From: a virus
Taxonomy: Duplodnaviria; Caudoviricetes
Strand: one strand, 5' to 3'
DNA: 48,194 bases
IMG/VR virus record: IMGVR_UViG_3300022917_000014
Location: 1-48,194 of that record
A model generated the notes under the pieces. The model made no database searches and was not told where the DNA came from. It worked only from the letters and a program-made list of their open reading frames with translations. The translations under genes were made by a program, and so were the position numbers. Positions within the stretch are counted from its first letter, which is position 1, and each line of letters opens with the position of its first letter. Below, piece after piece: positions 1 to 48,194 of the stretch.

Positions 1-132
1 TGGGCCCCCGTTCCTCGATCTTCGACACTCCCCGCAGCAAATCGGATAGTTCCACTGCGGCGTCGACAAATCGCAGCTTATTCATAAGGTCCTTTAGCCT
101 GACCAGCTTATCATACATGCCTTTGAAGGTGG
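1..132. repeat. Terminal direct repeat, left copy (circular assembly overlap)
   Basis: 1-132 matches 48063-48194 except position 6 (C vs T at 48068). A coding frame runs through the junction. Confidence 0.95.
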
Positions 133-268
133 TCGCGTAGCTCAGTTCCTTTTCCAATATTTGGTACTCACAATACCGCTCTATACTCATTTGCCCCTCG
201 ATGCTGTATGTCTTGCCGTTTGCTTCAAATACCCCTTTGTTAAAGTCGATGCGTTTCAGTTCTGCCAT
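1..268 (-). CDS. Tail assembly chaperone (gpG-like), 5' part; continues across the junction to 47812 (172 aa total)
   Basis: ATG at 268 (MAELKRIDFNKG...) is in frame with ORF 47812..48180 after circularisation; lies directly upstream of the tape measure gene. Confidence 0.8.
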   Translation of the reverse strand, partial: MAELKRIDFNKGVFEANGKTYSIEGQMSIERYCEYQILEKELSYATTFKGMYDKLVRLKDLMNKLRFVDAAVELSDLLRGVSKIEERGP

Positions 269-271
269 ACC

Positions 272-658
272 TTATTGCTTTTCCAGGTTAGTGATTATGC
301 GGGCGCAAACCATTGCCACCAGGATTGCGCCGCAAATTGCTGTGATCATGCCGAAAAAATAGGCCGCCGGGTTTGATGTGTGATGTAGTGCAGGGTAAAG
401 CAGGTATGCAGTACCAAACACCCCCGGTGCCACGCTCGGTATTACTTCCAGGAACATGTAAGACCATAGCGCAATCTGGCCGGCGATGCACTTTACACAA
501 CCCCAAATGGCCGGAAAAAACCATCGCTTTTCATACTTCTGGCCGATCATAAACCACCAATTTAGTACCGGCTCATGGGCTAATACTTGCCGATATACGG
601 CTGCGGATACCCCGGCACAGACGGCCAGCAGCATCGTTTCCAGAAAAAAAGTAACCAT
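272..658 (-). CDS. Small membrane protein with CxxC motif (128 aa), in the tail module
   Basis: Preferred ATG at 658 follows an A-rich leader and avoids overlap with 681..1289. Three hydrophobic segments and a GCVKC motif. Confidence 0.7.
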   Translation of the reverse strand: MVTFFLETMLLAVCAGVSAAVYRQVLAHEPVLNWWFMIGQKYEKRWFFPAIWGCVKCIAGQIALWSYMFLEVIPSVAPGVFGTAYLLYPALHHTSNPAAYFFGMITAICGAILVAMVCARIITNLEKQ

Positions 659-680
659 TGCTTTGAGTTTAATTATTGAA

Positions 681-1289
681 TTATGAACAGGTTTGAAGGT
701 TCCAGTTGATGCCATTAAAGCACCGGGCCGGAACATAGTATTTACACGAAAAGTCAATGCCGAAAAACTCATAAGGCGGCCGCAGGTATTGCCGGTCTTC
801 CTCCCTGTAAGTATACCGACCGAACAGGCCAGCATCCTGTGGTGGTATCCTGACCACTTCCACCTGCAGGCGTATGAACATGTCCACGTTTTCCGGGTTC
901 TTACCGGCCAGCGTATCAACGATAGATGCCATCATGCGACCGGCCACCATTTTGTAGTGATCTCCCACCAGATTGGCCCGGTTCAGCCAGCATACAAGGC
1001 GAATGTTTGAATTGTAACCGGTCTGGCCGTGCAGCCTGGGTAGTACAGCAGTGCCCCAGTCTTCAAAATAGATCAGTGATTTACGGGACCCATCAGGTAG
1101 CATCGGGCTTTCCTTACCCACACATGAATCACCCAGAGCGTCCAAACTAACAGGGTAACGGTTGGGCGTTTTGGTCCCTTCCTCGCTTACATACTCGGTA
1201 TGGATAGTCTGCACCAGGCCAGCCAGCAGGTCCACAAATGGTAGGGGTGCCAGCTTATCGCGCAGCACCCTCGCAAGTTCTCTCTGCAT
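681..1289 (-). CDS. Putative tail terminator/completion protein
   Basis: 202 aa; position after neck genes. Function from synteny only. Confidence 0.5.
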   Translation of the reverse strand: MQRELARVLRDKLAPLPFVDLLAGLVQTIHTEYVSEEGTKTPNRYPVSLDALGDSCVGKESPMLPDGSRKSLIYFEDWGTAVLPRLHGQTGYNSNIRLVCWLNRANLVGDHYKMVAGRMMASIVDTLAGKNPENVDMFIRLQVEVVRIPPQDAGLFGRYTYREEDRQYLRPPYEFFGIDFSCKYYVPARCFNGINWNLQTCS

Positions 1290-1364
1290 TTTAGTCCACT
1301 TTTATGGTCATGTAAAAAGTTGTTTATCAGTTCAATATAATTCCACTGGAAGACATGCGGGTAA

Positions 1365-1949
1365 TTATAGCCTGAATTGGTCCAGTATATTGACGACCTC
1401 GCCGATAACCACATCGGTCAGTATTTTACGGTCTGCCTCGTCCAGTGCCTTGCCGATAAAGTCGCCATACCGGTCACGGTTCCAGTTCATTTTGTCCCGG
1501 GTTTCATTGTTTGTTGCACCCAGTACCGCCACTACTATGTCGCCGCGTTCTTCAATCTTAATAGGCTGCATGTTGGACCACATCATACCGGTATATGTCA
1601 GGTCCACATGGCCGACCTGTAGGCCCTGGGCTGCCCTGAACTCGCCCCAGTTAGTGCCCCAGTCTGCAGGGTAGAAGGTCACGCCATCCTGTACGTGGGT
1701 CTCTTTTTGGTCTTTCTTCTTTTTGGTCTGTAGCCATGCCGCGCCGGTTCCGTTCAACTCCTTACCGTCCAGAAACCAGGCAGGCACTTTGACCTGTGAA
1801 TACGTACGACCGAACCCCTTGTCTTTGATCTTGCGTTCCGCCAGGGCCTTCGCCGATAGCGTCAGGGTCACAGCAATGTCTGGCAGCTTTGCGCGAACGG
1901 CTTCGCTGAGTTGCTTTAAACGTTCTTTGAGGTCCTTAGTACTTGCCAT
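1365..1949 (-). CDS. Putative neck/tail-completion protein
   Basis: 194 aa; VDLTYTGMMW segment resembles the 'L..TG.l' motif of tail-completion proteins; synteny. Confidence 0.5.
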   Translation of the reverse strand: MASTKDLKERLKQLSEAVRAKLPDIAVTLTLSAKALAERKIKDKGFGRTYSQVKVPAWFLDGKELNGTGAAWLQTKKKKDQKETHVQDGVTFYPADWGTNWGEFRAAQGLQVGHVDLTYTGMMWSNMQPIKIEERGDIVVAVLGATNNETRDKMNWNRDRYGDFIGKALDEADRKILTDVVIGEVVNILDQFRL

Positions 1950-1951
1950 TG

Positions 1952-3046
1952 TTAGCTGTATATGCCCGCAAAAAAGGGCTGGTTAACTGTCTCGCGGCAA
2001 ACATAACAGTTTGAAGCTGTTACGTCGATGACCGCGCCGACATAGGTAATGCGTGTTTCGTACTCTTTTTTGAAGTGGTTGCGCTTACCCCATAGATACT
2101 CCGACTTCATGGTCGTATAGCGGCTTACGTCTGTCTGCTTTTGCACGTCCTCAATCAATAGTTCGCCAGCCTTGTACCATACCGCATTGGACAGTGCCCG
2201 GGCAATGGCATCATTGTGGTTATACTCCCTGCACATCAGCTTTTCCTTGTCACAGGTCAGTTTCACGTCCAGGATAAGGCCGTGGCTGTACTCGTCGGTA
2301 GTGACCACATTCAGGGCACTCATGCTATCCACCTGTACACCGTTCACGGTCACGTATTCCACCAGGCCCCGCTGCGCGTTGCTGCTGCAGGTAGAACAAT
2401 CGATTTTCGTATCCTTTGGCAGGAAGGCACCGCCGGCCTCGTCCCGATCATAGACTACCCAGTACTCGTATCGGGTTCCGTTTTCCAGGAAAAACAGTTT
2501 TTGCACGGGGTTCACCGGGATGGATGCGTATGCGTTGGGCTCGGTTGTTACCTCCCAGGCCCCTACCTCCTGCCCCATCACGCTGTCGTAAGGCACTTTG
2601 AAAAGCCGCACATTGAAGGTTTGCGCCTCGTTAATGATCACCATAATGCGGGAAAGTTCCATCACGGCATCTGATTCATCGCGCGGGCGTATGCGCACGC
2701 CTTGCCACCTTTTTGACACTCCCAGGGTCGTCGCAAAGGACATGCGGCCAATGGTGCCGATGTAGGTATTACGGCTTTGCTCATAGGTGTTATTCATGGC
2801 GATGATCAGGTCGTCCTCTGTCGCCTTCACCGCGTTGGCGATGGCTGTATGGGCCATTTCTGCCATCTTCCTGCAGGCGTCCACATGGTTCAGGGCCTTA
2901 AGCTGTACCCCGCCTGGTAGGTTGTCCAGGTAAAGGCCCGATTTAGATACTTTGAGGGCCAGTACTTGCTCTGAAGTCAGGCCGGTAATAATGCACTCGC
3001 AGTCTGAAGTGGTGACGCCGACGCTATCGGTAAGGCATTGTAACAT
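1952..3046 (-). CDS. Putative head-tail adaptor/connector (364 aa, Cys-rich)
   Basis: First gene after the capsid gene; ATG at 3046 lies downstream of the terminator. Confidence 0.5.
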   Translation of the reverse strand: MLQCLTDSVGVTTSDCECIITGLTSEQVLALKVSKSGLYLDNLPGGVQLKALNHVDACRKMAEMAHTAIANAVKATEDDLIIAMNNTYEQSRNTYIGTIGRMSFATTLGVSKRWQGVRIRPRDESDAVMELSRIMVIINEAQTFNVRLFKVPYDSVMGQEVGAWEVTTEPNAYASIPVNPVQKLFFLENGTRYEYWVVYDRDEAGGAFLPKDTKIDCSTCSSNAQRGLVEYVTVNGVQVDSMSALNVVTTDEYSHGLILDVKLTCDKEKLMCREYNHNDAIARALSNAVWYKAGELLIEDVQKQTDVSRYTTMKSEYLWGKRNHFKKEYETRITYVGAVIDVTASNCYVCRETVNQPFFAGIYS

Positions 3047-3073
3047 GGTGCTTTGTTTTTGTAAATGTAAAAT

Positions 3074-3102
3074 AAAAAAACCGGCACATTGCTGCGCCGG
3101 TT
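3074..3102 (-). terminator. Intrinsic terminator after the major capsid gene
   Basis: AACCGGCGCA-GCAA-TGTGCCGGTT followed by a T-run on the minus strand. Confidence 0.85.
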
Positions 3103-3144
3103 GTGTTTCCGCTTTTATCGGTGGCAAAACTGAAAGCCTGGGTA

Positions 3145-4182
3145 TTATGCGCCCTTGCTGTAGGACAGCACACCGGTCGGGTTGTAGTTCACTGAGCTAA
3201 CAGTAACGGTACAACCTTCAGGGTTTAAGAAGATACCGCCCCTGGTCTTCACTTTCCAGGTATGTACCAGGTGTTCCTGGGCTCCTGCGCTGGTACAGGT
3301 GAGTGCGTAGTAAACATCATACTTCACGCCCGGGATAACGGAACTGGGTGCAGTGTAGCGGGTCTGGTTAACCTTGCCGCCCACTTCCACCGGCGTATCG
3401 CTGTTCCGTACTTTGGTCACGAAAGCAATGGCGCTGGAAGATACCGCAAAGGTGTCCTCTGTCAGCCCTGCAGGTCCAAAATTAAACGGGTCGAAGTACA
3501 TGCGCAACTGTGCAATGCGGGCCGCGTCGCCCTTGCCGTCCAGGTTGCCGGCATTCAATTGGGCGTTGGTCCAGGGCACCCACAAACCACCGTTGTCGAT
3601 GTAGTAGGCGTTACCCAATTTGTTCATCATTGCGTCGTACATCATTTCCGCGATCATAGACACATTATACTGGGCAGCGGGTACTGTAGTAGTGCCTGCA
3701 GCGTAGGTATAAGGTTCTGGTGACACGTTGATGCCGGCGAAAGCCTTCAACTTTACAAGGTTCTGCTGTGCCCACCATTCGTCCAGGGCTTTGATCGCAA
3801 AGGCCAATCCGCTGGCCGCTTCCTCCTCGACCGTGTACGTATTGGTCCGGGTCTTTTCCGCGTCTACGGAAAAGGTGACCTCTTTACACATGTCCAGCGT
3901 GTAGGTCTTGCCGCCGCTTTCAAGCTCGGCACCTACTACGGTACAATCGGTGGTACAGTCCTGCACCGCTACGGCGCAAGGGTTGATAAAGTTTACAATG
4001 ACCTGGTTTTCCTTGTCGCGGTCTTCCAGCATTGAAAAACGGGCCGTGCTGTTTGTCTTCACAGCCACGGCTGCCTGGGCATTCGCTTTGTAGTCCTGCG
4101 CCAATCGGCTATCTGCCCACATGCTTTCCGCCTTAAGCTTGATTGCTAAGAGGGCCGATGCACTGAAATCGCCTGCTGCCAT
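3145..4182 (-). CDS. Major capsid protein
   Basis: 345 aa; follows a scaffold-like gene and is followed by a strong terminator; typical size and position. Confidence 0.75.
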   Translation of the reverse strand: MAAGDFSASALLAIKLKAESMWADSRLAQDYKANAQAAVAVKTNSTARFSMLEDRDKENQVIVNFINPCAVAVQDCTTDCTVVGAELESGGKTYTLDMCKEVTFSVDAEKTRTNTYTVEEEAASGLAFAIKALDEWWAQQNLVKLKAFAGINVSPEPYTYAAGTTTVPAAQYNVSMIAEMMYDAMMNKLGNAYYIDNGGLWVPWTNAQLNAGNLDGKGDAARIAQLRMYFDPFNFGPAGLTEDTFAVSSSAIAFVTKVRNSDTPVEVGGKVNQTRYTAPSSVIPGVKYDVYYALTCTSAGAQEHLVHTWKVKTRGGIFLNPEGCTVTVSSVNYNPTGVLSYSKGA

Positions 4183-4230
4183 GTTAAAAAAATTAATGGG
4201 TTAGTAAAAAAATGGTTAGTAAGTAAGAGC

Positions 4231-5178
4231 CTATTTTGTGCCGGCGGCCTGTTCGGTCTGCCACACATTCATCACTGTTTGCCGGTCTTCCAGCTTGATC
4301 TTGTCGTCATTTACGATTGCTGACAATTGTTCCAGGTTAGTCGGCTTCGTGATGCCTGCAGGATAAACTACCGCTGCTGCACCGCCTGCCGCTGCGCCCT
4401 TCCCTGCATCCGCATTACTTGTGCTGCCGCCTCCGTTGTTTTGCTGAAACTCGAAGTATCCGGCTGCATTCGTTTTTGCCAGATCGTCCAGGGTAACATT
4501 GTTGCCGTGGCTGTCTGTATGCACCTTCCCGTCTTTCATAACCAGGATGGTCTTGCCGTCGGCCTGCGTTTCGTAGTCAAAGTCCTTGAATGTCGCCAGG
4601 TAAGCCTTTTTAAGATTGTCAGCAACCTGTGGATTTTTCGGCAAAATAGGGTTCATTCCTGTGACGGTCTCCCATGCTTTAGTGCCTACAACCGCGAACG
4701 TTTCCGCTTTTTTCTGGCCGGTTTCCAGTTCGGTCACCTTTGCCTGCCATGTGCTATTGGCTTCGGTCAGGGCCTTTTTATGGTCCTTAACAGTCTGCTG
4801 ATAGAACGGGCTTTTACGTATGTCGTCCTCGGTGATTTCCTTCGGCTTTGCTCCTGTTGGTGCCTTCGCTGTGACGATAACGTCGATCAGGTCCAGGCCA
4901 GTGGCATCGCTTTCAATCTCAAACTTTTCTTTGATGGTTTTTTCCAGTTCAGTAAGACTTTCCTTTTTACCTTTTGCATATCCGTCCTGAAAAGTTTGCC
5001 CCTTAGCGGGCGTCTTCAGTGTGGCAATGCGGGCGGTGTCTTTGTCTAAAATGGTTTGTGTAGCTGTCTCCTGGGCATTGTCTTCTGACGAATTTAGGAG
5101 TTCGTCGATCTCCCCGTCTTGCATTTTGTAAACCTTTGCAAGTAAGGCCCGTAGAATTTTTGAAGCGTCGATTTTCAT
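4231..5178 (-). CDS. Capsid scaffolding protein
   Basis: 315 aa, charged helical/coiled-coil with a Gly/Ala linker and short C-terminal domain; immediately upstream of MCP. Confidence 0.65.
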   Translation of the reverse strand: MKIDASKILRALLAKVYKMQDGEIDELLNSSEDNAQETATQTILDKDTARIATLKTPAKGQTFQDGYAKGKKESLTELEKTIKEKFEIESDATGLDLIDVIVTAKAPTGAKPKEITEDDIRKSPFYQQTVKDHKKALTEANSTWQAKVTELETGQKKAETFAVVGTKAWETVTGMNPILPKNPQVADNLKKAYLATFKDFDYETQADGKTILVMKDGKVHTDSHGNNVTLDDLAKTNAAGYFEFQQNNGGGSTSNADAGKGAAAGGAAAVVYPAGITKPTNLEQLSAIVNDDKIKLEDRQTVMNVWQTEQAAGTK

Positions 5179-5209
5179 AACAAATGTAATTAAAAAGATG
5201 AATTGAAAA

Positions 5210-5440
5210 CTATTTTTTGGCGGCGGCCTTCTTTTTAGCCCCGCCTCGTTTCCCCTTCCCTTTGATGGCTTTCGCTTGTAGTGCTTTCAGTTCTGCCACC
5301 TCTGGGGGTTCTTTTATGGTCTTAACATATTCAAAAACACCCCGCCACATAGGGGTGTTTTTGTTCTGGTGCCATAAATCGGCATCGACCTGGCTGGTAA
5401 CCTTTGTGGTTCGGTTGCGGATAACGATAATATGGCCCAT
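5210..5440 (-). CDS. Hypothetical protein with Lys-rich tail
   Basis: 76 aa ORF, tightly packed with neighbours. Confidence 0.65.
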   Translation of the reverse strand: MGHIIVIRNRTTKVTSQVDADLWHQNKNTPMWRGVFEYVKTIKEPPEVAELKALQAKAIKGKGKRGGAKKKAAAKK

Positions 5441-5443
5441 AGG

Positions 5444-6097
5444 TTACTGTTTGGCGGTCTGCAGTTCGCGCACTTCGGCCGGAACTACCACAATTGGTTT
5501 AAGGCCGTCCTGGTTTTTGTTGCCGCCCAATCTGTCCCATGTCATGCGGGTGAAGTGACGGACCACGCCGTCCCTGCCCTTCGCAGTCACGAACCCGGGG
5601 CCGTATTCCTTTTCCAGCTTCGCCTGTTCCTGCGCCTCCGTGTCCAATTCCTGGGCTTTGCCTTCCTCGGTCACTGGTGGCGGGTCCGGTACAAACTTTT
5701 TGTTGTTGCCAGCCTGCTGTAGTGCCATGTCAGTGTTGGCCTTCAGTGTCGCCTGATCTGCCTGCCATTTTTGGAAGGCCGCGAAATCATCGGCATTGAC
5801 TACCAGCCCCGACTGTTGTGTCCCTGCAGGTACATTCCCCTCGCCGGCGTTGTCTGTCTTTGCGGCTGCCTGTGGTGCTGGCGTTACCGGTGTCTTAACT
5901 GCAGCAGGCGCTTTCGTGGCTGTAGCTGCCGGCGTTGCAGCCTTTGCTTGCGGTGCTGGCGCCGTTCCTGTCTTCGCGGCTGCCTGCTGCTTTACAGCGG
6001 CCTGGTCAACCGTTGCGCCACCTTTGGCGGCACCCTCATTGAGTACTGCGGCTTCCAGGTTCTTGTCCTGGGGGGCCACTTGTTTTTGTTCGCTCAT
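5444..6097 (-). CDS. Hypothetical Ala/Pro-rich protein (217 aa)
   Basis: ATG at 6097 follows an A/C-rich leader; the longer ORF-track start runs through a terminator and promoter. Confidence 0.7.
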   Translation of the reverse strand: MSEQKQVAPQDKNLEAAVLNEGAAKGGATVDQAAVKQQAAAKTGTAPAPQAKAATPAATATKAPAAVKTPVTPAPQAAAKTDNAGEGNVPAGTQQSGLVVNADDFAAFQKWQADQATLKANTDMALQQAGNNKKFVPDPPPVTEEGKAQELDTEAQEQAKLEKEYGPGFVTAKGRDGVVRHFTRMTWDRLGGNKNQDGLKPIVVVPAEVRELQTAKQ

Positions 6098-6190
6098 TGT
6101 AAAAAGGTTTGTTTGATGTGTGATTGCAAAAATGGTTCCGACGCGGAAACACAGCCGGTGCAGAACCTCATGCGTTGACAAATATAAAAG

Positions 6191-6220
6191 AAAAAAGCCG
6201 GGACGTACTGCCCCGGCTTT
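6191..6220 (-). terminator. Intrinsic terminator
   Basis: AAAGCCGGGGC-AGTAC-GTCCCGGCTTTTTT on the minus strand. Confidence 0.85.
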
Positions 6221-6246
6221 GCCTACAATCTTTTCATGCGACACGA

Positions 6247-6603
6247 TTACCCGTTGGTCTGATCACCTGTACCGTCGCCACCTTCCTGTGCGTCGGGGTT
6301 CAGATCGTCCACGCTCTGTACGTTACTTTTCAGTTCCGCCAGTGCTGCCTCTACTTCAGGGGTTACGTTTCCTGCATCCCTGACAGCCTGTTCCAGACGG
6401 TCCGTAGATGCTAAAATTTCTCCCTTTGCTTTTTGCAATTGGGTGTTTGTGTCGCGTAGTTCTTGTGCCAGTTCGGCCTGTGTCTTTGCCATTTGATCGA
6501 ATTTTAACGTTAAAAATGAAAAAAGTCTTTGCCACATGTCACTCGGCCCGGGTGTATTGGGTTCAACAAAATGGACCTCGTGCAGTATTTTTAGTGTCAA
6601 CAT
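6247..6603 (-). CDS. Hypothetical coiled-coil protein
   Basis: 118 aa ORF with a heptad-rich C-terminal half. Confidence 0.65.
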   Translation of the reverse strand: MLTLKILHEVHFVEPNTPGPSDMWQRLFSFLTLKFDQMAKTQAELAQELRDTNTQLQKAKGEILASTDRLEQAVRDAGNVTPEVEAALAELKSNVQSVDDLNPDAQEGGDGTGDQTNG

Positions 6604-6641
6604 GTCTAAAGTATTTTAGCTAAGATACAAAACGGCTGCAA

Positions 6642-7529
6642 TTATTGGGCCTCCTTTAAATCGGGTCGAAGTGCCACGGCCACGGCCTTCGGTATGTAGT
6701 TTAGATGGTGCCTGCAGCCATACCCGCCCAGGTCCGTCGCCGGGTTGTAGTTCGGCGGCTTTGCCTCCTTTGGGTCGAACTTCTCTATTTCTTCCGATGT
6801 GAACACCTTACCGTTGCGGGCCTTGCAAAATGGCCTGGTGGTCTTTATAATGCCGCCTTCATAGATGGCATATTTCAGGTCCAGCTTGTCGGCGAATATT
6901 TTGGCCTGGGTCCGGTCTACCTGATTGAAAGTATCGTACACGAAGTTCCGATAATACTTCTGCAGGGCACCGGTCTGGCCCTCACCGCCCTGTATGTAGT
7001 CCTTTAGGCCGGTCTTTGTAGCCTGGTAGCCCTTCTGGTTTACTATGCTTTTGAACACGCTGTCTTTGATCGTGGACTTTGTGGTCTCATCCCGTAGCAG
7101 GGTATTCAGATACCCATTTTCGACCAGGCCGCCCCGCTTCGTGATCCCTAACCAGTCGCCTATCGTGCTTTTCGTCTCGTCCAGTATCTTGCCCAGTTCG
7201 GCCTTGCTGGTGAATACCCCGAAGTAACGACCATTGAAGTCCATCACCTGGTTGACGCCCTTTACGATTGTGTTAACCACCTCTATGCCGGACTGTTCCA
7301 CGTACTGCGTGTATATGCGGTCGAAGGTTGCCAGGCGCCTGCGGTTTGACAACGTGTTTTTGATCACGCCGTCCGCATCCTTGTCCAGCTTATCTACAAA
7401 GTCGGTGATGATGGTTTCCAGCAGGGCCCCCTGCGCGCGCCCGACCTGGGTTTCCATTTCTGCAATGATTGCGTCAATCAACTTCGTGCGGCTCCCGGCC
7501 AGCTTTAATATGTCTGCTGCAGTTGGCAT
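6642..7529 (-). CDS. Minor head / MuF (SPP1 gp7)-like morphogenesis protein
   Basis: C-terminal TRPFC...RNGKVF...GGYGCRH motif; near the portal gene. Confidence 0.7.
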   Translation of the reverse strand: MPTAADILKLAGSRTKLIDAIIAEMETQVGRAQGALLETIITDFVDKLDKDADGVIKNTLSNRRRLATFDRIYTQYVEQSGIEVVNTIVKGVNQVMDFNGRYFGVFTSKAELGKILDETKSTIGDWLGITKRGGLVENGYLNTLLRDETTKSTIKDSVFKSIVNQKGYQATKTGLKDYIQGGEGQTGALQKYYRNFVYDTFNQVDRTQAKIFADKLDLKYAIYEGGIIKTTRPFCKARNGKVFTSEEIEKFDPKEAKPPNYNPATDLGGYGCRHHLNYIPKAVAVALRPDLKEAQ

Positions 7530-7843
7530 AGTGCTGTGTGTATTGCTGTGGTCGTCTCCTTTGCCCATGCCTCGAAATCACGGTCCAGGAAAACGCGCTG
7601 CAGCTTTTCATTGAAGTAAACGTACTTAAGATCACGGCCGCCATTGTTGCGATCCCATACAAGGTCCATTATCACCTGGTGCCAGGTCTTTTTGTTGGGG
7701 TTCGGGTCCTTTATCCAGGCTATAATCCCGTTTTTGATTATCCGCATATCGGCTTTACTGCTGTCGTGGCAGAATATCCTGCGGTCCCGTTTGGCCCTTT
7801 CAATGGCCTTATGTTTAGCTTGTTGGGGTGTCTCCTTTGCCAT
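7505..7843 (-). CDS. Hypothetical protein (112 aa)
   Basis: ATG at 7843 overlaps the end of the portal gene. Confidence 0.6.
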   Translation of the reverse strand: MAKETPQQAKHKAIERAKRDRRIFCHDSSKADMRIIKNGIIAWIKDPNPNKKTWHQVIMDLVWDRNNGGRDLKYVYFNEKLQRVFLDRDFEAWAKETTTAIHTALCQLQQTY

Positions 7844-9824
7844 TATTGTCGGTGTTTGCTGTCTCGTCATCATCGCCCGGTGTGTCGCTGCCTGGGTTGT
7901 CGCTACCACCTGCGGCGCCACCGCCTACTGGGTTGGTATTGCCCAGTGCATTAAGCTGCAGGACGGGCTTTTCTGCCGTCAACATATCGATGTACTCCTG
8001 CACTTTCGCGTCCACCAGCTTTTTCTGCTGTGGTATGCTGACCATAAAATAAAATTTGGGGTCGGTCAGTTCCAACTCCCGGAAAATCGCTTCAAAGTTG
8101 TAGTAAAGCACCTTTGACGCCTTCGGCACGAACTCGCTGGCCGCAGCGTCCGCCGTTTCTTCGGGCGATTTGCCTATGAACGGGTAGTACCTACGCTTTA
8201 CCCTGTATTTGACCATAGCAAGCTCGTCGCCGGCAAAAACCTGGTTTGCCAGATCGTCGTCGATGGCCTCAATGATGAACGCCGGCGCACCACTATCCAC
8301 TGCGACCTTGCGTTCAGACTGCAACATGCTGCTGGTCTTCAGCTTGTAGTCCAGAAATTCGTGTGTTACCTCGATCACTTCGGGCTTTTCGCCAGCCAGA
8401 CCGCCGAACAGTATCGTAAATTCCCGCCATGTCTCGCTGTACTTCTCAGTGAACGGGTCCAGGGCATCGTACACGCTTTCCATGTTGTAGTCGGCCTCTG
8501 TGGCGGTCTGTATGGGCTGTCCCGTAGCTCCCGGGCTTCCGGCTTTCTTTACGAACACCTGGCTATTGAATACCGCCTGATGTGCCTGGCGTTCCAGTTG
8601 TTGGGTGTACTCGTTCTGGAACTTTATTAGCTCAATGGGCGGTGTCTTGTACACCATCAGGCCATTGAGGTCCAGCATATCCTCTTTTGTTTGAGGCATA
8701 GGCAGCAGCACCGCATCCTGGGCCGTCGTGTGGACCTTAAAGCCGGTGCCCTTACATGCTCCGCACTCCTTGCCATCCATCGTCCGGCCTCCGTTACACT
8801 TTTGCTCCCGGCTCATCCCTACGCACTTTTGCACGTACTGGAACTTCTGCGGGAAGGTGTGCAGGGTCATCGTGAGGTCAAGCTCTGAAACTGTTTTCAG
8901 TGTCTTCTCGAAAAAACACAGGGCATCATGCCACGGGTTCACAAAGGTGCGGGCTTTGGTCACATCATCCCGTTTGTAGCCGATGCGGATAACCGGTGGA
9001 TAACTCAGGTTCGGGGTATATGTGCGGACGATAAACGTCTGTTGGTTTATAACCTCCGTTGTCTCCCCTGGCTGCAGTGTATATGTCTTCAGGAAATCGG
9101 GGTCGGCCTGTTCAAATACCACGGTTACGTCCTCGTCGTACAGCGTCCACCTGAAACCGTCCTTTTTGGCATTACCCGCTGGCGTGATCACTCCGGCCGC
9201 CTTATTGGGGTTGCTGTTTGTGGTGCCGCTGGTCGTCTCTACCTTGCCAGCCTTGTATCGTATTGGCTGCTGTATCAAAAGCCACTTTATTTCATCATTG
9301 ACCACCAAAAAGTTGACAGCCTGGTCTGCTGGCACCTCAAACGGTTTGGGCTGCACACGGGTCGCCAGGTCTGCCGGCGTATCCCATTCCACCACTATCC
9401 AGGTATTGGGGTCGATAAATTGCAGTTCAGTAAAACGGGTTTTCATCCAATAGTCCAGGCCCCTGTTTTTCTTCCTGCGCGATCCATAAAAGCCTTTTTG
9501 CATGGCCGCAATCAATTCGTCCCGGCCCGTGCCCGCCGTGGTCTTCACGGCCTTACGGATACGATCATTACGGGTAACCTTACTGAACGGGGTGCGGATA
9601 CTTGACGCGACCGCCGGGGTGATGCTTTTCGTCAGTCGCAGGCGTTGCTGGAACAGGGCATCATCTTCTCGCTGCACGAACGGCCGCAGCTTCTTATCTA
9701 TGTCCTTGCCGGTAATGAAAATACGGTAATCGTTGGCAAGGTCAACCGTTCGCTGGTAGTCCTCGTGTTTTTCTCCCGTATAGATCAGTCGGCGGGTGAG
9801 TATTAGCGCGTCAGGTAGTTGCAT
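7815..9824 (-). CDS. Portal protein with DnaJ-type zinc-finger insertion (669 aa)
   Basis: Size and position between terL and head genes; acidic disordered tail; C..CNGG..CGACKGTG motif. Confidence 0.7.
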   Translation of the reverse strand: MQLPDALILTRRLIYTGEKHEDYQRTVDLANDYRIFITGKDIDKKLRPFVQREDDALFQQRLRLTKSITPAVASSIRTPFSKVTRNDRIRKAVKTTAGTGRDELIAAMQKGFYGSRRKKNRGLDYWMKTRFTELQFIDPNTWIVVEWDTPADLATRVQPKPFEVPADQAVNFLVVNDEIKWLLIQQPIRYKAGKVETTSGTTNSNPNKAAGVITPAGNAKKDGFRWTLYDEDVTVVFEQADPDFLKTYTLQPGETTEVINQQTFIVRTYTPNLSYPPVIRIGYKRDDVTKARTFVNPWHDALCFFEKTLKTVSELDLTMTLHTFPQKFQYVQKCVGMSREQKCNGGRTMDGKECGACKGTGFKVHTTAQDAVLLPMPQTKEDMLDLNGLMVYKTPPIELIKFQNEYTQQLERQAHQAVFNSQVFVKKAGSPGATGQPIQTATEADYNMESVYDALDPFTEKYSETWREFTILFGGLAGEKPEVIEVTHEFLDYKLKTSSMLQSERKVAVDSGAPAFIIEAIDDDLANQVFAGDELAMVKYRVKRRYYPFIGKSPEETADAAASEFVPKASKVLYYNFEAIFRELELTDPKFYFMVSIPQQKKLVDAKVQEYIDMLTAEKPVLQLNALGNTNPVGGGAAGGSDNPGSDTPGDDDETANTDNNGKGDTPTS

Positions 9825-9851
9825 GTGGAAAAATATTTGATCAAATGTAAC

Positions 9852-9878
9852 AAAAAAGCCCCGACGCATGGCCGGGGC
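9852..9878 (-). terminator. Intrinsic terminator
   Basis: GCCCCGGC-CATGC-GTCGGGGC-TTTTTT on the minus strand. Confidence 0.85.
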
Positions 9879-9897
9879 ATATCCTGGTTTCAATGTC

Positions 9898-10152
9898 TTA
9901 CACGCTCGTAATGGCGGCCCACGCGCTGCCATTGTAGAAATTGAGCTTTTTCGTTGTGCTGTTGTAAATAATCAGCCCTTCCGGTACTCCGGTCAGCGCA
10001 TCCCGCACGGTGGTCGTGTACCAGGGGAAAAGCGACTTTTGTGCTGCTGCGATGCTGGTAAGCGTTCCCGCTGCCAGGTTGTCCAAAATATCAGTCTTTT
10101 CAAAGACCTTTTTGATTTCCGCCAGGTTCTTCGGCGATACTGTTGTGGCCAT
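9898..10152 (-). CDS. Small protein with a Bacteroidota fibre-type motif (possible virion decoration)
   Basis: PWYTTTVRDAL...GLIIYNSTTKKLNFYNGSAW resembles the recurrent 'P.mTtaqR.ai..pa.Gl.iYnt......y.g..W' motif. Confidence 0.55.
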   Translation of the reverse strand: MATTVSPKNLAEIKKVFEKTDILDNLAAGTLTSIAAAQKSLFPWYTTTVRDALTGVPEGLIIYNSTTKKLNFYNGSAWAAITSV

Positions 10153-10178
10153 AGCTGTAAAATTTTAAGTGAATGTAC

Positions 10179-10203
10179 AAAAAAGCCGGCATTGCTGCCG
10201 GCC
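10179..10203 (-). terminator. Intrinsic terminator
   Basis: GCCGGCA-GCAA-TGCCGGC-TTTTTT on the minus strand. Confidence 0.85.
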
Positions 10204-10271
10204 TCTGGTAGTTGTGGTAACTGCTCACCGCCTAAATAAGTGACCACAAATATACGGCATGTTAGTATATA

Positions 10272-11861
10272 CTACTGTAAGGGCTTCCAGTACGCGCCCC
10301 CTGATGCCTGCGCGCGCGACTTAACGGACGTTTTACTGACCGTTCCGCCTGCACCATCCGGGAATACTGACAGGTTTACCATATCGCCAGACCATAGCCT
10401 GGTGATGATGGCCGCCAATGGTTCGGTATTTGTCTGGCTGCGGGCTTCCACTTCACCATCTGCAGGGTAGTACAGCACTGTTTCGCCGATTTGTGGCACC
10501 GGTGCAGTGTATGGTAAAACGGTCACCTTTATGCTGTCCTTTGCCTTCGCGCCTTTGTTGTCGGTCACTTCCACCGAAAAATCATAGATACCGGGCACTA
10601 ATCCCGATGCGGTCATTTCGCCGATCAGGTTGTCGTCCGTGGATATAGTGGCAGTGTTGGGTCCGCTCACCTGCGCCCACTTCACGCCCGCGATACTTCC
10701 ATCGGGGTCGCTTGCTGCCGCTTTCAAAATAACCTTTTCAGGCGCATCGGTCAGGGTAACATCAGCACCAGCATTGACCACTGGCACCTGGTTACTATCG
10801 GCCTTGTAAGTCACGATTGAGGTAGCCGTATCAGTCTTTCCATTTACGTCCATCACCGTGATGGATATTGCCCAGGAATCCCCGTCTTTGGGGTTGTTAA
10901 ACTTAAACGTTCGCTGTGCATACTTGACCCCGCCCGGTGTGTCATAGGGCTGCACCAGGTTCCAGTTATTGCCGTTTTGAGGTGTCACACCCCATAAAAC
11001 TGCATCCCACGGGTACGTGTCGCCGGACTTCTTTACCCCGACGCTTTGGGTGGCATCGAACTGTACTGTTGTTTCACTGGTAACAATATCACCAGGCATC
11101 AGTACGGCCTTAAGTGTTTGCACCACGGGTTTGGAAAAGGCATATCTGCTGCCCTTTTTAGCCGCCAGCATGAACTCGTATATATTCATCGGCGCCCCCC
11201 ATATACTTTCCCTGTATGAAGGGTTGTAAAACGACTGCCACATGCCATGACCGCCCGCGTAGATCGTTATGCGGCTATTGCCTGGTGCCACCTGGTTGAC
11301 CTTAGCGTCCAATGTTTTCAGGTTTGCTGTATAGCTGCCGTCAATGTTGCCACTGAACCCCCACAGGCGTATCATTTGGGCCGCCATTGCCGCAGCATTG
11401 CCCAGGTTGCCCGTACTGGCCGGGCTCATTGGCACACCTGCAGCATACAAGTCCATCACCCCGGTGGTCGTCAGCCCTTCCATTGTGGTCGCTCCGCCCG
11501 CAGACAGACCGGTCACATAGATCATATTTTTGTCAATCTGCGGATATGTCGGCAGCACCTCGGTGCGAACCGCATAGGCTGAATTGACCGCCGATGGCGA
11601 CCATCCACCGTTTAACAAGGCCAGCACGAAAAACCGCACAGGCTTTTTTGTCTCCGGATCGGTAAACACGAATTTGTTGCCGGCTTTGATAAAGGGAATG
11701 GGCCCGTTTTCTTCCAGCCATGCCTCGTTGGCCCCTACGCCGTGGTTCATAACCAGCAGGGCGCAGGGGTCGGTGTTCGTTGCCAGGTCATCCGGCGCGT
11801 GCAGGATGCCGTAAAGGGTGGCACCAGTTGCGGCCACCTTCCATTGCTTTCTTGTAAACAT
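10272..11861 (-). CDS. Alpha/beta-hydrolase (esterase) fused to PKD/Ig-like domains and a small C-terminal phage domain
   Basis: HGVG oxyanion segment, GLSAGG nucleophile elbow, candidate Asp (GNIDG) and His (GGHG); PVVNAGAD...SDPDG...WAQVSGP...VTDNKGA PKD/REJ-type repeat. Confidence 0.8.
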   Translation of the reverse strand: MFTRKQWKVAATGATLYGILHAPDDLATNTDPCALLVMNHGVGANEAWLEENGPIPFIKAGNKFVFTDPETKKPVRFFVLALLNGGWSPSAVNSAYAVRTEVLPTYPQIDKNMIYVTGLSAGGATTMEGLTTTGVMDLYAAGVPMSPASTGNLGNAAAMAAQMIRLWGFSGNIDGSYTANLKTLDAKVNQVAPGNSRITIYAGGHGMWQSFYNPSYRESIWGAPMNIYEFMLAAKKGSRYAFSKPVVQTLKAVLMPGDIVTSETTVQFDATQSVGVKKSGDTYPWDAVLWGVTPQNGNNWNLVQPYDTPGGVKYAQRTFKFNNPKDGDSWAISITVMDVNGKTDTATSIVTYKADSNQVPVVNAGADVTLTDAPEKVILKAAASDPDGSIAGVKWAQVSGPNTATISTDDNLIGEMTASGLVPGIYDFSVEVTDNKGAKAKDSIKVTVLPYTAPVPQIGETVLYYPADGEVEARSQTNTEPLAAIITRLWSGDMVNLSVFPDGAGGTVSKTSVKSRAQASGGAYWKPLQ

Positions 11862-11887
11862 AAAAGTTCTATTTTTTGGTTTGGAAA

Positions 11888-13471
11888 TCAGTCTATATAG
11901 TCGCGGGCAAGCTCACAGACCAGGTATTCCACGGCATCGGTCGGGTGGCCGCGCTTCTCGTAGTGGGCACCGGTGGCCTCGTCCTTAACCTTCTCTTTTA
12001 CCTTACCTAATGGCCCCAGTTTCACATGTTCAAAGTCTTCAATTGTCTGTTCGCACGCCTCGTCAATTTCCAGTTCAATGTACGGGATTTTTCCGCCCAG
12101 TATTTTGTTAAGCAGGTCCCGGCGCTTCAGCGGTGATATATTCGTGCCCTTGACCTTCATACTGTCGTTGTGAATGAACCTGTACAGCTTGTCCTCAATA
12201 ATACCGTAGTTGGTCAGGCTACCCAGGCCCGGTATCCTGTTCCGGCCGCTGGCATCGCCGTAATAATCCACGTCAATGCCGTACTCATGATCAGCGATAA
12301 AGTGTTCACAACACGCATCTGTGGTGTTCTCAGGGCTTACCAGGCAGTACTCCCTGTATATCCGTATTCGCATTACCTGTATGGCCTTGTCTCCCGGCTC
12401 AGGCTGGTAGTGCTTTTCCCCGGCCTCACTCAGGTATCGCGTGACAAATTCCAGTTGGGCGCATATCAGGGTCATGAAGGGAACGACGTTAAAGTCCCAT
12501 GTGGTCAACACACCGGTGCCTGGTAGGAAGGAAACAGGCTTCACATGTATGTCCCGCCGGAAAGTGGGGTAATACTCCCCGCCGGTCTTGCCGAACGGGT
12601 AACCATAGACCACCCGCAGGACCTTCTCAAAGTCGGGCGCGTTCTTTTCCCGGTTGGTTATGTAGTTCGGTGGCAGGTTCGGCTGGTTGTGGTGACTGCT
12701 GTATACGCATACAGCCTTATCGCCATCATCATACCTGAAAAAGTCCTTTTCCTTCCTCAGCACCCGCTTTTTAATGTCCTTTGCGTGTTTGCGCAGGTCG
12801 AACATATCATTTAGCCATTCCACGCCACCCTTAGCAGGTGAGGTGTGTATGTACAACGGGTTCCAGCCTGTCCAGCCCCGGGCCTCAGCCCCTACCTCGT
12901 CGATAGTATCGTCGAACCATATCACGCCTGCACGATCATACCACAGGCCAAACTGCCGTAACCTTCCCTCGATCACCTCGGTGACGGCCTCCATTTTCGT
13001 GTCTTTGGTCTCGTCCAGGTGAGCATATCCAAACTCTTTACCATCGTGGGCCATGTAGTTCTCTAACGATCCTATGAATATCAGGGCACCGTTGTGAAAA
13101 CTGATTGTGCCGTTATACCGGTTACCCAGGTCGTGCAGCTTTTTAAAGTGAGGTGGCGGCATCCGGTCGATGACGAACGCGCCCCGGGGGTTGCTCTTTG
13201 GGTGGTACATCGTATAGCCCCATATTTCTTTCCATGCCTTGTACACGCCCACCAGCGTGGACTGCGAAAGCTGCATGTTCGTATTTGCACCTATAAACCC
13301 GCGGACCTGCGGGAAATCCGACGCCATCATGCCCGATGATATGCCAATCGTGCGGGTTTTCCCACCTCCCTGGCCAGCTATCTCAGCGATTTTTGCGGCA
13401 CGGCTGGCCAGCACGAACTCCTGCGGCTCGCTGATTTCCTCCACCGTGTCCTGGTACTGTACTTCACTCAT
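11888..13471 (-). CDS. terL: Terminase large subunit
   Basis: Walker A AGQGGGKT, Walker B AHLDE, nuclease WDFN...GDASG...HPTDAVEY. Confidence 0.9.
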   Translation of the reverse strand: MSEVQYQDTVEEISEPQEFVLASRAAKIAEIAGQGGGKTRTIGISSGMMASDFPQVRGFIGANTNMQLSQSTLVGVYKAWKEIWGYTMYHPKSNPRGAFVIDRMPPPHFKKLHDLGNRYNGTISFHNGALIFIGSLENYMAHDGKEFGYAHLDETKDTKMEAVTEVIEGRLRQFGLWYDRAGVIWFDDTIDEVGAEARGWTGWNPLYIHTSPAKGGVEWLNDMFDLRKHAKDIKKRVLRKEKDFFRYDDGDKAVCVYSSHHNQPNLPPNYITNREKNAPDFEKVLRVVYGYPFGKTGGEYYPTFRRDIHVKPVSFLPGTGVLTTWDFNVVPFMTLICAQLEFVTRYLSEAGEKHYQPEPGDKAIQVMRIRIYREYCLVSPENTTDACCEHFIADHEYGIDVDYYGDASGRNRIPGLGSLTNYGIIEDKLYRFIHNDSMKVKGTNISPLKRRDLLNKILGGKIPYIELEIDEACEQTIEDFEHVKLGPLGKVKEKVKDEATGAHYEKRGHPTDAVEYLVCELARDYID

Positions 13472-14040
13472 TCCTCAATGATTTGTTGGGTAGTCGTTTC
13501 CCTGGTCTGGAAGATAGTGCGGCGTATTATCGTGGTGCTGCTGGTCTTCTCGCCGTTGTTGTAGTTATTCACCTGCAGGGCTGCGGTCGCGGTTGCGCCC
13601 GCCATTGGATCACCAGGCCCCAGGAACTTCATGCGCTTTTCAATGCAGCGTTCCACGCCCTTCAGGAACTCGTGTTCCCCGGCCTCGGTCTTCACCATCT
13701 TACCGCCTTTTTTCTGCTGCTTTGTTGATCGGTCCCAGGCTTCCCAGTACTCTCGTTCCAGCCGGTTCAGCTTTTGAATTTCCACGGCGATGTAGTCCTG
13801 TATCAGTGCGCTTTTTTGGGCGATGCAGTCGGCGATTGCCTTGTCGATTACCTTGCCGACATACGTACGGTGGAACTTATGGCCCTCAATCTTCGTAGCC
13901 TCGTCTGCCACTTCCTGCTGACTGTACCCCCGCATGTACAGCGTTACAATCGTATTGGACCACCTCGCTTTTCTCAGTTTCACGGGGGAATTTGGGGCTT
14001 TGTCCATGACTTCAGCCCGGTTTTTTCCTTTTCTTTTCAT
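13468..14040 (-). CDS. terS: Terminase small subunit (HTH)
   Basis: N-terminal HTH (LYMRGYSQQEVA), LNRLEREYWEAW and CIEKRMKFLG segments; overlaps the terL start. Start may instead be 14007. Confidence 0.65.
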   Translation of the reverse strand: MKRKGKNRAEVMDKAPNSPVKLRKARWSNTIVTLYMRGYSQQEVADEATKIEGHKFHRTYVGKVIDKAIADCIAQKSALIQDYIAVEIQKLNRLEREYWEAWDRSTKQQKKGGKMVKTEAGEHEFLKGVERCIEKRMKFLGPGDPMAGATATAALQVNNYNNGEKTSSTTIIRRTIFQTRETTTQQIIEE

Positions 14041-14148
14041 CTTTCTTTCAGTTTTGCCAATGAAAAACACCAGTCAGTCAGTTGCCACGCTGCTGCTGGT
14101 GTTACAAATTACGCTGTTTCCGTGCAAAAATTAAGAGAAAGCGTGCAA

Positions 14149-14433
14149 TTATGGGGCGTCGTACTCCTTAATGGCATGTTTCAACCTGAAAACAATGTCT
14201 TCCGTCACGGCGTCCTTAATCGGTCGTAGCTGCTCTATTAGCTGCATGGCGACCTCTACCAGGGCGTTGCCCTTCTCTGCCCACTCCGTGGCCCCTTTAG
14301 TGTATGCGGCCATTTCCTGGTCTGTGCGTGTGGGTAGCGTTCCGTTGTAGGGCTTGTATGACCACGCATAATTGCGGGCGGCGATTGTCATGCGGTCGGC
14401 TTGTTTCCGGGCCCGCTCCTTTTTGCCCATCAT
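14149..14433 (-). CDS. Hypothetical protein
   Basis: 94 aa; ATGA-type coupling with the upstream gene. Confidence 0.6.
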   Translation of the reverse strand: MMGKKERARKQADRMTIAARNYAWSYKPYNGTLPTRTDQEMAAYTKGATEWAEKGNALVEVAMQLIEQLRPIKDAVTEDIVFRLKHAIKEYDAP

Positions 14434-14930
14434 GATTTAGGGGCGTTTTCTGGCATTTCTCGACCATACCATTTTTCCCGGCCATTCACTGCTAAGTTGA
14501 AGCTGTTAAGGCAGTCCTGCATGAAGCCGGCCAGGATAAAGTCGGGCGTGTCGCTGGCGTTTTCCATGCTGTACCTATTGACCAGGCTTTCAAGTTCCCC
14601 TATGAACGTGGGAGGCTTTGCTGGCCCCATTGCCATCATAGCGTCATGGTTAGCCAGCACCTCCTGGCCTTCCTCTATAACCTCACCCAACTTTGATATT
14701 TCCGGGGTACAGGTTTCAGGAATAGATACATCAGCCTGTAAAAGTCTTAGGTAGGGCAGGGCTGCCTTAATCACTCCGGCCCAATCGTTTGCGTGTCTTT
14801 GCATGGTAGTTTGTTTTTGTGCGCGCAGTTTGGCTGCGCATGATTTAGAACAACATAGGCCCCACCCTCTTTTAAGATTGCGATTATCTGCCTGGTAGGG
14901 CCTTCTGCAATAATCGCAGTTCCTGATCAT
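14430..14930 (-). CDS. Hypothetical protein with N-terminal CxxC...CSxxC zinc finger
   Basis: ATG at 14930 overlaps the upstream stop; CDYC...CCSKSC. Confidence 0.6.
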   Translation of the reverse strand: MIRNCDYCRRPYQADNRNLKRGWGLCCSKSCAAKLRAQKQTTMQRHANDWAGVIKAALPYLRLLQADVSIPETCTPEISKLGEVIEEGQEVLANHDAMMAMGPAKPPTFIGELESLVNRYSMENASDTPDFILAGFMQDCLNSFNLAVNGREKWYGREMPENAPKS

Positions 14931-15439
14931 GGGAATGTGACTTTGTGCCCGCAATCGCTGCATACGTAAGTTTCTGTACCTGCAGGGCCGCCGCCGGCAT
15001 AGAACTGAAATTCGCCTGTATCGCATTCAGTGCATGGAAATTCAGCGTTTCGGTTGGCTGCAAATGGCTGGTAGGTAGATGGTCGATACCTCACAACATA
15101 GTCCCTAAGTCCATTTTCCTGGGCACCCTGTTCATCGTTGTATCCCCACCTGCCCAACTCCCACGGGGAAATAATCAGGCGATTGCTTTCGGTGATAACG
15201 TTGTAAAAACCTTCCTTTTCGGGCATTGTAGTGTGTTCGACCCACAAATCATTGGCCTGGCCACCGGCCCAGTCGTCCAGTGTCAGGCCAGCCTCCACTC
15301 CATACCGCTGAAACTTCAGGCTTTTTTGTTCCCGGGGCAACCCCATACGGTCCTGCTGGCGGCGCCGACGGTCTTTAAAGCGTCGGGTTTCCCGTTTTTC
15401 TTTCGTCAGGGCTTTGGCCCCCTTGCTCTTTTGCTTCAT
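14927..15439 (-). CDS. Hypothetical protein with C-terminal zinc ribbon
   Basis: CTEC...CSDC motifs. Confidence 0.6.
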   Translation of the reverse strand: MKQKSKGAKALTKEKRETRRFKDRRRRQQDRMGLPREQKSLKFQRYGVEAGLTLDDWAGGQANDLWVEHTTMPEKEGFYNVITESNRLIISPWELGRWGYNDEQGAQENGLRDYVVRYRPSTYQPFAANRNAEFPCTECDTGEFQFYAGGGPAGTETYVCSDCGHKVTFP

Positions 15440-15611
15440 GTTTGAATAATTTGTATTGCCGGCATCTGCTGGCAAGTAGTTCAAAAATGGCGGTTAGCCA
15501 CTCGGCGCCGCCCTGTTTATCGAAATCCATCATTGTGGGCATAGTGTCGAATAGTGGCCCTTGCAGGCGGCACACGTTGCAGTGGATGCAGTTAAAACAG
15601 GATGCTTTCAT
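15375..15611 (-). CDS. Hypothetical Cys-rich protein
   Basis: MKASCFNCIHCNVC; ATGA overlap with the upstream gene. Confidence 0.55.
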   Translation of the reverse strand: MKASCFNCIHCNVCRLQGPLFDTMPTMMDFDKQGGAEWLTAIFELLASRCRQYKLFKHEAKEQGGQSPDERKTGNPTL

Positions 15612-15814
15612 GGCGTGCCTTTGATGTATTTGATCATATAGTCGCCTCTTTTGTAGTCCAACCACATATTACCACCAAATACATCACGAAGCCCAATTGC
15701 TTCGGCACGATGTAGTGCAATTGTCTTTCTTCCATCAGGGTAGGTTACACGGTAGAACGGCCAGTCTTTTACCCTTGCCATCCACCATATACGCAGCTTA
15801 TATAGCTTTTTCAT
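15608..15814 (-). CDS. Hypothetical protein
   Basis: 68 aa ORF in operon context. Confidence 0.55.
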   Translation of the reverse strand: MKKLYKLRIWWMARVKDWPFYRVTYPDGRKTIALHRAEAIGLRDVFGGNMWLDYKRGDYMIKYIKGTP

Positions 15815-15824
15815 GAAAAACGGG

Positions 15825-17006
15825 TTATTTAGTGATTATTCGCAGCCCCTCCGGGGTCCTCACCCGGGACAGGGCTACATACATTTGGCCTCTTTGAAAG
15901 CAGGCACGGCGCAAATCCACCGTTACCTCGTCGAAGGTGAGCCCCTGCGATTTGTGGATGGACAGGGCATACGCCAGCTTTATGGGGTACTGGGTAATAC
16001 TGCCCAGTTCTTCCAGTTCCAGCATATCCTTGCCCTTGTTGTACACGTACTGCTTTTTGGTGATGGTGACCTGTTCCAATGCGAAATTGGTGTCATTCAC
16101 CCGTATGAAGTGGCAACCGTTGTGCGATACGAAGGTGCCCAGTGTTCCATTGCGCAGCGGGTTCTCCTTACTATTCACCAGGTACATGATCTTACACCCG
16201 TTTTTTACCTTGACTTCCTGTTCCAGATTGAAGTCCTGCGGCCTGGCTGTGCCGGTTATGATGGCGTCGAAGGTGAACAGGTCGCCGGACTGTTGGTTTA
16301 GTCCGTGATCGTTGTACATAGCCACTGTGGCCTTGTGTGGGGCAATCACAATGCCCTTTGTTTCCGTGGCCACGAACTGCTTAAAGTACGGGGATTTCAG
16401 GCCGTCCCGCACCATGTTCAGGGCTTCTATAAACTCCTGGTTTGACTGGCGCAGTACCTCGTCCAGCTCAATCACCCGCACCTTTAGTTTTGCGAATATC
16501 ATGGCAAAGGTGAAGGCATCGCCGTCGTATGTCTCATATAGCACCGAACGCTCGTTATCGTCCAGGATCGGCGGCAACTGCTTAAGGTCACCGACAAAGA
16601 TCATTTGCTTTTTATCCAGGCCAGACATGCCGTTCTTTTTCATGGTCCAGTGCATCCCGTCCAGTATGTCAGGGCGTAGCATACTCACCTCGTCGATCAC
16701 GATGGTGTCCACCTTACGCAATAGCTGCTTTGACCCGGCATTCAGAAAATTGGTCTTTTCAAATGACTGCACCCCGAACGGGTTCAGCCTAAACATTGAA
16801 TGGATGGTCTGGCCGTCGATATTGTTGGCAGCGATGCCGGTCGGTGCCACGGCCACTACCTTGCCGCCCAGTTCGGTGATGATCTCTATAGCCCGGCGCA
16901 CAATGTACGATTTGCCGGTGCCCGCTTTCCCGGTCAGGAATATATTATCACCGTTGGCCACAGCCTGTAGGAACTCCGCCTGTTTTGATGTCAGCACCGC
17001 ATCCAT
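15825..17006 (-). CDS. PIF1/RecD-like SF1B DNA helicase
   Basis: TGKAGTGKS, APTGIAA, DEVSM, GDLKQLPP, HKSQGLT and YVALSR motifs. Confidence 0.92.
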   Translation of the reverse strand: MDAVLTSKQAEFLQAVANGDNIFLTGKAGTGKSYIVRRAIEIITELGGKVVAVAPTGIAANNIDGQTIHSMFRLNPFGVQSFEKTNFLNAGSKQLLRKVDTIVIDEVSMLRPDILDGMHWTMKKNGMSGLDKKQMIFVGDLKQLPPILDDNERSVLYETYDGDAFTFAMIFAKLKVRVIELDEVLRQSNQEFIEALNMVRDGLKSPYFKQFVATETKGIVIAPHKATVAMYNDHGLNQQSGDLFTFDAIITGTARPQDFNLEQEVKVKNGCKIMYLVNSKENPLRNGTLGTFVSHNGCHFIRVNDTNFALEQVTITKKQYVYNKGKDMLELEELGSITQYPIKLAYALSIHKSQGLTFDEVTVDLRRACFQRGQMYVALSRVRTPEGLRIITK

Positions 17007-17550
17007 AAGGGTATGTTTTTTTAATGAGTGATTGAAACCTGGCCAAATCCCTGCGGCGTATGTACCACATAAATGATTTATTGCCGCCAGGGTATTGCCT
17101 GTCAAACCGGCGCAGGTTACGCTTTACTGCCCACAATACCCTGCGGTCCAGTTTGTAATTCCAATCCCATTTTATTGTAATCGGAAAACTGTGCAGTGCC
17201 TTAGTCAACTCGGCCGTTGCCTTCCTAACAATATCCAACTCAATGTTGATACGATGGATTGAGCTTATTAAACGGGTCTGCACTTCTGGCCACATCATTT
17301 GAGTAAATAGCAGCCTTTTGTCGAACTCGGGGTCGCCTCCCTTACCGTGTTCATAGACGGGTAAAAGTGCCGGGTCAAGGTCTGCCGGCGGCTCCGGCAT
17401 AGGTTGTCTGGTGCCCCATATTAGCCCGTCGTCGGTCTCGTAGTAAGCCAGGCATGGTACGTTATTAACCAACATTTGCACCGGTTGGATGCCCATTTCC
17501 TGTAGGTGCATGTACAGCGGGTTGTCTTTGGTGAAGAACCTTACAATCAT
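16948..17550 (-). CDS. Hypothetical protein
   Basis: 200 aa; ATGA coupling. Confidence 0.55.
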   Translation of the reverse strand: MIVRFFTKDNPLYMHLQEMGIQPVQMLVNNVPCLAYYETDDGLIWGTRQPMPEPPADLDPALLPVYEHGKGGDPEFDKRLLFTQMMWPEVQTRLISSIHRINIELDIVRKATAELTKALHSFPITIKWDWNYKLDRRVLWAVKRNLRRFDRQYPGGNKSFMWYIRRRDLARFQSLIKKTYPYGCGADIKTGGVPTGCGQR

Positions 17551-18338
17551 GGCGTTGGGTTTTTAGGTTCCTCATAGACAATATATTCGCCGCGCTCGAA
17601 ACCTGCTATTGAATGTGCCAGGTTCCAATCGTCCTCACTATACCGGTGGCCGTGTGCGTTCACCATATCCACGGCAAGTAAGTTTTTGTTTTCCCATACA
17701 GATATAACTGTGCATATCACGCCCGGCATGTGACGGGATATAAATTTCAGCCCGGCCTGTATCTTCGGCCCGTTCTTACCCAGTGCAGCAGCGTAAGGTG
17801 TACCCTGGGCAGCCATTAATGCGTCGGCCTTCCTCTTATAGTGTTCCGGTGGCGAGTCAACCAATCCGGTTAGAACCCGTAGGCCGGCGTCCAGATTTTG
17901 GGGCAGCCTGGTTGATGCTGCAGCCCACACGTCTGTCTGATTTGCCTGTCTCTTTACCAGCCATCCCTGGCCGTCATACTGGCAAAATACCGGCACTGCA
18001 CCATAAATCCGGCACCATGCCACAGTAAAGTCTGACCCAATAAAAAAGAACCCATTTTCGTCCAGCGTGTCAGGTTGTTTTGCTGCCTGCAGGGCATCGT
18101 GGGTTATTACTTCGACATTGAAAAACTGTTCTGTTTCGTCCAGCATTTCCTGTAACTCCCTGGCTGCTGCGTCTTCGTTGGTCACGTCCATATCATCCCG
18201 CTGGTAGATGAGTAATTGCGCCCATGCGGCGAAAAAACAACGTTTCATTTCGCGCTGCTGGTCTGCGGGCATAGTAGCCTCGTCCAGCTTCACATGCTTT
18301 AAATAGTCTTTCCACTGTTGTAATACGATTTTTGACAT
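17547..18338 (-). CDS. Hypothetical protein
   Basis: 263 aa ORF. Confidence 0.65.
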   Translation of the reverse strand: MSKIVLQQWKDYLKHVKLDEATMPADQQREMKRCFFAAWAQLLIYQRDDMDVTNEDAAARELQEMLDETEQFFNVEVITHDALQAAKQPDTLDENGFFFIGSDFTVAWCRIYGAVPVFCQYDGQGWLVKRQANQTDVWAAASTRLPQNLDAGLRVLTGLVDSPPEHYKRKADALMAAQGTPYAAALGKNGPKIQAGLKFISRHMPGVICTVISVWENKNLLAVDMVNAHGHRYSEDDWNLAHSIAGFERGEYIVYEEPKNPTP

Positions 18339-18359
18339 AACGCTTTGCTTTATTGGTGA

Positions 18360-18590
18360 TTAGAAAAAGATCATCCTATCCCTGTAGGGTGGACAAGGGG
18401 AAATATAGTAGTGTAATTCCTTTTTTTGGGCAATACTCCATACATCACTCATCTTGACGGCGATTACATAGCCTTCAAGTGTCTGCAGGCGTACGTGGGT
18501 AGTGCAGCGCATGAAGTCCTCGACGAACTTTTTCCCCTGCAATTCAACCACTATCTTTCTGTTGGGGTATTTGCTTGATAATGATTTCAT
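18360..18590 (-). CDS. Hypothetical protein
   Basis: 76 aa ORF. Confidence 0.55.
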   Translation of the reverse strand: MKSLSSKYPNRKIVVELQGKKFVEDFMRCTTHVRLQTLEGYVIAVKMSDVWSIAQKKELHYYISPCPPYRDRMIFF

Positions 18591-18592
18591 GG

Positions 18593-18997
18593 CTAAAATT
18601 CTACGTCGGGGCGGTTAAAAAGTGTATTTCCGTTCATGAACGGCCACTGTTCAGGTGTGAGGGGCTGGCCTGGTTGTGGTACACTCACCGGCTCCCCGCA
18701 CTCCGGGCACTTACTGTCTGCCTCCGCAATCTCGCCCAATGGTGCCACATAGCCACACTTGTCACATTTGACTATGCCAGACGATGCGGTAATGGGTTCC
18801 AGTTCCTCCGCGCGCGCGCCCACGCCATCATCGTTAAAAAAACGGTTCCGCTTACGGGTGACCTGTCCCTTGAACTTGCGAAAAACCGCCCGCTTATCCA
18901 CTACTTTGAATGGTTTCCCGGCAAGGTGTGCCCGGACTGGGTTGTCACTACCTACGAACAGGTAAGTTTCCCCGATTACAATGTCGTTTTGCTTCAT
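18593..18997 (-). CDS. Hypothetical protein with zinc ribbon
   Basis: CDKCG...CPECG. Confidence 0.6.
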   Translation of the reverse strand: MKQNDIVIGETYLFVGSDNPVRAHLAGKPFKVVDKRAVFRKFKGQVTRKRNRFFNDDGVGARAEELEPITASSGIVKCDKCGYVAPLGEIAEADSKCPECGEPVSVPQPGQPLTPEQWPFMNGNTLFNRPDVEF

Positions 18998-19015
18998 ATC
19001 CTAATTTTTGTAATT

Positions 19016-19267
19016 TTAGGAGTTAATGGGAGGCTTTGCCCAATCGCCGATTATCTTGTCTATTTCCATCCGCCGGGTGCGCCATGTCTTTTCCAGCCGT
19101 TTCATTTCCCGCTGCATTACCGGTTGCGTCTGTGCAGTCGCTTTGCCCAGTGCTTTGGTCTGCTGTACCTGTATATGCCCGCGTACGGTTTGCCAGTTGT
19201 TCAGACACTTATCGTCCAGTGCCCTGCCTTCCGGGGCTTCACCCCCGCAAATGATGCAATTAGCCAT
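19016..19267 (-). CDS. Hypothetical protein
   Basis: 83 aa; CIIC at the N-terminus. Confidence 0.55.
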   Translation of the reverse strand: MANCIICGGEAPEGRALDDKCLNNWQTVRGHIQVQQTKALGKATAQTQPVMQREMKRLEKTWRTRRMEIDKIIGDWAKPPINS

Positions 19268-19283
19268 AAAAGTCTTTTTAAGT

Positions 19284-19469
19284 TTAAAAAAATACGTCTT
19301 CCAGCGTGTCCCATCGCCACATCATGTTAACGTTCTTTGAATTGATCGGCCAATCGGGATTAAAGCCCGGTGGTAGTGGCTGTGGCTTCATAAGAGCCTC
19401 AAAACGGGCCTTAATGTCGTCGGCCATAGGTTTAACTGGGTATTGCTTACCCTTCCCTTTTTTTGGCAT
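19284..19469 (-). CDS. Hypothetical protein
   Basis: MPKKGKG... ORF filling the operon gap. Confidence 0.5.
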   Translation of the reverse strand: MPKKGKGKQYPVKPMADDIKARFEALMKPQPLPPGFNPDWPINSKNVNMMWRWDTLEDVFF

Positions 19470-19800
19470 TGTAATCGTTTTGGCGTGGTAAATCGTCGGG
19501 GTCAATGAACTTGCCAGGGTTGCTGCGTTGATGGTTCAGGGCATCACCGGTAGCCATCACGCGACGCGCTTGCTTACCGGCCTGCTTTATCCTGATCTTT
19601 ACGGCAATATTCCAAAAGAAATACTTTACCCTGTCCATAACACTGAACGCTTTGCCAATGCCCGCACCAATGATGTAAACCACTTCAAACAGGTACGGGG
19701 TCCACACTTCCCACCATGTTATGCCTGGCCCTGTACCACTCATTTTAAAGTACAAAAACAGTAAGAACAGACCGTCAAAAATGCTAAATGTTTTCCTCAT
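19447..19800 (-). CDS. Small membrane protein
   Basis: Hydrophobic N-terminus with a K..G....WWEVW.P motif; first gene after the promoter at 19817. Confidence 0.6.
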   Translation of the reverse strand: MRKTFSIFDGLFLLFLYFKMSGTGPGITWWEVWTPYLFEVVYIIGAGIGKAFSVMDRVKYFFWNIAVKIRIKQAGKQARRVMATGDALNHQRSNPGKFIDPDDLPRQNDYNAKKREG

Positions 19801-19848
19801 TATTTCATTATTTTTTCAAATATACTACCTTTTTATTTCCTAAAAAAG

Positions 19849-19878
19849 AAAAAAGCCAACGTAAAAACGTCGGCTTTT
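19849..19878. terminator. Intrinsic (bidirectional-type) terminator
   Basis: AAAAGCCAACGT-AAAA-ACGTCGGCTTTT flanked by A/T runs. Confidence 0.8.
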
Positions 19879-19920
19879 GATTGGTAACCCCTTACCAACC
19901 CGTTAAATTCTTAGCCGAAA

Positions 19921-20112
19921 TTAGAACAAACTTTTTTGTTCTGACTCTGCCAATGCCGCAGTAGTAGCAGCATCGACCAGCTTTTCCAGGTCCCGGGCTT
20001 GCCTGTACCAATTAACTGCGACTGCTTCTAACTTCGCCCGGCGGGCCTTAAAATACTCTGTCTGAGCTTCTCGCATGGCCTTCACCAGCTTTGCATACTC
20101 TTTAATGTCCAT
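19921..20112 (-). CDS. Hypothetical protein
   Basis: MDIKEYAKLVKAMREAQTEYF...LEKLVD, a short helical protein. Confidence 0.6.
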   Translation of the reverse strand: MDIKEYAKLVKAMREAQTEYFKARRAKLEAVAVNWYRQARDLEKLVDAATTAALAESEQKSLF

Positions 20113-20123
20113 ACTGTAACGAT

Positions 20124-20600
20124 TTAAAAAATGTGAGTAATTAAAGTCTTTTCCACCTCGGTGAGCTGTCGCCACATCTGTGATCCCTTCCAGGGGAATG
20201 GCTTTATCGGTGTCACCTGGTCATATTCATGAACGAATAAAAAACGGTCATAGTCCACGTACGCCTGCGGCTCATCCTCTTTGATCATGGGCCTGCAGTC
20301 AATGAGGCGACCCACGCCGATTGCATGGGCCAGTGGCAGGTTGTGCTGCTTTTTGGCCAGCCCTTGAATGCCCAGGGCCGCCAGTACACGGTTGTACTGG
20401 GTCATGCTGCTAAACTTTGAAAGTTCCAGCAGGTTGTAAGGGGTAATGCTGGCGCAAATAAGCACGTAACCCCTGTAGTTCGTGTTCCAGGTTCTCGTCT
20501 CAAACCGTTTACCGTTCAGCATCATTGATGCGTAAGGCTGGCGCCACGATAGGGCGCGTATCTCGTTTTCTGTCTTGACAATATCGTCGATGATGTTCAT
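20124..20600 (-). CDS. ASCH-domain protein
   Basis: ALSWRQPYA...GKRFETRTW.T.YRG.VLICAS matches the ASCH signature. Confidence 0.85.
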   Translation of the reverse strand: MNIIDDIVKTENEIRALSWRQPYASMMLNGKRFETRTWNTNYRGYVLICASITPYNLLELSKFSSMTQYNRVLAALGIQGLAKKQHNLPLAHAIGVGRLIDCRPMIKEDEPQAYVDYDRFLFVHEYDQVTPIKPFPWKGSQMWRQLTEVEKTLITHIF

Positions 20601-20602
20601 GG

Positions 20603-21070
20603 TTATAAAAAGATTTTTTTGTGACGTTCCAGGGCTTCCTGTACGTTGATCTTGTTTGCTCTAATAAGGAAGGCCAGCACGTCAGCAGACGCAGCCGCCC
20701 CTATCCTGTAAATACGCATATTGTCGGGATAAAAGACCGGGTAACTTTCCCGTTCTATGGCCCTGGCGTTCTGGAACTCCTTATCAGTAAATAAATCTGG
20801 CTTTGGCCATTGGTTACCGATCATCGCGTCCAATTCAGGCTTAGTCCATGCCGGCACCATGTCTTCGCTAATATCGTCGACGGTAGCAAATGGCATCATG
20901 CCCACCTGCCATACTAATTTAGGGCTTCCGTCGGCGTTGTTTGGTTCCGCCAGGCTTTCCTCCCTGCTGTACCAGAACAGGGCCGGCTGACCCATCATGC
21001 CCAGGGTCAGCAAGTCCTCGCATTGGGATGGTAGTGCTACCAACTTCTGTATTTTGTCTTGCATTTTCAA
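20603..21070 (-). CDS. Hypothetical protein
   Basis: 155 aa ORF. Confidence 0.6.
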   Translation of the reverse strand: MKMQDKIQKLVALPSQCEDLLTLGMMGQPALFWYSREESLAEPNNADGSPKLVWQVGMMPFATVDDISEDMVPAWTKPELDAMIGNQWPKPDLFTDKEFQNARAIERESYPVFYPDNMRIYRIGAAASADVLAFLIRANKINVQEALERHKKIFL

Positions 21071-21305
21071 TGAAGGTTTTTAGATCGTCAATTGACCGGT
21101 AGGCATTGACAAAAAGTGTGTTGAAAGGGTTGCCCCAGTGTGCTATCATGCGGGCGACCTGAGTGTCGACGTATTGTTCCAGGTTGATAACTGTAGCCCA
21201 GGACTTAATCTTGAAAGGGACCGCCGGCGGTGGCACATCCTCAAACCAGCCGATGAGTACCTGGGTCTTTTTCTGCAGGTGTTCCACCTTTTCTGCCTTT
21301 GTCAT
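20919..21305 (-). CDS. Hypothetical protein
   Basis: 128 aa; ATGA coupling; C-terminus overlaps the next gene. Confidence 0.55.
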   Translation of the reverse strand: MTKAEKVEHLQKKTQVLIGWFEDVPPPAVPFKIKSWATVINLEQYVDTQVARMIAHWGNPFNTLFVNAYRSIDDLKTFIENARQNTEVGSTTIPMRGLADPGHDGSAGPVLVQQGGKPGGTKQRRRKP

Positions 21306-21733
21306 GCCCCTGCAGGTACAAAATAAGCCGGCACCTTCCGCCGTTCCGCCGGTGCGATCTCGTCATAGAATAGGGCCACCCGTTCCTTAAGCATTGGGAA
21401 AACTTTCATTGCCTTGACGAACTTAGCACCCCTGTTGTCGTAGTCTGTGTGGCAATCACCGCACCCAAACCACCGGTTTAATGGATGCGTAGCTACACTG
21501 GGGCAACCATTCGTGGGTGATTTCGGGATGATGTGGGCAACTATTGCAGCCGGATTTATGGCTATTGTGCCCGCCAGTGGCTTACCGCATTCCTCGCAGC
21601 ACTTTGGTGCCTGCTTAATCTGATCGACGAAAAAACGGCCCTTTGCGGCCTTCTGCTCACGCTTCACCTTTTCAGGGGTGGTACCTTTGAGTTTGAGTTG
21701 TTGGCGTTGCTGCCAGTATGGTAATTCTGCCAT
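21302..21733 (-). CDS. HNH-like zinc-binding nuclease (NinG/Ref-like)
   Basis: CEECG...AHIIPK...N...CGDCH..YD; TAATG coupling. Confidence 0.6.
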   Translation of the reverse strand: MAELPYWQQRQQLKLKGTTPEKVKREQKAAKGRFFVDQIKQAPKCCEECGKPLAGTIAINPAAIVAHIIPKSPTNGCPSVATHPLNRWFGCGDCHTDYDNRGAKFVKAMKVFPMLKERVALFYDEIAPAERRKVPAYFVPAGA

Positions 21734-22488
21734 TATTTTTTGCCGTTTCCGTAGCCCAGTAGTCGGCGCACTACCTCTTTGGTGTTTGTTGTAAATCCCT
21801 GTTTGAGCATCCAATTGCCAAACCCTGGGTTGTCCCGTACGGTTTTTCCCTTGTCCTTTCCGAAACCATACACCGCCACCCCGTCCTTATTCAGAACGAT
21901 CTTTCCGGCAATATCGATCCGCTTTTCCTCACCCTCGCAGAACTCGTGCAGCTTCTCTATGTCCATCACCTGCAGGTCGCCGTATTTGGCAATCATGGCC
22001 AGCAGCACCTCGTCAGTGGCATTAATATCGCCTTCTGCGTCGTGCGCTTCCTCATGTTCTCTGCCCAGGTAGTGCTTAACTGCACCCGAAAGTGTACGGG
22101 GCTCCTTTGCATAGAATATTTTCAATACATCGACAACACGGGTACCTGGTGCTGGCCATTCAATACCGACGCGTGCAAATTCTTCAGCCAATAGGGGGTT
22201 GTCGTAATTGATGATATTGAAACCGGCAAGATCGCAGCCCTCAAAGTAGGTAAATAGGCTTTTTGATACTTGTTTGAACGTTGGCGCGTTGGCCACCATT
22301 TCGTCGGTGATCTTATGGACCTCCGTGGCATCTGCAGGTATCGGAATGCCGGGATTGATCAACATTTTTTTAGCCGGTTCCATTGGTAGGAAAAGGTTGT
22401 CCAGCTTCCTGCAGGCGATTTGCACGATACGGGCGCTGTCCACCTCGACCCCTGTAGTTTCCAGGTCAAACATTACAATAGGCTTCAT
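21733..22488 (-). CDS. DEDDh 3'-5' exonuclease (DNA pol III epsilon-like)
   Basis: FDLETTG, GFN...YD and HDAEGD motifs. Confidence 0.9.
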   Translation of the reverse strand: MKPIVMFDLETTGVEVDSARIVQIACRKLDNLFLPMEPAKKMLINPGIPIPADATEVHKITDEMVANAPTFKQVSKSLFTYFEGCDLAGFNIINYDNPLLAEEFARVGIEWPAPGTRVVDVLKIFYAKEPRTLSGAVKHYLGREHEEAHDAEGDINATDEVLLAMIAKYGDLQVMDIEKLHEFCEGEEKRIDIAGKIVLNKDGVAVYGFGKDKGKTVRDNPGFGNWMLKQGFTTNTKEVVRRLLGYGNGKK

Positions 22489-22613
22489 TGATGAGTGTTG
22501 AATGGTATCACGCTGGCCGACCCGGCAGCCGTCGACCTTCTGCGTGGTTACTGTTTACGGGGGTGTAACCTCCACCCGCTGCCGTTGCTGTCATGTGCCC
22601 GTGCGGGCTGCTG

Positions 22614-23420
22614 TTAATCTTGTTCAGGAACTACTATTTCCCCGCCTGGTGCCTCAGCAGACTGTGCCACTTTCTTACGGGTGCCGCCTTTGGCTTTGTT
22701 CTTTGGGGGAGGGTTTTCGTTCGTTTCCTTTGCCACCTTGTCCTCGTCTGGTGTCCCCATTGCGGCCACCCGCATCATGGCATCGGGGTCAGCTTCAGGG
22801 AGTTTGCCACCTTTTTCTGGCTTATCCACAGCATCCACCCATATCTCATTCGTACCGTCCCCTGTTTGCGTGAACAACGGTTTTTCTTCAGGTGCTAAAA
22901 CAACTGCTTTAGTGACTACCACATCAGCAGCGAATGGAAGTTCGCCCGGCTTGCTGGCACCGCGCTTCGTGCCTTTCATAAACAGGTTGATTTCATCGCG
23001 CAGGGTTTCCAGGGCCTCGTCCAGTTCGTCCATGAATTGGTAGCGGGTAGCGTCCTGTTCCTCAAACCGGTAAAAAGGGGTGTTAAGGATAACCGCCTTT
23101 TTGTTCCACAGGATTCTGTGGCCGGATAACACAATACCCTCTTTTTCCTCGTCACCCCCCAGGCTGAACGATGTAATTTTAAAGCCTTCCACCTGTTCGG
23201 GCTTAGGCTTCCAAATGTTCTTAACATCACCCGGCTTAACATACCCGGTCATAACGGCCAAATGAATCGCCAGGGCCTCCCATGCGATTGTGAGGTCTGC
23301 ATGCGGGATTGCCGGGCATTTCTCCCACTTTGGCACCTTAAGGTTATCCTTTTCGGTCTCAATGAAGTGGATTTCCATGCCTGCATCTTTAACAATTTTC
23401 GCTTTGGTAATTGAAATCAT
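22614..23420 (-). CDS. Hypothetical protein
   Basis: 268 aa; globular N-terminal part and disordered tail. Confidence 0.7.
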   Translation of the reverse strand: MISITKAKIVKDAGMEIHFIETEKDNLKVPKWEKCPAIPHADLTIAWEALAIHLAVMTGYVKPGDVKNIWKPKPEQVEGFKITSFSLGGDEEKEGIVLSGHRILWNKKAVILNTPFYRFEEQDATRYQFMDELDEALETLRDEINLFMKGTKRGASKPGELPFAADVVVTKAVVLAPEEKPLFTQTGDGTNEIWVDAVDKPEKGGKLPEADPDAMMRVAAMGTPDEDKVAKETNENPPPKNKAKGGTRKKVAQSAEAPGGEIVVPEQD

Positions 23421-23422
23421 TA

Positions 23423-23779
23423 CTATTGATTTTTGGTTCTTAAATGCTCTGGTAAACTGTCAGTTATAAGCTGCTTTGACTTGCCATACTTCACCAGGTA
23501 GCGGGCAAGGTCTTCGTTCATACCTTCCAGATTTGTCGCCCTGTCAATCACCTGCCGCAACTTCTTAAGGTGATCCACTTTTACCTGTTCGGTTTCCTCA
23601 ATCAGGTATTTGGTTCCTGGGTGGATCGGCTTTCCTTTCAGGTCCTTGCGGATATTGTAGGTATTGATCAGGGTACTGCCTTCCACTTCCTTCGTGTAGT
23701 TGCGGGGCTCTGTCAGTTGCTTAAGTAAGGGTAGGAGGCCGTCGATAATCTCCTGCCTGTGCTGTTTACTTATTTTCAT
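23423..23779 (-). CDS. Hypothetical protein
   Basis: MKISKQ..., 118 aa. Confidence 0.6.
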   Translation of the reverse strand: MKISKQHRQEIIDGLLPLLKQLTEPRNYTKEVEGSTLINTYNIRKDLKGKPIHPGTKYLIEETEQVKVDHLKKLRQVIDRATNLEGMNEDLARYLVKYGKSKQLITDSLPEHLRTKNQ

Positions 23780-24137
23780 CGCCGCCAGTTTTAAGGTTAC
23801 CCTGTTCGTCAACGTGCAGGGATGGTGCCGACACTCCGCCACCGATGACCAGGCCGAAAACCATACCCATGCCAAACCGGTGCGCCACCTGCATAACGAC
23901 CTGCTTAAACTCCGGTATTCTTGTGCAATAGTCAATTAGCTGCTGTTCAATTGTGCAAGGGCAACCATTGATGGCACCAGTAAAGTTGATAAGCTCCGAC
24001 CCGTCAGGGTTGGGTTCACTTCTCGCGCAATAATTCAGGATAAACGCATCGTGTGCGGCATCACCCGAAAGGTCCATCTGCATCAGCAGGTCCTTTGCCT
24101 GCATAGCAATTTCTCGGTTTCGTTCCTGTTGTGTCAT
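23766..24137 (-). CDS. Hypothetical protein
   Basis: 123 aa ORF. Confidence 0.6.
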   Translation of the reverse strand: MTQQERNREIAMQAKDLLMQMDLSGDAAHDAFILNYCARSEPNPDGSELINFTGAINGCPCTIEQQLIDYCTRIPEFKQVVMQVAHRFGMGMVFGLVIGGGVSAPSLHVDEQGNLKTGGDENK

Positions 24138-24184
24138 GGTGTAAGTTTAAGGCCGGACCGTAGATGGCCCGGCCGGTAATGAAA

Positions 24185-25705
24185 TTACTTAATTGCTGCC
24201 AGTGAAGCAATGGCACATTTGATCAATTCGTCGATGCCACGGGCCAATGTTGCGGCAATAGGTAGCACCTTATCGCTGGTAATATGCGGATTAGTGTCGT
24301 TTGCTGCCTGCAATCTGGTCAGGAACTCCTTAAGTCTATCAGCGTCGGAAAGTGCGCCCTGGCGGTCTTTTTCTGCCTGCGCATCTTTTTCCTTTTTGAT
24401 GGTGTTTTCTTCCGCGCACTTCTCAATATGGGCAGTAGTCCGGTCGTCGATGAGCTTCATCCACATTTCATCAGGGGCGCCGTTAACTTGCTCATACGTA
24501 AGGGTCAGCATTTCAATCTCGGGGTATGCGTATGCCTTGAAAAAGCCAGCATTACCCCGCTTCATGCCAAACCGTTCGGTTAGCATAGTCTCGCGCTGCA
24601 GGGTGCGTGCCTTAAGGTCGTCGGCCTCCTTTTGCTCCTTTTTGCGCTGTTCTTCCTTCCGGTCTTCCTCGTCCTGGCGTTCCTTGTCTTTGATGGCCTG
24701 GCCTTCCTTCATGTTTTTGACCTTGCTTTCAATATCGGCGTACTCCTTATCCCACAGATCATCCCCCAAACCTTCCACGGTGCCGACTGGCAACGTGATA
24801 CGGCCCATATCGAACGTGCCGAACTGCCAGACAAAACTGCTATAGTTATAGCTCATGCCCAATGCCTCCAATGTCTTCGCGCGCAGGTTAGTGCGGGTCT
24901 TCAACATAGCATCCTCGCGGTCTTTTTGCTCTTTTTCCTTCCGGTCCATTTCGTCCTGGCGTTCCTTCAGCTTGCGCTCCTGTTCTTCCTGCTGCTGGCG
25001 CTGTAGTTCCAGTCTGTCCTTTTCGTCCTGTTCCTTTCGTTCCTGTTCTGCTTTTGCTTCAAGAATGCGGGCGTTTTCAGACCTTACCCGAACCATCAGG
25101 CCGTCGAAATCATCGTCTTTCATGTCCTTGACCGTGGCAATATCCAGGCTGATCACCTCGCCAATAGTGTAGTATGAACCGTTAAAAGTGATGCCGTTGT
25201 CGATGAGGCTCTGCACCCGCGCATCTGTTTTAGCCTGCAGGGCACGTTCTGCCTCGCGCTTCTTTTCCTCTTTGGCGTTGTCAATCTCATTCATACGGTC
25301 CTTTAGCGGTCCCTCAATTTCTTCCAGCAGTTCAGTAAACTCATTTTTTGCCCCGTCAATTTTTCGGGTAATCACAAGGTAATCCGCCTTTAATTCCTTG
25401 TGCTTACCGGCTACTGCCAGTCGCTTATTACGGATTTCTCGCCATGCCGTTTCCACCTTACTATAACCTTCTTTGTCCTCAATTCCAGCAATGGTTAACG
25501 CCAGATACTTCTTTTTCCTTGTGGCTATCCACTGCTTTGACAAGTTATAAGCCTGTATTTCTTTTTCAGCCTTTTGGTCGGCGGTCATAATTTCCAATGG
25601 ACCGGTAACCACTTCGGCCTCAACGTCGACCGTAGTAGGTTCCACGGGAAACGGAATAGGTTCGACGACTGTTTTTTCTGCTTTGGCTTTGACTGTTTTT
25701 GCCAT
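24185..25705 (-). CDS. Long coiled-coil protein (DUF1351-like N-terminal region)
   Basis: 506 aa, E/K/R-rich helices; near the recombination/replication genes. Confidence 0.6.
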   Translation of the reverse strand: MAKTVKAKAEKTVVEPIPFPVEPTTVDVEAEVVTGPLEIMTADQKAEKEIQAYNLSKQWIATRKKKYLALTIAGIEDKEGYSKVETAWREIRNKRLAVAGKHKELKADYLVITRKIDGAKNEFTELLEEIEGPLKDRMNEIDNAKEEKKREAERALQAKTDARVQSLIDNGITFNGSYYTIGEVISLDIATVKDMKDDDFDGLMVRVRSENARILEAKAEQERKEQDEKDRLELQRQQQEEQERKLKERQDEMDRKEKEQKDREDAMLKTRTNLRAKTLEALGMSYNYSSFVWQFGTFDMGRITLPVGTVEGLGDDLWDKEYADIESKVKNMKEGQAIKDKERQDEEDRKEEQRKKEQKEADDLKARTLQRETMLTERFGMKRGNAGFFKAYAYPEIEMLTLTYEQVNGAPDEMWMKLIDDRTTAHIEKCAEENTIKKEKDAQAEKDRQGALSDADRLKEFLTRLQAANDTNPHITSDKVLPIAATLARGIDELIKCAIASLAAIK

Positions 25706-25775
25706 AGTTCTATGATTTATTGTTGATGAATAAGAAAAGCAAATATAATAAATAGGAAAAGAAAAAGAAATAAAA

Positions 25776-26279
25776 CTATACTATTTTGGAAATAAAGGCC
25801 GCTAATATCTTCGCCACCTGCCTGGGTGTTAGCCCGCGCGCCTGCATATCCACCTGACCGTGGGAGGCAAAAAACACCAACGAACCCGGCGCTATGCCAC
25901 TGTCAAAAGCAATGGTTTCACGTATGGATACTGCCATGCCCTTGATCTGTTGATCTGCAGTAAACCCTTGTACGTGACTATCCAGGCCCTTTAATGGCAG
26001 CTTACCGTCCGGCTGATTGATGGCACGGTCGAAGTTAAAAAGCGGCGCCTGTGCCCCTGCAGGGCCTTTGTAGCGGCCTCTTTTCTTCGCGGGTCGTTTG
26101 TTGACCTGTTTGTATGGCTTTTTTGTGAATTTAACCGCCCCAATCACATGTCGGCGCTGTCGAATAGCGTCGGGGTTCCGGCACATCTGTGTGGCTATGG
26201 CTGTGTCTTTCCAGCCAGCAGCAAATAAGTTTCGCAGGTTATTGTCCTGTTCCTGCGTCCAGGGCTTTGGCTTTGCCAT
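25776..26279 (-). CDS. Putative HTH DNA-binding protein
   Basis: WTQEQD..L..L...G.....IA..M.R...AI..R Myb/GcrA-like N-terminus. Confidence 0.55.
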   Translation of the reverse strand: MAKPKPWTQEQDNNLRNLFAAGWKDTAIATQMCRNPDAIRQRRHVIGAVKFTKKPYKQVNKRPAKKRGRYKGPAGAQAPLFNFDRAINQPDGKLPLKGLDSHVQGFTADQQIKGMAVSIRETIAFDSGIAPGSLVFFASHGQVDMQARGLTPRQVAKILAAFISKIV

Positions 26280-26297
26280 TGGTAACGATTTTTTGAG

Positions 26298-26681
26298 TTA
26301 TGCGATAATGACGAGAATATCATGGATTGCGTACATAAGGGCCTTTTTCATGCGGAACACGGGCAGGTTTTCGGTCGCCGCTCCCTTCACGTCAATCACC
26401 TGCACCGTGCCATCCGGTAGGGTGATCACAAAGTCGGCTTCATAGTCGCAGATATGTACCCCGTTCACGTCCAGCTTGTAAACCTTATGGACCTCAATGC
26501 TGGTGATTTCCCCACACTTTTGGCGCAGCTTTAATGTCCCGTAGTATTTGGCCTCCTTTGTGCTGTCGAACTTCTTACCGTCCACCGCGACCGCTTTCGC
26601 TCCGTATTTGTTACCCTTTTTTTTGGCCTGGTTAGCCTGGTACTGTCGGAACTGTTCGGGGGTCCATCTTGCGTCATCCAT
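26298..26681 (-). CDS. DUF1064-family PD-(D/E)xK endonuclease
   Basis: NKYGAK..VDG.KFDS.KEA..Y...YEADF...DVKG. Confidence 0.85.
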   Translation of the reverse strand: MDDARWTPEQFRQYQANQAKKKGNKYGAKAVAVDGKKFDSTKEAKYYGTLKLRQKCGEITSIEVHKVYKLDVNGVHICDYEADFVITLPDGTVQVIDVKGAATENLPVFRMKKALMYAIHDILVIIA

Positions 26682-27390
26682 TGCCTTCCAGTTTTTTCAG
26701 GTCCGGGAATTTGTCAAGGTAGGCCGCTTTCATATTGGAAAGGGCACCACCCAGGCCCATCACCCTGTCGTCCGGGTCTTTTGAGGCTTTGCGCTGTTCC
26801 GGGGTTGAAAATGGGGCAGGTATTACGATCTGGTTTTCTTCCCGCTCTATCTCTGCAGCGCGCTTGTCCTCGGCTGCCTGGCTGCGGCGCTTGTGGTATT
26901 GGTCCAGCAGTTCCATGATTACCTGAAGGTCCACGCGGTCGCGTATCATTCCTAACTGCCCGCGCTTTGCCTGGGTGAAAAATTGGGCGTAATCTTCCAG
27001 CCGGTAGTTGCCACACTCCTGCAGCATCATGGTCGCCGTCTCGATTATCTGGTCTTCATTCATATTGCGCACCACGTTCAGGCTGGCGCAGAAATCCCGC
27101 ACCATCACCGCCAGCATGAAAAGCATATTTGCAGCGCCATGAACCGGTAGAAGGTCGGATATTTTCGGATATTTGACCACTTCCAGGTAGTTGGGCTTAC
27201 CCTCGGGCATCAGTTCCAGCAGGACCACCTGGTACGTCGTTTTGGCCAGTGCTTTATTTTCCTCCGGGGTTTGCTCGTTGCTCAAAAGCAGCAGCGACGC
27301 CTGTAACTTTTCGGGCAAGGGCATCGTTTGTAACACCTCCGCCAGTTGCTTGTTTTCCATTGGCACTAACGCCATTTTGTTGTCGTTCAT
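26674..27390 (-). CDS. Putative helicase loader / replication-associated protein
   Basis: Directly downstream of the initiator (lambda O-P-like synteny); synteny only. Confidence 0.45.
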   Translation of the reverse strand: MNDNKMALVPMENKQLAEVLQTMPLPEKLQASLLLLSNEQTPEENKALAKTTYQVVLLELMPEGKPNYLEVVKYPKISDLLPVHGAANMLFMLAVMVRDFCASLNVVRNMNEDQIIETATMMLQECGNYRLEDYAQFFTQAKRGQLGMIRDRVDLQVIMELLDQYHKRRSQAAEDKRAAEIEREENQIVIPAPFSTPEQRKASKDPDDRVMGLGGALSNMKAAYLDKFPDLKKLEGNG

Positions 27391-28204
27391 TTGCTTTTTT
27401 GATTTGGGTTATGATATTTTGAATATTGGAATTAATATCCAGTAGCCTGGTCTTTGCCTGCAGGAAAGCGTCGAGCTTATGCCACTCGTTCAGGATAAAC
27501 GCCCAGGCTTCCAGCACCTTCGCGTCCAAGTTGTCGCCTTCCAGCGGGTGGCCATCCTTTTGCGCGCGCGCCTGCACGATCTTCTGGAAGTACTGTATTA
27601 GCGATTTGGCGGCGGTCCCGGCGGCACCATCATATTTTGGCGGCACCCCGTTCATTGCCGTGTACCACTTATCGTATATGTCAATGAAGCCCTGGTATAA
27701 GTTGCTTTTTTTCTCACTGCGGGTTTTCGCCTGTTCCGGCATTGGGGCACCCTTGTCCTCAGACAAGGGAATAGTACTTTGTTTATTAGTACTTTTTTTA
27801 TTAGTTCTTTGTCCCTTAGTACTTAGTAGTGGGCTGGTTTCCGGCTGTGGGATACCCGGCTGCAGTGTTTCCGGCTGTCGGGTTTCCGCACACTGATTAT
27901 CTACCGTTTTCTGCGGGTAATCATATACAATGTAGGTGATTTCCGGCAGCTTGCCCTTTCCGCCACCGTCTTTGACTGTTACAATATAACCAGCACTTTC
28001 AAGCTCCGACCAGGCTGCCCGGATAGCGTCGCGCCCCTCCTTAAGATTTTCATAAAGCCACGTTTTGTATAACACCCAGTCATTCGGTAGCTGCAGGATA
28101 GTAGTAAGCAGACCCACTGCGCGAAGGGATAGACCAGACTTAAAAACCACGTTCGGTATGATGGTAAAGTCTTTTTTTCGCTTCTCTCTGTTAATTCTGT
28201 TCAT
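27254..28204 (-). CDS. Replication initiator / replisome organiser (N-terminal wHTH)
   Basis: DFTIIPN...LS..A.GL...IL.LP.DW...ELE.AGYI; internal iterons. Confidence 0.8.
   Translation of the reverse strand: MNRINREKRKKDFTIIPNVVFKSGLSLRAVGLLTTILQLPNDWVLYKTWLYENLKEGRDAIRAAWSELESAGYIVTVKDGGGKGKLPEITYIVYDYPQKTVDNQCAETRQPETLQPGIPQPETSPLLSTKGQRTNKKSTNKQSTIPLSEDKGAPMPEQAKTRSEKKSNLYQGFIDIYDKWYTAMNGVPPKYDGAAGTAAKSLIQYFQKIVQARAQKDGHPLEGDNLDAKVLEAWAFILNEWHKLDAFLQAKTRLLDINSNIQNIITQIKKANERQQNGVSANGKQATGGGVTNDALARKVTGVAAAFEQRANPGGK
27771..27895. repeat. Putative replication origin: four 15-bp GC-rich iterons plus four 15-bp AT-rich repeats
   Basis: GGTTTCCGGCTGTGG / GATACCCGGCTGCAG / TGTTTCCGGCTGTCG / GGTTTCCGCACACTG (27836-27895); TAGT(A/T)CTT recurring every 15 bp (27771-27830). 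Confidence 0.7.
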
Positions 28205-28214
28205 TATGGGAAAA

Positions 28215-28259
28215 TAAAAAACCCTTGACGTTGGGGAGGCCGCCCCGCTGTCAAAGGTT
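28215..28259 (-). terminator. Terminator/attenuator in the initiator leader
   Basis: AACCTTTGAC...GTCAAGGGTT-TTTT between the promoter (28288) and the ATG (28204). Confidence 0.65.
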
Positions 28260-28336
28260 CTTAACTCGTTACCGTATGGGTATGGTGCAAATATAGTTCC
28301 CGGCCTGGAATTATACGCGCACGGATCAAAATAACA

Positions 28337-29371
28337 CTATTTTTCTTTCACTTTATTGAGAAATCTACGCACACCATTAGCATCGGTTTTCCACGAAATA
28401 TACCCACTTGTCCCCCAGTCCATACGGTCGGCGCCATCCCTCAATACCTGCTTTAGCTGGTTTTCTTTCAGCCTGGCAGTGTTCTGCAGTTCGGTAATGC
28501 GGCTTTTTACGTCCAGGTGTTCCCGCGCGATCTGCAAATTTTCCAGCGTGCCGGCCATCTCGCCCGGGCGGGCAATGCGGTACTTTTCCTTTAAGAAATC
28601 ACTGTACGCCTCGCTACCGTCTGGCTCCGGCTCTATCTTCTGCAGCTTTGCATTGCATTCGTCCACCAATCGCTGGTTGTGGTTGCGCATTGCATCATAC
28701 CGGACTGTGGCCAGCCTGCGGCCTTCGACCACCCGGTCCCAAAACTCTTTAGTTCGGTCGATGATGGCACCGCAAATACTTTTGTTATAGGTGAAGGGCA
28801 GCACATTGAACTCGCGGCCATTCTTAAGGGTGGCCAGCTCCCCGTGGTCGAACTCACACACAAGTAGCTGCGTCTGCACCTGTACGACGTGACTGGGTGG
28901 TATACCGCCCTCCCATTTGTCACTTTCATGCCCGGCGATGGTCTTCAATTCCAGGGCACCCTCGCCCCGGGCGGTCGTCTTGTTGATCTTCCTATCCAGG
29001 CTCACGAATAGCCACGGATAGGCGGGGTTCTGCACGTAGGCGTTGACCTTCTGGCACCTGCGTACGACGTTTTTAGACCGGTAGTTTTTGATCATTGTAG
29101 CCACATGATCATCTGCAGCGTGCGGGTCCCAATACTGCCACATATCTGCCAGCAGGGGCTCCTGTTCCTTGCCCATAAACATGTAGATGTTTTCCACATT
29201 GTACCCAATGTCCTCGCCGATCTTCTCGTAATACAGTTCTATGCTGCTTTTGTACGGGTTGAACCCCATCACGGTGCCCACGTCACTGGCACCAATGCCG
29301 CGCGTTCTGAACCGTAGCCAATCCTCCTGCGACATGTCAGTGGTCGGCGTCAGTAATAACTTTGATTTCAT
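28337..29371 (-). CDS. YqaJ-like (lambda-exo family) recombination exonuclease
   Basis: WL..R..GIGASD, SLDR, LELKT and QVQ.QL motifs. Confidence 0.9.
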   Translation of the reverse strand: MKSKLLLTPTTDMSQEDWLRFRTRGIGASDVGTVMGFNPYKSSIELYYEKIGEDIGYNVENIYMFMGKEQEPLLADMWQYWDPHAADDHVATMIKNYRSKNVVRRCQKVNAYVQNPAYPWLFVSLDRKINKTTARGEGALELKTIAGHESDKWEGGIPPSHVVQVQTQLLVCEFDHGELATLKNGREFNVLPFTYNKSICGAIIDRTKEFWDRVVEGRRLATVRYDAMRNHNQRLVDECNAKLQKIEPEPDGSEAYSDFLKEKYRIARPGEMAGTLENLQIAREHLDVKSRITELQNTARLKENQLKQVLRDGADRMDWGTSGYISWKTDANGVRRFLNKVKEK

Positions 29372-29399
29372 GGTAAAAATGCTTTGAGTTGGTGAAGAT

Positions 29400-29429
29400 A
29401 AAAAAACACGGCGGCTTTCCCCGCCGTGT
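29400..29429 (-). terminator. Intrinsic terminator
   Basis: ACACGGCGG-GGAAAG-CCGCCGTGT-TTTTTT. Confidence 0.8.
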
Positions 29430-29525
29430 ATGGGCCCAATTGTACACCGTTGCCAATAGCCCACTGCGTCAGCATGTAATGGCCACCGGCGCTGACGTGA
29501 TGTACAATGTCTTAAAATAAGTTTG

Positions 29526-29556
29526 AAAAAATGGGGGTGGTAAGCACTGCACCCCC
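29526..29556 (-). terminator. Intrinsic terminator after recT
   Basis: GGGGGTG...CACCCCC-ATTTTTT. Confidence 0.7.
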
Positions 29557-29578
29557 TGTGGTTGGCTTCTCATGTGTC

Positions 29579-30439
29579 CTATTTGGCTGCAGCGGCTCCG
29601 CCCTTCTTTGCGCCTCCCTTACCCTTGCCTGCACCGCCATTAATAGCGTCCTCTGTGGCCTGGGTAGCGGCTGCGGCTCTGTCCTCGGCGGTTTCCTCGT
29701 TGTCTTCGTATGTCACGTCCAGGGTATCAGCATCATTGACGATGGCCTGGTCTACTTTCAGGGCTGTTTGAAGCTCTACGGACAGTATGCCCCACTTTGA
29801 CAGCAGTAACTTAACCATGGTCTTTTTAGCCATGTCGTCGAAGTTGTTGCGCCACTGTCCGTCCGGGTGTTCATAGGACTTGCTGTACTTTTTGGCGTGG
29901 TTGGTCACTTTCTCCTTTGACCAGTACATAGTCTTTTCAAAGCCGTTGATGAGCCGGAAAAAGGAACAGTACCCGACGATCTTGCCGGCACCTTCCACGT
30001 TGAAATCCGCGTCCAGTTCCTCGGTTAAGGCATTCCAGCCCTTAAACTGATTTTCGTACACTTCCACCACGTTCAGGCGGCTGTACTGGGCAGTCCTCAA
30101 ACCCAGTTGAATAAAGCCCTTGTACCCCATCTGGAATTGGGCACGGCCGCTATAGGGCACGATCCAGGCAAACCCCAAATTTTGGTTAATGGGCAGGTCC
30201 AGGGTCGCAGCGGTGGCCGCAGCGTTGAATATACTCATCGGGTCGGCCTTCATTAACTTGTCGTTGCCGTTGGCCACCTGCAGGATTGACGATATGAAAC
30301 CGGCGGCCTTCTTACCCAGTATTTCCTGGAACTTCTGTTTTACCGTGTCGCTGTTCATAAGCGACTTAAGCGTGGGCGGCTGCTTTGCCACCTGACCAGT
30401 GACTACGGCCTGCGCCGACTGTTGTTGTTGCTCGTCCAT
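29579..30439 (-). CDS. recT: RecT-family single-strand annealing protein
   Basis: LDLPINQNLGFAWIVPY..AQFQMGYKGFIQL..R and W...FDDMAKKT motifs; paired with YqaJ. Confidence 0.92.
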   Translation of the reverse strand: MDEQQQQSAQAVVTGQVAKQPPTLKSLMNSDTVKQKFQEILGKKAAGFISSILQVANGNDKLMKADPMSIFNAAATAATLDLPINQNLGFAWIVPYSGRAQFQMGYKGFIQLGLRTAQYSRLNVVEVYENQFKGWNALTEELDADFNVEGAGKIVGYCSFFRLINGFEKTMYWSKEKVTNHAKKYSKSYEHPDGQWRNNFDDMAKKTMVKLLLSKWGILSVELQTALKVDQAIVNDADTLDVTYEDNEETAEDRAAAATQATEDAINGGAGKGKGGAKKGGAAAAK

Positions 30440-30471
30440 AATGGGCGTATTGTGTTGGTGAATAAACTGGG

Positions 30472-30726
30472 TTAAGCCTGATCTGCCATTGCATTCATGG
30501 TAGCGGCAGCACTCTTTTCTGCAGTCAGCCGGTCCATAAAGAACTTGTTAATCAGGTCCGGCAGTTCTGGAACGGTCACGTAACCGTAGTTAAGAGCCCG
30601 GCGAATTGTTGGCCCGCTGTACTCAATCACTTTCCGCATTTCCAGCACGTCCCCGCGCCTCATAAGCCGCTGCCATGTCTGGTGAAGTTCTGCACTGATC
30701 GTGCATGGATACTCTGTTTTAGCCAT
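30472..30726 (-). CDS. Small putative HTH regulator
   Basis: 84 aa; GD..EM....YSGPTIRRALN HTH-like segment. Confidence 0.45.
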   Translation of the reverse strand: MAKTEYPCTISAELHQTWQRLMRRGDVLEMRKVIEYSGPTIRRALNYGYVTVPELPDLINKFFMDRLTAEKSAAATMNAMADQA

Positions 30727-30800
30727 TGTGTAAGATATTTGAAAGCGAAAGTAAAGAAAAGAGAAAAGAAAACAAAATAATAAAGTAACTGGAAGGGAAT

Positions 30801-30831
30801 AAAAAAGCCTGAACCGGTTAAGGTCCAGGCT
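30801..30831 (-). terminator. Intrinsic terminator
   Basis: AGCCTGGACC-TTAACC-GGTTCAGGCT-TTTTT. Confidence 0.8.
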
Positions 30832-30882
30832 GCCAGCTATGCCAATGTAAACGCAGATACCTGTACCAAATGTAAGTACTTT

Positions 30883-31392
30883 TTAACGAAAACCAAGTGT
30901 TTCCAGGCCCCCCCGGGTAACATTGTCAAAGCCTGCCAGGGCTACCTGCGCGTTGTCCATTTGCCCCTTAAACCGCTGGTAATCTTCCTGTAGTGCCTCC
31001 ACTCGGCGCGACCTATCCAGCCGTAGCTCTTTTTGCACCTGGGCAAACACTTCGTTTTGATCACCGACGTGTAACTGGCGAATGGCCGTTAACACTTCGC
31101 CGGTAACTTCCTGCGGCGACTTCTGTATCGCGCAGCAGTTCTGCACATACATCTGTGCCTCATTCCTTCCGGCTGCCAGACCCTCCTGGTAGGCTTTTTC
31201 CTGGGCCTCTTTGAACATCAGGGCCAACTTGTCGGGGAACAGGCCATTTTCGACCACGTATACCTCGTCTCCAAGATTGTGGATAGTGTAAATTTTACCG
31301 GCTGGAATAGTTACCCGCATGGGATCGGCGATGTTTCGCAACCGTGGGTTGCTGGTGCCCTTCTTAGTGGCGGCTTTTTTGTTGTTTGCCAT
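30883..31392 (-). CDS. Hypothetical protein
   Basis: MANNKK..., 169 aa. Confidence 0.6.
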   Translation of the reverse strand: MANNKKAATKKGTSNPRLRNIADPMRVTIPAGKIYTIHNLGDEVYVVENGLFPDKLALMFKEAQEKAYQEGLAAGRNEAQMYVQNCCAIQKSPQEVTGEVLTAIRQLHVGDQNEVFAQVQKELRLDRSRRVEALQEDYQRFKGQMDNAQVALAGFDNVTRGGLETLGFR

Positions 31393-31423
31393 AGTATGAA
31401 AAACCGGGATACGCCCGGCACGT

Positions 31424-31666
31424 TTAAATGCGGTAGGAGACATTAAAAACCTTGTGGTAGGTCCGGTTAATGCTGCAAAATATATCACAGTTATTAGTCC
31501 GGCGGTTGTATGGAAGTAATGGCCGTACCCGGTTTTCTACAAACTCGTTCACCTCCTGTTTGAATTTCCAGGCCGGTAAAGACCGCATGTACTCAATCTC
31601 AGCGCGCAGCATGTACACCACTTCCTCTCGGTCTCGCTTGCGCTCCCTGGTGGCCTTATTCTTCAT
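31424..31666 (-). CDS. Hypothetical protein
   Basis: MKNKAT..., 80 aa. Confidence 0.5.
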   Translation of the reverse strand: MKNKATRERKRDREEVVYMLRAEIEYMRSLPAWKFKQEVNEFVENRVRPLLPYNRRTNNCDIFCSINRTYHKVFNVSYRI

Positions 31667-32042
31667 TGTACCGTGTGGGTATGTTGTCGATAAAGGTGTG
31701 TACATCGCCCTGGGTGTGCTTACCGCCATACAGTGCCATTTCTGTCACGATCTCATGAATTAGGGCCTTGCTGTCCGGTAGGGGTAGCTTGTTATAAATC
31801 TCGTCGAAAGCCTTAGCCTTCACATCAGCAATGTAAAAACGGCGCATGATCACCGGTTCCGGGTCATCATTGGGGAGGTCGACCAGGTGCCGCACCCTTT
31901 CCGCCACCACCCCCTGCGCCATATCCACATAGTCGGTATCTGTCATCTGGCGGGCCTCCAAGTGTTTATACAGGTCCAGCCAGCTAAAAATGTTAAAGTA
32001 AACCCCTAACTCGAAAAGGGTGGTGTTTGAAGGTATATACAT
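31656..32042 (-). CDS. Hypothetical protein
   Basis: 128 aa ORF. Confidence 0.6.
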   Translation of the reverse strand: MYIPSNTTLFELGVYFNIFSWLDLYKHLEARQMTDTDYVDMAQGVVAERVRHLVDLPNDDPEPVIMRRFYIADVKAKAFDEIYNKLPLPDSKALIHEIVTEMALYGGKHTQGDVHTFIDNIPTRYNEE

Positions 32043-32078
32043 GATATTAGTGCAGGGAAAAGCCCCTGCAGGGCCCTT

Positions 32079-32474
32079 TTACTGTTCCTCAAATACTGTG
32101 TCTTCTATATCATCCCCACCGGCACCAAGCTGAAGGGCCTGCACCTGAGCCAGAAACGCCTCTGTTTCTTCTTTGATGTATGCAGGTAGCCAGGCAGTGC
32201 GCAGGTTATCCATATACGGGCTGCTGGCCACACTTCTGTACACGGTATTGTTGATCTCGAACTGGAAAACCCAATAAGGGCCCTTACTGTCTTTAGCGGC
32301 TGTATCCTGACCCTCGGCTTTTACCATGTCAAATGTTAAGTAGGGCGTTTTGGCAGTATCGGCCAGTATCCGGTTGGTTCGTATGAAAGATGATATTTTG
32401 GCCAAATCAGTGTCCAGCCTTTTACCTGCACGCTCGTTGATGTAATCCTGCAGGCTGTCAATGGTGATGTTCAT
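32079..32474 (-). CDS. Hypothetical protein
   Basis: 131 aa ORF. Confidence 0.6.
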   Translation of the reverse strand: MNITIDSLQDYINERAGKRLDTDLAKISSFIRTNRILADTAKTPYLTFDMVKAEGQDTAAKDSKGPYWVFQFEINNTVYRSVASSPYMDNLRTAWLPAYIKEETEAFLAQVQALQLGAGGDDIEDTVFEEQ

Positions 32475-32505
32475 GGTAGTAATGCCCAGTACCGCCGGGC
32501 GCGGT

Positions 32506-32727
32506 TTATGCGTTATTTAAAACAGACTGAAGCCATTCAACGGCATCATTGATTGGCTTTTTTATATGCTCCGTATTTGCATCGGAAAGGGTAGCTAAAA
32601 TTACATTGCAATCATCTGTAGGCAGATTGCTGGTCACTGTGCAAATTTTAGCATAAACTTTATGTGGCTCAACTGATTGCAGTTTGGCAAGGCAATACAA
32701 TAATGCCTTTTTTTCCAATGGGCTCAT
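32506..32727 (-). CDS. Hypothetical protein
   Basis: 73 aa, AT-rich ORF. Confidence 0.55.
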   Translation of the reverse strand: MSPLEKKALLYCLAKLQSVEPHKVYAKICTVTSNLPTDDCNVILATLSDANTEHIKKPINDAVEWLQSVLNNA

Positions 32728-32733
32728 TATGTT

Positions 32734-33171
32734 CTATTTAACATTGAAAAATACGCAAGTGGTGAAGTCTTTGGGAACCACGATGGTTATCTGTCTGGTG
32801 GCATACGGGTTGGTGGCGTCGATCACGTCCACGGTATAAGTACCCGGCACGATCTGCACACTACCGAACCCGCTGGCCCCGCACGCGGGCGCGCCCGCGC
32901 TATATGCAATACGGCCGTATTCTACGCCGTTGACCTTCGCGGTGATGACTTTGGTGGCAACTACCGCGTTCGTGGAAAATAAACGAACTGTGGCCTTACT
33001 GGCGGGCTCCGGGGCCCGGTTCTCAATTGTTGATTTACTGCAGGACGCCAGCAGCGCCAGGGCCAGTACAAGGTGCAGCCCTTTCTTTTTAGCTGGCAGG
33101 AAAACGTGGGTAATAATGAACAACGCCAGCATGATGCCGGCAGCGGTGAGGTTCAAAAGCAATGATTTCAT
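32734..33171 (-). CDS. Putative lipoprotein
   Basis: KKK-hydrophobic-LLASC-SKS lipobox preceded by an extra hydrophobic helix; beta-rich C-terminal domain. Confidence 0.65.
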   Translation of the reverse strand: MKSLLLNLTAAGIMLALFIITHVFLPAKKKGLHLVLALALLASCSKSTIENRAPEPASKATVRLFSTNAVVATKVITAKVNGVEYGRIAYSAGAPACGASGFGSVQIVPGTYTVDVIDATNPYATRQITIVVPKDFTTCVFFNVK

Positions 33172-33244
33172 GATGGTATATTTTACCCAAATGTAATAAA
33201 AAAGAAACAAAAAGAGAAAATAAAAGGAAATAAAAAGGAAATAT

Positions 33245-34543
33245 TTAGGACATATTTTTAAGAAACTTGTCTACCAGGTCAATACGTTTCCCTATCCACT
33301 CCATTACCGGAACGGCCATACTGTTTCCAATTAACTGATAACGAGAGGTATCACTGCATCCGGGAATATTGGTATAGCCATCAGGAAACCCTTGCAGGCG
33401 TTCGCATTCCAATGGCGTTAACCTGCGCACTGCAGGCACCAGAAAAATAGTGGATGTTTTTGTCAAAGACGGGGAAGGGTCGCCGGGTTGCGGATTTGAT
33501 CGGTTGTGAAAGCTGGTTATCTGGTTATATGGGTACGCAATAACATGTGAGTTCTTTGAGGCGTCTGCCCGCAAAGTGTTCTTTACATCTTGTTTTTTCC
33601 AATTTTCATTTAGAAGGCTGGCCGGTTCGTATAGTACTGCCTGCCCGTCGTTTCCGTTAGTGTCAAGTGTGTAAGCAATACCAGCCTCATTAATTCCTGA
33701 CCCACCTGCCCCATTGTTGGCCGTTCTTATTGCCATAGGAACTACATGCCCACTCATAGCACCGTCAGACCCAGGGAAACCGCCCCCCTTTGTCCTTGCG
33801 TCCAGTGTACCCACAATTACGTGTCCTGCTGCTGCGTCGTCTGCTCCTGGACTACGGCCTTTAGAGCGCGTGTTAAGTGCTCCGGCAATTTCTTCCCCCG
33901 CTTTTCTGCCCGCTTCAAAATTCCCTGGCATGCTGTTGGGCTCAAACAATACCGCTGCAGGTGGTCGCCAGTCACTTCCAAAATATCCGACAACGAAGAT
34001 GCGACGGCGTCGCTGTGGAACTCCGAAATATTGAGCGTCCAGCACCCTGTAGGCGCAACAATACCCGCATTCCCGAAACGCTGCAAGGATGGCTGCAAAA
34101 TCCGACGTTTCTGTAATATCTTCTGCGTATGTATGTCCAACTCCTGCCAGATTTGGACCGTCTGCCGCATTTGAGAAAGAACTAAGGGCACCGGGGACGT
34201 TTTCCCAAACAAACCAGCGGGGTCTCTTTGTAACCAGTATTCTACAATATTCAAGGGCAAGGTTGCCACGAATATCGGAAAGCCCCCCCCGTAATCCTGC
34301 GACGCTGAAAGATTGGCACGGGGTTCCTCCGACCAAAATGTCAATTGTACATTTTTGGAATTGCTCATTTTCGTGCAGTTTAAGCATATCCCCCAGGTTG
34401 GGTACATGCGGATAGTGATACTTTAATAGTTTGCAGGGGAAGGGTTCAATTTCTGAGAAAAAAGCAGGCTTCCATCCCAATGAATGCCAGGCCAGCGTTG
34501 CCGCCGATCCACCGGTACAAACGTCTCCATAAATCATACTCAT
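33245..34543 (-). CDS. C5-cytosine DNA methyltransferase
   Basis: GGTPCQ (IV), WENVPG (VI), QRRRRIF (VIII), RRLTPLECERLQGFP (IX) and GNSMAV (X). Confidence 0.93.
   Translation of the reverse strand: MSMIYGDVCTGGSAATLAWHSLGWKPAFFSEIEPFPCKLLKYHYPHVPNLGDMLKLHENEQFQKCTIDILVGGTPCQSFSVAGLRGGLSDIRGNLALEYCRILVTKRPRWFVWENVPGALSSFSNAADGPNLAGVGHTYAEDITETSDFAAILAAFRECGYCCAYRVLDAQYFGVPQRRRRIFVVGYFGSDWRPPAAVLFEPNSMPGNFEAGRKAGEEIAGALNTRSKGRSPGADDAAAGHVIVGTLDARTKGGGFPGSDGAMSGHVVPMAIRTANNGAGGSGINEAGIAYTLDTNGNDGQAVLYEPASLLNENWKKQDVKNTLRADASKNSHVIAYPYNQITSFHNRSNPQPGDPSPSLTKTSTIFLVPAVRRLTPLECERLQGFPDGYTNIPGCSDTSRYQLIGNSMAVPVMEWIGKRIDLVDKFLKNMS
33817..34368 (-). CDS. Nested +1-frame ORF, putative methyltransferase second (beta-like) subunit
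   Basis: 183 aa open frame wholly inside the MTase gene, ending SLSDILE...RYCLSPTACQGILKRAEKRGKKLP..L..AL. Confidence 0.6.
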   Translation of the reverse strand: MSNSKNVQLTFWSEEPRANLSASQDYGGGFPIFVATLPLNIVEYWLQRDPAGLFGKTSPVPLVLSQMRQTVQIWQELDIHTQKILQKRRILQPSLQRFGNAGIVAPTGCWTLNISEFHSDAVASSLSDILEVTGDHLQRYCLSPTACQGILKRAEKRGKKLPEHLTRALKAVVQEQTTQQQDT

Positions 34544-34866
34544 AACTCAGGATGTTCAATGTTGAAACCTAATACCGTGGTAGTCATTTCGTGCGGCGAT
34601 AATTTGTTCACTTCCCGCAGTTCGGCAATCAGGGTCAGCACACCCTCTACGGTCAGGTTGTTAATGAGGTTCCACTGAATACCAGCAGCCCACAGGTTGC
34701 GGCCGGTAACCTTCTGTAGTTTTTCAAATACCAGACGCTCATAATCGGGCAGTTGCTCCGTAATGGCGGCAATTTTCTGTTGTTGTTCGGTTTGCATAGT
34801 CTGAAGTTTTTGAGCTTGCCAGGCATTAAAGCGCGCAATGGCACGCATGGCGGTTGTTTTATACAT
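34540..34866 (-). CDS. Hypothetical protein
   Basis: 108 aa; ATGA coupling to the MTase. Confidence 0.6.
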   Translation of the reverse strand: MYKTTAMRAIARFNAWQAQKLQTMQTEQQQKIAAITEQLPDYERLVFEKLQKVTGRNLWAAGIQWNLINNLTVEGVLTLIAELREVNKLSPHEMTTTVLGFNIEHPEL

Positions 34867-34942
34867 GGGTTGGGTTTAGAGTTTAAAAAGGGCCGGGGCA
34901 TCACCCCCGGCCAGCCCGCAGTACTTCGCGGGAAACTACGGG

Positions 34943-35233
34943 CTAAAAGACTTTCGACCCGCCTATTTTGATACCTACCAGTTTAAGCCAGCCCAGTACG
35001 TACTCGGCTTCCTCAGCTTGTGTTTTGGCTTTCGGCAAATGGCCGCGCCATATCATATCCATGTAAGGGCCGTAAACATCGACGAAAATTTCAAAGTGTA
35101 CACCGCCTTTGATGTGTACCATGAAAGTGGGCTCTGTACTGTTCGGGCCGCTGTTGTCGATTATGTGGATAGTTCCACAACGAATGGGGCCGATCTTTTT
35201 AAGTAGGTCGTAAAGCTCTCTTTTCTTACTCAT
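34943..35233 (-). CDS. Hypothetical protein (first early gene)
   Basis: ATG at 35233 downstream of the promoter box at 35264. Confidence 0.6.
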   Translation of the reverse strand: MSKKRELYDLLKKIGPIRCGTIHIIDNSGPNSTEPTFMVHIKGGVHFEIFVDVYGPYMDMIWRGHLPKAKTQAEEAEYVLGWLKLVGIKIGGSKVF

Positions 35234-35329
35234 TTTGCGAAGTTTTTGTGTGATTTGATACGTCAAATGTACACACTTTTGAAATAAAAAGGAAAAGAAA
35301 AGGAAACTATTTTATAAATAAGTGGAAAT

Positions 35330-35362
35330 AAAAAGGGCCGGGAGTATGTCAGCCCCCGACCC
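35330..35362 (-). terminator. Intrinsic terminator ending the late/lysis transcript
   Basis: GGGTCGGGGG...CTCCCGGCCC-TTTT. Confidence 0.7.
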
Positions 35363-35411
35363 GTACCATGAAAAACATCAACAATTAAAGTCAAAGCGTG
35401 TGTAATATACG

Positions 35412-35831
35412 CTATAACAATGATATGGTTTTCAGCCACGCCCGTACATCAAAAGACGGGCATTCTTTGGTCACTCCCGGAAAATCCCGATGCCCCAATA
35501 TGTCCGCCGTTGGGAATTGTTTGTGATACTTGCGCAGTAGGCCGATCTGAGCCGCCACCTGTTGGGGTGTCCGGTTATCCAGTCCCCGGCCCTTGCCATC
35601 CACTCCGCCGATGTAGCTAATATTGATACTATCATGGTTATGGCCGGCCACGCCGTTGCTAACCTGGTCAATAGGTAGCAGGTCCACTACGGTGCCATCG
35701 GGCTGTATTATGTGGTGGTAGCCTGGCGATTTCCATTTTAGCACCTCACGCCAATACCTTTGAATACTGGCCACTGTAGCCGTCTGTGGGGTCGCTGTGC
35801 AATGCAAAATGATGTGATTGATCGTACGCAT
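35412..35831 (-). CDS. Endolysin, N-acetylmuramoyl-L-alanine amidase (Amidase_2)
   Basis: IILHCTAT, GYH.II..DG, GHN..SI.ISYIGG and GHRD...KECPSFDV. Confidence 0.93.
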   Translation of the reverse strand: MRTINHIILHCTATPQTATVASIQRYWREVLKWKSPGYHHIIQPDGTVVDLLPIDQVSNGVAGHNHDSINISYIGGVDGKGRGLDNRTPQQVAAQIGLLRKYHKQFPTADILGHRDFPGVTKECPSFDVRAWLKTISLL

Positions 35832-35844
35832 AACGGTATGCTTT

Positions 35845-35946
35845 TTAGTATGAAAAGATGTGGATAACCAGCTTTATAATGCTGGCCCAAAACAGGATAG
35901 AAAAAAGGATGATAAGGGCCCAAACGGGTAGTCTTTGGTCACGCAT
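35845..35946 (-). CDS. 33-aa single-transmembrane peptide
   Basis: MRDQRLPVWALIILFSILFWASIIKLVIHIFSY fills the gap between the spanin-like gene and the endolysin; below the ORF-track cutoff. Confidence 0.55.
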   Translation of the reverse strand: MRDQRLPVWALIILFSILFWASIIKLVIHIFSY

Positions 35947-35958
35947 ATAACAGTTTTT

Positions 35959-36696
35959 TTACTTCCGTAATCTGTCATAGGCAACAATCGAAACGACGGC
36001 GAACGCGACCGGCTTACCCCATCGGTGCCACCACGTCACGCGGTCCTTAACCACCAGGCTGGTGATGCCGGTAGTAGTGAATGCGGGGTTTTCATTGATG
36101 GCCTGTACAGCCGTCTGGCGCTTCCAGTTCAGAAAGCCGGACGATAGGGTCACCGTCCGCAGGTGCAGCTTGTTCGTGATCTTCATACTGTCCACTCGCA
36201 CGCCCGCGCGTACGACCACGCCCGCGAAGCTCATCGTACTGTCCACGTACTTAAACGGTCGGGGTATCCTGATCAGGTTGGTGTCTGCCGGCTGTGGCGG
36301 TATGTCTCCGACATGCGTGTCGGTGACATGCGGCGTATCGGTCCAGGTGGCCAGCTTGTCCTTGTAGGTCACCTGTTGCGCAATACGGGCATATCGTTGC
36401 ACCTCCTTTACTCGGCGCTGGTCTGCCTTCTTAAGGTCAAAAATCGTGTCTGTGAGGCTTTTTAGCTGCTTACTGTTTTCGACCTGGTGTTCATCGTTCT
36501 GTGCGATTAGCTGGCCGTTCTGTCCCTGCAGGGTCACGGTCTGCTTTTCCAGGCTATCGACTACGCCCTGCAGGTTACCCGCAATGGCGTCTTTGTGGCA
36601 GCCGTTCCATAGTGAAAAGATTAGCCAGGCGGCTAAAAAAGGTAACGCCCAGCGGGATGCCTGGGCGTACAGTGTTTTTAAATTGAGTGCTTTCAT
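35959..36696 (-). CDS. Putative spanin (possibly unimolecular)
   Basis: N-terminal hydrophobic segment ending LWNGC, coiled-coil plus beta region, C-terminal TM helix; lysis cassette context. Confidence 0.55.
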   Translation of the reverse strand: MKALNLKTLYAQASRWALPFLAAWLIFSLWNGCHKDAIAGNLQGVVDSLEKQTVTLQGQNGQLIAQNDEHQVENSKQLKSLTDTIFDLKKADQRRVKEVQRYARIAQQVTYKDKLATWTDTPHVTDTHVGDIPPQPADTNLIRIPRPFKYVDSTMSFAGVVVRAGVRVDSMKITNKLHLRTVTLSSGFLNWKRQTAVQAINENPAFTTTGITSLVVKDRVTWWHRWGKPVAFAVVSIVAYDRLRK

Positions 36697-36716
36697 GTTT
36701 TGCCATTTTCCCAAAT

Positions 36717-36968
36717 CTACGGGTTTGGTGGGTCTTTCGGAAATATCTGGCTTTGGTCCTGATCACTCTTATCCTTGCTGGCGCCGAAGTAATAACCGGC
36801 CACCACGCCCAGGATGGCAAGGACGAACCCCTGCGCCTGGCTGACGATTTCCTTATTCTCAGTAGGTATTTTATGAACCGCCACCAGAAACAGGAAACCG
36901 AAGCAACCCACCACGATTACATAAGCCAACATGCCCCGCGTGTACTTAAATAGAGTGCTTACTTTCAT
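36717..36968 (-). CDS. Holin
   Basis: 83 aa, two TM helices, GYYFGAS motif and charged tail. Confidence 0.7.
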   Translation of the reverse strand: MKVSTLFKYTRGMLAYVIVVGCFGFLFLVAVHKIPTENKEIVSQAQGFVLAILGVVAGYYFGASKDKSDQDQSQIFPKDPPNP

Positions 36969-36972
36969 GCTG

Positions 36973-37350
36973 TTATGTTTTAAATATGGCCTTTAATACC
37001 ATCCCTAAAATGCTCATAGCAACGGCTCCGCAACATAGCCAAATAACATTTAAGTGCCACCGGCTTTTGGCTGCATCATCCTTTAGCTGTTGTATTTCGT
37101 GCTTTATTTCCTCCCGAAATTCGTGGAAGTCGTCTTCTTTGAAATCCTTAAAACTCGTTTCCATCCGCTCAATGCGACCTACCAGGCCCCCGTCTTTGCC
37201 TATATCGCTACCCAATAACGCACGTAAACAGTCAGTCATTTGCCCGCCTATCGTGCCCATTTGCACCTTAATATCCTTAATATCACCCTTCATAGTAGTA
37301 AACTCCTGTTTTTCTTCGGGTGTCATAGTTACCTCTTTTGATTGGTTCAT
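36973..37350 (-). CDS. Coiled-coil protein with C-terminal TM helix (lysis-associated)
   Basis: GLVGRIERME coiled coil followed by a TM helix. Confidence 0.55.
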   Translation of the reverse strand: MNQSKEVTMTPEEKQEFTTMKGDIKDIKVQMGTIGGQMTDCLRALLGSDIGKDGGLVGRIERMETSFKDFKEDDFHEFREEIKHEIQQLKDDAAKSRWHLNVIWLCCGAVAMSILGMVLKAIFKT

Positions 37351-37423
37351 AGCTAATTAAAGGCCAGGTTTGTGGGTTCGGTAATGGTTTTTTTGATCAG
37401 GGATAAGATTTAATAGTTAATGG

Positions 37424-38308
37424 TTAGAAGGTCAGGCCGGTGATCACGGGTGCCACCAGGTCCGCTACTTTCTGGTAGCCGGCATCTTTCAAATGAACAT
37501 GATCGGCATTAAAGTACGTCGTGTTGTAGGTGGTGAATGCCGCGTCTGCAGCCAGATCGACAAAGCCATCGGCAAAGGTCGCCCAGTTTGCAGCCAGCCA
37601 GGAATTGAGGGCCAGCCGCTTCGTGTTGTAAGCTGCATCACTATCCCCTGCAGGGCTTACTCCGCCGTTCGTGACGCTGTGATCACGCGCCGGCAGGTTA
37701 CACACCACCACTTTCCAGCCTACCGCCTGCCTGGCTGCGCAATAGGATTGGAAACGGGTTTCGGCGCCGCTCACGTTGCCGTTAAAATACAGGTCGTTGC
37801 CCATTTCCCACGCTACCAGCACAGAATGCACTGTAGCATTATAAAGCGGGTCAATGTCGGTAGTGGCGTCGTCAATCATCTGCTGCGTTGTCTGGCCGCC
37901 TACCCCCTTATTTGTCACTGTGGTACCCTGGCTGGCAAACGGTTCTTTAACTGCCAGCCGACTGGGGTATGATGCCGCTGGTGAGCTTGCCAGGTATCCC
38001 TCAGTCAGGCTATTGCCATCGGCTACAATCACCGCGTCCGTAAAGTCTGGAACATCGATAATTGTAATGGGCGGAACTAAGTAATCGGTCAGGTCCATAT
38101 CCTGTTTAGCAACGATGTAGTAACCTTTATCAACCGTGAACCCGGTCACGCCATTTATGGCCCTGCCTGGTACGTAGCTTTTCAGTTCCGCGCCATCGAC
38201 TTGAAAAATTATTGATGTGTTGATTGCCGTAATTCCGGCGGCGATGAATGTAGCAGCAACACTACATACCACCACCGTCGGACTGGCAGCAAAAACATTA
38301 TTCGCCAT
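37424..38308 (-). CDS. SGNH/GDSL hydrolase with N-terminal shared anchor domain
   Basis: Blocks GNSLT (I), GVGG (II), GND (III) and DHVH (V). Confidence 0.85.
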   Translation of the reverse strand: MANNVFAASPTVVVCSVAATFIAAGITAINTSIIFQVDGAELKSYVPGRAINGVTGFTVDKGYYIVAKQDMDLTDYLVPPITIIDVPDFTDAVIVADGNSLTEGYLASSPAASYPSRLAVKEPFASQGTTVTNKGVGGQTTQQMIDDATTDIDPLYNATVHSVLVAWEMGNDLYFNGNVSGAETRFQSYCAARQAVGWKVVVCNLPARDHSVTNGGVSPAGDSDAAYNTKRLALNSWLAANWATFADGFVDLAADAAFTTYNTTYFNADHVHLKDAGYQKVADLVAPVITGLTF

Positions 38309-38309
38309 G

Positions 38310-39380
38310 TTATGCAGTTACAAGGTTATAGCCTTTGGGTTCGTACAGCTTATTGGCCCCTGAATTTCCGTCTATGTTGATATTTATAAACAGGTCTGCA
38401 GTGCTGCTAAAGGTGAACGTCAGCACATCGGTCCAGGTTGGTAAACTGGAAGATTTTTGAAGTTTTAGAACGCTTCCTGTGCGTATAATCCGCCAATAAT
38501 CACCGGTAGCCAACACTGTGCCACTGTTGGTTGCATTTCCATTGTTGTCAATGTAATACAATGCGCCAGAATTGAGAAACGCGGCCGCTTCGTAATTAAT
38601 AGGTCCTGAACCGGGTGTATCTTGATACTTCTGGTTGACCTGCGACGTGTTGAAAGCGATAACTGCGGCTGTACAATCGGTAGCGGTGTTCCTTGTTTGG
38701 ATATATCCATCAGTCCCCGCAGCCAGCTTTTTGCCACAAAGTCCATAGCCATCATAAAAACCTGCTCCACTCGTTGCATTCCATGTAGTACCTGTATTTG
38801 CAAGATTTACCTGCGTTGGAAACGTCAGGTCTTCCAGTATCGCGCCTACGGCCGAAGTGGTTGCATTGGCTGTGCTGTATGTGCTATCTACATAACCTGC
38901 AGCAGTAGCACGAAGGCGGTAAAAATACTGAGTAGATGCTGTCAGACCGGTATTGTTGTAAGACGTACCGGACCCGCTATATATACCCAGGGTCACACCT
39001 GTGGTAAAGCCTACGTTTGTTGCCCTGTCCACCACGTAGTTGGTCGAATTGGGTGAGGCATTCCATGACAGGTTGATTTGTGTCGAACTGGCCGGCGTTG
39101 CGGTGAAGCTGCCCGGTGCTGCCAGTTGGGATACACCAGTCACCGGTGGCACTACCATGCTTTCCAGGTCCATATCCTGTTTAGCCACCATGTAATAGCC
39201 CTTATTGGCTACAAAGCCGGAAATACCATTGATTGCGCGACCCGGTACAAATGATTTGAGGTCTACCCCATCCACCAGGAATACTATTTCCGTGTTGGTG
39301 CCATTGATACCAGCGTCGACGAATGAAATAGTTGTTTTGGCTACAATCGCATTGAAGCCATTTTTTATATTGTTTGCCAT
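38310..39380 (-). CDS. Fibronectin-III-containing virion accessory protein with N-terminal shared anchor domain
   Basis: APGSFTAT..SSTQINLSW...Y...GLTASTQYFYRLRA FN3 repeat; beta-sandwich-like C-terminus. Confidence 0.75.
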   Translation of the reverse strand: MANNIKNGFNAIVAKTTISFVDAGINGTNTEIVFLVDGVDLKSFVPGRAINGISGFVANKGYYMVAKQDMDLESMVVPPVTGVSQLAAPGSFTATPASSTQINLSWNASPNSTNYVVDRATNVGFTTGVTLGIYSGSGTSYNNTGLTASTQYFYRLRATAAGYVDSTYSTANATTSAVGAILEDLTFPTQVNLANTGTTWNATSGAGFYDGYGLCGKKLAAGTDGYIQTRNTATDCTAAVIAFNTSQVNQKYQDTPGSGPINYEAAAFLNSGALYYIDNNGNATNSGTVLATGDYWRIIRTGSVLKLQKSSSLPTWTDVLTFTFSSTADLFININIDGNSGANKLYEPKGYNLVTA

Positions 39381-39396
39381 TGACGTGCTGATTTAA

Positions 39397-39425
39397 GAAA
39401 GGGGGCCGCAAAGCCCCCTGTTTTT
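39397..39425. terminator. Intrinsic terminator after the tail tube gene
   Basis: AGGGGGC...GCCCCCT hairpin with T-rich tails on both strands. Confidence 0.7.
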
Positions 39426-39440
39426 GTAGTAATGTTGCGC

Positions 39441-40295
39441 TTAGAAAGACAGCGTACCAGTCTGGAAGACCGCCGGCCCGTGTTCCACTCCTGCCTTGTC
39501 CGTGTACAGGAAGTAGGTGCCCAGGTAATCGGTCGTAAAGTCGATGGTGGTTTCCTCTACGCCGCCCACTTCAATGGACATACTCGCGGGCGTACCCACG
39601 CGCGGGGAGATCGCGTTGAACTCAAATTTTTGGTCGGCATCCGTTGCCAGCACAGTCATGGTAATGCCCTGGTCTGTGTCAGTTGTAGAAGCTCCGACGG
39701 TCAATTCTGTGTCAAAAGTCGTAGGGGTTACACCGCTGCTGCCATCGTAAATCGGTGAAATAGCACGCTCAGGGTGGAACTTTGAACGCCAGGACAATAC
39801 GCCGTTGATCGTCTCAATCTCATCCCGGCCCCGGTTCAACACATCGTTGGCATCTACCCGGCTGGTAAAGCCTTCGTTACCCCCGAACATGTAACCGCCT
39901 TCGGTCTCATACCAGAAACGGTATTCGCCACCGCATTCCAGTGCCCTCATAAATTCGTAGTTCTCATCCGTCACATCGTCAATGGTCCAGTTAAGTGTGT
40001 GGTCCTTGCCGATGGTGACCCGGCGGCCGTTGCTCACTTCCTTTACCACCGATGTGGCTGCCGGCTTGTCTCCGATCACCGTAAGGGCGCGAATGTAATC
40101 ATTGCCGACAACGTTCGTTTCGCTCATACGGGCAATCCATTCGCCTGCAGCCTTCCAGTTGGCGAACGGGGCGGCGTTCAGCTTTGCGATGAATATGCGC
40201 CGTATTTCACTGAAAACTACGTTGGGTGCGCAGCGGTTGAACTTAACCACCGGCAGCGTAGCATTGCAGTCTAAAGTACATGTAGGTACTGGCAT
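39441..40295 (-). CDS. Putative major tail (tube) protein with C-terminal extension
   Basis: Beta-rich ~185 aa core plus extra domain; own promoter and terminator; shares a 16-nt leader element with MCP. Confidence 0.6.
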   Translation of the reverse strand: MPVPTCTLDCNATLPVVKFNRCAPNVVFSEIRRIFIAKLNAAPFANWKAAGEWIARMSETNVVGNDYIRALTVIGDKPAATSVVKEVSNGRRVTIGKDHTLNWTIDDVTDENYEFMRALECGGEYRFWYETEGGYMFGGNEGFTSRVDANDVLNRGRDEIETINGVLSWRSKFHPERAISPIYDGSSGVTPTTFDTELTVGASTTDTDQGITMTVLATDADQKFEFNAISPRVGTPASMSIEVGGVEETTIDFTTDYLGTYFLYTDKAGVEHGPAVFQTGTLSF

Positions 40296-40353
40296 AGCTT
40301 GAAATTTTTAATGGGTTAGTAAATCTGTACCAAATATATAATTTTTGGCCTCG

Positions 40354-41232
40354 TCAGTCAAAAATCATGTTGTCCGCGCAGCCCTTCTTTACCATTGCCA
40401 TGTCTTCCTGAAATAGCATATCGACCACAGAAAGGGCCCCGTTTGCTTCCAGGGTGCTGGCTACTTCAATCCTTTCAATCTCCCCGGACCGGACCCCCCA
40501 CTTAGTCGTCAGCAGCACATGATCGTGCATTTCCAGCAGCATCAGGGCGCGCTTAAGGAAGTCAGGAACAACGACGGTAATACGGTATGCAATGAGTGCC
40601 TTTTGAAACGTTTCAATTACTGTGTCTTCCCCGTCCCGGGTCCCGTCCTCGGTGATCTGCGGTTCGCTGTTGGTCACGAAACTGTCAAGGTATATCACGT
40701 TGCGAAAATCCGGCACGGTTGCACCTGCAGGGACATTATTATAAAAAATGGGGCGTAAATCGCCATCGTTCCACCATTCCAGCCGCAGGAAATTGATATT
40801 GTCGTCGTCGGCCACATTAAAGCCATAATTGTGAAGATCGGGCACGAAAAACATTTCCGAAAAGTACATCTCCCCGTTAGGGAATACCAGGCGGGAATAG
40901 TAAAACCCCTGTGGCAGGTTCAATAGGCCAGTGGTCGCGTTCAGCCTGTCGCCCTTGTAGTAATAATACTCCTTACCCTCTATTTTCTTACGCGTGATCA
41001 TTGGAATACTGGGCGATATATTGGCCACCTGCTGGTCACTGTCGGCGTTGAATATCTCCCATAGGTTCGGGAGGAAGTCGGCCGCCGGCTTCCAGAACTC
41101 AAACCGCAGCAGGGCATCCACCGGGGTTATCAGTTTATAGCTGCATATCGCCTCTGCGTTCTCATTGTACCGGCTTTGCTGGCGCTTGTCAGGATACCAG
41201 GGGAAGGCGACGGGAAGTTCGGTAAATAGCAT
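40354..41232 (-). CDS. Putative tail tip / distal tail protein
   Basis: 292 aa; synteny only. Confidence 0.45.
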   Translation of the reverse strand: MLFTELPVAFPWYPDKRQQSRYNENAEAICSYKLITPVDALLRFEFWKPAADFLPNLWEIFNADSDQQVANISPSIPMITRKKIEGKEYYYYKGDRLNATTGLLNLPQGFYYSRLVFPNGEMYFSEMFFVPDLHNYGFNVADDDNINFLRLEWWNDGDLRPIFYNNVPAGATVPDFRNVIYLDSFVTNSEPQITEDGTRDGEDTVIETFQKALIAYRITVVVPDFLKRALMLLEMHDHVLLTTKWGVRSGEIERIEVASTLEANGALSVVDMLFQEDMAMVKKGCADNMIFD

Positions 41233-41242
41233 CTTTGTCGTT

Positions 41243-44200
41243 TTAAATTATGGTATAATCACCTGGGCGTAAACTAATTGATTCATTGGTATACAGCACA
41301 GCGTCGAAAGCACAATTGTACTCTAAATAGTAGTAATTGTAATCGCTGTCCCCAAACAGAGGGTATTCTGTGCCGCTCACGTCCTCGAAAAAGTCGTTTG
41401 TATAACTGCCTGGTGTGCTATAGTAGGTGCCCACAATACGCAGGTTAACCCGCAGACCCAGGCCGTTGACATTCATCGGGATGGTTCCGGCTGAATTGCT
41501 GTAAAAGAACAGTTTGAACTTACCGCGCTGATAATCGCCGCCGTCCATTGTCACCGGTGGCTCACCGCACATTTGCGTCAGTCCGCCCGATTCGCTGGTC
41601 ACCTGCTGCAGGCGCACGAATATCTCGGGGAGTACCTGAATATGGGCCGTAGCCTGGTCAAAGCCGCTACCGTTCACAGCGGTATAAATGAACGTATCGG
41701 GGCCGGTGTATCCAGTTGGGGGCGTGTATGTAAAGCCTCCGGTTGATCCAATTGTCACGCTTCCACCTGCAGCAGTGGGCACCGTCTGCGGCAATGTACC
41801 CAATACGCCCACGCCTGTGGTATCGTTTGATAACAAGCCTGGTGCCGCAATTATTAGGTTCGTATTGCGCCTGGTGCTGTAAAAGTCATCATTTGCCACG
41901 GGGTTGTTGGGGTCCCGTACATCGATGGTCACAGTAGCCGTATCGGTCAGGCCCATGCCGTCAATGATCGTATAGGTGAAAGTATCCGTACCTACATATC
42001 CCGCCGGCGGCGTATAGCTGAATGAGCCGTCAGGGTTTACAGCAACCACGCCACCCTCTGCACTGGCTGCGTCGAAGCTGTCAAGGCTAAAACTAACATC
42101 GTCGTGATCGTTCACAAAAAGGCCGGATACTGTTGGTACATTCATCACGGTGTCCTTTTGTGCGATGTAGCTATCGTCTACTGCCACCGGGCCCACGTTC
42201 GGCGGTCTCACCTCTATTGCCACCAGGGCGTTGTTGCTCGGCTCGTTCCAGTCGTCGTATATCCGGTACACGAAATAGTCGTCGCCCACATAGCCAGGTA
42301 GCGGGGTATATTTCACGGTCTTGTCCGGCTGAATGACTGCAGTCCCGTGGCCCGGGTTCAGCAGTATTTGTACCGAAGTAATCACCGCACCAGGGTCCGG
42401 GTCGCTGTCATTGGCCAGTATGTTGATGGTCACCGGTAAGTCCTGGTAAGTGCTGGCCGTATCGTTCACAGCCACGGGTGCCGTGTTGTTGGTTAGGTTC
42501 TGGTCTGAAGGGTAAAGCAGTTCAAGTTCCAGCGTCTCGTTTTTAAAGGAAAAAGTGGCCTTATCCACGATGCCAGTACCCAGTACCGTTTTGATCGTAT
42601 TGTCAGGGTTGAATACATCGCCGCAGCATAGGGGTATGGTAACTTTTTTACCTTTTTTGGTCGGCTTCGTGCTGTAAAAGTCTGTATTGACCCCGTTCAT
42701 ATTACCCTTTGACAACGACCTGTCCCACTTATGGTAGTCACGGTGCAGTTGCGCCCAGGCAAGGCTATTATTCAACGTGCTGCCTCCCAAAATTGAAGCC
42801 TCCGAAATTATGTAGTAGTTGCTGCCATCGTAGTCCGCAGCAATCAGCACAAACCCGTCGTCGGTTACCACGTTGCTATCCGGGTCCGGGTTGGATAGTA
42901 CCAGTTCCACATCGGTCGTCACTTTATCGACCGCATGATTTTTTACATTGTTCCGGCTGGCGCCTGAAACACACCCGCCTGAATAGATGATCGGCACACC
43001 CTGAAAATCACCGTACCCCGCTTCCATAAACTTATATTCCTCGCGCGCGGGTATGTCGTCAGTGTCGTAGGTGTATTGCCGCATAGCTTTTGTAAACTTA
43101 TTCCAACGCGGTTGCGTGAGGTCAAAGCCGGCATTTCGGGTGAAAAAGCTCACATGCTCCATACGGATCGTCACCCCTTCCACGCGCCACCGTACATTGA
43201 AGGTTTCGACCAGCATTTCCATTAACTTCTCAAAGGACAGGTTTGCCTTGCTGGCATTGCCGGTAGCAGTGGGGCGCTTTACATCTGACTTTTGGTAAAG
43301 GGTCAGAAACCGGGTCTTAGATCGCTGGCCAGTCACGTAGTTTACGGCACTCGGCACGTCGGGGTTGATCTGAAAAAAATCACTCACGAATATAAACCCC
43401 GGGCAGAAATTGCTTACAAACAGGGAAATAACGCTTTCAAGGCTTAGGCCGTTGTCAATCAATATATTACTGGCAGCATCGCCTACAATGAAGCATGTGT
43501 ATTCTGTGGTCTGTATAGTTTCGTTATAATCAGGATATGAGTACCTGCACCCGTACGTACGCGCGGGTCTTGCATACTTTTGCTGCCCTCCTGGGCATCC
43601 GTCGTCCACCAGTATCCACTCCGGTCCAGGTACAGGATCGCCACAGTTTATTAGTATCGTCTCCCTGGCCCAACTTGTAGACATGAAACAACTATCGAAT
43701 GCGCTGTCTTGTGAATAAACATAGGCGAAATATACCCATCCACCGTCTGTTGGTTCGCCAGCTCCACCCCAATAGATAGTACCGCAGTCGCCAGTGCTTA
43801 GTACGTCTGTATTCTCATACGTTACTTTCTCAATGGTAATATTTGTTGGGTTCAGATAGATGGTTCGGCGTGCGAAAATGTTTTGCAGCAGGTTCAGTTC
43901 CTTGCTTTTATTGTCCTCGTAACACTGTTCCTCTTTTACATCGTCCAGCTTAATAACCACCAGGCACCTGTCCAGGTCCCAATCCCCGTCATTTAGCGAC
44001 ATGCGGCCGGTAAACCACGGCACCCATGAACTCACCCCGCCGGTTGTACACTCCCTTTCCACGGTGATGCTAACGAAGTCGCACCGGTAGATAGATCGTT
44101 CCAGTTTCAGCAGGTTACTGTATGCCTGGCCGGTAAACACTATTTTACTGGGCAGTTCGTTTTTATAGTCCAGCTTGCCCTCGTCCTCGCGGGTCCATTC

Positions 44201-44293
44201 AATTGTGAAATCAGATTCGCCCAGGGGCGCAACTTGTAGCACCCCCAGGCGGTTTATTATCTTGTATCTGTAGCTATTGTGCGGGGCTTTCAT
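41243..44293 (-). CDS. Tail tip/hub protein with three Ig-like (Big_9/cadherin-like) repeats
   Basis: PVA..D...ND...YTP..GY.G.D.F.Y occurs three times; follows the tape measure gene. Confidence 0.75.
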   Translation of the reverse strand: MKAPHNSYRYKIINRLGVLQVAPLGESDFTIEWTREDEGKLDYKNELPSKIVFTGQAYSNLLKLERSIYRCDFVSITVERECTTGGVSSWVPWFTGRMSLNDGDWDLDRCLVVIKLDDVKEEQCYEDNKSKELNLLQNIFARRTIYLNPTNITIEKVTYENTDVLSTGDCGTIYWGGAGEPTDGGWVYFAYVYSQDSAFDSCFMSTSWARETILINCGDPVPGPEWILVDDGCPGGQQKYARPARTYGCRYSYPDYNETIQTTEYTCFIVGDAASNILIDNGLSLESVISLFVSNFCPGFIFVSDFFQINPDVPSAVNYVTGQRSKTRFLTLYQKSDVKRPTATGNASKANLSFEKLMEMLVETFNVRWRVEGVTIRMEHVSFFTRNAGFDLTQPRWNKFTKAMRQYTYDTDDIPAREEYKFMEAGYGDFQGVPIIYSGGCVSGASRNNVKNHAVDKVTTDVELVLSNPDPDSNVVTDDGFVLIAADYDGSNYYIISEASILGGSTLNNSLAWAQLHRDYHKWDRSLSKGNMNGVNTDFYSTKPTKKGKKVTIPLCCGDVFNPDNTIKTVLGTGIVDKATFSFKNETLELELLYPSDQNLTNNTAPVAVNDTASTYQDLPVTINILANDSDPDPGAVITSVQILLNPGHGTAVIQPDKTVKYTPLPGYVGDDYFVYRIYDDWNEPSNNALVAIEVRPPNVGPVAVDDSYIAQKDTVMNVPTVSGLFVNDHDDVSFSLDSFDAASAEGGVVAVNPDGSFSYTPPAGYVGTDTFTYTIIDGMGLTDTATVTIDVRDPNNPVANDDFYSTRRNTNLIIAAPGLLSNDTTGVGVLGTLPQTVPTAAGGSVTIGSTGGFTYTPPTGYTGPDTFIYTAVNGSGFDQATAHIQVLPEIFVRLQQVTSESGGLTQMCGEPPVTMDGGDYQRGKFKLFFYSNSAGTIPMNVNGLGLRVNLRIVGTYYSTPGSYTNDFFEDVSGTEYPLFGDSDYNYYYLEYNCAFDAVLYTNESISLRPGDYTII

Positions 44294-47200
44294 GCTTTAC
44301 GTATTTTGGTGGTTTTCTGACCTTTACGGATATAGTAGTGTTTATCATCTTCCCACCGTTCCGTCTTATCCCGTTCCTTGTCTGCCAGATACTTTACGTT
44401 CTGGTTGATGGCCGTTACATCGTTGCTAATATCAGGGCCGCCGCTTACCAGCATTACCTGTGCTTTCAAGCTGTCCCGTTCCCGGGCTACCGTTAGCACT
44501 TCCTTCGGGCTGTCACTCTGCAGGTGGATGCCCATGCCTGCCAGCATATCGCGCAGTGCCTCATCATTCATGCCGGCAATGTTGTTATTGTTGATGGCTT
44601 CCAGCAAGGTGCCATACTTCGCTGCCTGGGCTTTTTTGGTCACATGTTCGCCGGCTTCCAGTTCTACCACGTCACCGCTGCCGTCCGCTGCCACGTACTT
44701 CTTACCGCCTTCGCTGTGTGGTTTGCCGTCAATCCAGCCACCACCCCCGAACTGCTGTTTTTGATCGTTCACCAGTTGGAACGCTTTAACCTTTGCAGCC
44801 ACAAAGGCGCCGGTCATCAGGCCAATGGTCGCAATGGCCAATGGCACCCCAATGAATGGAATGCCAGAAAGTGCTTTAAAGATTTGCGTAGCCGATGTGA
44901 TCAGGTTCGACGCCTGGGTCACTGTGTCCAGAATAAGCTGCGCCCTTTGGATGGCTGCCTGACGCTTCTGCAGTTCCTCGGCCTGTTTGATTTCCTCGTC
45001 TTTGGCCTTCTTTTTCTCGGCCAGTTCGGCCTCCAAAAGTTCCACGTTATTGGCGAACCCGTCGTCACGCAGTTGCTTTTCCTTGTCCAGCTTGTCCTCC
45101 AAATCGTCTATGTCGTTGTCGATCTGGTCTATTACTTCCTGCTTTTTATCAATCTGGCGTTGGTATTGATCGACAATAAAGCCGGTGATTTCGCTTATAC
45201 TACTGAGGGCCTGCTGTGCGGCACCGATCACCGCGTCCCGCTGTTCCTGTGAAAGCTCACCCAGGCCCAACATTTTAAACCAGTTGATGCCGTCCGGCTT
45301 CGCCTCATTAACCGCCGTCTTTAATGCCTTTTCCAATTCCTGCACGGTCTTTTTGGCCTGCAGTACTACGGTGCTGTTCTCGGCATTACCCTGGTCAAGT
45401 AGTGCCTGCAGGGCCAGCTTTGCGTACTTTATTTTCACTTCCAGGACAGCCACCTGCTTTTGTTCCTCAATGCCGGGCAGGTCCTTTACATACTTCGCAG
45501 CGGTCTCTACTTCCAGGACGGCCCTTTCTTCCTGCAGGGCAATGCTTTTGTTCGTAAACTCAGATTGAGCCTTTTTTGTGTCACGTATTTGGGCGTCGTT
45601 CAGTTGGTCCAGTAGTTGCTGGCGCAGATCGGTTTCGTTCTTAAATTCTTCCTTTATCTGCTGCTTTTTTTCTTCATAGCCCAGGCGTATGGTTTCCACT
45701 TCCTTTACTATTCCTTCCTCCCGGTTGTCGATGATGGTCTGCGCGGCCTTAAACTGCAAAGCTGCCTGATCAGCAGCCTGTTTGTCGTCAATCGTTTTTA
45801 TCTCTTTACCCAGGTTGGCCCGCAGTTGCTTAATCAGGGCATTGCGGTCCTTTTCAGCTTTCCCGCTTAGGGCCTTCTCAGCTTCCAGATCGGCTATTTT
45901 CGCGGCCGTGTTAGCGCGCGCCTGTGCGCGTTCGCGCTCGTACTGATCGGCAATGGCGTCCACCCTGGCGGCTTCCAGTTCGCGGGTAAATTTGATTTGC
46001 TGTTCCAGTATTTTTTTGCGTTCCTCTGCTGCTTTCTTCGCGTCTTCCAGCCTCTTTTTTTCCGCCTCATCGGCCTTCTTTTTGGCTGCCTCATCCTCTT
46101 TACGCAGGTCGCCCTGCTTTTCAATGCGCTTTATTTCCAATTCGTTAAGGTCATCAGCATTCTGTGCCTGGCGTTTAAGCAACTCGTCTTCCAACTTTTT
46201 ATTATCCTCTGCAGATAGCAGGGCACGCTTGTCGCTGTCATTGTACAGTTTCACAAATTCGGCATAGGCTTCCTGCCGACGATTTATTCGCCTGGCAATG
46301 GCCTCGCCTTCAATCTGCGTGATTTCACTCTCCGACTTACCTGCGGCTTTAGCCTGGGCGACCATCAAATCAGTGCGCCGCTTCATACTGGCCTCGTCCA
46401 AATCCAGCAGCAGTTTTTGAGCTTCCAGGGCTTCGTTAAGGGCTTTTGTCGCTTTTTCCGCCTCGGCACTATTGTCAGAAAACGCTATTAGAGCCGTTAT
46501 AATGGCCGTCAACCCTACCAGGATGGCAGTAATCGGGTTTGCCAGTAAAGCAGCCGTAAAGGCACGCATGGCGGTCGCTGCGCCGACTGTGGCAGCAGTT
46601 TGTACTACTTCGGCACCGGCCAACGCCTCAGTGCTTACGGCTGCGGTTGCCTGCGCGCGGGAAAATAGCAGCACAGAAAGGGCACTGTCTTTATTCAGGG
46701 CGTTGGCTATTGCCTGAATACCCTGCAGCACAGCCATTGCTCCGGTGACCTTCTGAATAACCCTATTTGCTTCCTCGCTTTCCGACCCAAACAGTGCAAG
46801 GGCACCCTGTCCTGCAGTAAACGCGCCAGCCAGTCCTTGCACTGCCTGTATGCCAGCGTCCAGGTACTTCGTATCACTGGCCAGTACCCGTATGCGGTTG
46901 GATATATCGCCTATTTGATCCTCCAACTGGCCCCCGCGTATGGCCATAGCCTCAAACTCTGCTGTTCCCTCCTTTCCTGCCAGTTCCATCTCAGCCAGTG
47001 CGGCCTTGATCTGTTTCAGTTCACCCTTAAGGCTCAGGTTCTTTTTTGTCACGTTGTCGGTGGCGGCACCCAGTTCGGCCAGGAAGGTAGCAGCGATCTC
47101 TATCTGCGTGTTGAGCTCAGCAAATTCTTGGCTATTTGGGTCAAGCTGGCCCAGGGCATCCTTAGCCAACCCAACCGCCTGGGTAAGTATTTCTATATCA

Positions 47201-47607
47201 CCGGCACCGTCCTGCAGGGCCTTGTCGAAGGCAGCCAGTTTTGCATCGTCAAAGTTGAATTTGATCGGCTTCGCGGCATTGCTGGCGAACTTGACCAGCA
47301 GATCGTTGAATTTTGTCAACTTCTTTTCCATTTCACTGCTGACCCCCTTGCCACTCAATGCGTCGCCCAGTTCCTTACCCAGTGTCTTCGCCTCATCCCG
47401 CAACTTCGCGGCCTTTTCGGCATCCACTGTTATGGTTTTCCCCAGGTTATCCCCGGCTGCAGCGGCATCATTAAAACCCTTCTGCATTTCCTTCGTGGCA
47501 TTTTGCACGTTTGCATCCATAGCGTCGATGCCCTTGTCGATGGCCTGCACACCCTCGAAAAAAGTGGCTGTGTCCAAACCAAACGGGATTAAATACTCAT
47601 CTGCCAT
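44290..47607 (-). CDS. Tape measure protein (1105 aa)
   Basis: Long Ala/Glu/Lys helical protein with hydrophobic segments; C-terminal FGGGGWIDGKPHSEGG...E.GE motif. Confidence 0.9.
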   Translation of the reverse strand: MADEYLIPFGLDTATFFEGVQAIDKGIDAMDANVQNATKEMQKGFNDAAAAGDNLGKTITVDAEKAAKLRDEAKTLGKELGDALSGKGVSSEMEKKLTKFNDLLVKFASNAAKPIKFNFDDAKLAAFDKALQDGAGDIEILTQAVGLAKDALGQLDPNSQEFAELNTQIEIAATFLAELGAATDNVTKKNLSLKGELKQIKAALAEMELAGKEGTAEFEAMAIRGGQLEDQIGDISNRIRVLASDTKYLDAGIQAVQGLAGAFTAGQGALALFGSESEEANRVIQKVTGAMAVLQGIQAIANALNKDSALSVLLFSRAQATAAVSTEALAGAEVVQTAATVGAATAMRAFTAALLANPITAILVGLTAIITALIAFSDNSAEAEKATKALNEALEAQKLLLDLDEASMKRRTDLMVAQAKAAGKSESEITQIEGEAIARRINRRQEAYAEFVKLYNDSDKRALLSAEDNKKLEDELLKRQAQNADDLNELEIKRIEKQGDLRKEDEAAKKKADEAEKKRLEDAKKAAEERKKILEQQIKFTRELEAARVDAIADQYERERAQARANTAAKIADLEAEKALSGKAEKDRNALIKQLRANLGKEIKTIDDKQAADQAALQFKAAQTIIDNREEGIVKEVETIRLGYEEKKQQIKEEFKNETDLRQQLLDQLNDAQIRDTKKAQSEFTNKSIALQEERAVLEVETAAKYVKDLPGIEEQKQVAVLEVKIKYAKLALQALLDQGNAENSTVVLQAKKTVQELEKALKTAVNEAKPDGINWFKMLGLGELSQEQRDAVIGAAQQALSSISEITGFIVDQYQRQIDKKQEVIDQIDNDIDDLEDKLDKEKQLRDDGFANNVELLEAELAEKKKAKDEEIKQAEELQKRQAAIQRAQLILDTVTQASNLITSATQIFKALSGIPFIGVPLAIATIGLMTGAFVAAKVKAFQLVNDQKQQFGGGGWIDGKPHSEGGKKYVAADGSGDVVELEAGEHVTKKAQAAKYGTLLEAINNNNIAGMNDEALRDMLAGMGIHLQSDSPKEVLTVARERDSLKAQVMLVSGGPDISNDVTAINQNVKYLADKERDKTERWEDDKHYYIRKGQKTTKIRKA

Positions 47608-47941
47608 TGTCGCGGTTTTTGTTTTTGTAATAATCGCGTTCCTTGCTGACCTGTTCCTGCCATAGATCAAACAGTTTCCAGTATTCCAGCACGTCGGTGC
47701 CCTTTATCTTTTCGTATTCGCTTTTGATGCCGTCGGCCATCTTCCACCATACCTCCCGCCACATGTCCCGCAGATTGTTTACCTGATCATTGATGGATAG
47801 GGGGCCAGCATCTACTGACTGGCCTTTTCTTGTGGTTGGTTTGCCTCCGCTGTGGTGTTTTGCTGGCCCGAAGTGATGCGGGTAACTGTCCTGTAAACGT
47901 CCAGAAAGCCAGCGACCATATTGGAGGCAGCCTGAAAAAAA
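47597..47941 (-). CDS. -1 frameshift extension (gpGT-like) of the tail chaperone
   Basis: Slippery T TTT TTT at 47941-47935; the -1 frame stays open to TGA at 47597, overlapping the TMP start. Confidence 0.75.
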   Translation of the reverse strand, partial: FFSGCLQYGRWLSGRLQDSYPHHFGPAKHHSGGKPTTRKGQSVDAGPLSINDQVNNLRDMWREVWWKMADGIKSEYEKIKGTDVLEYWKLFDLWQEQVSKERDYYKNKNRDNGR

Positions 47942-48194
47942 TCGCGCATGTCTATGCCTTCCTGCTTCCAGTCGGCTATCTTCTTAACGTATAAGTCCTG
48001 GGTGAAAACCGTGCGGTCCTCGTCCTCGGTATTCATGAACAGGGCGCACATTTTCAATACCGTGGGCTCCCGTTCCTCGATCTTCGACACTCCCCGCAGC
48101 AAATCGGATAGTTCCACTGCGGCGTCGACAAATCGCAGCTTATTCATAAGGTCCTTTAGCCTGACCAGCTTATCATACATGCCTTTGAAGGTGG
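47812..48194 (-). CDS. Tail assembly chaperone (gpG-like), 3' part
   Basis: Continuation of the gene starting at 268. Confidence 0.8.
   Translation of the reverse strand, partial: TFKGMYDKLVRLKDLMNKLRFVDAAVELSDLLRGVSKIEEREPTVLKMCALFMNTEDEDRTVFTQDLYVKKIADWKQEGIDMRDFFQAASNMVAGFLDVYRTVTRITSGQQNTTAEANQPQEKASQ
48063..48194. repeat. Terminal direct repeat, right copy
   Basis: Matches 1-132 with one mismatch. Confidence 0.95.

Follow-up and report, generated by a model that had tools for sequence, protein, structure and literature searches.

Predicted phage-encoded trans-acting antisense RNAs likely to block late-gene translation initiation in an uncultured Bacteroidota-type phage

The CI RNA of P4 is a phage product that uses short stretches of complementarity to act in trans on a phage message from the same strand. 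The c4 antisense RNA of P1 and P7 (Rfam C4 family) is likewise phage encoded and targets a same-strand phage message in trans; its short complementary segments partly cover the ribosome-binding region (PMC5320573). SviR, from the PLE satellites of Vibrio, is described as a two-seed base-pairing sRNA that lowers late phage gene translation without Hfq or ProQ and whose locus is conserved (bioRxiv 10.1101/2022.04.08.487710). Trans sRNAs of the GibS type in Bacteroides, whose phylum lacks both Hfq and ProQ, have their own start site, an intrinsic terminator, and an unstructured 5' seed that pairs over start codons (PMC7366714). Cis-antisense phage RNAs covered in a review include lambda OOP and aQ, P22 sar, BTP1 STnc6030, and PAK_P4as15 (PMC12197685). 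The means by which one-strand phages with host-type promoters delay and balance their virion proteins are understood only in small part, above all in Bacteroidota, where Shine-Dalgarno pairing, Hfq, and ProQ are lacking.

Here, we analyzed a window of 48,194 nucleotides (W; IMGVR_UViG_3300022917_000014, positions 1 to 48,194; Caudoviricetes) from an uncultured phage that is Bacteroidota type. Every gene lies on one strand, behind host-type promoter boxes. Comparison of the window's first 24 kb as DNA, and of its capsid and tail proteins, matched no named phage, and a terminase query returned no viral locus and one bacterial match, which was also the sole match among the 201 genomes around it. 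An earlier note on this DNA had pointed to four minus-strand segments (3092, 19892, 30835, and 35364) directly 5' of intrinsic terminators; each indeed precedes a hairpin and a U-run, and all the named complementarities were located on the minus strand. We consider it probable (about 0.7) that these segments give rise to short phage RNAs that pair in trans with the translation starts of the phage's own late mRNAs, likely blocking ribosome loading.

Table 1. Features of the window and predicted pairing sites
Feature	Position	Strand	Details
-7 promoter box, Bacteroidota type, TACATTTG	30867..30874	-	in front of sRNA-1; similar box at same place in relatives
Predicted sRNA-1, about 67 nt	30800..30866	-	guide 30846-30835; terminator hairpin 30831-30806
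sRNA-1 target, putative tail-tube start-codon region	40288..40299	-	gene 39441-40295
Conserved 84-aa gene behind sRNA-1, predicted Cro/XRE-like helix-turn-helix	30472..30726	-	alignment and model
Predicted sRNA-2, major-capsid 3'-UTR	3072..3144	-	module 1 3137-3120; module 2 about 3119-3103; terminator hairpin 3102-3079
Module 1 target, putative small terminase leader (-19 to -5)	14045..14059	-	15/15
Module 1 target, spanin-like gene start (35959-36696)	36689..36705	-	16 bp, one bulge
Module 1 target, putative tail-assembly chaperone, first codons	254..267	-	14 bp
Strongest module 1 complement, coding region of gene 5210-5440	5283..5300	-	18 bp, one G-U, -31.2 kcal/mol
Complement of module 2 and terminator arm, leader of gene 5444-6097	6143..6163	-	19/21
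Predicted sRNA-3	19845..19920	-	guide 19912-19888; terminator 19878-19851
sRNA-3 target, conserved leader element of major capsid gene (3145-4182)	4187..4211	-	core 4207-4193
Second sRNA-3 target, same element, putative tail-tube leader	40307..40323	-	downstream of TATATTTG box at 40338-40331
Predicted sRNA-4, behind endolysin gene	35328..35400	-	guide 35397-35365; terminator 35362-35335
sRNA-4 target, whole leader of hydrophobic 128-aa tail-module gene 272-658	660..679	-	19/20, one G-U
Second candidate sRNA-4 target, start of gene 20124-20600	20583..20603	-	shuffle test, pairing

Guides and start regions in the window and its relatives

The four RNAs had been proposed to be processed 3'-UTR RNAs or sRNAs. 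The trans antisense idea was supported by conservation and covariation of the 30835 and 3092 units. The 30835 segment makes more sense as an independent sRNA under a promoter of its own than as a processed 3'-UTR. Its unit is ordered promoter, guide, terminator, and then Cro-like gene. A terminator was found for all four predicted sRNAs and a promoter box for sRNA-1, as motif matches only (the -7 consensus TAnnTTTG was taken from PMC7366714); sRNA-2, sRNA-3, and sRNA-4 each follow a stop codon, and their own promoters are uncertain.

The 30835 match, noted before as merely 10 to 12 bp, is a 12-bp pairing with one G-U between 30846-30835 and 40299-40288. The target gene had no family match; its position, the leader element it shares with the capsid gene, and its Atlas structure neighbors suggest a tail tube. 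Among 48 to 79 start regions, the sRNA-1 guide ranked the tail-tube start first or second in 8/8 phages with both the unit and the tail-tube gene (W 1, G001 2, G002 1, G003 1, G004 2, G005 1, G006 1, and G212 1), of which G006 and G212 were obtained after the sRNA-1 hypothesis had been written down; these relatives are interdependent and amount to three sequence types, not eight trials. G213, with the tail-tube start 1st of 63, was excluded since it has no terminator and an AT-rich site, and G211, in which the locus is present and the tail-tube gene absent, stands outside the ranking. By free energy the same start ranked 5 in W, 3 in G001, 1 in G002, 3 in G004, 4 in G005, and 1 in G006; whole-guide RNAduplex energies favor extended, GC-rich duplexes, and the ungapped score separates targets more sharply.

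The sRNA-1 guide and its tail-tube target change together in the relatives. The guide takes three unrelated sequence types across the eight phages, with best pairings of 14 to 17 bp in two of the types, and at position -2 of the AUG, W, G002, G005, and G006 each have a different Watson-Crick pair. Guides paired at 3 to 5 of five register positions with cognate tail-tube starts versus 0 to 2 with those of other sequence types. The capsid leader was ranked first in G004 (17 bp, perfect) and second in G212, there through a co-linear two-site duplex of -29 kcal/mol. In nine further, more remote sequences of at least 30 kb, the locus could not be recognized.

Right behind this unit, the 84-aa gene product models as a Cro/XRE-like helix-turn-helix protein. 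The alignment-based model (pLDDT 90.5) returned many XRE/Cro-type rows at modest Z scores of 4 to 6.7 and no Foldseek match at E<=0.001; the single-sequence model was poor (pLDDT 56). The view that the phage has no recognizable repressor thus stands in part: no CI or integrase family was matched, but this Cro/XRE-like gene is predicted. The bacterial contig G008 carries two candidate repressor/integrase ORFs with no Pfam match.

For sRNA-2, module 1 is the same in 5/6 close phages, the sixth having one extra T; it is nearly invariant, versus 34 to 48% identity at four-fold sites of the capsid gene. Its conserved sites are the small-terminase, spanin-like, and tail-chaperone starts, which hold ranks 1 to 4 in W and G001; in G002 the spanin start ranks 1 and the chaperone start 3. 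As claimed, 3136-3122 pairs 15/15 with 14059-14045, in the leader of the gene preceding the large terminase, and 3137-3122 pairs over 16 bp with one bulge with 36705-36689, spanning the start of a gene whose spanin-like label we infer from its position in the lysis module. The terminase site is kept in G001 and, with a compensatory C-G to U-A change, in G211, where two bulges are needed and it ranks 16th of 71; the spanin-like site is kept in G001 and G002. The putative chaperone gene crosses the circular origin into 47812-48194, and its site measures 15 bp in G001 and 9 to 11 bp in G002 and L003 and is absent in G003.

The targets had been described as leaders or starts of structural, packaging, and lysis genes. 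The strongest 3092 match instead lies in a coding region, about 140 nt inside its gene, with weaker sites at the same place in 3/4 relatives, and several sRNA-2 matches are common codons within genes. The 19/21 match between 3112-3092 and 6163-6143 also exists, but about half of it is the terminator's own stem arm and loop. Its site, 46 to 66 nt ahead of the next long ORF, is absent from the relatives, where another gene precedes the homologue of 5444-6097. For module 2, the start of the 272-658 homologue comes 1st in G001, G002, and L003 and 4th in G003; W (29th of 64) and L002 (8th of 18) have no site there. Guide and targets of sRNA-2 change together in the relatives, less fully than those of sRNA-1.

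The 14/15 match with one G-U was found for 19906-19892 with both 4207-4193 and 40322-40308, an identical 15-mer in the capsid and putative tail-tube leaders; eight sequences retain this element, at -21 to -25. The capsid gene is identified by its Atlas neighbors and its position after a scaffold-like gene; the capsid and tail alignments had no match in PDB sequence searches. Half of the sRNA-3 guide in W is folded into its own hairpin, and the orthologues pair weakly, with the capsid leader 12th of 65 in G001 and 25th of 70 in G211. The 19/20 match with one G-U (35397-35378 with 679-660) was confirmed for sRNA-4. In G001 and G002, the lysin genes are not followed by a homologue of this segment; the sRNA-4 segment and the 19/21 match are window specific.

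Pairing conserved with compensatory change was found for sRNA-1 and sRNA-2. In these two units (30835 and 3092), conservation and covariation, together with family-wide controls, support a probable trans antisense function; for 19892 and 35364 the argument is a statistical one only.

Proposed repression at start regions and competing explanations

Ribosomes of Bacteroidota make no use of Shine-Dalgarno sequences and depend on an open region rich in A (at -3, -6, -12, and -13; PMC6847099). Since the target sites, which cover -29 to -2 or the AUG itself, overlap this region or the AUG, pairing would repress. At 5/7 target sites the predicted unpaired fraction is 64 to 83%, which fits occlusion. 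We propose that the predicted RNAs would pair in trans with late-mRNA start regions and that ribosome loading would be blocked as a result. With host-type promoter boxes ahead of genes that all share one strand, transcription of late genes could begin early. sRNA-1, from the early region, and sRNA-3, from the middle region, might restrain synthesis of the two most abundant virion proteins until capsid and tail-tube mRNAs outnumber these sRNAs, and sRNA-2, made with the capsid message, might keep the small terminase, chaperone, and spanin proportionately low. We infer these timing and balancing roles, the least tested step of the proposal.

The RNAs could also be real and pair, and yet act otherwise, by activating translation, by triggering or preventing decay or, for sRNA-2, by pairing within one long transcript or being sponged by 5300-5283. 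Predicted unpaired fractions are low at the tail-tube AUG (38%) and at 6163-6143 (47%); sRNA-2 forms its best duplex 2.1 kb upstream, within a coding region of its own operon; and the capsid/tail-tube leader element could be an enhancer needing a partner. However, most sites cover the AUG or the adenines at -3 to -13, and sRNA-1 has its own promoter box and terminator and is separated from its target, 9.4 kb upstream, by two or more terminators. We regard such other action as unlikely, although it fares best among the alternatives.

A less probable reading is that the matches are inverted copies of DNA motifs, such as an operator or a phage late-promoter element, the inverted copy binding a protein or driving opposite-strand transcription. 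One 15-mer does precede both main virion genes in direct orientation and recurs inverted at 19892, a Cro-like gene adjoins sRNA-1, and strong duplexes show no G-U bias (13 G-U pairs versus 12 A-C mismatches in 57 duplexes). Nevertheless, no sequence is common to the four guides, the duplexes tolerate bulges, and several sites span the AUG and track its changing context in relatives. Moreover, the tail-tube gene has a promoter box of its own upstream of the element, which is hence part of the transcript, and of the strict promoter boxes 1/11 on the opposite strand was intergenic versus 11/14 on the coding strand.

Finally, U-rich pre-terminator DNA could pair by chance and composition with A-rich leaders and with common first codons (Met-Ala-Glu-Leu-Lys), as in the several sRNA-2 matches inside genes. 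Each segment was scored against the 65 start regions of W with 2000 dinucleotide shuffles; 3092 (P = 0.0010), 35364 (P = 0.0025), and 19892 (P = 0.0045) exceeded the shuffles, and their second-best targets gave P = 0.0005 to 0.002, but 30835 did not (P = 0.21), yet it is the segment best supported by relatives. With 3 significant segments among the 10 pre-terminator segments of W tested, the result survived a tenfold correction. A genome-wide test with 100 shuffles gave P values of 0.01, 0.01, 0.05, and 0.37 for the four segments. Across the family, 18/148 pre-terminator segments reached P<=0.05 and 9/148 P<=0.013, versus 10 and 3 in the same-strand control, and 130/148 showed nothing. Scores of at least 15 came from 8/137 segments against their own start regions versus 15/2341 against foreign ones, and the best genome-wide antisense match preceded a terminator for 50/1237 start regions versus 14/1237 in the control. 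Composition-keeping shuffles and real foreign start regions thus give far fewer strong matches, and the same gene stands at rank 1 to 2 for three unrelated guides at one locus. For the sRNA-1 and sRNA-2 matches, chance is largely refuted. It is plausible for the 19/21 match and, somewhat short of even odds, for sRNA-4, whose segment scored 16.2 in the direct-repeat control versus 16.3; as an account of the whole set, chance is the least likely of the three.

Invertible DNA was rejected (all homologues are co-directional in 23 related sequences, and none of the 65 window proteins matched a recombinase family), as were cis-encoded antisense RNAs (guides and targets lie on the same strand, kilobases apart); for RNA-guided protein systems (CRISPR, TIGR, TnpB-like), no repeat array, shared scaffold, or effector family match was found in W, but most of its proteins have no family, so that an unrecognized partner may exist.

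Implications and comparison with described antisense RNAs

More tentatively, and with doubt prevailing, a collection of antisense RNAs, modular and open to rewiring, might run much of this phage family's late program where a late sigma factor or repressor would otherwise serve. A fixed early locus would silence the tail-tube, and often the capsid, message though its sequence is replaced outright; low-copy virion, packaging, and lysis genes would be targeted by two modules in the capsid 3'-UTR, and guides newly arisen behind other genes would take over lost pairings. If the antisense reading is true, self-targeting trans sRNAs would be a timing and stoichiometry device of lytic growth, not confined to lysogeny or phage-host conflict, and short leader-blocking guides would offer a ready knock-down design for Bacteroidota. 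The sRNA-1 series provides natural cognate and noncognate guide-leader pairs, directly testable in reporters without phage.

In the open literature we found no trans-encoded phage sRNA against the phage's own capsid or tail-tube leaders; supplements (38 undescribed sRNAs, PMC12197685; candidate lists, PMC10690425) could hold such RNAs. Rfam gave no match in W at E<=1 save one chance match, and none in six related loci. Membership in the C4 family was rejected, there being no covariance match and the predicted folds differing from the three-stem a'/b' loop fold. c4 belongs to an immunity region, has three stems, is processed by RNase P, and acts on a single target operon; unlike it, the guides of W are largely single stranded and terminator ended, number four, and are aimed at virion, packaging, and lysis genes. 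Cis-antisense phage RNAs lower the expression of phage genes, a tailspike and an endolysin gene among them, but from the opposite strand of the same locus, whereas the RNAs of W lie on the same strand, 3 to 37 kb off, and pair over 11 to 20 nt. SviR is a satellite RNA directed against the helper phage ICP1, whereas in W the phage would regulate its own late genes. GibS is a host metabolic regulator that is not phage encoded and has no known sequence relation to the RNAs of W. The guides in W are encoded away from their targets and show short, imperfect complementarity to translation-initiation regions, and the four predicted RNAs would belong with the known kind represented by c4, SviR, and GibS.

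Genome, host and relatives of the phage

The window was found to be a circular 48.06-kb phage genome with a 132-nt terminal repeat, and all of its real genes are carried on the minus strand. Its gene content comprises terminase, tape-measure, RecE/RecT, Dda helicase, methylase and amidase genes. No match to an integrase or the CI family was observed among 65 window proteins, and no named phage matched by DNA (first 24 kb) or by capsid or tail protein. Since a relative with 41% capsid identity is harbored by a Chitinophagaceae contig, the host is probably a member of the Bacteroidota. Of the strict Bacteroidota promoter boxes (TAnnTTTG, the consensus in the available text of PMC7366714), 11 of 14 on the coding strand and 1 of 11 on the other touch intergenic DNA, which makes up 7% of the genome. 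The small terminase, spanin and chaperone labels are putative, based, like that of the tail tube, on position and weak structural neighbours without family hits. The capsid protein gave 197 matches, and 23 related sequences (G and L handles) were assembled, of which 18 are 30 kb or longer and 5 are shorter, with homologues co-directional throughout. As seen in the table, several further features were observed; the two structured regions precede the replication and RecE genes, and the pyrimidine-rich tracts are likely promoter-upstream or protein-binding elements.

Positions of features in the window and in two related sequences
Feature	Position	Strand	Observation
Major capsid protein gene	3145-4182	−	identified from Atlas neighbours
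Putative tail-tube gene	39441-40295	−
15-nt leader element	4193-4207; 40308-40322	−	common to capsid and putative tail-tube leaders; AUG distance fixed in many relatives
Predicted transcript starts	30858-30870; 40322-40334		same initial bases for sRNA-1 and tail-tube transcripts, after promoter boxes
Possible leaderless 25-codon ORF	6094-6171	−	start 7 nt past promoter box 6186-6179; stop overlaps ATG of gene 5444-6097; codons 4-10 covered by the 19/21 site
529-aa gene	10272-11861	−	between terminase and portal; PHB-depolymerase-like esterase domain and Ig-like repeats (below cut-offs)
Structured intergenic region	28262-28336	−	its 16-score match, 23869, is in a coding region (p 0.02)
Structured intergenic region	29372-29578	−	three hairpins and two terminators
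Pyrimidine-rich tracts (one family)	25741-25794; 30748-30801; 33201-33254; 35267-35330	−	before early promoters
Purine tract	14021-14055		inverted relative to the pyrimidine-rich family
G213 post-lysin segment	about 23002 (oriented)		same place as window sRNA-4; 14-19 bp matches to five leaders including tail chaperone
G217 (L114) pre-terminator segment	about 200-265		promoter-flanked; 13-18 bp matches to eight early and middle gene leaders

Pairings in the window and chance tests

The earlier note had proposed that terminator-linked antisense RNAs target leaders and starts of distant genes on the same strand, and all the pairings it listed are present in the window. When compared with 2000 dinucleotide shuffles against the window start regions (-45 to +25), the segments at 3092 (predicted sRNA-2), 35364 (predicted sRNA-4) and 19892 (predicted sRNA-3) exceeded the controls, with p values of 0.0010, 0.0025 and 0.0045, respectively, as did the second-best targets of each; however, the segment at 30835 (sRNA-1) did not (p 0.21). 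The significant segments represent three of the 10 pre-terminator segments called automatically in the window.

Across 148 pre-terminator segments from 24 sequences, antisense matches to start regions reached p≤0.05 in 18, where approximately 7 would be expected, and p≤0.013 in 9, where approximately 2 would be; the same-strand control gave 10 and 3. Scores of at least 15 were obtained in 8/137 comparisons of guides (the complementary segments) with their own start regions versus 15/2341 with foreign ones, and the best genome-wide match of a start region fell before a terminator in 50/1237 antisense versus 14/1237 same-strand cases. Nevertheless, most segments gave no signal, and G-U pairs showed no bias (13, versus 12 A-C mismatches), both of which count against an antisense RNA reading.

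Conservation of the guides and their targets

Upstream of the 84-aa gene (30472-30726), sRNA-1 lies in a layout of promoter box, 26 to 93 nt and terminator. The gene is present in ten sequences and the layout in nine; a further short contig without the tail gene, L127, has an identical guide. In the eight sequences that combine the unit with a tail-tube gene, the tail-tube start ranked 1, 2, 1, 1, 2, 1, 1 and 1 among 48 to 79 start regions by ungapped pairing score, although these genomes amount to approximately three independent trials and free-energy ranks were softer (1 to 5). G211 was outside this set because it has no tail gene, and G213, where the tail-tube start ranked first, was left uncounted for want of a terminator; G006 and G212 joined only after the hypothesis had been written down. 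The guides are of three unrelated sequence types, anti-AUG (window, G001 to G003), anti-leader element (G004, G212) and a second two-site type (G005, G006). The G004 guide forms 17 perfect pairs with the capsid leader and 12 with the tail leader, and that of G212 forms 15 with the tail leader and pairs co-linearly at two sites with the capsid leader and AUG. In the AUG register, the pair at position -2 is G-C in the window, A-U in G002, U-A in G005 and C-G in G006, and cognate guides kept 3 to 5 register pairs versus 0 to 2 of 5 for cross-type guides (3 for the G006 guide on G005). Despite its non-significant match in the window, the 30835 unit is favoured as a trans antisense RNA by rank and covariation in relatives, and its pairing is very probably real and selected.

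The predicted transcript starts suggest shared promoter control of sRNA-1 and the tail tube. The structure model of the protein encoded behind sRNA-1 shows a Cro/XRE-like fold (Z 4-6.7), although this could be just a common arrangement; transcriptional control may thus exist alongside RNA control. Upstream of the G211 homologue of this gene lies a 93-nt unit whose reverse complement is an open frame of 33 codons. The unit terminates with an anti-AUG stretch, from which a start is predicted within the genome part missing from G211. The tail-tube genes of G004 (L033) and G212 (L102) have stops within tail-gene matches past approximately residue 205, which would fit a C-terminal extension that is split or frameshifted.

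The capsid 3'-UTR (sRNA-2) has two guides. Module 1 (17 nt) is identical in the window, G001, G002, L002 and L003, with one extra T in G003; in contrast, identity to the window at four-fold sites of the capsid gene is 34 to 48%. Its site is kept at the small-terminase leader (window and G001; bulged in G211 with one compensatory change), at the spanin start (window, G001, G002) and at the chaperone start (window and G001, weaker in G002 and L003, absent in G003). With module 2, the 272-658 homologue had the top-ranked start in G001, G002 and L003 and the fourth-ranked one in G003, at a site shifting between coding and leader positions; the module failed in L002 and the window. In the window, the 272-658 leader is matched by sRNA-4 instead and module 2 matches 6163-6143, which may reflect rewiring. 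In more distant relatives the capsid 3'-UTRs differ and mostly gave no significant match; that of G220 has a 16-nt perfect match. For the 3092 unit, the conserved module 1 sites hold; the top complement, however, falls within gene 5210-5440, and part of the terminator stem contributes to the 19/21 match. Overall, the sRNA-2 pairing is also highly likely to be real and selected.

In 8/9 scanned sequences, the sRNA-3 target element precedes the capsid and tail-tube starts by 21 to 25 nt; in G004 and G212 it is matched from other loci. Orthologous segments ranked the capsid leader only 12th (G001) and 25th (G211), and the window's own ranks by windowed energy were 8 and 2; this pairing is probably real and selected. 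The 15-nt element may itself be an enhancer of translation, and another, partial copy of it is present in the capsid leader. For sRNA-4, no homologue was found in G001 or G002, and we lean only slightly toward a real and selected pairing. The promoter-flanked G217 segment, with 17-nt matches to three leaders, is a candidate for a repressor RNA of class-wide action; alternatively, it could be a shared motif in inverted orientation.

Proposed mechanism and comparison with known systems

The interpretation in the earlier note is partly supported, by pairing kept with compensatory change for sRNA-1 and sRNA-2, but less so where sRNA-3 orthologues are weak and sRNA-4 lacks those homologues. Judged from sequence, we give trans-acting translational repression by the predicted RNAs a probability of approximately 0.7. 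In Flavobacterium, according to the available text of PMC6847099, what matters for initiation is low structure together with adenines at -3, -6, -12 and -13, rather than Shine-Dalgarno pairing. Since the predicted target sites cover the AUG or those positions, and 5/7 are predicted mostly unpaired, occlusion of the initiation region would be the likeliest effect. This mode is described, without Hfq or ProQ, in the accessible account of GibS from Bacteroides. Because host-type promoter boxes precede the late genes of the window, we propose that early sRNAs directed at the capsid and tail tube would impose a threshold, and that low-copy products would be kept in check by the capsid 3'-UTR.

The predicted RNAs of the window and related loci matched no Rfam family, and no paper on this arrangement was found among open papers. 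The candidate phage RNAs in the accessible part of PMC10690425 do not include such pairing. OOP, sar and STnc6030 are cis-antisense in the available text of PMC12197685, unlike the predicted window RNAs. The predicted RNAs would work like SviR, GibS and c4 of P1/P7 (PMC5320573), although they are not members of the c4 family.

Follow-up and report, generated by a model that had tools for sequence, protein, structure and literature searches.

A predicted phage small RNA and a capsid 3′-UTR complementary to it and to distant gene starts

Head-to-tail matching and the delay of packaging and lysis in phages are usually ascribed to promoters, antiterminators and ribosome-binding strength. P4 CI and P1 C4 are reportedly small phage RNAs which pair in trans with phage leader sites, and termination of early or antirepressor transcripts is said to be the means by which they keep up immunity. 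CisR is said to be a host 3′-UTR RNA acting on the mRNA of a filamentous phage. According to the accessible part of a 2024 review, it has yet to be established what non-coding RNAs do in lytic phages (PMC10884466).

The closest described systems differ in setting. GcvB and SroC of Salmonella are a small RNA and its mRNA-derived sponge, as presented in the available part of PMC4474525. SviR of the PLE satellite is described in the accessible text of its preprint as a trans-acting, chaperone-independent small RNA (bioRxiv 10.1101/2022.04.08.487710). In Bacteroides thetaiotaomicron, GibS acts across start codons and no Hfq homologue is known, according to the portion of PMC7366714 at hand. STnc6030 of prophage BTP1 and aQ of phage lambda are phage RNAs which lower the expression of a tail gene or of a late-gene activator; both are treated in the available part of the review PMC12197685, which also contains a table of 38 uncharacterised phage sRNAs that could bear on novelty. 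The word ‘capsid’ is absent from that part of the review.

Here we analyse two complementary segments of a phage genome: R, the 3′-UTR of the capsid gene, and S, a predicted short RNA encoded upstream of recombination genes. As far as sequence can tell, the R/S feature is real, conserved and larger than the initial annotation of this DNA had described. The window, i.e. the whole stretch of 48,194 nucleotides analysed, is an entire phage genome of about 48 kb with a terminal direct repeat of 126 bp and with its genes on the minus strand; all window features given below lie on that strand. The window is denoted G000, the records fetched for relatives are G001–G005, and three distant genomes are G006, G009 and G010.

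Genome, host and gene labels

PHROG matches were obtained for a tape measure protein, an amidase, a DNA methyltransferase, RecT-like and RecE-like proteins, a replication initiator and a helicase, and they were weak for terL, portal and head. No integrase was detected among the 56 and 53 proteins scanned. We infer a Bacteroidota host because the GGAG/GAGG motif occurs at 0 of 62 starts, an A stands at −3 in 32 of 62, TAnnTTTG boxes come after terminators, and two capsid relatives in bacterial genomes belong to a Chitinophagaceae record and a Flavobacterium record. The start-site and promoter-box features are Bacteroidetes traits according to the available part of PMC7366714.

The major capsid protein gene (3145–4182, 345 aa) has no PHROG or Pfam match, and no capsid relative was found in the annotated phage collection. 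Its AlphaFold model (pLDDT 82.7) has phage capsids as Foldseek PDB matches; the top matches are all capsid-type shells, with a best E value of 4.6e-8. For the tail tube protein gene (39441–40295, 284 aa; model pLDDT 89.9), the top Foldseek matches correspond to the lambda tail tube protein gpV (E 1e-4). The labels terS, spanin and chaperone we infer from position and architecture, the three having no family match. The putative terS ORF (14040–13468) lies directly before terL. The spanin-like ORF (36696–35959) has hydrophobic ends and an early Cys, is located between a holin-like ORF and the amidase, and falls in the atlas only into viral hypothetical clusters. The putative tail assembly chaperone starts at ATG 268, crosses the terminal repeat to 47812 and precedes the tape measure gene. 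In eight of eight genomes an overlapping second frame is open across its stop and into a 55-aa ORF (window 47870–47597), a layout as in G/GT tail chaperones; a canonical slippery heptamer is not conserved and is present in 2 of 8 genomes only. An additional ORF, which we take to be HNH-like from its motifs, is inserted between two head-tail genes in the related locus L001 (about 4000–4415) and in G006, and is absent from the window.

The capsid 3′-UTR and its predicted start-region partners

R comprises 72 nt (3073–3144) from the capsid stop codon to the end of a terminator U-tract, as delimited by sequence, fold and alignment. Its fold has a z-score of −2.8, and R was aligned across six genomes. 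The seed, GCUUUCAGUUUUGCCA (3122–3137), begins 8 nt past the stop of ORF 4182–3145, and the segment is closed by an intrinsic-terminator-like hairpin with U-tract (3074–3102), identified in a terminator scan. This terminator is present in all six aligned genomes with a different stem sequence. With a stop codon ahead of it and an intrinsic terminator at its end, R is placed as 3′-UTR-derived small RNAs are. The seed is mostly open in the isolated UTR and only 41% unpaired in a 190-nt context.

Among 38 related loci, the seed is exact in five (L001, L003, L016, L017 and L018; capsid identity 71–79%), of which L001 and L003 are closely related to each other; it contains one extra U in L019, and it is absent from 32 loci with a capsid identity of 53% or less. 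Across the five relatives the seed is invariant while its flanks drift. An exact 17-mer scan of viral contigs gave 79 matches, 4 in contigs with this capsid gene and 75 in contigs without it; many of the matches outside capsid contigs correspond, on the other strand, to codons in common use.

The last 200 nt of the capsid gene contain no −7-like box in nine of nine genomes, and because an internal box of this kind is absent, R would be either the 3′ end of the whole capsid mRNA or a processed fragment of it. An antisense or internal promoter at the seed was considered and rejected, as neither strand carries a conserved −7 box; the strand opposite the UTR has none. G010 has one −7-like box just past the capsid stop. 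Beyond the capsid terminator, the same genome harbors three successive units of box, short RNA and terminator (L147 2404–2720), and G009 a tRNA-like sequence.

The initial annotation had proposed that the seed pairs with three distant start regions, and a check of the sequence reproduced all three pairings and their coordinates. The predicted target in the putative terS leader (14045–14059) is matched by 15 of 15 Watson–Crick pairs and lies 4 nt before ATG 14040; the one across the spanin-like start (36689–36705) comprises 16 bp with the A of the AUG (36696) bulged; the one at the putative chaperone start (254–267) comprises 14 bp with one G–U. The 15-nt terS match is one of four non-palindromic 15-nt inverted repeats in the genome, and order-1 Markov genomes contain 1.0 such repeats on average (range 0–5 in 30 runs), which makes it weak when taken alone. 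The window alone therefore proves little for the R pairings. The 16-mer has two other matches at ≤2 mismatches, where 0.09 are expected. One of them (5283–5298; 15/16, one G–U) is located inside a 76-aa ORF (5440–5210); this coding-sequence site, which the initial annotation did not include, surpasses the other tested sites in net binding (−25.8 kcal/mol) and has weaker counterparts at the corresponding position in relatives.

What lifts the R pairings above chance is their conservation in relatives. Loss of complementarity in close relatives, which the initial annotation had named as evidence against its reading, is the exception: the terS site is kept in 2 of 2 relatives that have the orthologue, the spanin-like site in 2 of 2 and the chaperone site in 3 of 4. 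The chaperone site persists in G001, G003 and G004 and is lost in G005 (rank 51/54) though the seed is kept there; in G005, furthermore, terS is largely different (rank 4/55) and the record has no spanin-like homologue. With this G005 exception, the seed displays conserved complementarity to distant initiation regions.

When 39 orthologue groups of start regions (162 sequence windows) were ranked by mean duplex energy with the seed, the spanin-like, terS and chaperone starts took ranks 1, 2 and 3, a result matched by none of 600 shuffled seeds. With the phage window left out, the summed top three was reached by 0 of 300 dinucleotide shuffles and by 2 of 300 seeds antisense to distant-phage starts. 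Compared with the same offset in other genes, conservation ranks 1 of 39 for the spanin-like site, judged by retained pairing, 2 for terS and 8 for the chaperone. Within single genomes, the three named starts occupy ranks 1–3 of 67 in G001 and 2–4 of 63 in the window, where an unconserved site at 26279 is at the top; terS ranks 1/22 in G002, the chaperone 2/17 in G003, and in G004 the spanin-like and chaperone starts are first and third of 53. Net gains of R amount to −15.0, −22.0 and −20.3 for terS, chaperone and spanin-like starts and to −2 to −3 for the terL, capsid and portal starts. The pairing of R with terL, used as negative control in the close group, gave no signal (ranks 51/62, 57/66, 12/21 and 13/54). 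The seed is also predicted to pair well with start regions in general (mean −11.6 vs −8.7 ± 0.7 for shuffles); since it is sticky in this sense and complementary to common codons, part of the R-to-starts signal may reflect codon or start bias.

Upstream of the terS site, a three-genome alignment reveals a conserved promoter-like motif (14125–14101) and a hairpin (14102–14067), and G005 carries the same core motif and a hairpin upstream of terS though its terS gene is largely replaced. The whole segment (14067–14125) looks like a late promoter followed by a leader terminator. The motif, which ends in CGTAATTTGTAAC, occurs once per genome; in the hairpin, changes have occurred on both sides, the loop reads GGCAA or CGCAA, and a U-tract is present. 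In addition, head-region gene starts are top R targets in G003 (L017 2022) and G005 (L138 2353 and 3273), and the G005 sites use an extra U found only in the G005 seed. At 6178–6128 the window contains a −7 box and, after it, a short hairpin unit in which 10 nt are complementary to the distal capsid UTR (GCGGAAACAC); as a second promoter/hairpin unit it was dismissed, nothing of the kind having been seen at the equivalent position in relatives. The distal UTR of G001 and G004 instead has a 10–11-nt match to the start of the gene that precedes the chaperone.

Beyond the close group, the unrelated UTR of G009 pairs across its own chaperone AUG in an 11-nt run (−31.3, rank 1/69, 0/1000 shuffles), and other UTRs rank this start 11–69. 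Among 22 distant loci, only two have the chaperone start at rank 1. A family-wide pairing of R with terS was also considered: it ranks 3/75, 2/69 and 2/76 in G006, G009 and G010, but because non-cognate UTRs did as well, these ranks were not counted as support. Complementarity of R to starts thus appears to be mainly a close-group feature with one distant echo.

Unit S and its predicted pairing with R and with virion gene starts

S is a predicted early small RNA of about 63 nt (30801–30863), with a single-stranded part followed by a terminator hairpin (30831–30806) and a U-tract. A promoter-like −7 box, TACATTTG (30867–30874), precedes it and fits the TAnnTTTG consensus given in the available part of PMC7366714; this box or a one-mismatch variant is present before S in seven of seven genomes. 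Directly downstream lies a conserved 84-aa ORF (30472–30726) with homologues in six relatives and no PHROG match below E 0.03, which provides the synteny anchor. S is located upstream of this ORF and of the recombination genes. Located about 25 nt past the −7 box, in a unit of 59–69 nt, the segment complementary to R (30825–30845) extends into the 5′ arm of the terminator hairpin; the 13 nt at its 5′ end are complementary to the tail-tube start as well. The S stem has two-sided changes at 3 of 12 pairs in five sequences, the segment is 24% unpaired in the context fold, and the U-tract is weak in G009 and G010. At the level of sequence, S therefore has the make-up of a small-RNA gene: promoter, short non-coding body and terminator.

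Several scans converge on this unit. A genome-wide scan for R complements placed 30845–30825 near the top in 4/4 genomes covering it. A blind search for a box, a short RNA and a terminator returned four units in the window; of these, S complements the UTR best (−39.1 vs −19 to −22). The S pattern, searched in 2.9 million viral contigs, matched only G001, G004 and G005; a further copy exists in L158, the one new locus among six found by an alignment scan. Single-protein scans with terL and the 84-aa ORF yielded no loci. Rfam gave one chance match elsewhere in the window (E 0.54), and none at gathering score in six loci around S in relatives. Two more units of box, about 70 nt and terminator are present at 28287–28217 and 10246–10180; since G001 has a similar unit in the corresponding position (L132), the former may represent a further small RNA.

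S is the partner of R which the initial annotation missed; the strongest conserved partner is the S segment 30845–30825. It is the best non-coding site of R in four of four close genomes, with a mean energy which 1 of 300 shuffles attains at any place in non-coding DNA, and the S interval comes first among intergenic intervals for the UTR in 5 of 7 genomes. Co-folding of R and S yields net gains of −11.1, −15.3, −10.3 and −7.7 kcal/mol in the four close genomes; it opens the S terminator in G000 and G001 and leaves it closed in G004 and G005. The duplex retains a conserved U·U mismatch, which is accounted for by the pairing of that U with the tail-tube AUG. In G006 the S interval ranks 1/25 for the UTR (13/300 shuffles), and this is not cognate-specific, the window UTR scoring better; in G009 it ranks 2/24 (5/300 shuffles) and the cognate UTR is the best. 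The pairing is absent in G010 (261/300 shuffles). The sponge pairing is thus strong in G000, G001, G004 and G005, weak in G006 and G009, and not found in G010. In G006, the 10-nt word with which S pairs occurs both in the UTR and in the tube leader. Complementarities of this kind suggest that R would be at least as much a sponge of S as a repressor.

The predicted target of S across the tail-tube AUG (40295) is a 10-nt Watson–Crick run (40289–40299), unmatched in length among 62 start regions. In the close genomes the S core ranks the tube start 1/63, 2/67, 1/53 and 1/55, and on the window's tube start its own S scores −19.7 vs −12.0 to −13.9 for the other three S cores. One position of the S/tube pairing has changed on both sides within the close group (G–C in the window, A–U in the others). 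As runs of 10–12 nt linking one start or another to one intergenic segment or another are background (median 9–11 in a blind control), the close-group match counts only because S is fixed by synteny.

The distant genomes G006, G009 and G010, whose capsids are 45–48% identical and whose S sequences are unrelated, extend this relation. There S was fixed by synteny, as the stretch from box to hairpin upstream of the 84-aa homologue. The S–tube runs measure 10, 10, 11, 11, 13, 12 and 15 nt in G000, G001, G004, G005, G006, G009 and G010, and the tube run is the unique longest among 51–76 starts in 6 of 7 genomes; in G009 it is second to the capsid leader (17 nt). These runs were reached in 0–5 of 300–500 shuffles, and seeds swapped between groups give 4–10 nt. 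By ranks and swap matrix, the S seed co-varies with its target. A blind genome-wide scan returned the 17-nt run of G009 and the 15-nt run of G010 as unique best; the exclusion filter of the blind control hid the S–tube matches of G006 and G009. The seven genomes are related and represent about three independent sequence groups rather than seven. In ten more distant records or genomes the 84-aa anchor gene is absent, and six of these, at 28–32% capsid identity, have no outstanding complement to the capsid or tube leaders. Across the genomes compared, S-to-tube is the widest relation (7/7), followed by R:S (four strong, two weak, one absent).

The capsid leader is a second partner of S in G010 (12 nt). 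A pairing of S with this leader was rejected for the close group (ranks 34–53) and for G006. The capsid leader (4206–4190) and the tail-tube leader (40321–40305) of the window have a common motif, TACTAACCCATTAA, which is kept in the capsid leaders of G001–G004 and G007 and in the tube leader of G004. In G009 and G010, S pairs with a related ACCCATT word; in the close group no non-coding complement of TACTAACCCATTAA was found, so its constancy may be owed to something else, either an enhancer of translation or a protein. A second candidate target of S (10158–10146, one bulge) is the start of an 84-aa ORF at 10152–9898. It shows the same G–C (window) vs A–U (G001) change as the tube site and has the best net S binding in the window (−15.7); the site is weak in G005.

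A proposed RNA switch and its relation to known systems

Direct observation covers the complementarities with their conservation and compensatory changes, the promoter-like box and hairpins, and the capsid and tail-tube folds. The reading which we favor, with slightly more confidence than doubt, is that R and S constitute a small-RNA/sponge switch. Host RNA polymerase would transcribe S early as an RNA of about 63 nt, and S would occlude the initiation region of the tail-tube mRNA, as well as the capsid leader in G009 and G010. Later, with capsid mRNA plentiful, R, as the 3′ end of that mRNA or a processed fragment of about 70 nt, would pair with S by mimicking its target and free the tail-tube mRNA, which would tie tube output to capsid output. 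Lastly, R in excess of S would occlude the terS, chaperone and spanin-like starts, damping the low-copy genes of packaging, tail assembly and lysis. The steps up to the release of the tube mRNA are better supported than the last one, and we place higher confidence in S–tube and R:S than in R-to-starts; the feedback of R on the terS, chaperone and spanin-like genes, as proposed in the initial annotation, is plausible, and that reading is partly supported though incomplete. More tentatively, and with doubt outweighing conviction, the pair could be seen as a protein-free threshold circuit of two RNAs which times and proportions virion parts: S would early on restrain the high-copy structural mRNAs, R would count capsid output, first titrating S so that tail-tube synthesis is freed and later repressing the terminase, tail chaperone and lysis genes, and the seeds would have been rewritten at least twice in the subfamily with the wiring kept.

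Other explanations would account for part of these observations. It is unlikely that only the S/R pair is real, as small RNA and sponge or as S targeting the capsid mRNA, and that the complementarity of R to starts is a by-product of A-rich leaders and common codons (Met-Ala-Lys and Leu-Lys-Ala). Such an origin would fit the stickiness of R toward starts in general, the loss of the chaperone site in G005, the coding nature of that site with a conservation rank of only 8/39, and the location of the strongest window site inside coding sequence. It does not fit the terS site, which is wholly non-coding and ranks 2/39 in conservation despite a protein identity of only about 38%, nor the spanin-like leader, which retains GGCAAA although the remaining spacer and the flanking intergenic DNA have diverged; moreover, only 2 of 300 antisense-to-start controls equal the top three, and G009 re-creates the chaperone match with another sequence. 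A second −7-like box, found 27–36 nt before the 84-aa ORF in four of four close genomes, argues against the distinctly unlikely idea that S is the attenuator leader of an operon formed by this ORF and the recombination and replication genes, with late RNAs (R and the tube leader) opening its terminator in a late-to-early control. R does pair with the 5′ arm of the S terminator, its 5′ end copies the 3′ arm and the U-tract, co-folding opens the hairpin in G000 and G001, and S stands before the same gene in 7/7 genomes. However, co-folding does not open the terminator in G004 and G005, the pairings with the tube and capsid leaders miss it, and the paired segments are the initiation regions of two high-copy virion genes.

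We give little credence to the view that the shared words are DNA operators, bound in either orientation by a phage transcription factor such as the product of the 84-aa ORF. Copies are indeed present on both strands near promoters and gene starts, and no G–U bias is evident: with 10 G–U and 18 mismatches in 13 sites, the tally does not separate RNA from DNA recognition. Yet the words differ completely between groups whereas the 84-aa protein keeps an almost invariant S-x-P-x-I-x-x-A-L, one-base insertions occur in mid-word between sites (in the spanin-like site and in the G005 seed), and in 7/7 genomes the S copy has the opposite orientation to the tube copy and is placed in a short stretch ending in a terminator. 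That all matches result from chance and shared ancestry in A/U-rich non-coding DNA is hardly credible. The search was post hoc among related genomes, runs of 10–12 nt are background genome-wide, and the window contains four inverted 15-mers; but once S and tube are fixed, the runs of three distant genomes, whose seeds differ, rank 1/75, 2/69 and 1/76, and the 17- and 15-nt runs are unique genome-wide. For S–tube, chance is largely excluded.

If the small-RNA/sponge switch is correct, virion stoichiometry would have an additional level of control by RNA, through a phage small RNA and a capsid 3′-UTR sponge, in a group of hosts without Shine-Dalgarno sequences and Hfq. The natural seed variants of the three sequence groups are ready-made compensatory pairs, so that plasmid reporters suffice and no phage culture is needed. 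In searches of the open-licence literature, judged by titles and abstract openings, no phage-internal sRNA/sponge pair and no capsid-UTR regulator came up.

The comparison with known systems locates the novelty. As in GcvB/SroC, a segment derived from an mRNA is complementary to a small RNA acting in trans and would free the other targets of this RNA in the same pathway; the Salmonella circuit, in the available part of its source, is a metabolic one of the host and depends on Hfq and RNase E, whereas the partners and predicted targets of R/S all belong to one phage. Unlike SroC, R is a capsid 3′-UTR with predicted targets of its own and without a sequence family match. Its Hfq/RNase E dependence probably differs from the SroC type, given that Bacteroides has no obvious Hfq according to the accessible portion of PMC7366714. 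SviR likewise pairs near phage 5′-UTRs, including that of a putative capsid-morphogenesis gene, but it is encoded by a satellite and directed against the helper phage, and the available preprint text describes no capsid 3′-UTR sponge; here, a phage would regulate its own structural genes. GibS shares the start-codon pairing, the −7 box and a phylum lacking both Shine-Dalgarno sequences and an Hfq homologue; as far as the consulted part of its source goes, it is chromosomal and metabolic, with no phage link and no sponge partner described. STnc6030 and aQ are cis-antisense RNAs in the portion of the review available, whereas S and R are predicted to act on distant loci via short imperfect pairing. 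A cis-antisense arrangement was rejected here, the partners being 3–30 kb apart on the same strand.

The terS leader hairpin, with its GGCAA-like loop ahead of the main site, recalls what is said of P4 CI and P1 C4; unlike in those systems, the predicted targets here are virion genes, and there is no Rfam match. The parts, a small RNA and a 3′-UTR sponge, are thus of known kinds, and it is their use within one phage, over its own virion genes, that appears to be new.

What the first reader, a model, noticed from the sequence alone, without database searches (positions are those of the whole stretch)
35330..35411. Endolysin 3'-UTR RNA antisense to the membrane-protein leader and several early starts
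Seen: minus-strand GCUUUGACUUUAAUUGUUGA (35378-35397) pairs at 19/20 (one G-U, one mismatch) with the leader ending 1 nt before ATG 658 (660-679). The adjacent UUUCAUGGUA pairs 10/10 across the YqaJ AUG (29366-29375), with 8-9 nt matches at starts 32474 and 20600. AUUGUUGAUG pairs 10/10 with the leader of 25705 (25719-25728). Inference: a multi-target sRNA at the late/early boundary. The shorter matches may reflect generic start-context bias.
Basis: partly seen in the sequence, partly recalled or inferred. Interest (0 to 1): 0.78.

Follow-up and report, generated by a model that had tools for sequence, protein, structure and literature searches.

The report
Phage RNA mirroring its own leaders
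Behind the lysis genes of an uncultured phage that likely infects Bacteroidota, and of most relatives examined, lies a short untranslated stretch that mirrors the start regions of that same phage's genes and changes in step with them, so it likely acts as a small RNA that damps their translation, though no transcript has been seen and the flagged 20-base match to a membrane-protein gene was found only in this phage.

Summary
All flagged pairings are in the sequence. The 20-nt match to the membrane-gene (DUF1360-like) leader is unlikely by chance for this segment (about 1% per genome scan, about 10% after allowing for 11 segments tried), but none of 6 relatives keeps it. The 8-10-nt matches are not enriched within this phage alone (4 vs 2.6 expected).

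The clade comparison shows more. Ten related phages with unrelated lysins were scored. Their post-lysis, pre-terminator stretches differ in sequence, yet hold 60 perfect complements of 9 nt or more to their own start regions, against 18.5 expected from foreign ones. The hits are mostly early genes. The two phages that miss use a second element, after the YqaJ gene, instead. Five of 9 relatives have a canonical TAnnTTTG box there; this phage has only TATATTAC.

Verdict: likely a GibS/FopS-style anti-leader RNA of 65-80 nt damping early-gene translation. The membrane gene is at most a private target. No RNA data exist. The scan noted similar anti-leader tails before in other Bacteroidota phages.

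The parts
35412..35831 (-). Amidase endolysin, last gene of the late/lysis block
   Evidence: PF01510 E=1.4e-15; phrog_822 E=2.7e-47
35402..35409 (-). TATATTAC, possible weak -7 promoter box (2 mismatches to TAnnTTTG); a start 4 nt downstream would be 35397, the first base of the 20-mer
   Evidence: canonical box at the equivalent place in G004, G006, G007, G008 and G010; TAnnTTAC itself not enriched, 21 vs 15; 4-5 nt spacing from PMC6847099
35363..35397 (-). U/G-rich, weakly folded seed region of the predicted RNA
35378..35397 (-). 20-nt stretch complementary to the membrane-gene leader (18 WC, 1 G-U, 1 mismatch)
35376..35388 (-). 13-nt stretch complementary (12/13, 10 contiguous) to the leader of 24185-25705, the target that co-varies across the clade
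35364..35373 (-). Anti-start-codon stretch UUUCAUGGUA; relative G010 has a similar stretch matching 6 of its own starts
35330..35362 (-). Intrinsic terminator, 10-bp stem with two G-U pairs, then a U tract; more stable on the minus strand (-20.2 vs -13.8 kcal/mol)
660..679 (-). Target site: nearly the whole spacer before ATG 658 (positions -21 to -2, covering the -3, -6, -12 and -13 positions)
   Evidence: role of these positions from PMC6847099
272..658 (-). 128-aa membrane protein with hydrophobic ends, DUF1360-like (lead only); its stop lies 3 nt before the next gene (ATG 268, 172 aa, runs across the terminal overlap), which precedes the tape measure gene
25716..25728 (-). Target site in the short leader of 24185-25705, just after its own TATATTTG box (25747-25740)
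24185..25705 (-). 506-aa early coiled-coil protein of unknown function, conserved in the clade
29366..29375 (-). Site across the AUG of the YqaJ/RecE-like gene 28337-29371
20583..20603 (-). Site across the AUG of 20124-20600; second-best predicted duplex after opening costs (-16.2 kcal/mol)
32470..32478 (-). 9-nt site across the AUG of 32079-32474
35264..35271 (-). Canonical TACATTTG box opening the early block just after the terminator

Best explanation
The stretch between the lysin stop and the terminator likely acts as a short base-pairing RNA that would block translation of several of the phage's own genes, mostly early ones, by covering their A-rich start regions. Shown: the complementarities, the terminator, and that in related phages this stretch changes together with a genome-specific tag in their own leaders, most steadily that of the 24185-25705 family. 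Inferred: (1) an RNA of about 68-82 nt ending at about 35330 is made, either from a weak own promoter (start near 35397) or as the 3' end of the late mRNA; (2) its open 5' part pairs in trans, GibS-style, over the -21 to +17 zone that Bacteroidota ribosomes use in place of a Shine-Dalgarno sequence; (3) it builds up with late transcription and so turns early genes down (24185-25705, YqaJ, 20124-20600, 32079-32474). The 20-nt match to the membrane gene gives the strongest predicted duplex in this phage but is private to it; I put it at about even odds of being a real, recently gained target.
For: Own start regions beat foreign ones for 9 boundary segments: permutation p=0.0009; p=0.019 without this phage and the strongest relative; 0 of 300 shuffled-segment sets reach it; stop-codon and mid-CDS windows p=0.53 and 0.11. 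Perfect complements of 9 nt or more: 60 observed vs 18.5 expected over 10 genomes, 6 of 10 genomes with p<0.01 singly. Shuffled seeds give an excess of at most 8.2 against about 40. The excess is orientation-specific: antisense 58 vs 18.2, sense 12 vs 5.9, mid-CDS 7 vs 4. 36 of 47 hits fall on early genes, p=0.007. For the 24185-25705 family: best of 23 families, p=0.0015, about 0.035 after Bonferroni; every leave-one-out p<=0.013; 7 of 9 own vs 2 of 81 foreign pairs. G010, identified as a boundary element only after this family had been picked, fits: p=0.0002 with 9 genomes, and its start tag occurs in 6 own vs 1 foreign start region. In G001, G002 and G003 that leader is matched instead by a second promoter-plus-terminator unit after the YqaJ gene, which in this phage has lost the match (5.0). 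The place is kept although the lysin is swapped among unrelated families. Precedent: GibS pairs over start codons through a single-stranded 5' seed (PMC7366714, section 13 read); FopS RNAs are a single-stranded stretch plus terminator, one 3'-UTR-derived (PMC11697453, section 8 read).
Against: No transcript, end or interaction data. Within this phage alone the short matches are at background (4 vs 2.6 expected, p=0.27), and its seed pairs as well or better with one foreign leader of the 24185 family (12 vs 10.5). The two closest relatives have only a weak (G001) or no (G002) such stretch, and G013 shows a 25-nt A-rich spacer (by eye, not scored). The promoter box here misses two nearly invariant positions, and TAnnTTAC is not enriched in the clade. 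Sense-orientation matches are mildly raised (p=0.018), and the second count of stop-codon windows is raised too (27 vs 11), probably because these overlap the next gene's start region. Gene starts came from my own caller. U-rich segments reach scores of 17-17.5 on foreign genomes.
Confidence: 0.6

Rival explanations
1. In this phage the stretch is only a U-rich 3' UTR (or a decayed remnant of the clade's element), and its matches arise from the A-rich Bacteroidota start context plus one lucky 20-mer.
For: Short matches at background here; about 10% family-wise chance for the 20-mer and foreign scores up to 17.5; six 18/20 inverted matches in the genome; closest relatives lack the element; non-consensus box.
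Against: Cannot explain the own-versus-foreign excess in relatives. Here both YqaJ and 24185-25705 have lost the tag of the other element and carry 10-nt perfect complements to this one; the 25705 10-mer occurs in 0 of 721 foreign start regions.
Confidence: 0.22
2. The main job is a dedicated antisense switch on the membrane-protein gene 272-658 and, through likely translational coupling, the next gene before the tape measure, limiting a tail or membrane step late in infection.
For: Best hit on the whole coding strand; best duplex after opening costs, -17.3 kcal/mol; begins exactly where a start 4 nt after the box would fall; the next gene starts 3 nt after the stop, and G006 and G012 match the leader of that next gene instead (12 and 16).
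Against: 0 of 6 relatives keep the membrane-leader match; the family-level p=0.023 rests on this phage alone; the next-gene family gives p=0.07-0.11.
Confidence: 0.1
3. The shared motif works at DNA level or as a protein-binding site (operator, recombination site), and the stretch is just an inverted copy.
For: The two 20-mers form an inverted repeat in DNA; sense-orientation matches are slightly raised.
Against: The excess is mainly antisense (58 vs 12); the flagged pair includes a G-U; the 20-mer is not palindromic; no invertase or integrase among 60 ORFs scanned against PHROGs; the X1 contig covers 30000-41000 in one piece with no joint.
Confidence: 0.05
4. The stretch is the start region of a small gene on the plus strand, convergent with the lysin, which is why it looks like a reversed leader.
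For: The plus strand reads as a typical start context; G001 has a 97-codon antisense ORF.
Against: The ORF here has 6 codons; in 9 relatives the antisense ORFs are 5, 12, 17, 21 or 97 codons, or absent (4); the hairpin and U tract face the minus strand; TAnnTTTG is rare on the non-coding strand (15 vs 110).
Confidence: 0.03

Closest known systems
GibS and FopS sRNAs of Bacteroides thetaiotaomicron (PMC7366714; PMC11697453)
   Same: Single-stranded AU-rich 5' seed followed by an intrinsic terminator; long pairing over the start region of SD-less mRNAs; sigma-ABfr promoter or 3'-UTR origin (FopS-14); several targets.
   Different: No Rfam match. Phage-encoded, aimed at the phage's own genes rather than glycan genes. 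The seed is not conserved between phages but tracks a genome-specific leader tag. Expression and RbpB binding untested.
[quoted passage not shown]
   Same: Shares the terminator of an upstream mRNA; may come from an internal promoter just after the stop codon or from processing.
   Different: No Hfq context; position kept while the upstream gene is swapped among unrelated lysins; the kind of 5' end is unknown.
Phage trans-acting antisense RNAs: c4 of P1/P7, sar of P22, PAK_P4as15 (PMC12197685, passages)
   Same: Phage RNA pairing with the translation start of the phage's own mRNA.
   Different: Those control an antirepressor or, in cis, the endolysin. Here there is no antirepressor or integrase hit, no c4-like fold, and many early genes share the tag.
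icaR mRNA 3'-UTR/5'-UTR pairing of Staphylococcus aureus (PMC7821165, passages)
   Same: An untranslated tail complementary to a ribosome-binding region.
   Different: icaR pairs within one mRNA through an anti-SD motif; here most predicted targets lie on other transcripts and no SD is involved.

Membership tests
GibS/FopS family | Sequence and structure match to the family model (R1 seed) | tested here: not met
   0 Rfam matches at gathering score in the window; only chance-level hits at 35200-35500. I did not check that FopS is among the 4227 models held, and did not compare the R1 letters, which stand in figures.
GibS/FopS family | [quoted passage not shown] | tested here: met
   Predicted folds: weak 5' pairing, strong terminal hairpin
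GibS/FopS family | RbpB binding and repression by pairing | not testable with these tools
   Needs EMSA, CLIP or reporters
Type I 3'-UTR-derived sRNA | Own promoter just after the stop codon | tested here: inconclusive
   TATATTAC with 2 mismatches here; canonical box in 5 of 9 scored relatives; TAnnTTAC not enriched
Type I / II 3'-UTR-derived sRNA | Shares the terminator of the upstream mRNA | tested here: met
   Terminator 49 nt after the lysin stop
Type I / II 3'-UTR-derived sRNA | A discrete stable short transcript with a tri- or monophosphate 5' end | not testable with these tools
   Needs RNA data
Trans-acting base-pairing sRNA (general) | Seed and target change together across relatives | tested here: met
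   For the 24185-25705 family: 7 of 9 own vs 2 of 81 foreign pairs, p=0.0002-0.0015
Trans-acting base-pairing sRNA (general) | Conserved pairing with the membrane-gene leader | tested here: not met
   17 here vs 5.5-8 in 6 of 6 relatives
c4 / sar phage antisense RNAs | Family fold and an antirepressor target | tested here: not met
   No Rfam hit; no antirepressor among 60 ORFs scanned against PHROGs

The most novel reading that the evidence does not exclude
This clade times its infection with a circuit of short anti-leader RNAs instead of a second sigma factor. Early and late blocks both carry host-type TAnnTTTG boxes. An early promoter-terminator unit mirrors the leaders of the probable capsid gene and a tail gene, the probable capsid gene's 3' UTR mirrors the leader of the gene before the terminase, and the post-lysis RNA mirrors early leaders. 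Each phage carries its own leader 'barcode' that co-evolves with its RNA seeds and can be handed from one RNA to another, as with the 24185-25705 leader.
Probability: 0.25. Interest if true: 0.82.

Novelty: new variant of a known kind. Interest (0 to 1): 0.6.

Why it matters
No phage-encoded base-pairing RNA acting on a Bacteroidota phage's own genes turned up in my literature searches, and a 2025 review of phage sRNAs has no occurrence of 'Bacteroid'. These searches cover open-licence papers only. If real, this shows how phages of SD-less hosts can address sets of their own mRNAs: a private leader tag plus a matching RNA tail. Such RNAs are invisible to sequence-conservation searches because seed and targets drift together. 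It gives a concrete, testable model for the early-to-late switch in a phage clade with no cultured member among the records searched.

Tried and rejected
Lysin homologues (55 loci) belong to unrelated phages and say nothing about this locus; relatives were found through tail, probable capsid and YqaJ proteins instead. An exact degenerate search for the 20-mer in viral contigs found 0. GTDB genomes gave no relative, the metagenome scan returned only the window's own record, and named phages gave no match to two structural proteins. Sequencing runs: no RNA holder listed. Rfam: nothing. A shift of the membrane-gene target to the next gene was tested after the fact: p=0.07-0.11, not accepted. YqaJ as a clade-wide target of this element: p=0.25, 3 of 9 own vs 2 of 81 foreign, unresolved. 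The model of 3145-4182 was unusable (pLDDT 31), so 'capsid' rests on gene order and conservation. The 24185-25705 model (pLDDT 75, pTM 0.31, long coiled coil) matched only unnamed or uncharacterised phage proteins at TM<=0.2; Pfam, NCBIfam and PDB gave no name. DUF1360 literature: 2 listings, not read. Rows left out: G005 (unrelated phage) served as a foreign set and was dropped from then on; G009, G018 and L113 looked like near-duplicates of G008, G014 and G019 and were not fetched whole or were dropped from most foreign sets; G003 and G014-G019 have no lysis-block end in their records; G013 has one but no terminator passed my filter, so it was not scored. No supplements were read; the GibS/FopS seed letters stand in figures I could not see.

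Full report
Setting. The window is a complete-looking circular tailed-phage genome with a 132-nt terminal overlap. It is gene-dense on the minus strand. The host is inferred to be Bacteroidota: TAnnTTTG boxes are strongly enriched in non-coding DNA of the coding strand across the clade (110 vs 15 on the other strand), and leaders are A-rich at -3 and -11 to -13 and G-poor, as described for Flavobacterium (PMC6847099, passages). The flagged stretch lies between an amidase endolysin and an intrinsic terminator. A canonical promoter box for the early block follows at 35271-35264.

Observation. The 20-mer has 18 Watson-Crick pairs, one G-U and one mismatch and is the best hit on the coding strand. 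Taken for this one segment it is unlikely: 0 of 467 foreign start regions reach its score, and resampled start regions give 0.7-1.3% per genome. Allowing for the 11 terminator-proximal segments of this phage brings that to about 10%, and foreign scores of 17-17.5 do occur. The genome holds six distant inverted matches of 18/20 or better. The 8-10-nt matches are at background when this genome is taken alone.

Relatives. Syntenic phage records were found through tail, probable capsid and YqaJ proteins and fetched. Ten of them include the end of the lysis block. Nine were scored, taking the first terminator after the lysis genes; G013 was not scored. Their lysins belong to unrelated families: M15 peptidases, CHAP, lysozyme, muramidase and PG-binding types. 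The pairing with the membrane-gene leader is not kept in 6 of 6 relatives with both parts called, and no strong complement of that leader exists elsewhere in 5 relatives searched.

What is kept is a design. Seven relatives (G004, G006, G007, G008, G010, G011, G012) have a U-rich or anti-AUG stretch before the terminator, five with a canonical TAnnTTTG box just upstream. G001 has a weak stretch; G002 and, by eye, G013 have none. The sequences differ from phage to phage, yet each pairs better with start regions of its own genome than with foreign ones. The permutation p is 0.0009 for nine genomes and 0.019 without this phage and G012; 0 of 300 shuffled sets reach it, and stop-codon and mid-CDS windows are not significant in that test. 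Counting perfect complements of 9 nt or more gives 60 against 18.5 expected; six of ten genomes are significant singly, while this phage, G001, G002 and G008 are not. The excess is mostly antisense (58 vs 18.2; sense 12 vs 5.9), absent in mid-CDS windows, partly present in stop-codon windows (27 vs 11, which I attribute to overlap with the next start region), and falls on early genes in 36 of 47 cases.

The steadiest target. Of 23 gene families, the leader of the 24185-25705 family tracks the boundary stretch best (p=0.0015, about 0.035 corrected), and this survives trimming to the part after the box and every leave-one-out. Seven of nine genomes have a perfect complement of 9-13 nt to their own leader, against 2 of 81 foreign pairs, with a different sequence each time. 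G010 was recognised as a boundary element only after this family had been picked. It fits: its anti-AUG stretch resembles the UUUCAUGGUA seen here, and its start tag is found in 6 own and 1 foreign start region, including its RecT and YqaJ genes. In G001, G002 and G003 the same leader is matched instead by another promoter-plus-terminator unit just after the YqaJ gene, whose seed co-varies with the YqaJ leader (p=0.004). In this phage that unit has lost its match to both YqaJ and 24185-25705, and both carry 10-nt complements of the flagged stretch. This hand-over was noticed after the fact. The 24185-25705 protein is a long coiled coil of unknown function.

Mechanism. Most likely an RNA ending at the terminator, with a largely open 35-nt 5' part, pairs in trans over start regions and lowers initiation, as GibS does (PMC7366714, passages and section 13) and with the layout of FopS (PMC11697453, passages and section 8). 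Its origin is open. TATATTAC at 35409-35402 would place a start at 35397, the first base of the 20-mer, given the 4-5-nt spacing in PMC6847099, and a TAnnTTAC box sits at the promoter position of another unit in G002. But the box misses two nearly invariant bases, and the variant is not enriched. The alternative is the 3' end of the late mRNA, intact or processed (types I and II in PMC7821165, passages). After opening costs the predicted ranking here is 272-658 (-17.3), 20124-20600 (-16.2), 32079-32474 (-13.2), YqaJ (-12.5), 17547-18338 (-12.4) and 24185-25705 (-11.5), against a median of -5.3 kcal/mol. The late-to-early shut-off role is inferred from position and target bias. The membrane gene (DUF1360-like by a language-model look-alike, a lead only) may be a private extra target.

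Rivals. Composition plus chance remains possible for this phage, since its own short matches are at background and its two closest relatives lack a strong element. A DNA or protein site and a convergent small gene fit poorly.

Comparison and novelty. It works like a GibS/FopS-type or 3'-UTR-derived sRNA but matches no Rfam family. It differs from c4, sar and PAK_P4as15 (PMC12197685, passages) in aiming at many genes through a tag that differs between phages. Searches for a described case in Bacteroidota phages found none (listings; passages of PMC12135933 were irrelevant); the FopS paper notes a FopS-like sequence in one phage. Earlier notes of this scan describe similar anti-leader tails in other Bacteroidota phages; none covers this genome or look-alike DNA. 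They are unchecked leads, not support. I class it as a new variant of a known kind, with interest 0.6.

Noticed in passing
window 28295-28205 (-), seed 28279-28261; orthologues in G001, G002, G003, G019: Promoter box, short seed and terminator between the YqaJ gene and the replication-initiator gene (also a possible attenuator of the latter). The seed co-varies with a genome-specific leader tag in at least three states (AATCATTAC in G001, AATCGTTAC in 7 G002 starts, AACCGTTA in 5 G003 starts). Here it best matches the start of 19921-20112 (20127-20109).
   Followed up: partly
window 19923-19850 (-), seed 19912-19888; targets 4211-4187 and 40323-40307: Early-region unit complementary to a motif shared by the leaders of 3145-4182 (probable capsid) and 39441-40295 (score 17 and 13.5). 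G002 has an orthologue at the same place; G004, G006 and G011 have units elsewhere with different seeds matching their own 39441 leaders at 11-13 perfect nt (units picked after the fact).
   Followed up: partly
window 3136-3122 (-) vs 14059-14045 (-): The 3' UTR of 3145-4182 is complementary over 15 nt to the leader of 13468-14040, the gene before the terminase. The pairing is kept in G002 and G015, and the UTR motif also in G001, G003 and G016.
   Followed up: partly
window 3092-3111 and 6144-6163: Another 18/20 inverted match: the leader hairpin after the promoter box at 6186 is complementary to the 5' arm of the terminator after 3145-4182; possible antitermination or chance.
   Followed up: no
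window 35247-35275: Palindrome overlapping the early TACATTTG box, operator-like; no repressor was identified among the ORFs scanned.
   Followed up: no
window 3063-3092, 6180-6209, 9843-9872 (repeat family D4) and 25741-25794, 30748-30801, 33201-33254, 35267-35330 (D1): Terminators or pyrimidine-rich tracts directly followed by -7 boxes; both early and late blocks carry host-type boxes.
   Followed up: partly
window 268-1 joined to 48062-47812: The two ORF fragments at the window ends are one 172-aa gene across the terminal overlap, between the membrane gene and the tape measure gene; possibly a tail assembly chaperone.
   Followed up: no
L057:18959-19459, L058:18304-18963 and other relatives: The endolysin slot is filled by at least five unrelated enzyme families across the clade while the flanking genes stay syntenic.
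   Followed up: yes
window 33247-34540 and 34868-35264: In the close relative in run X2, contig joints skip the DNA methyltransferase gene and the first early gene, suggesting variable inserts (what lies between is not known).
   Followed up: no
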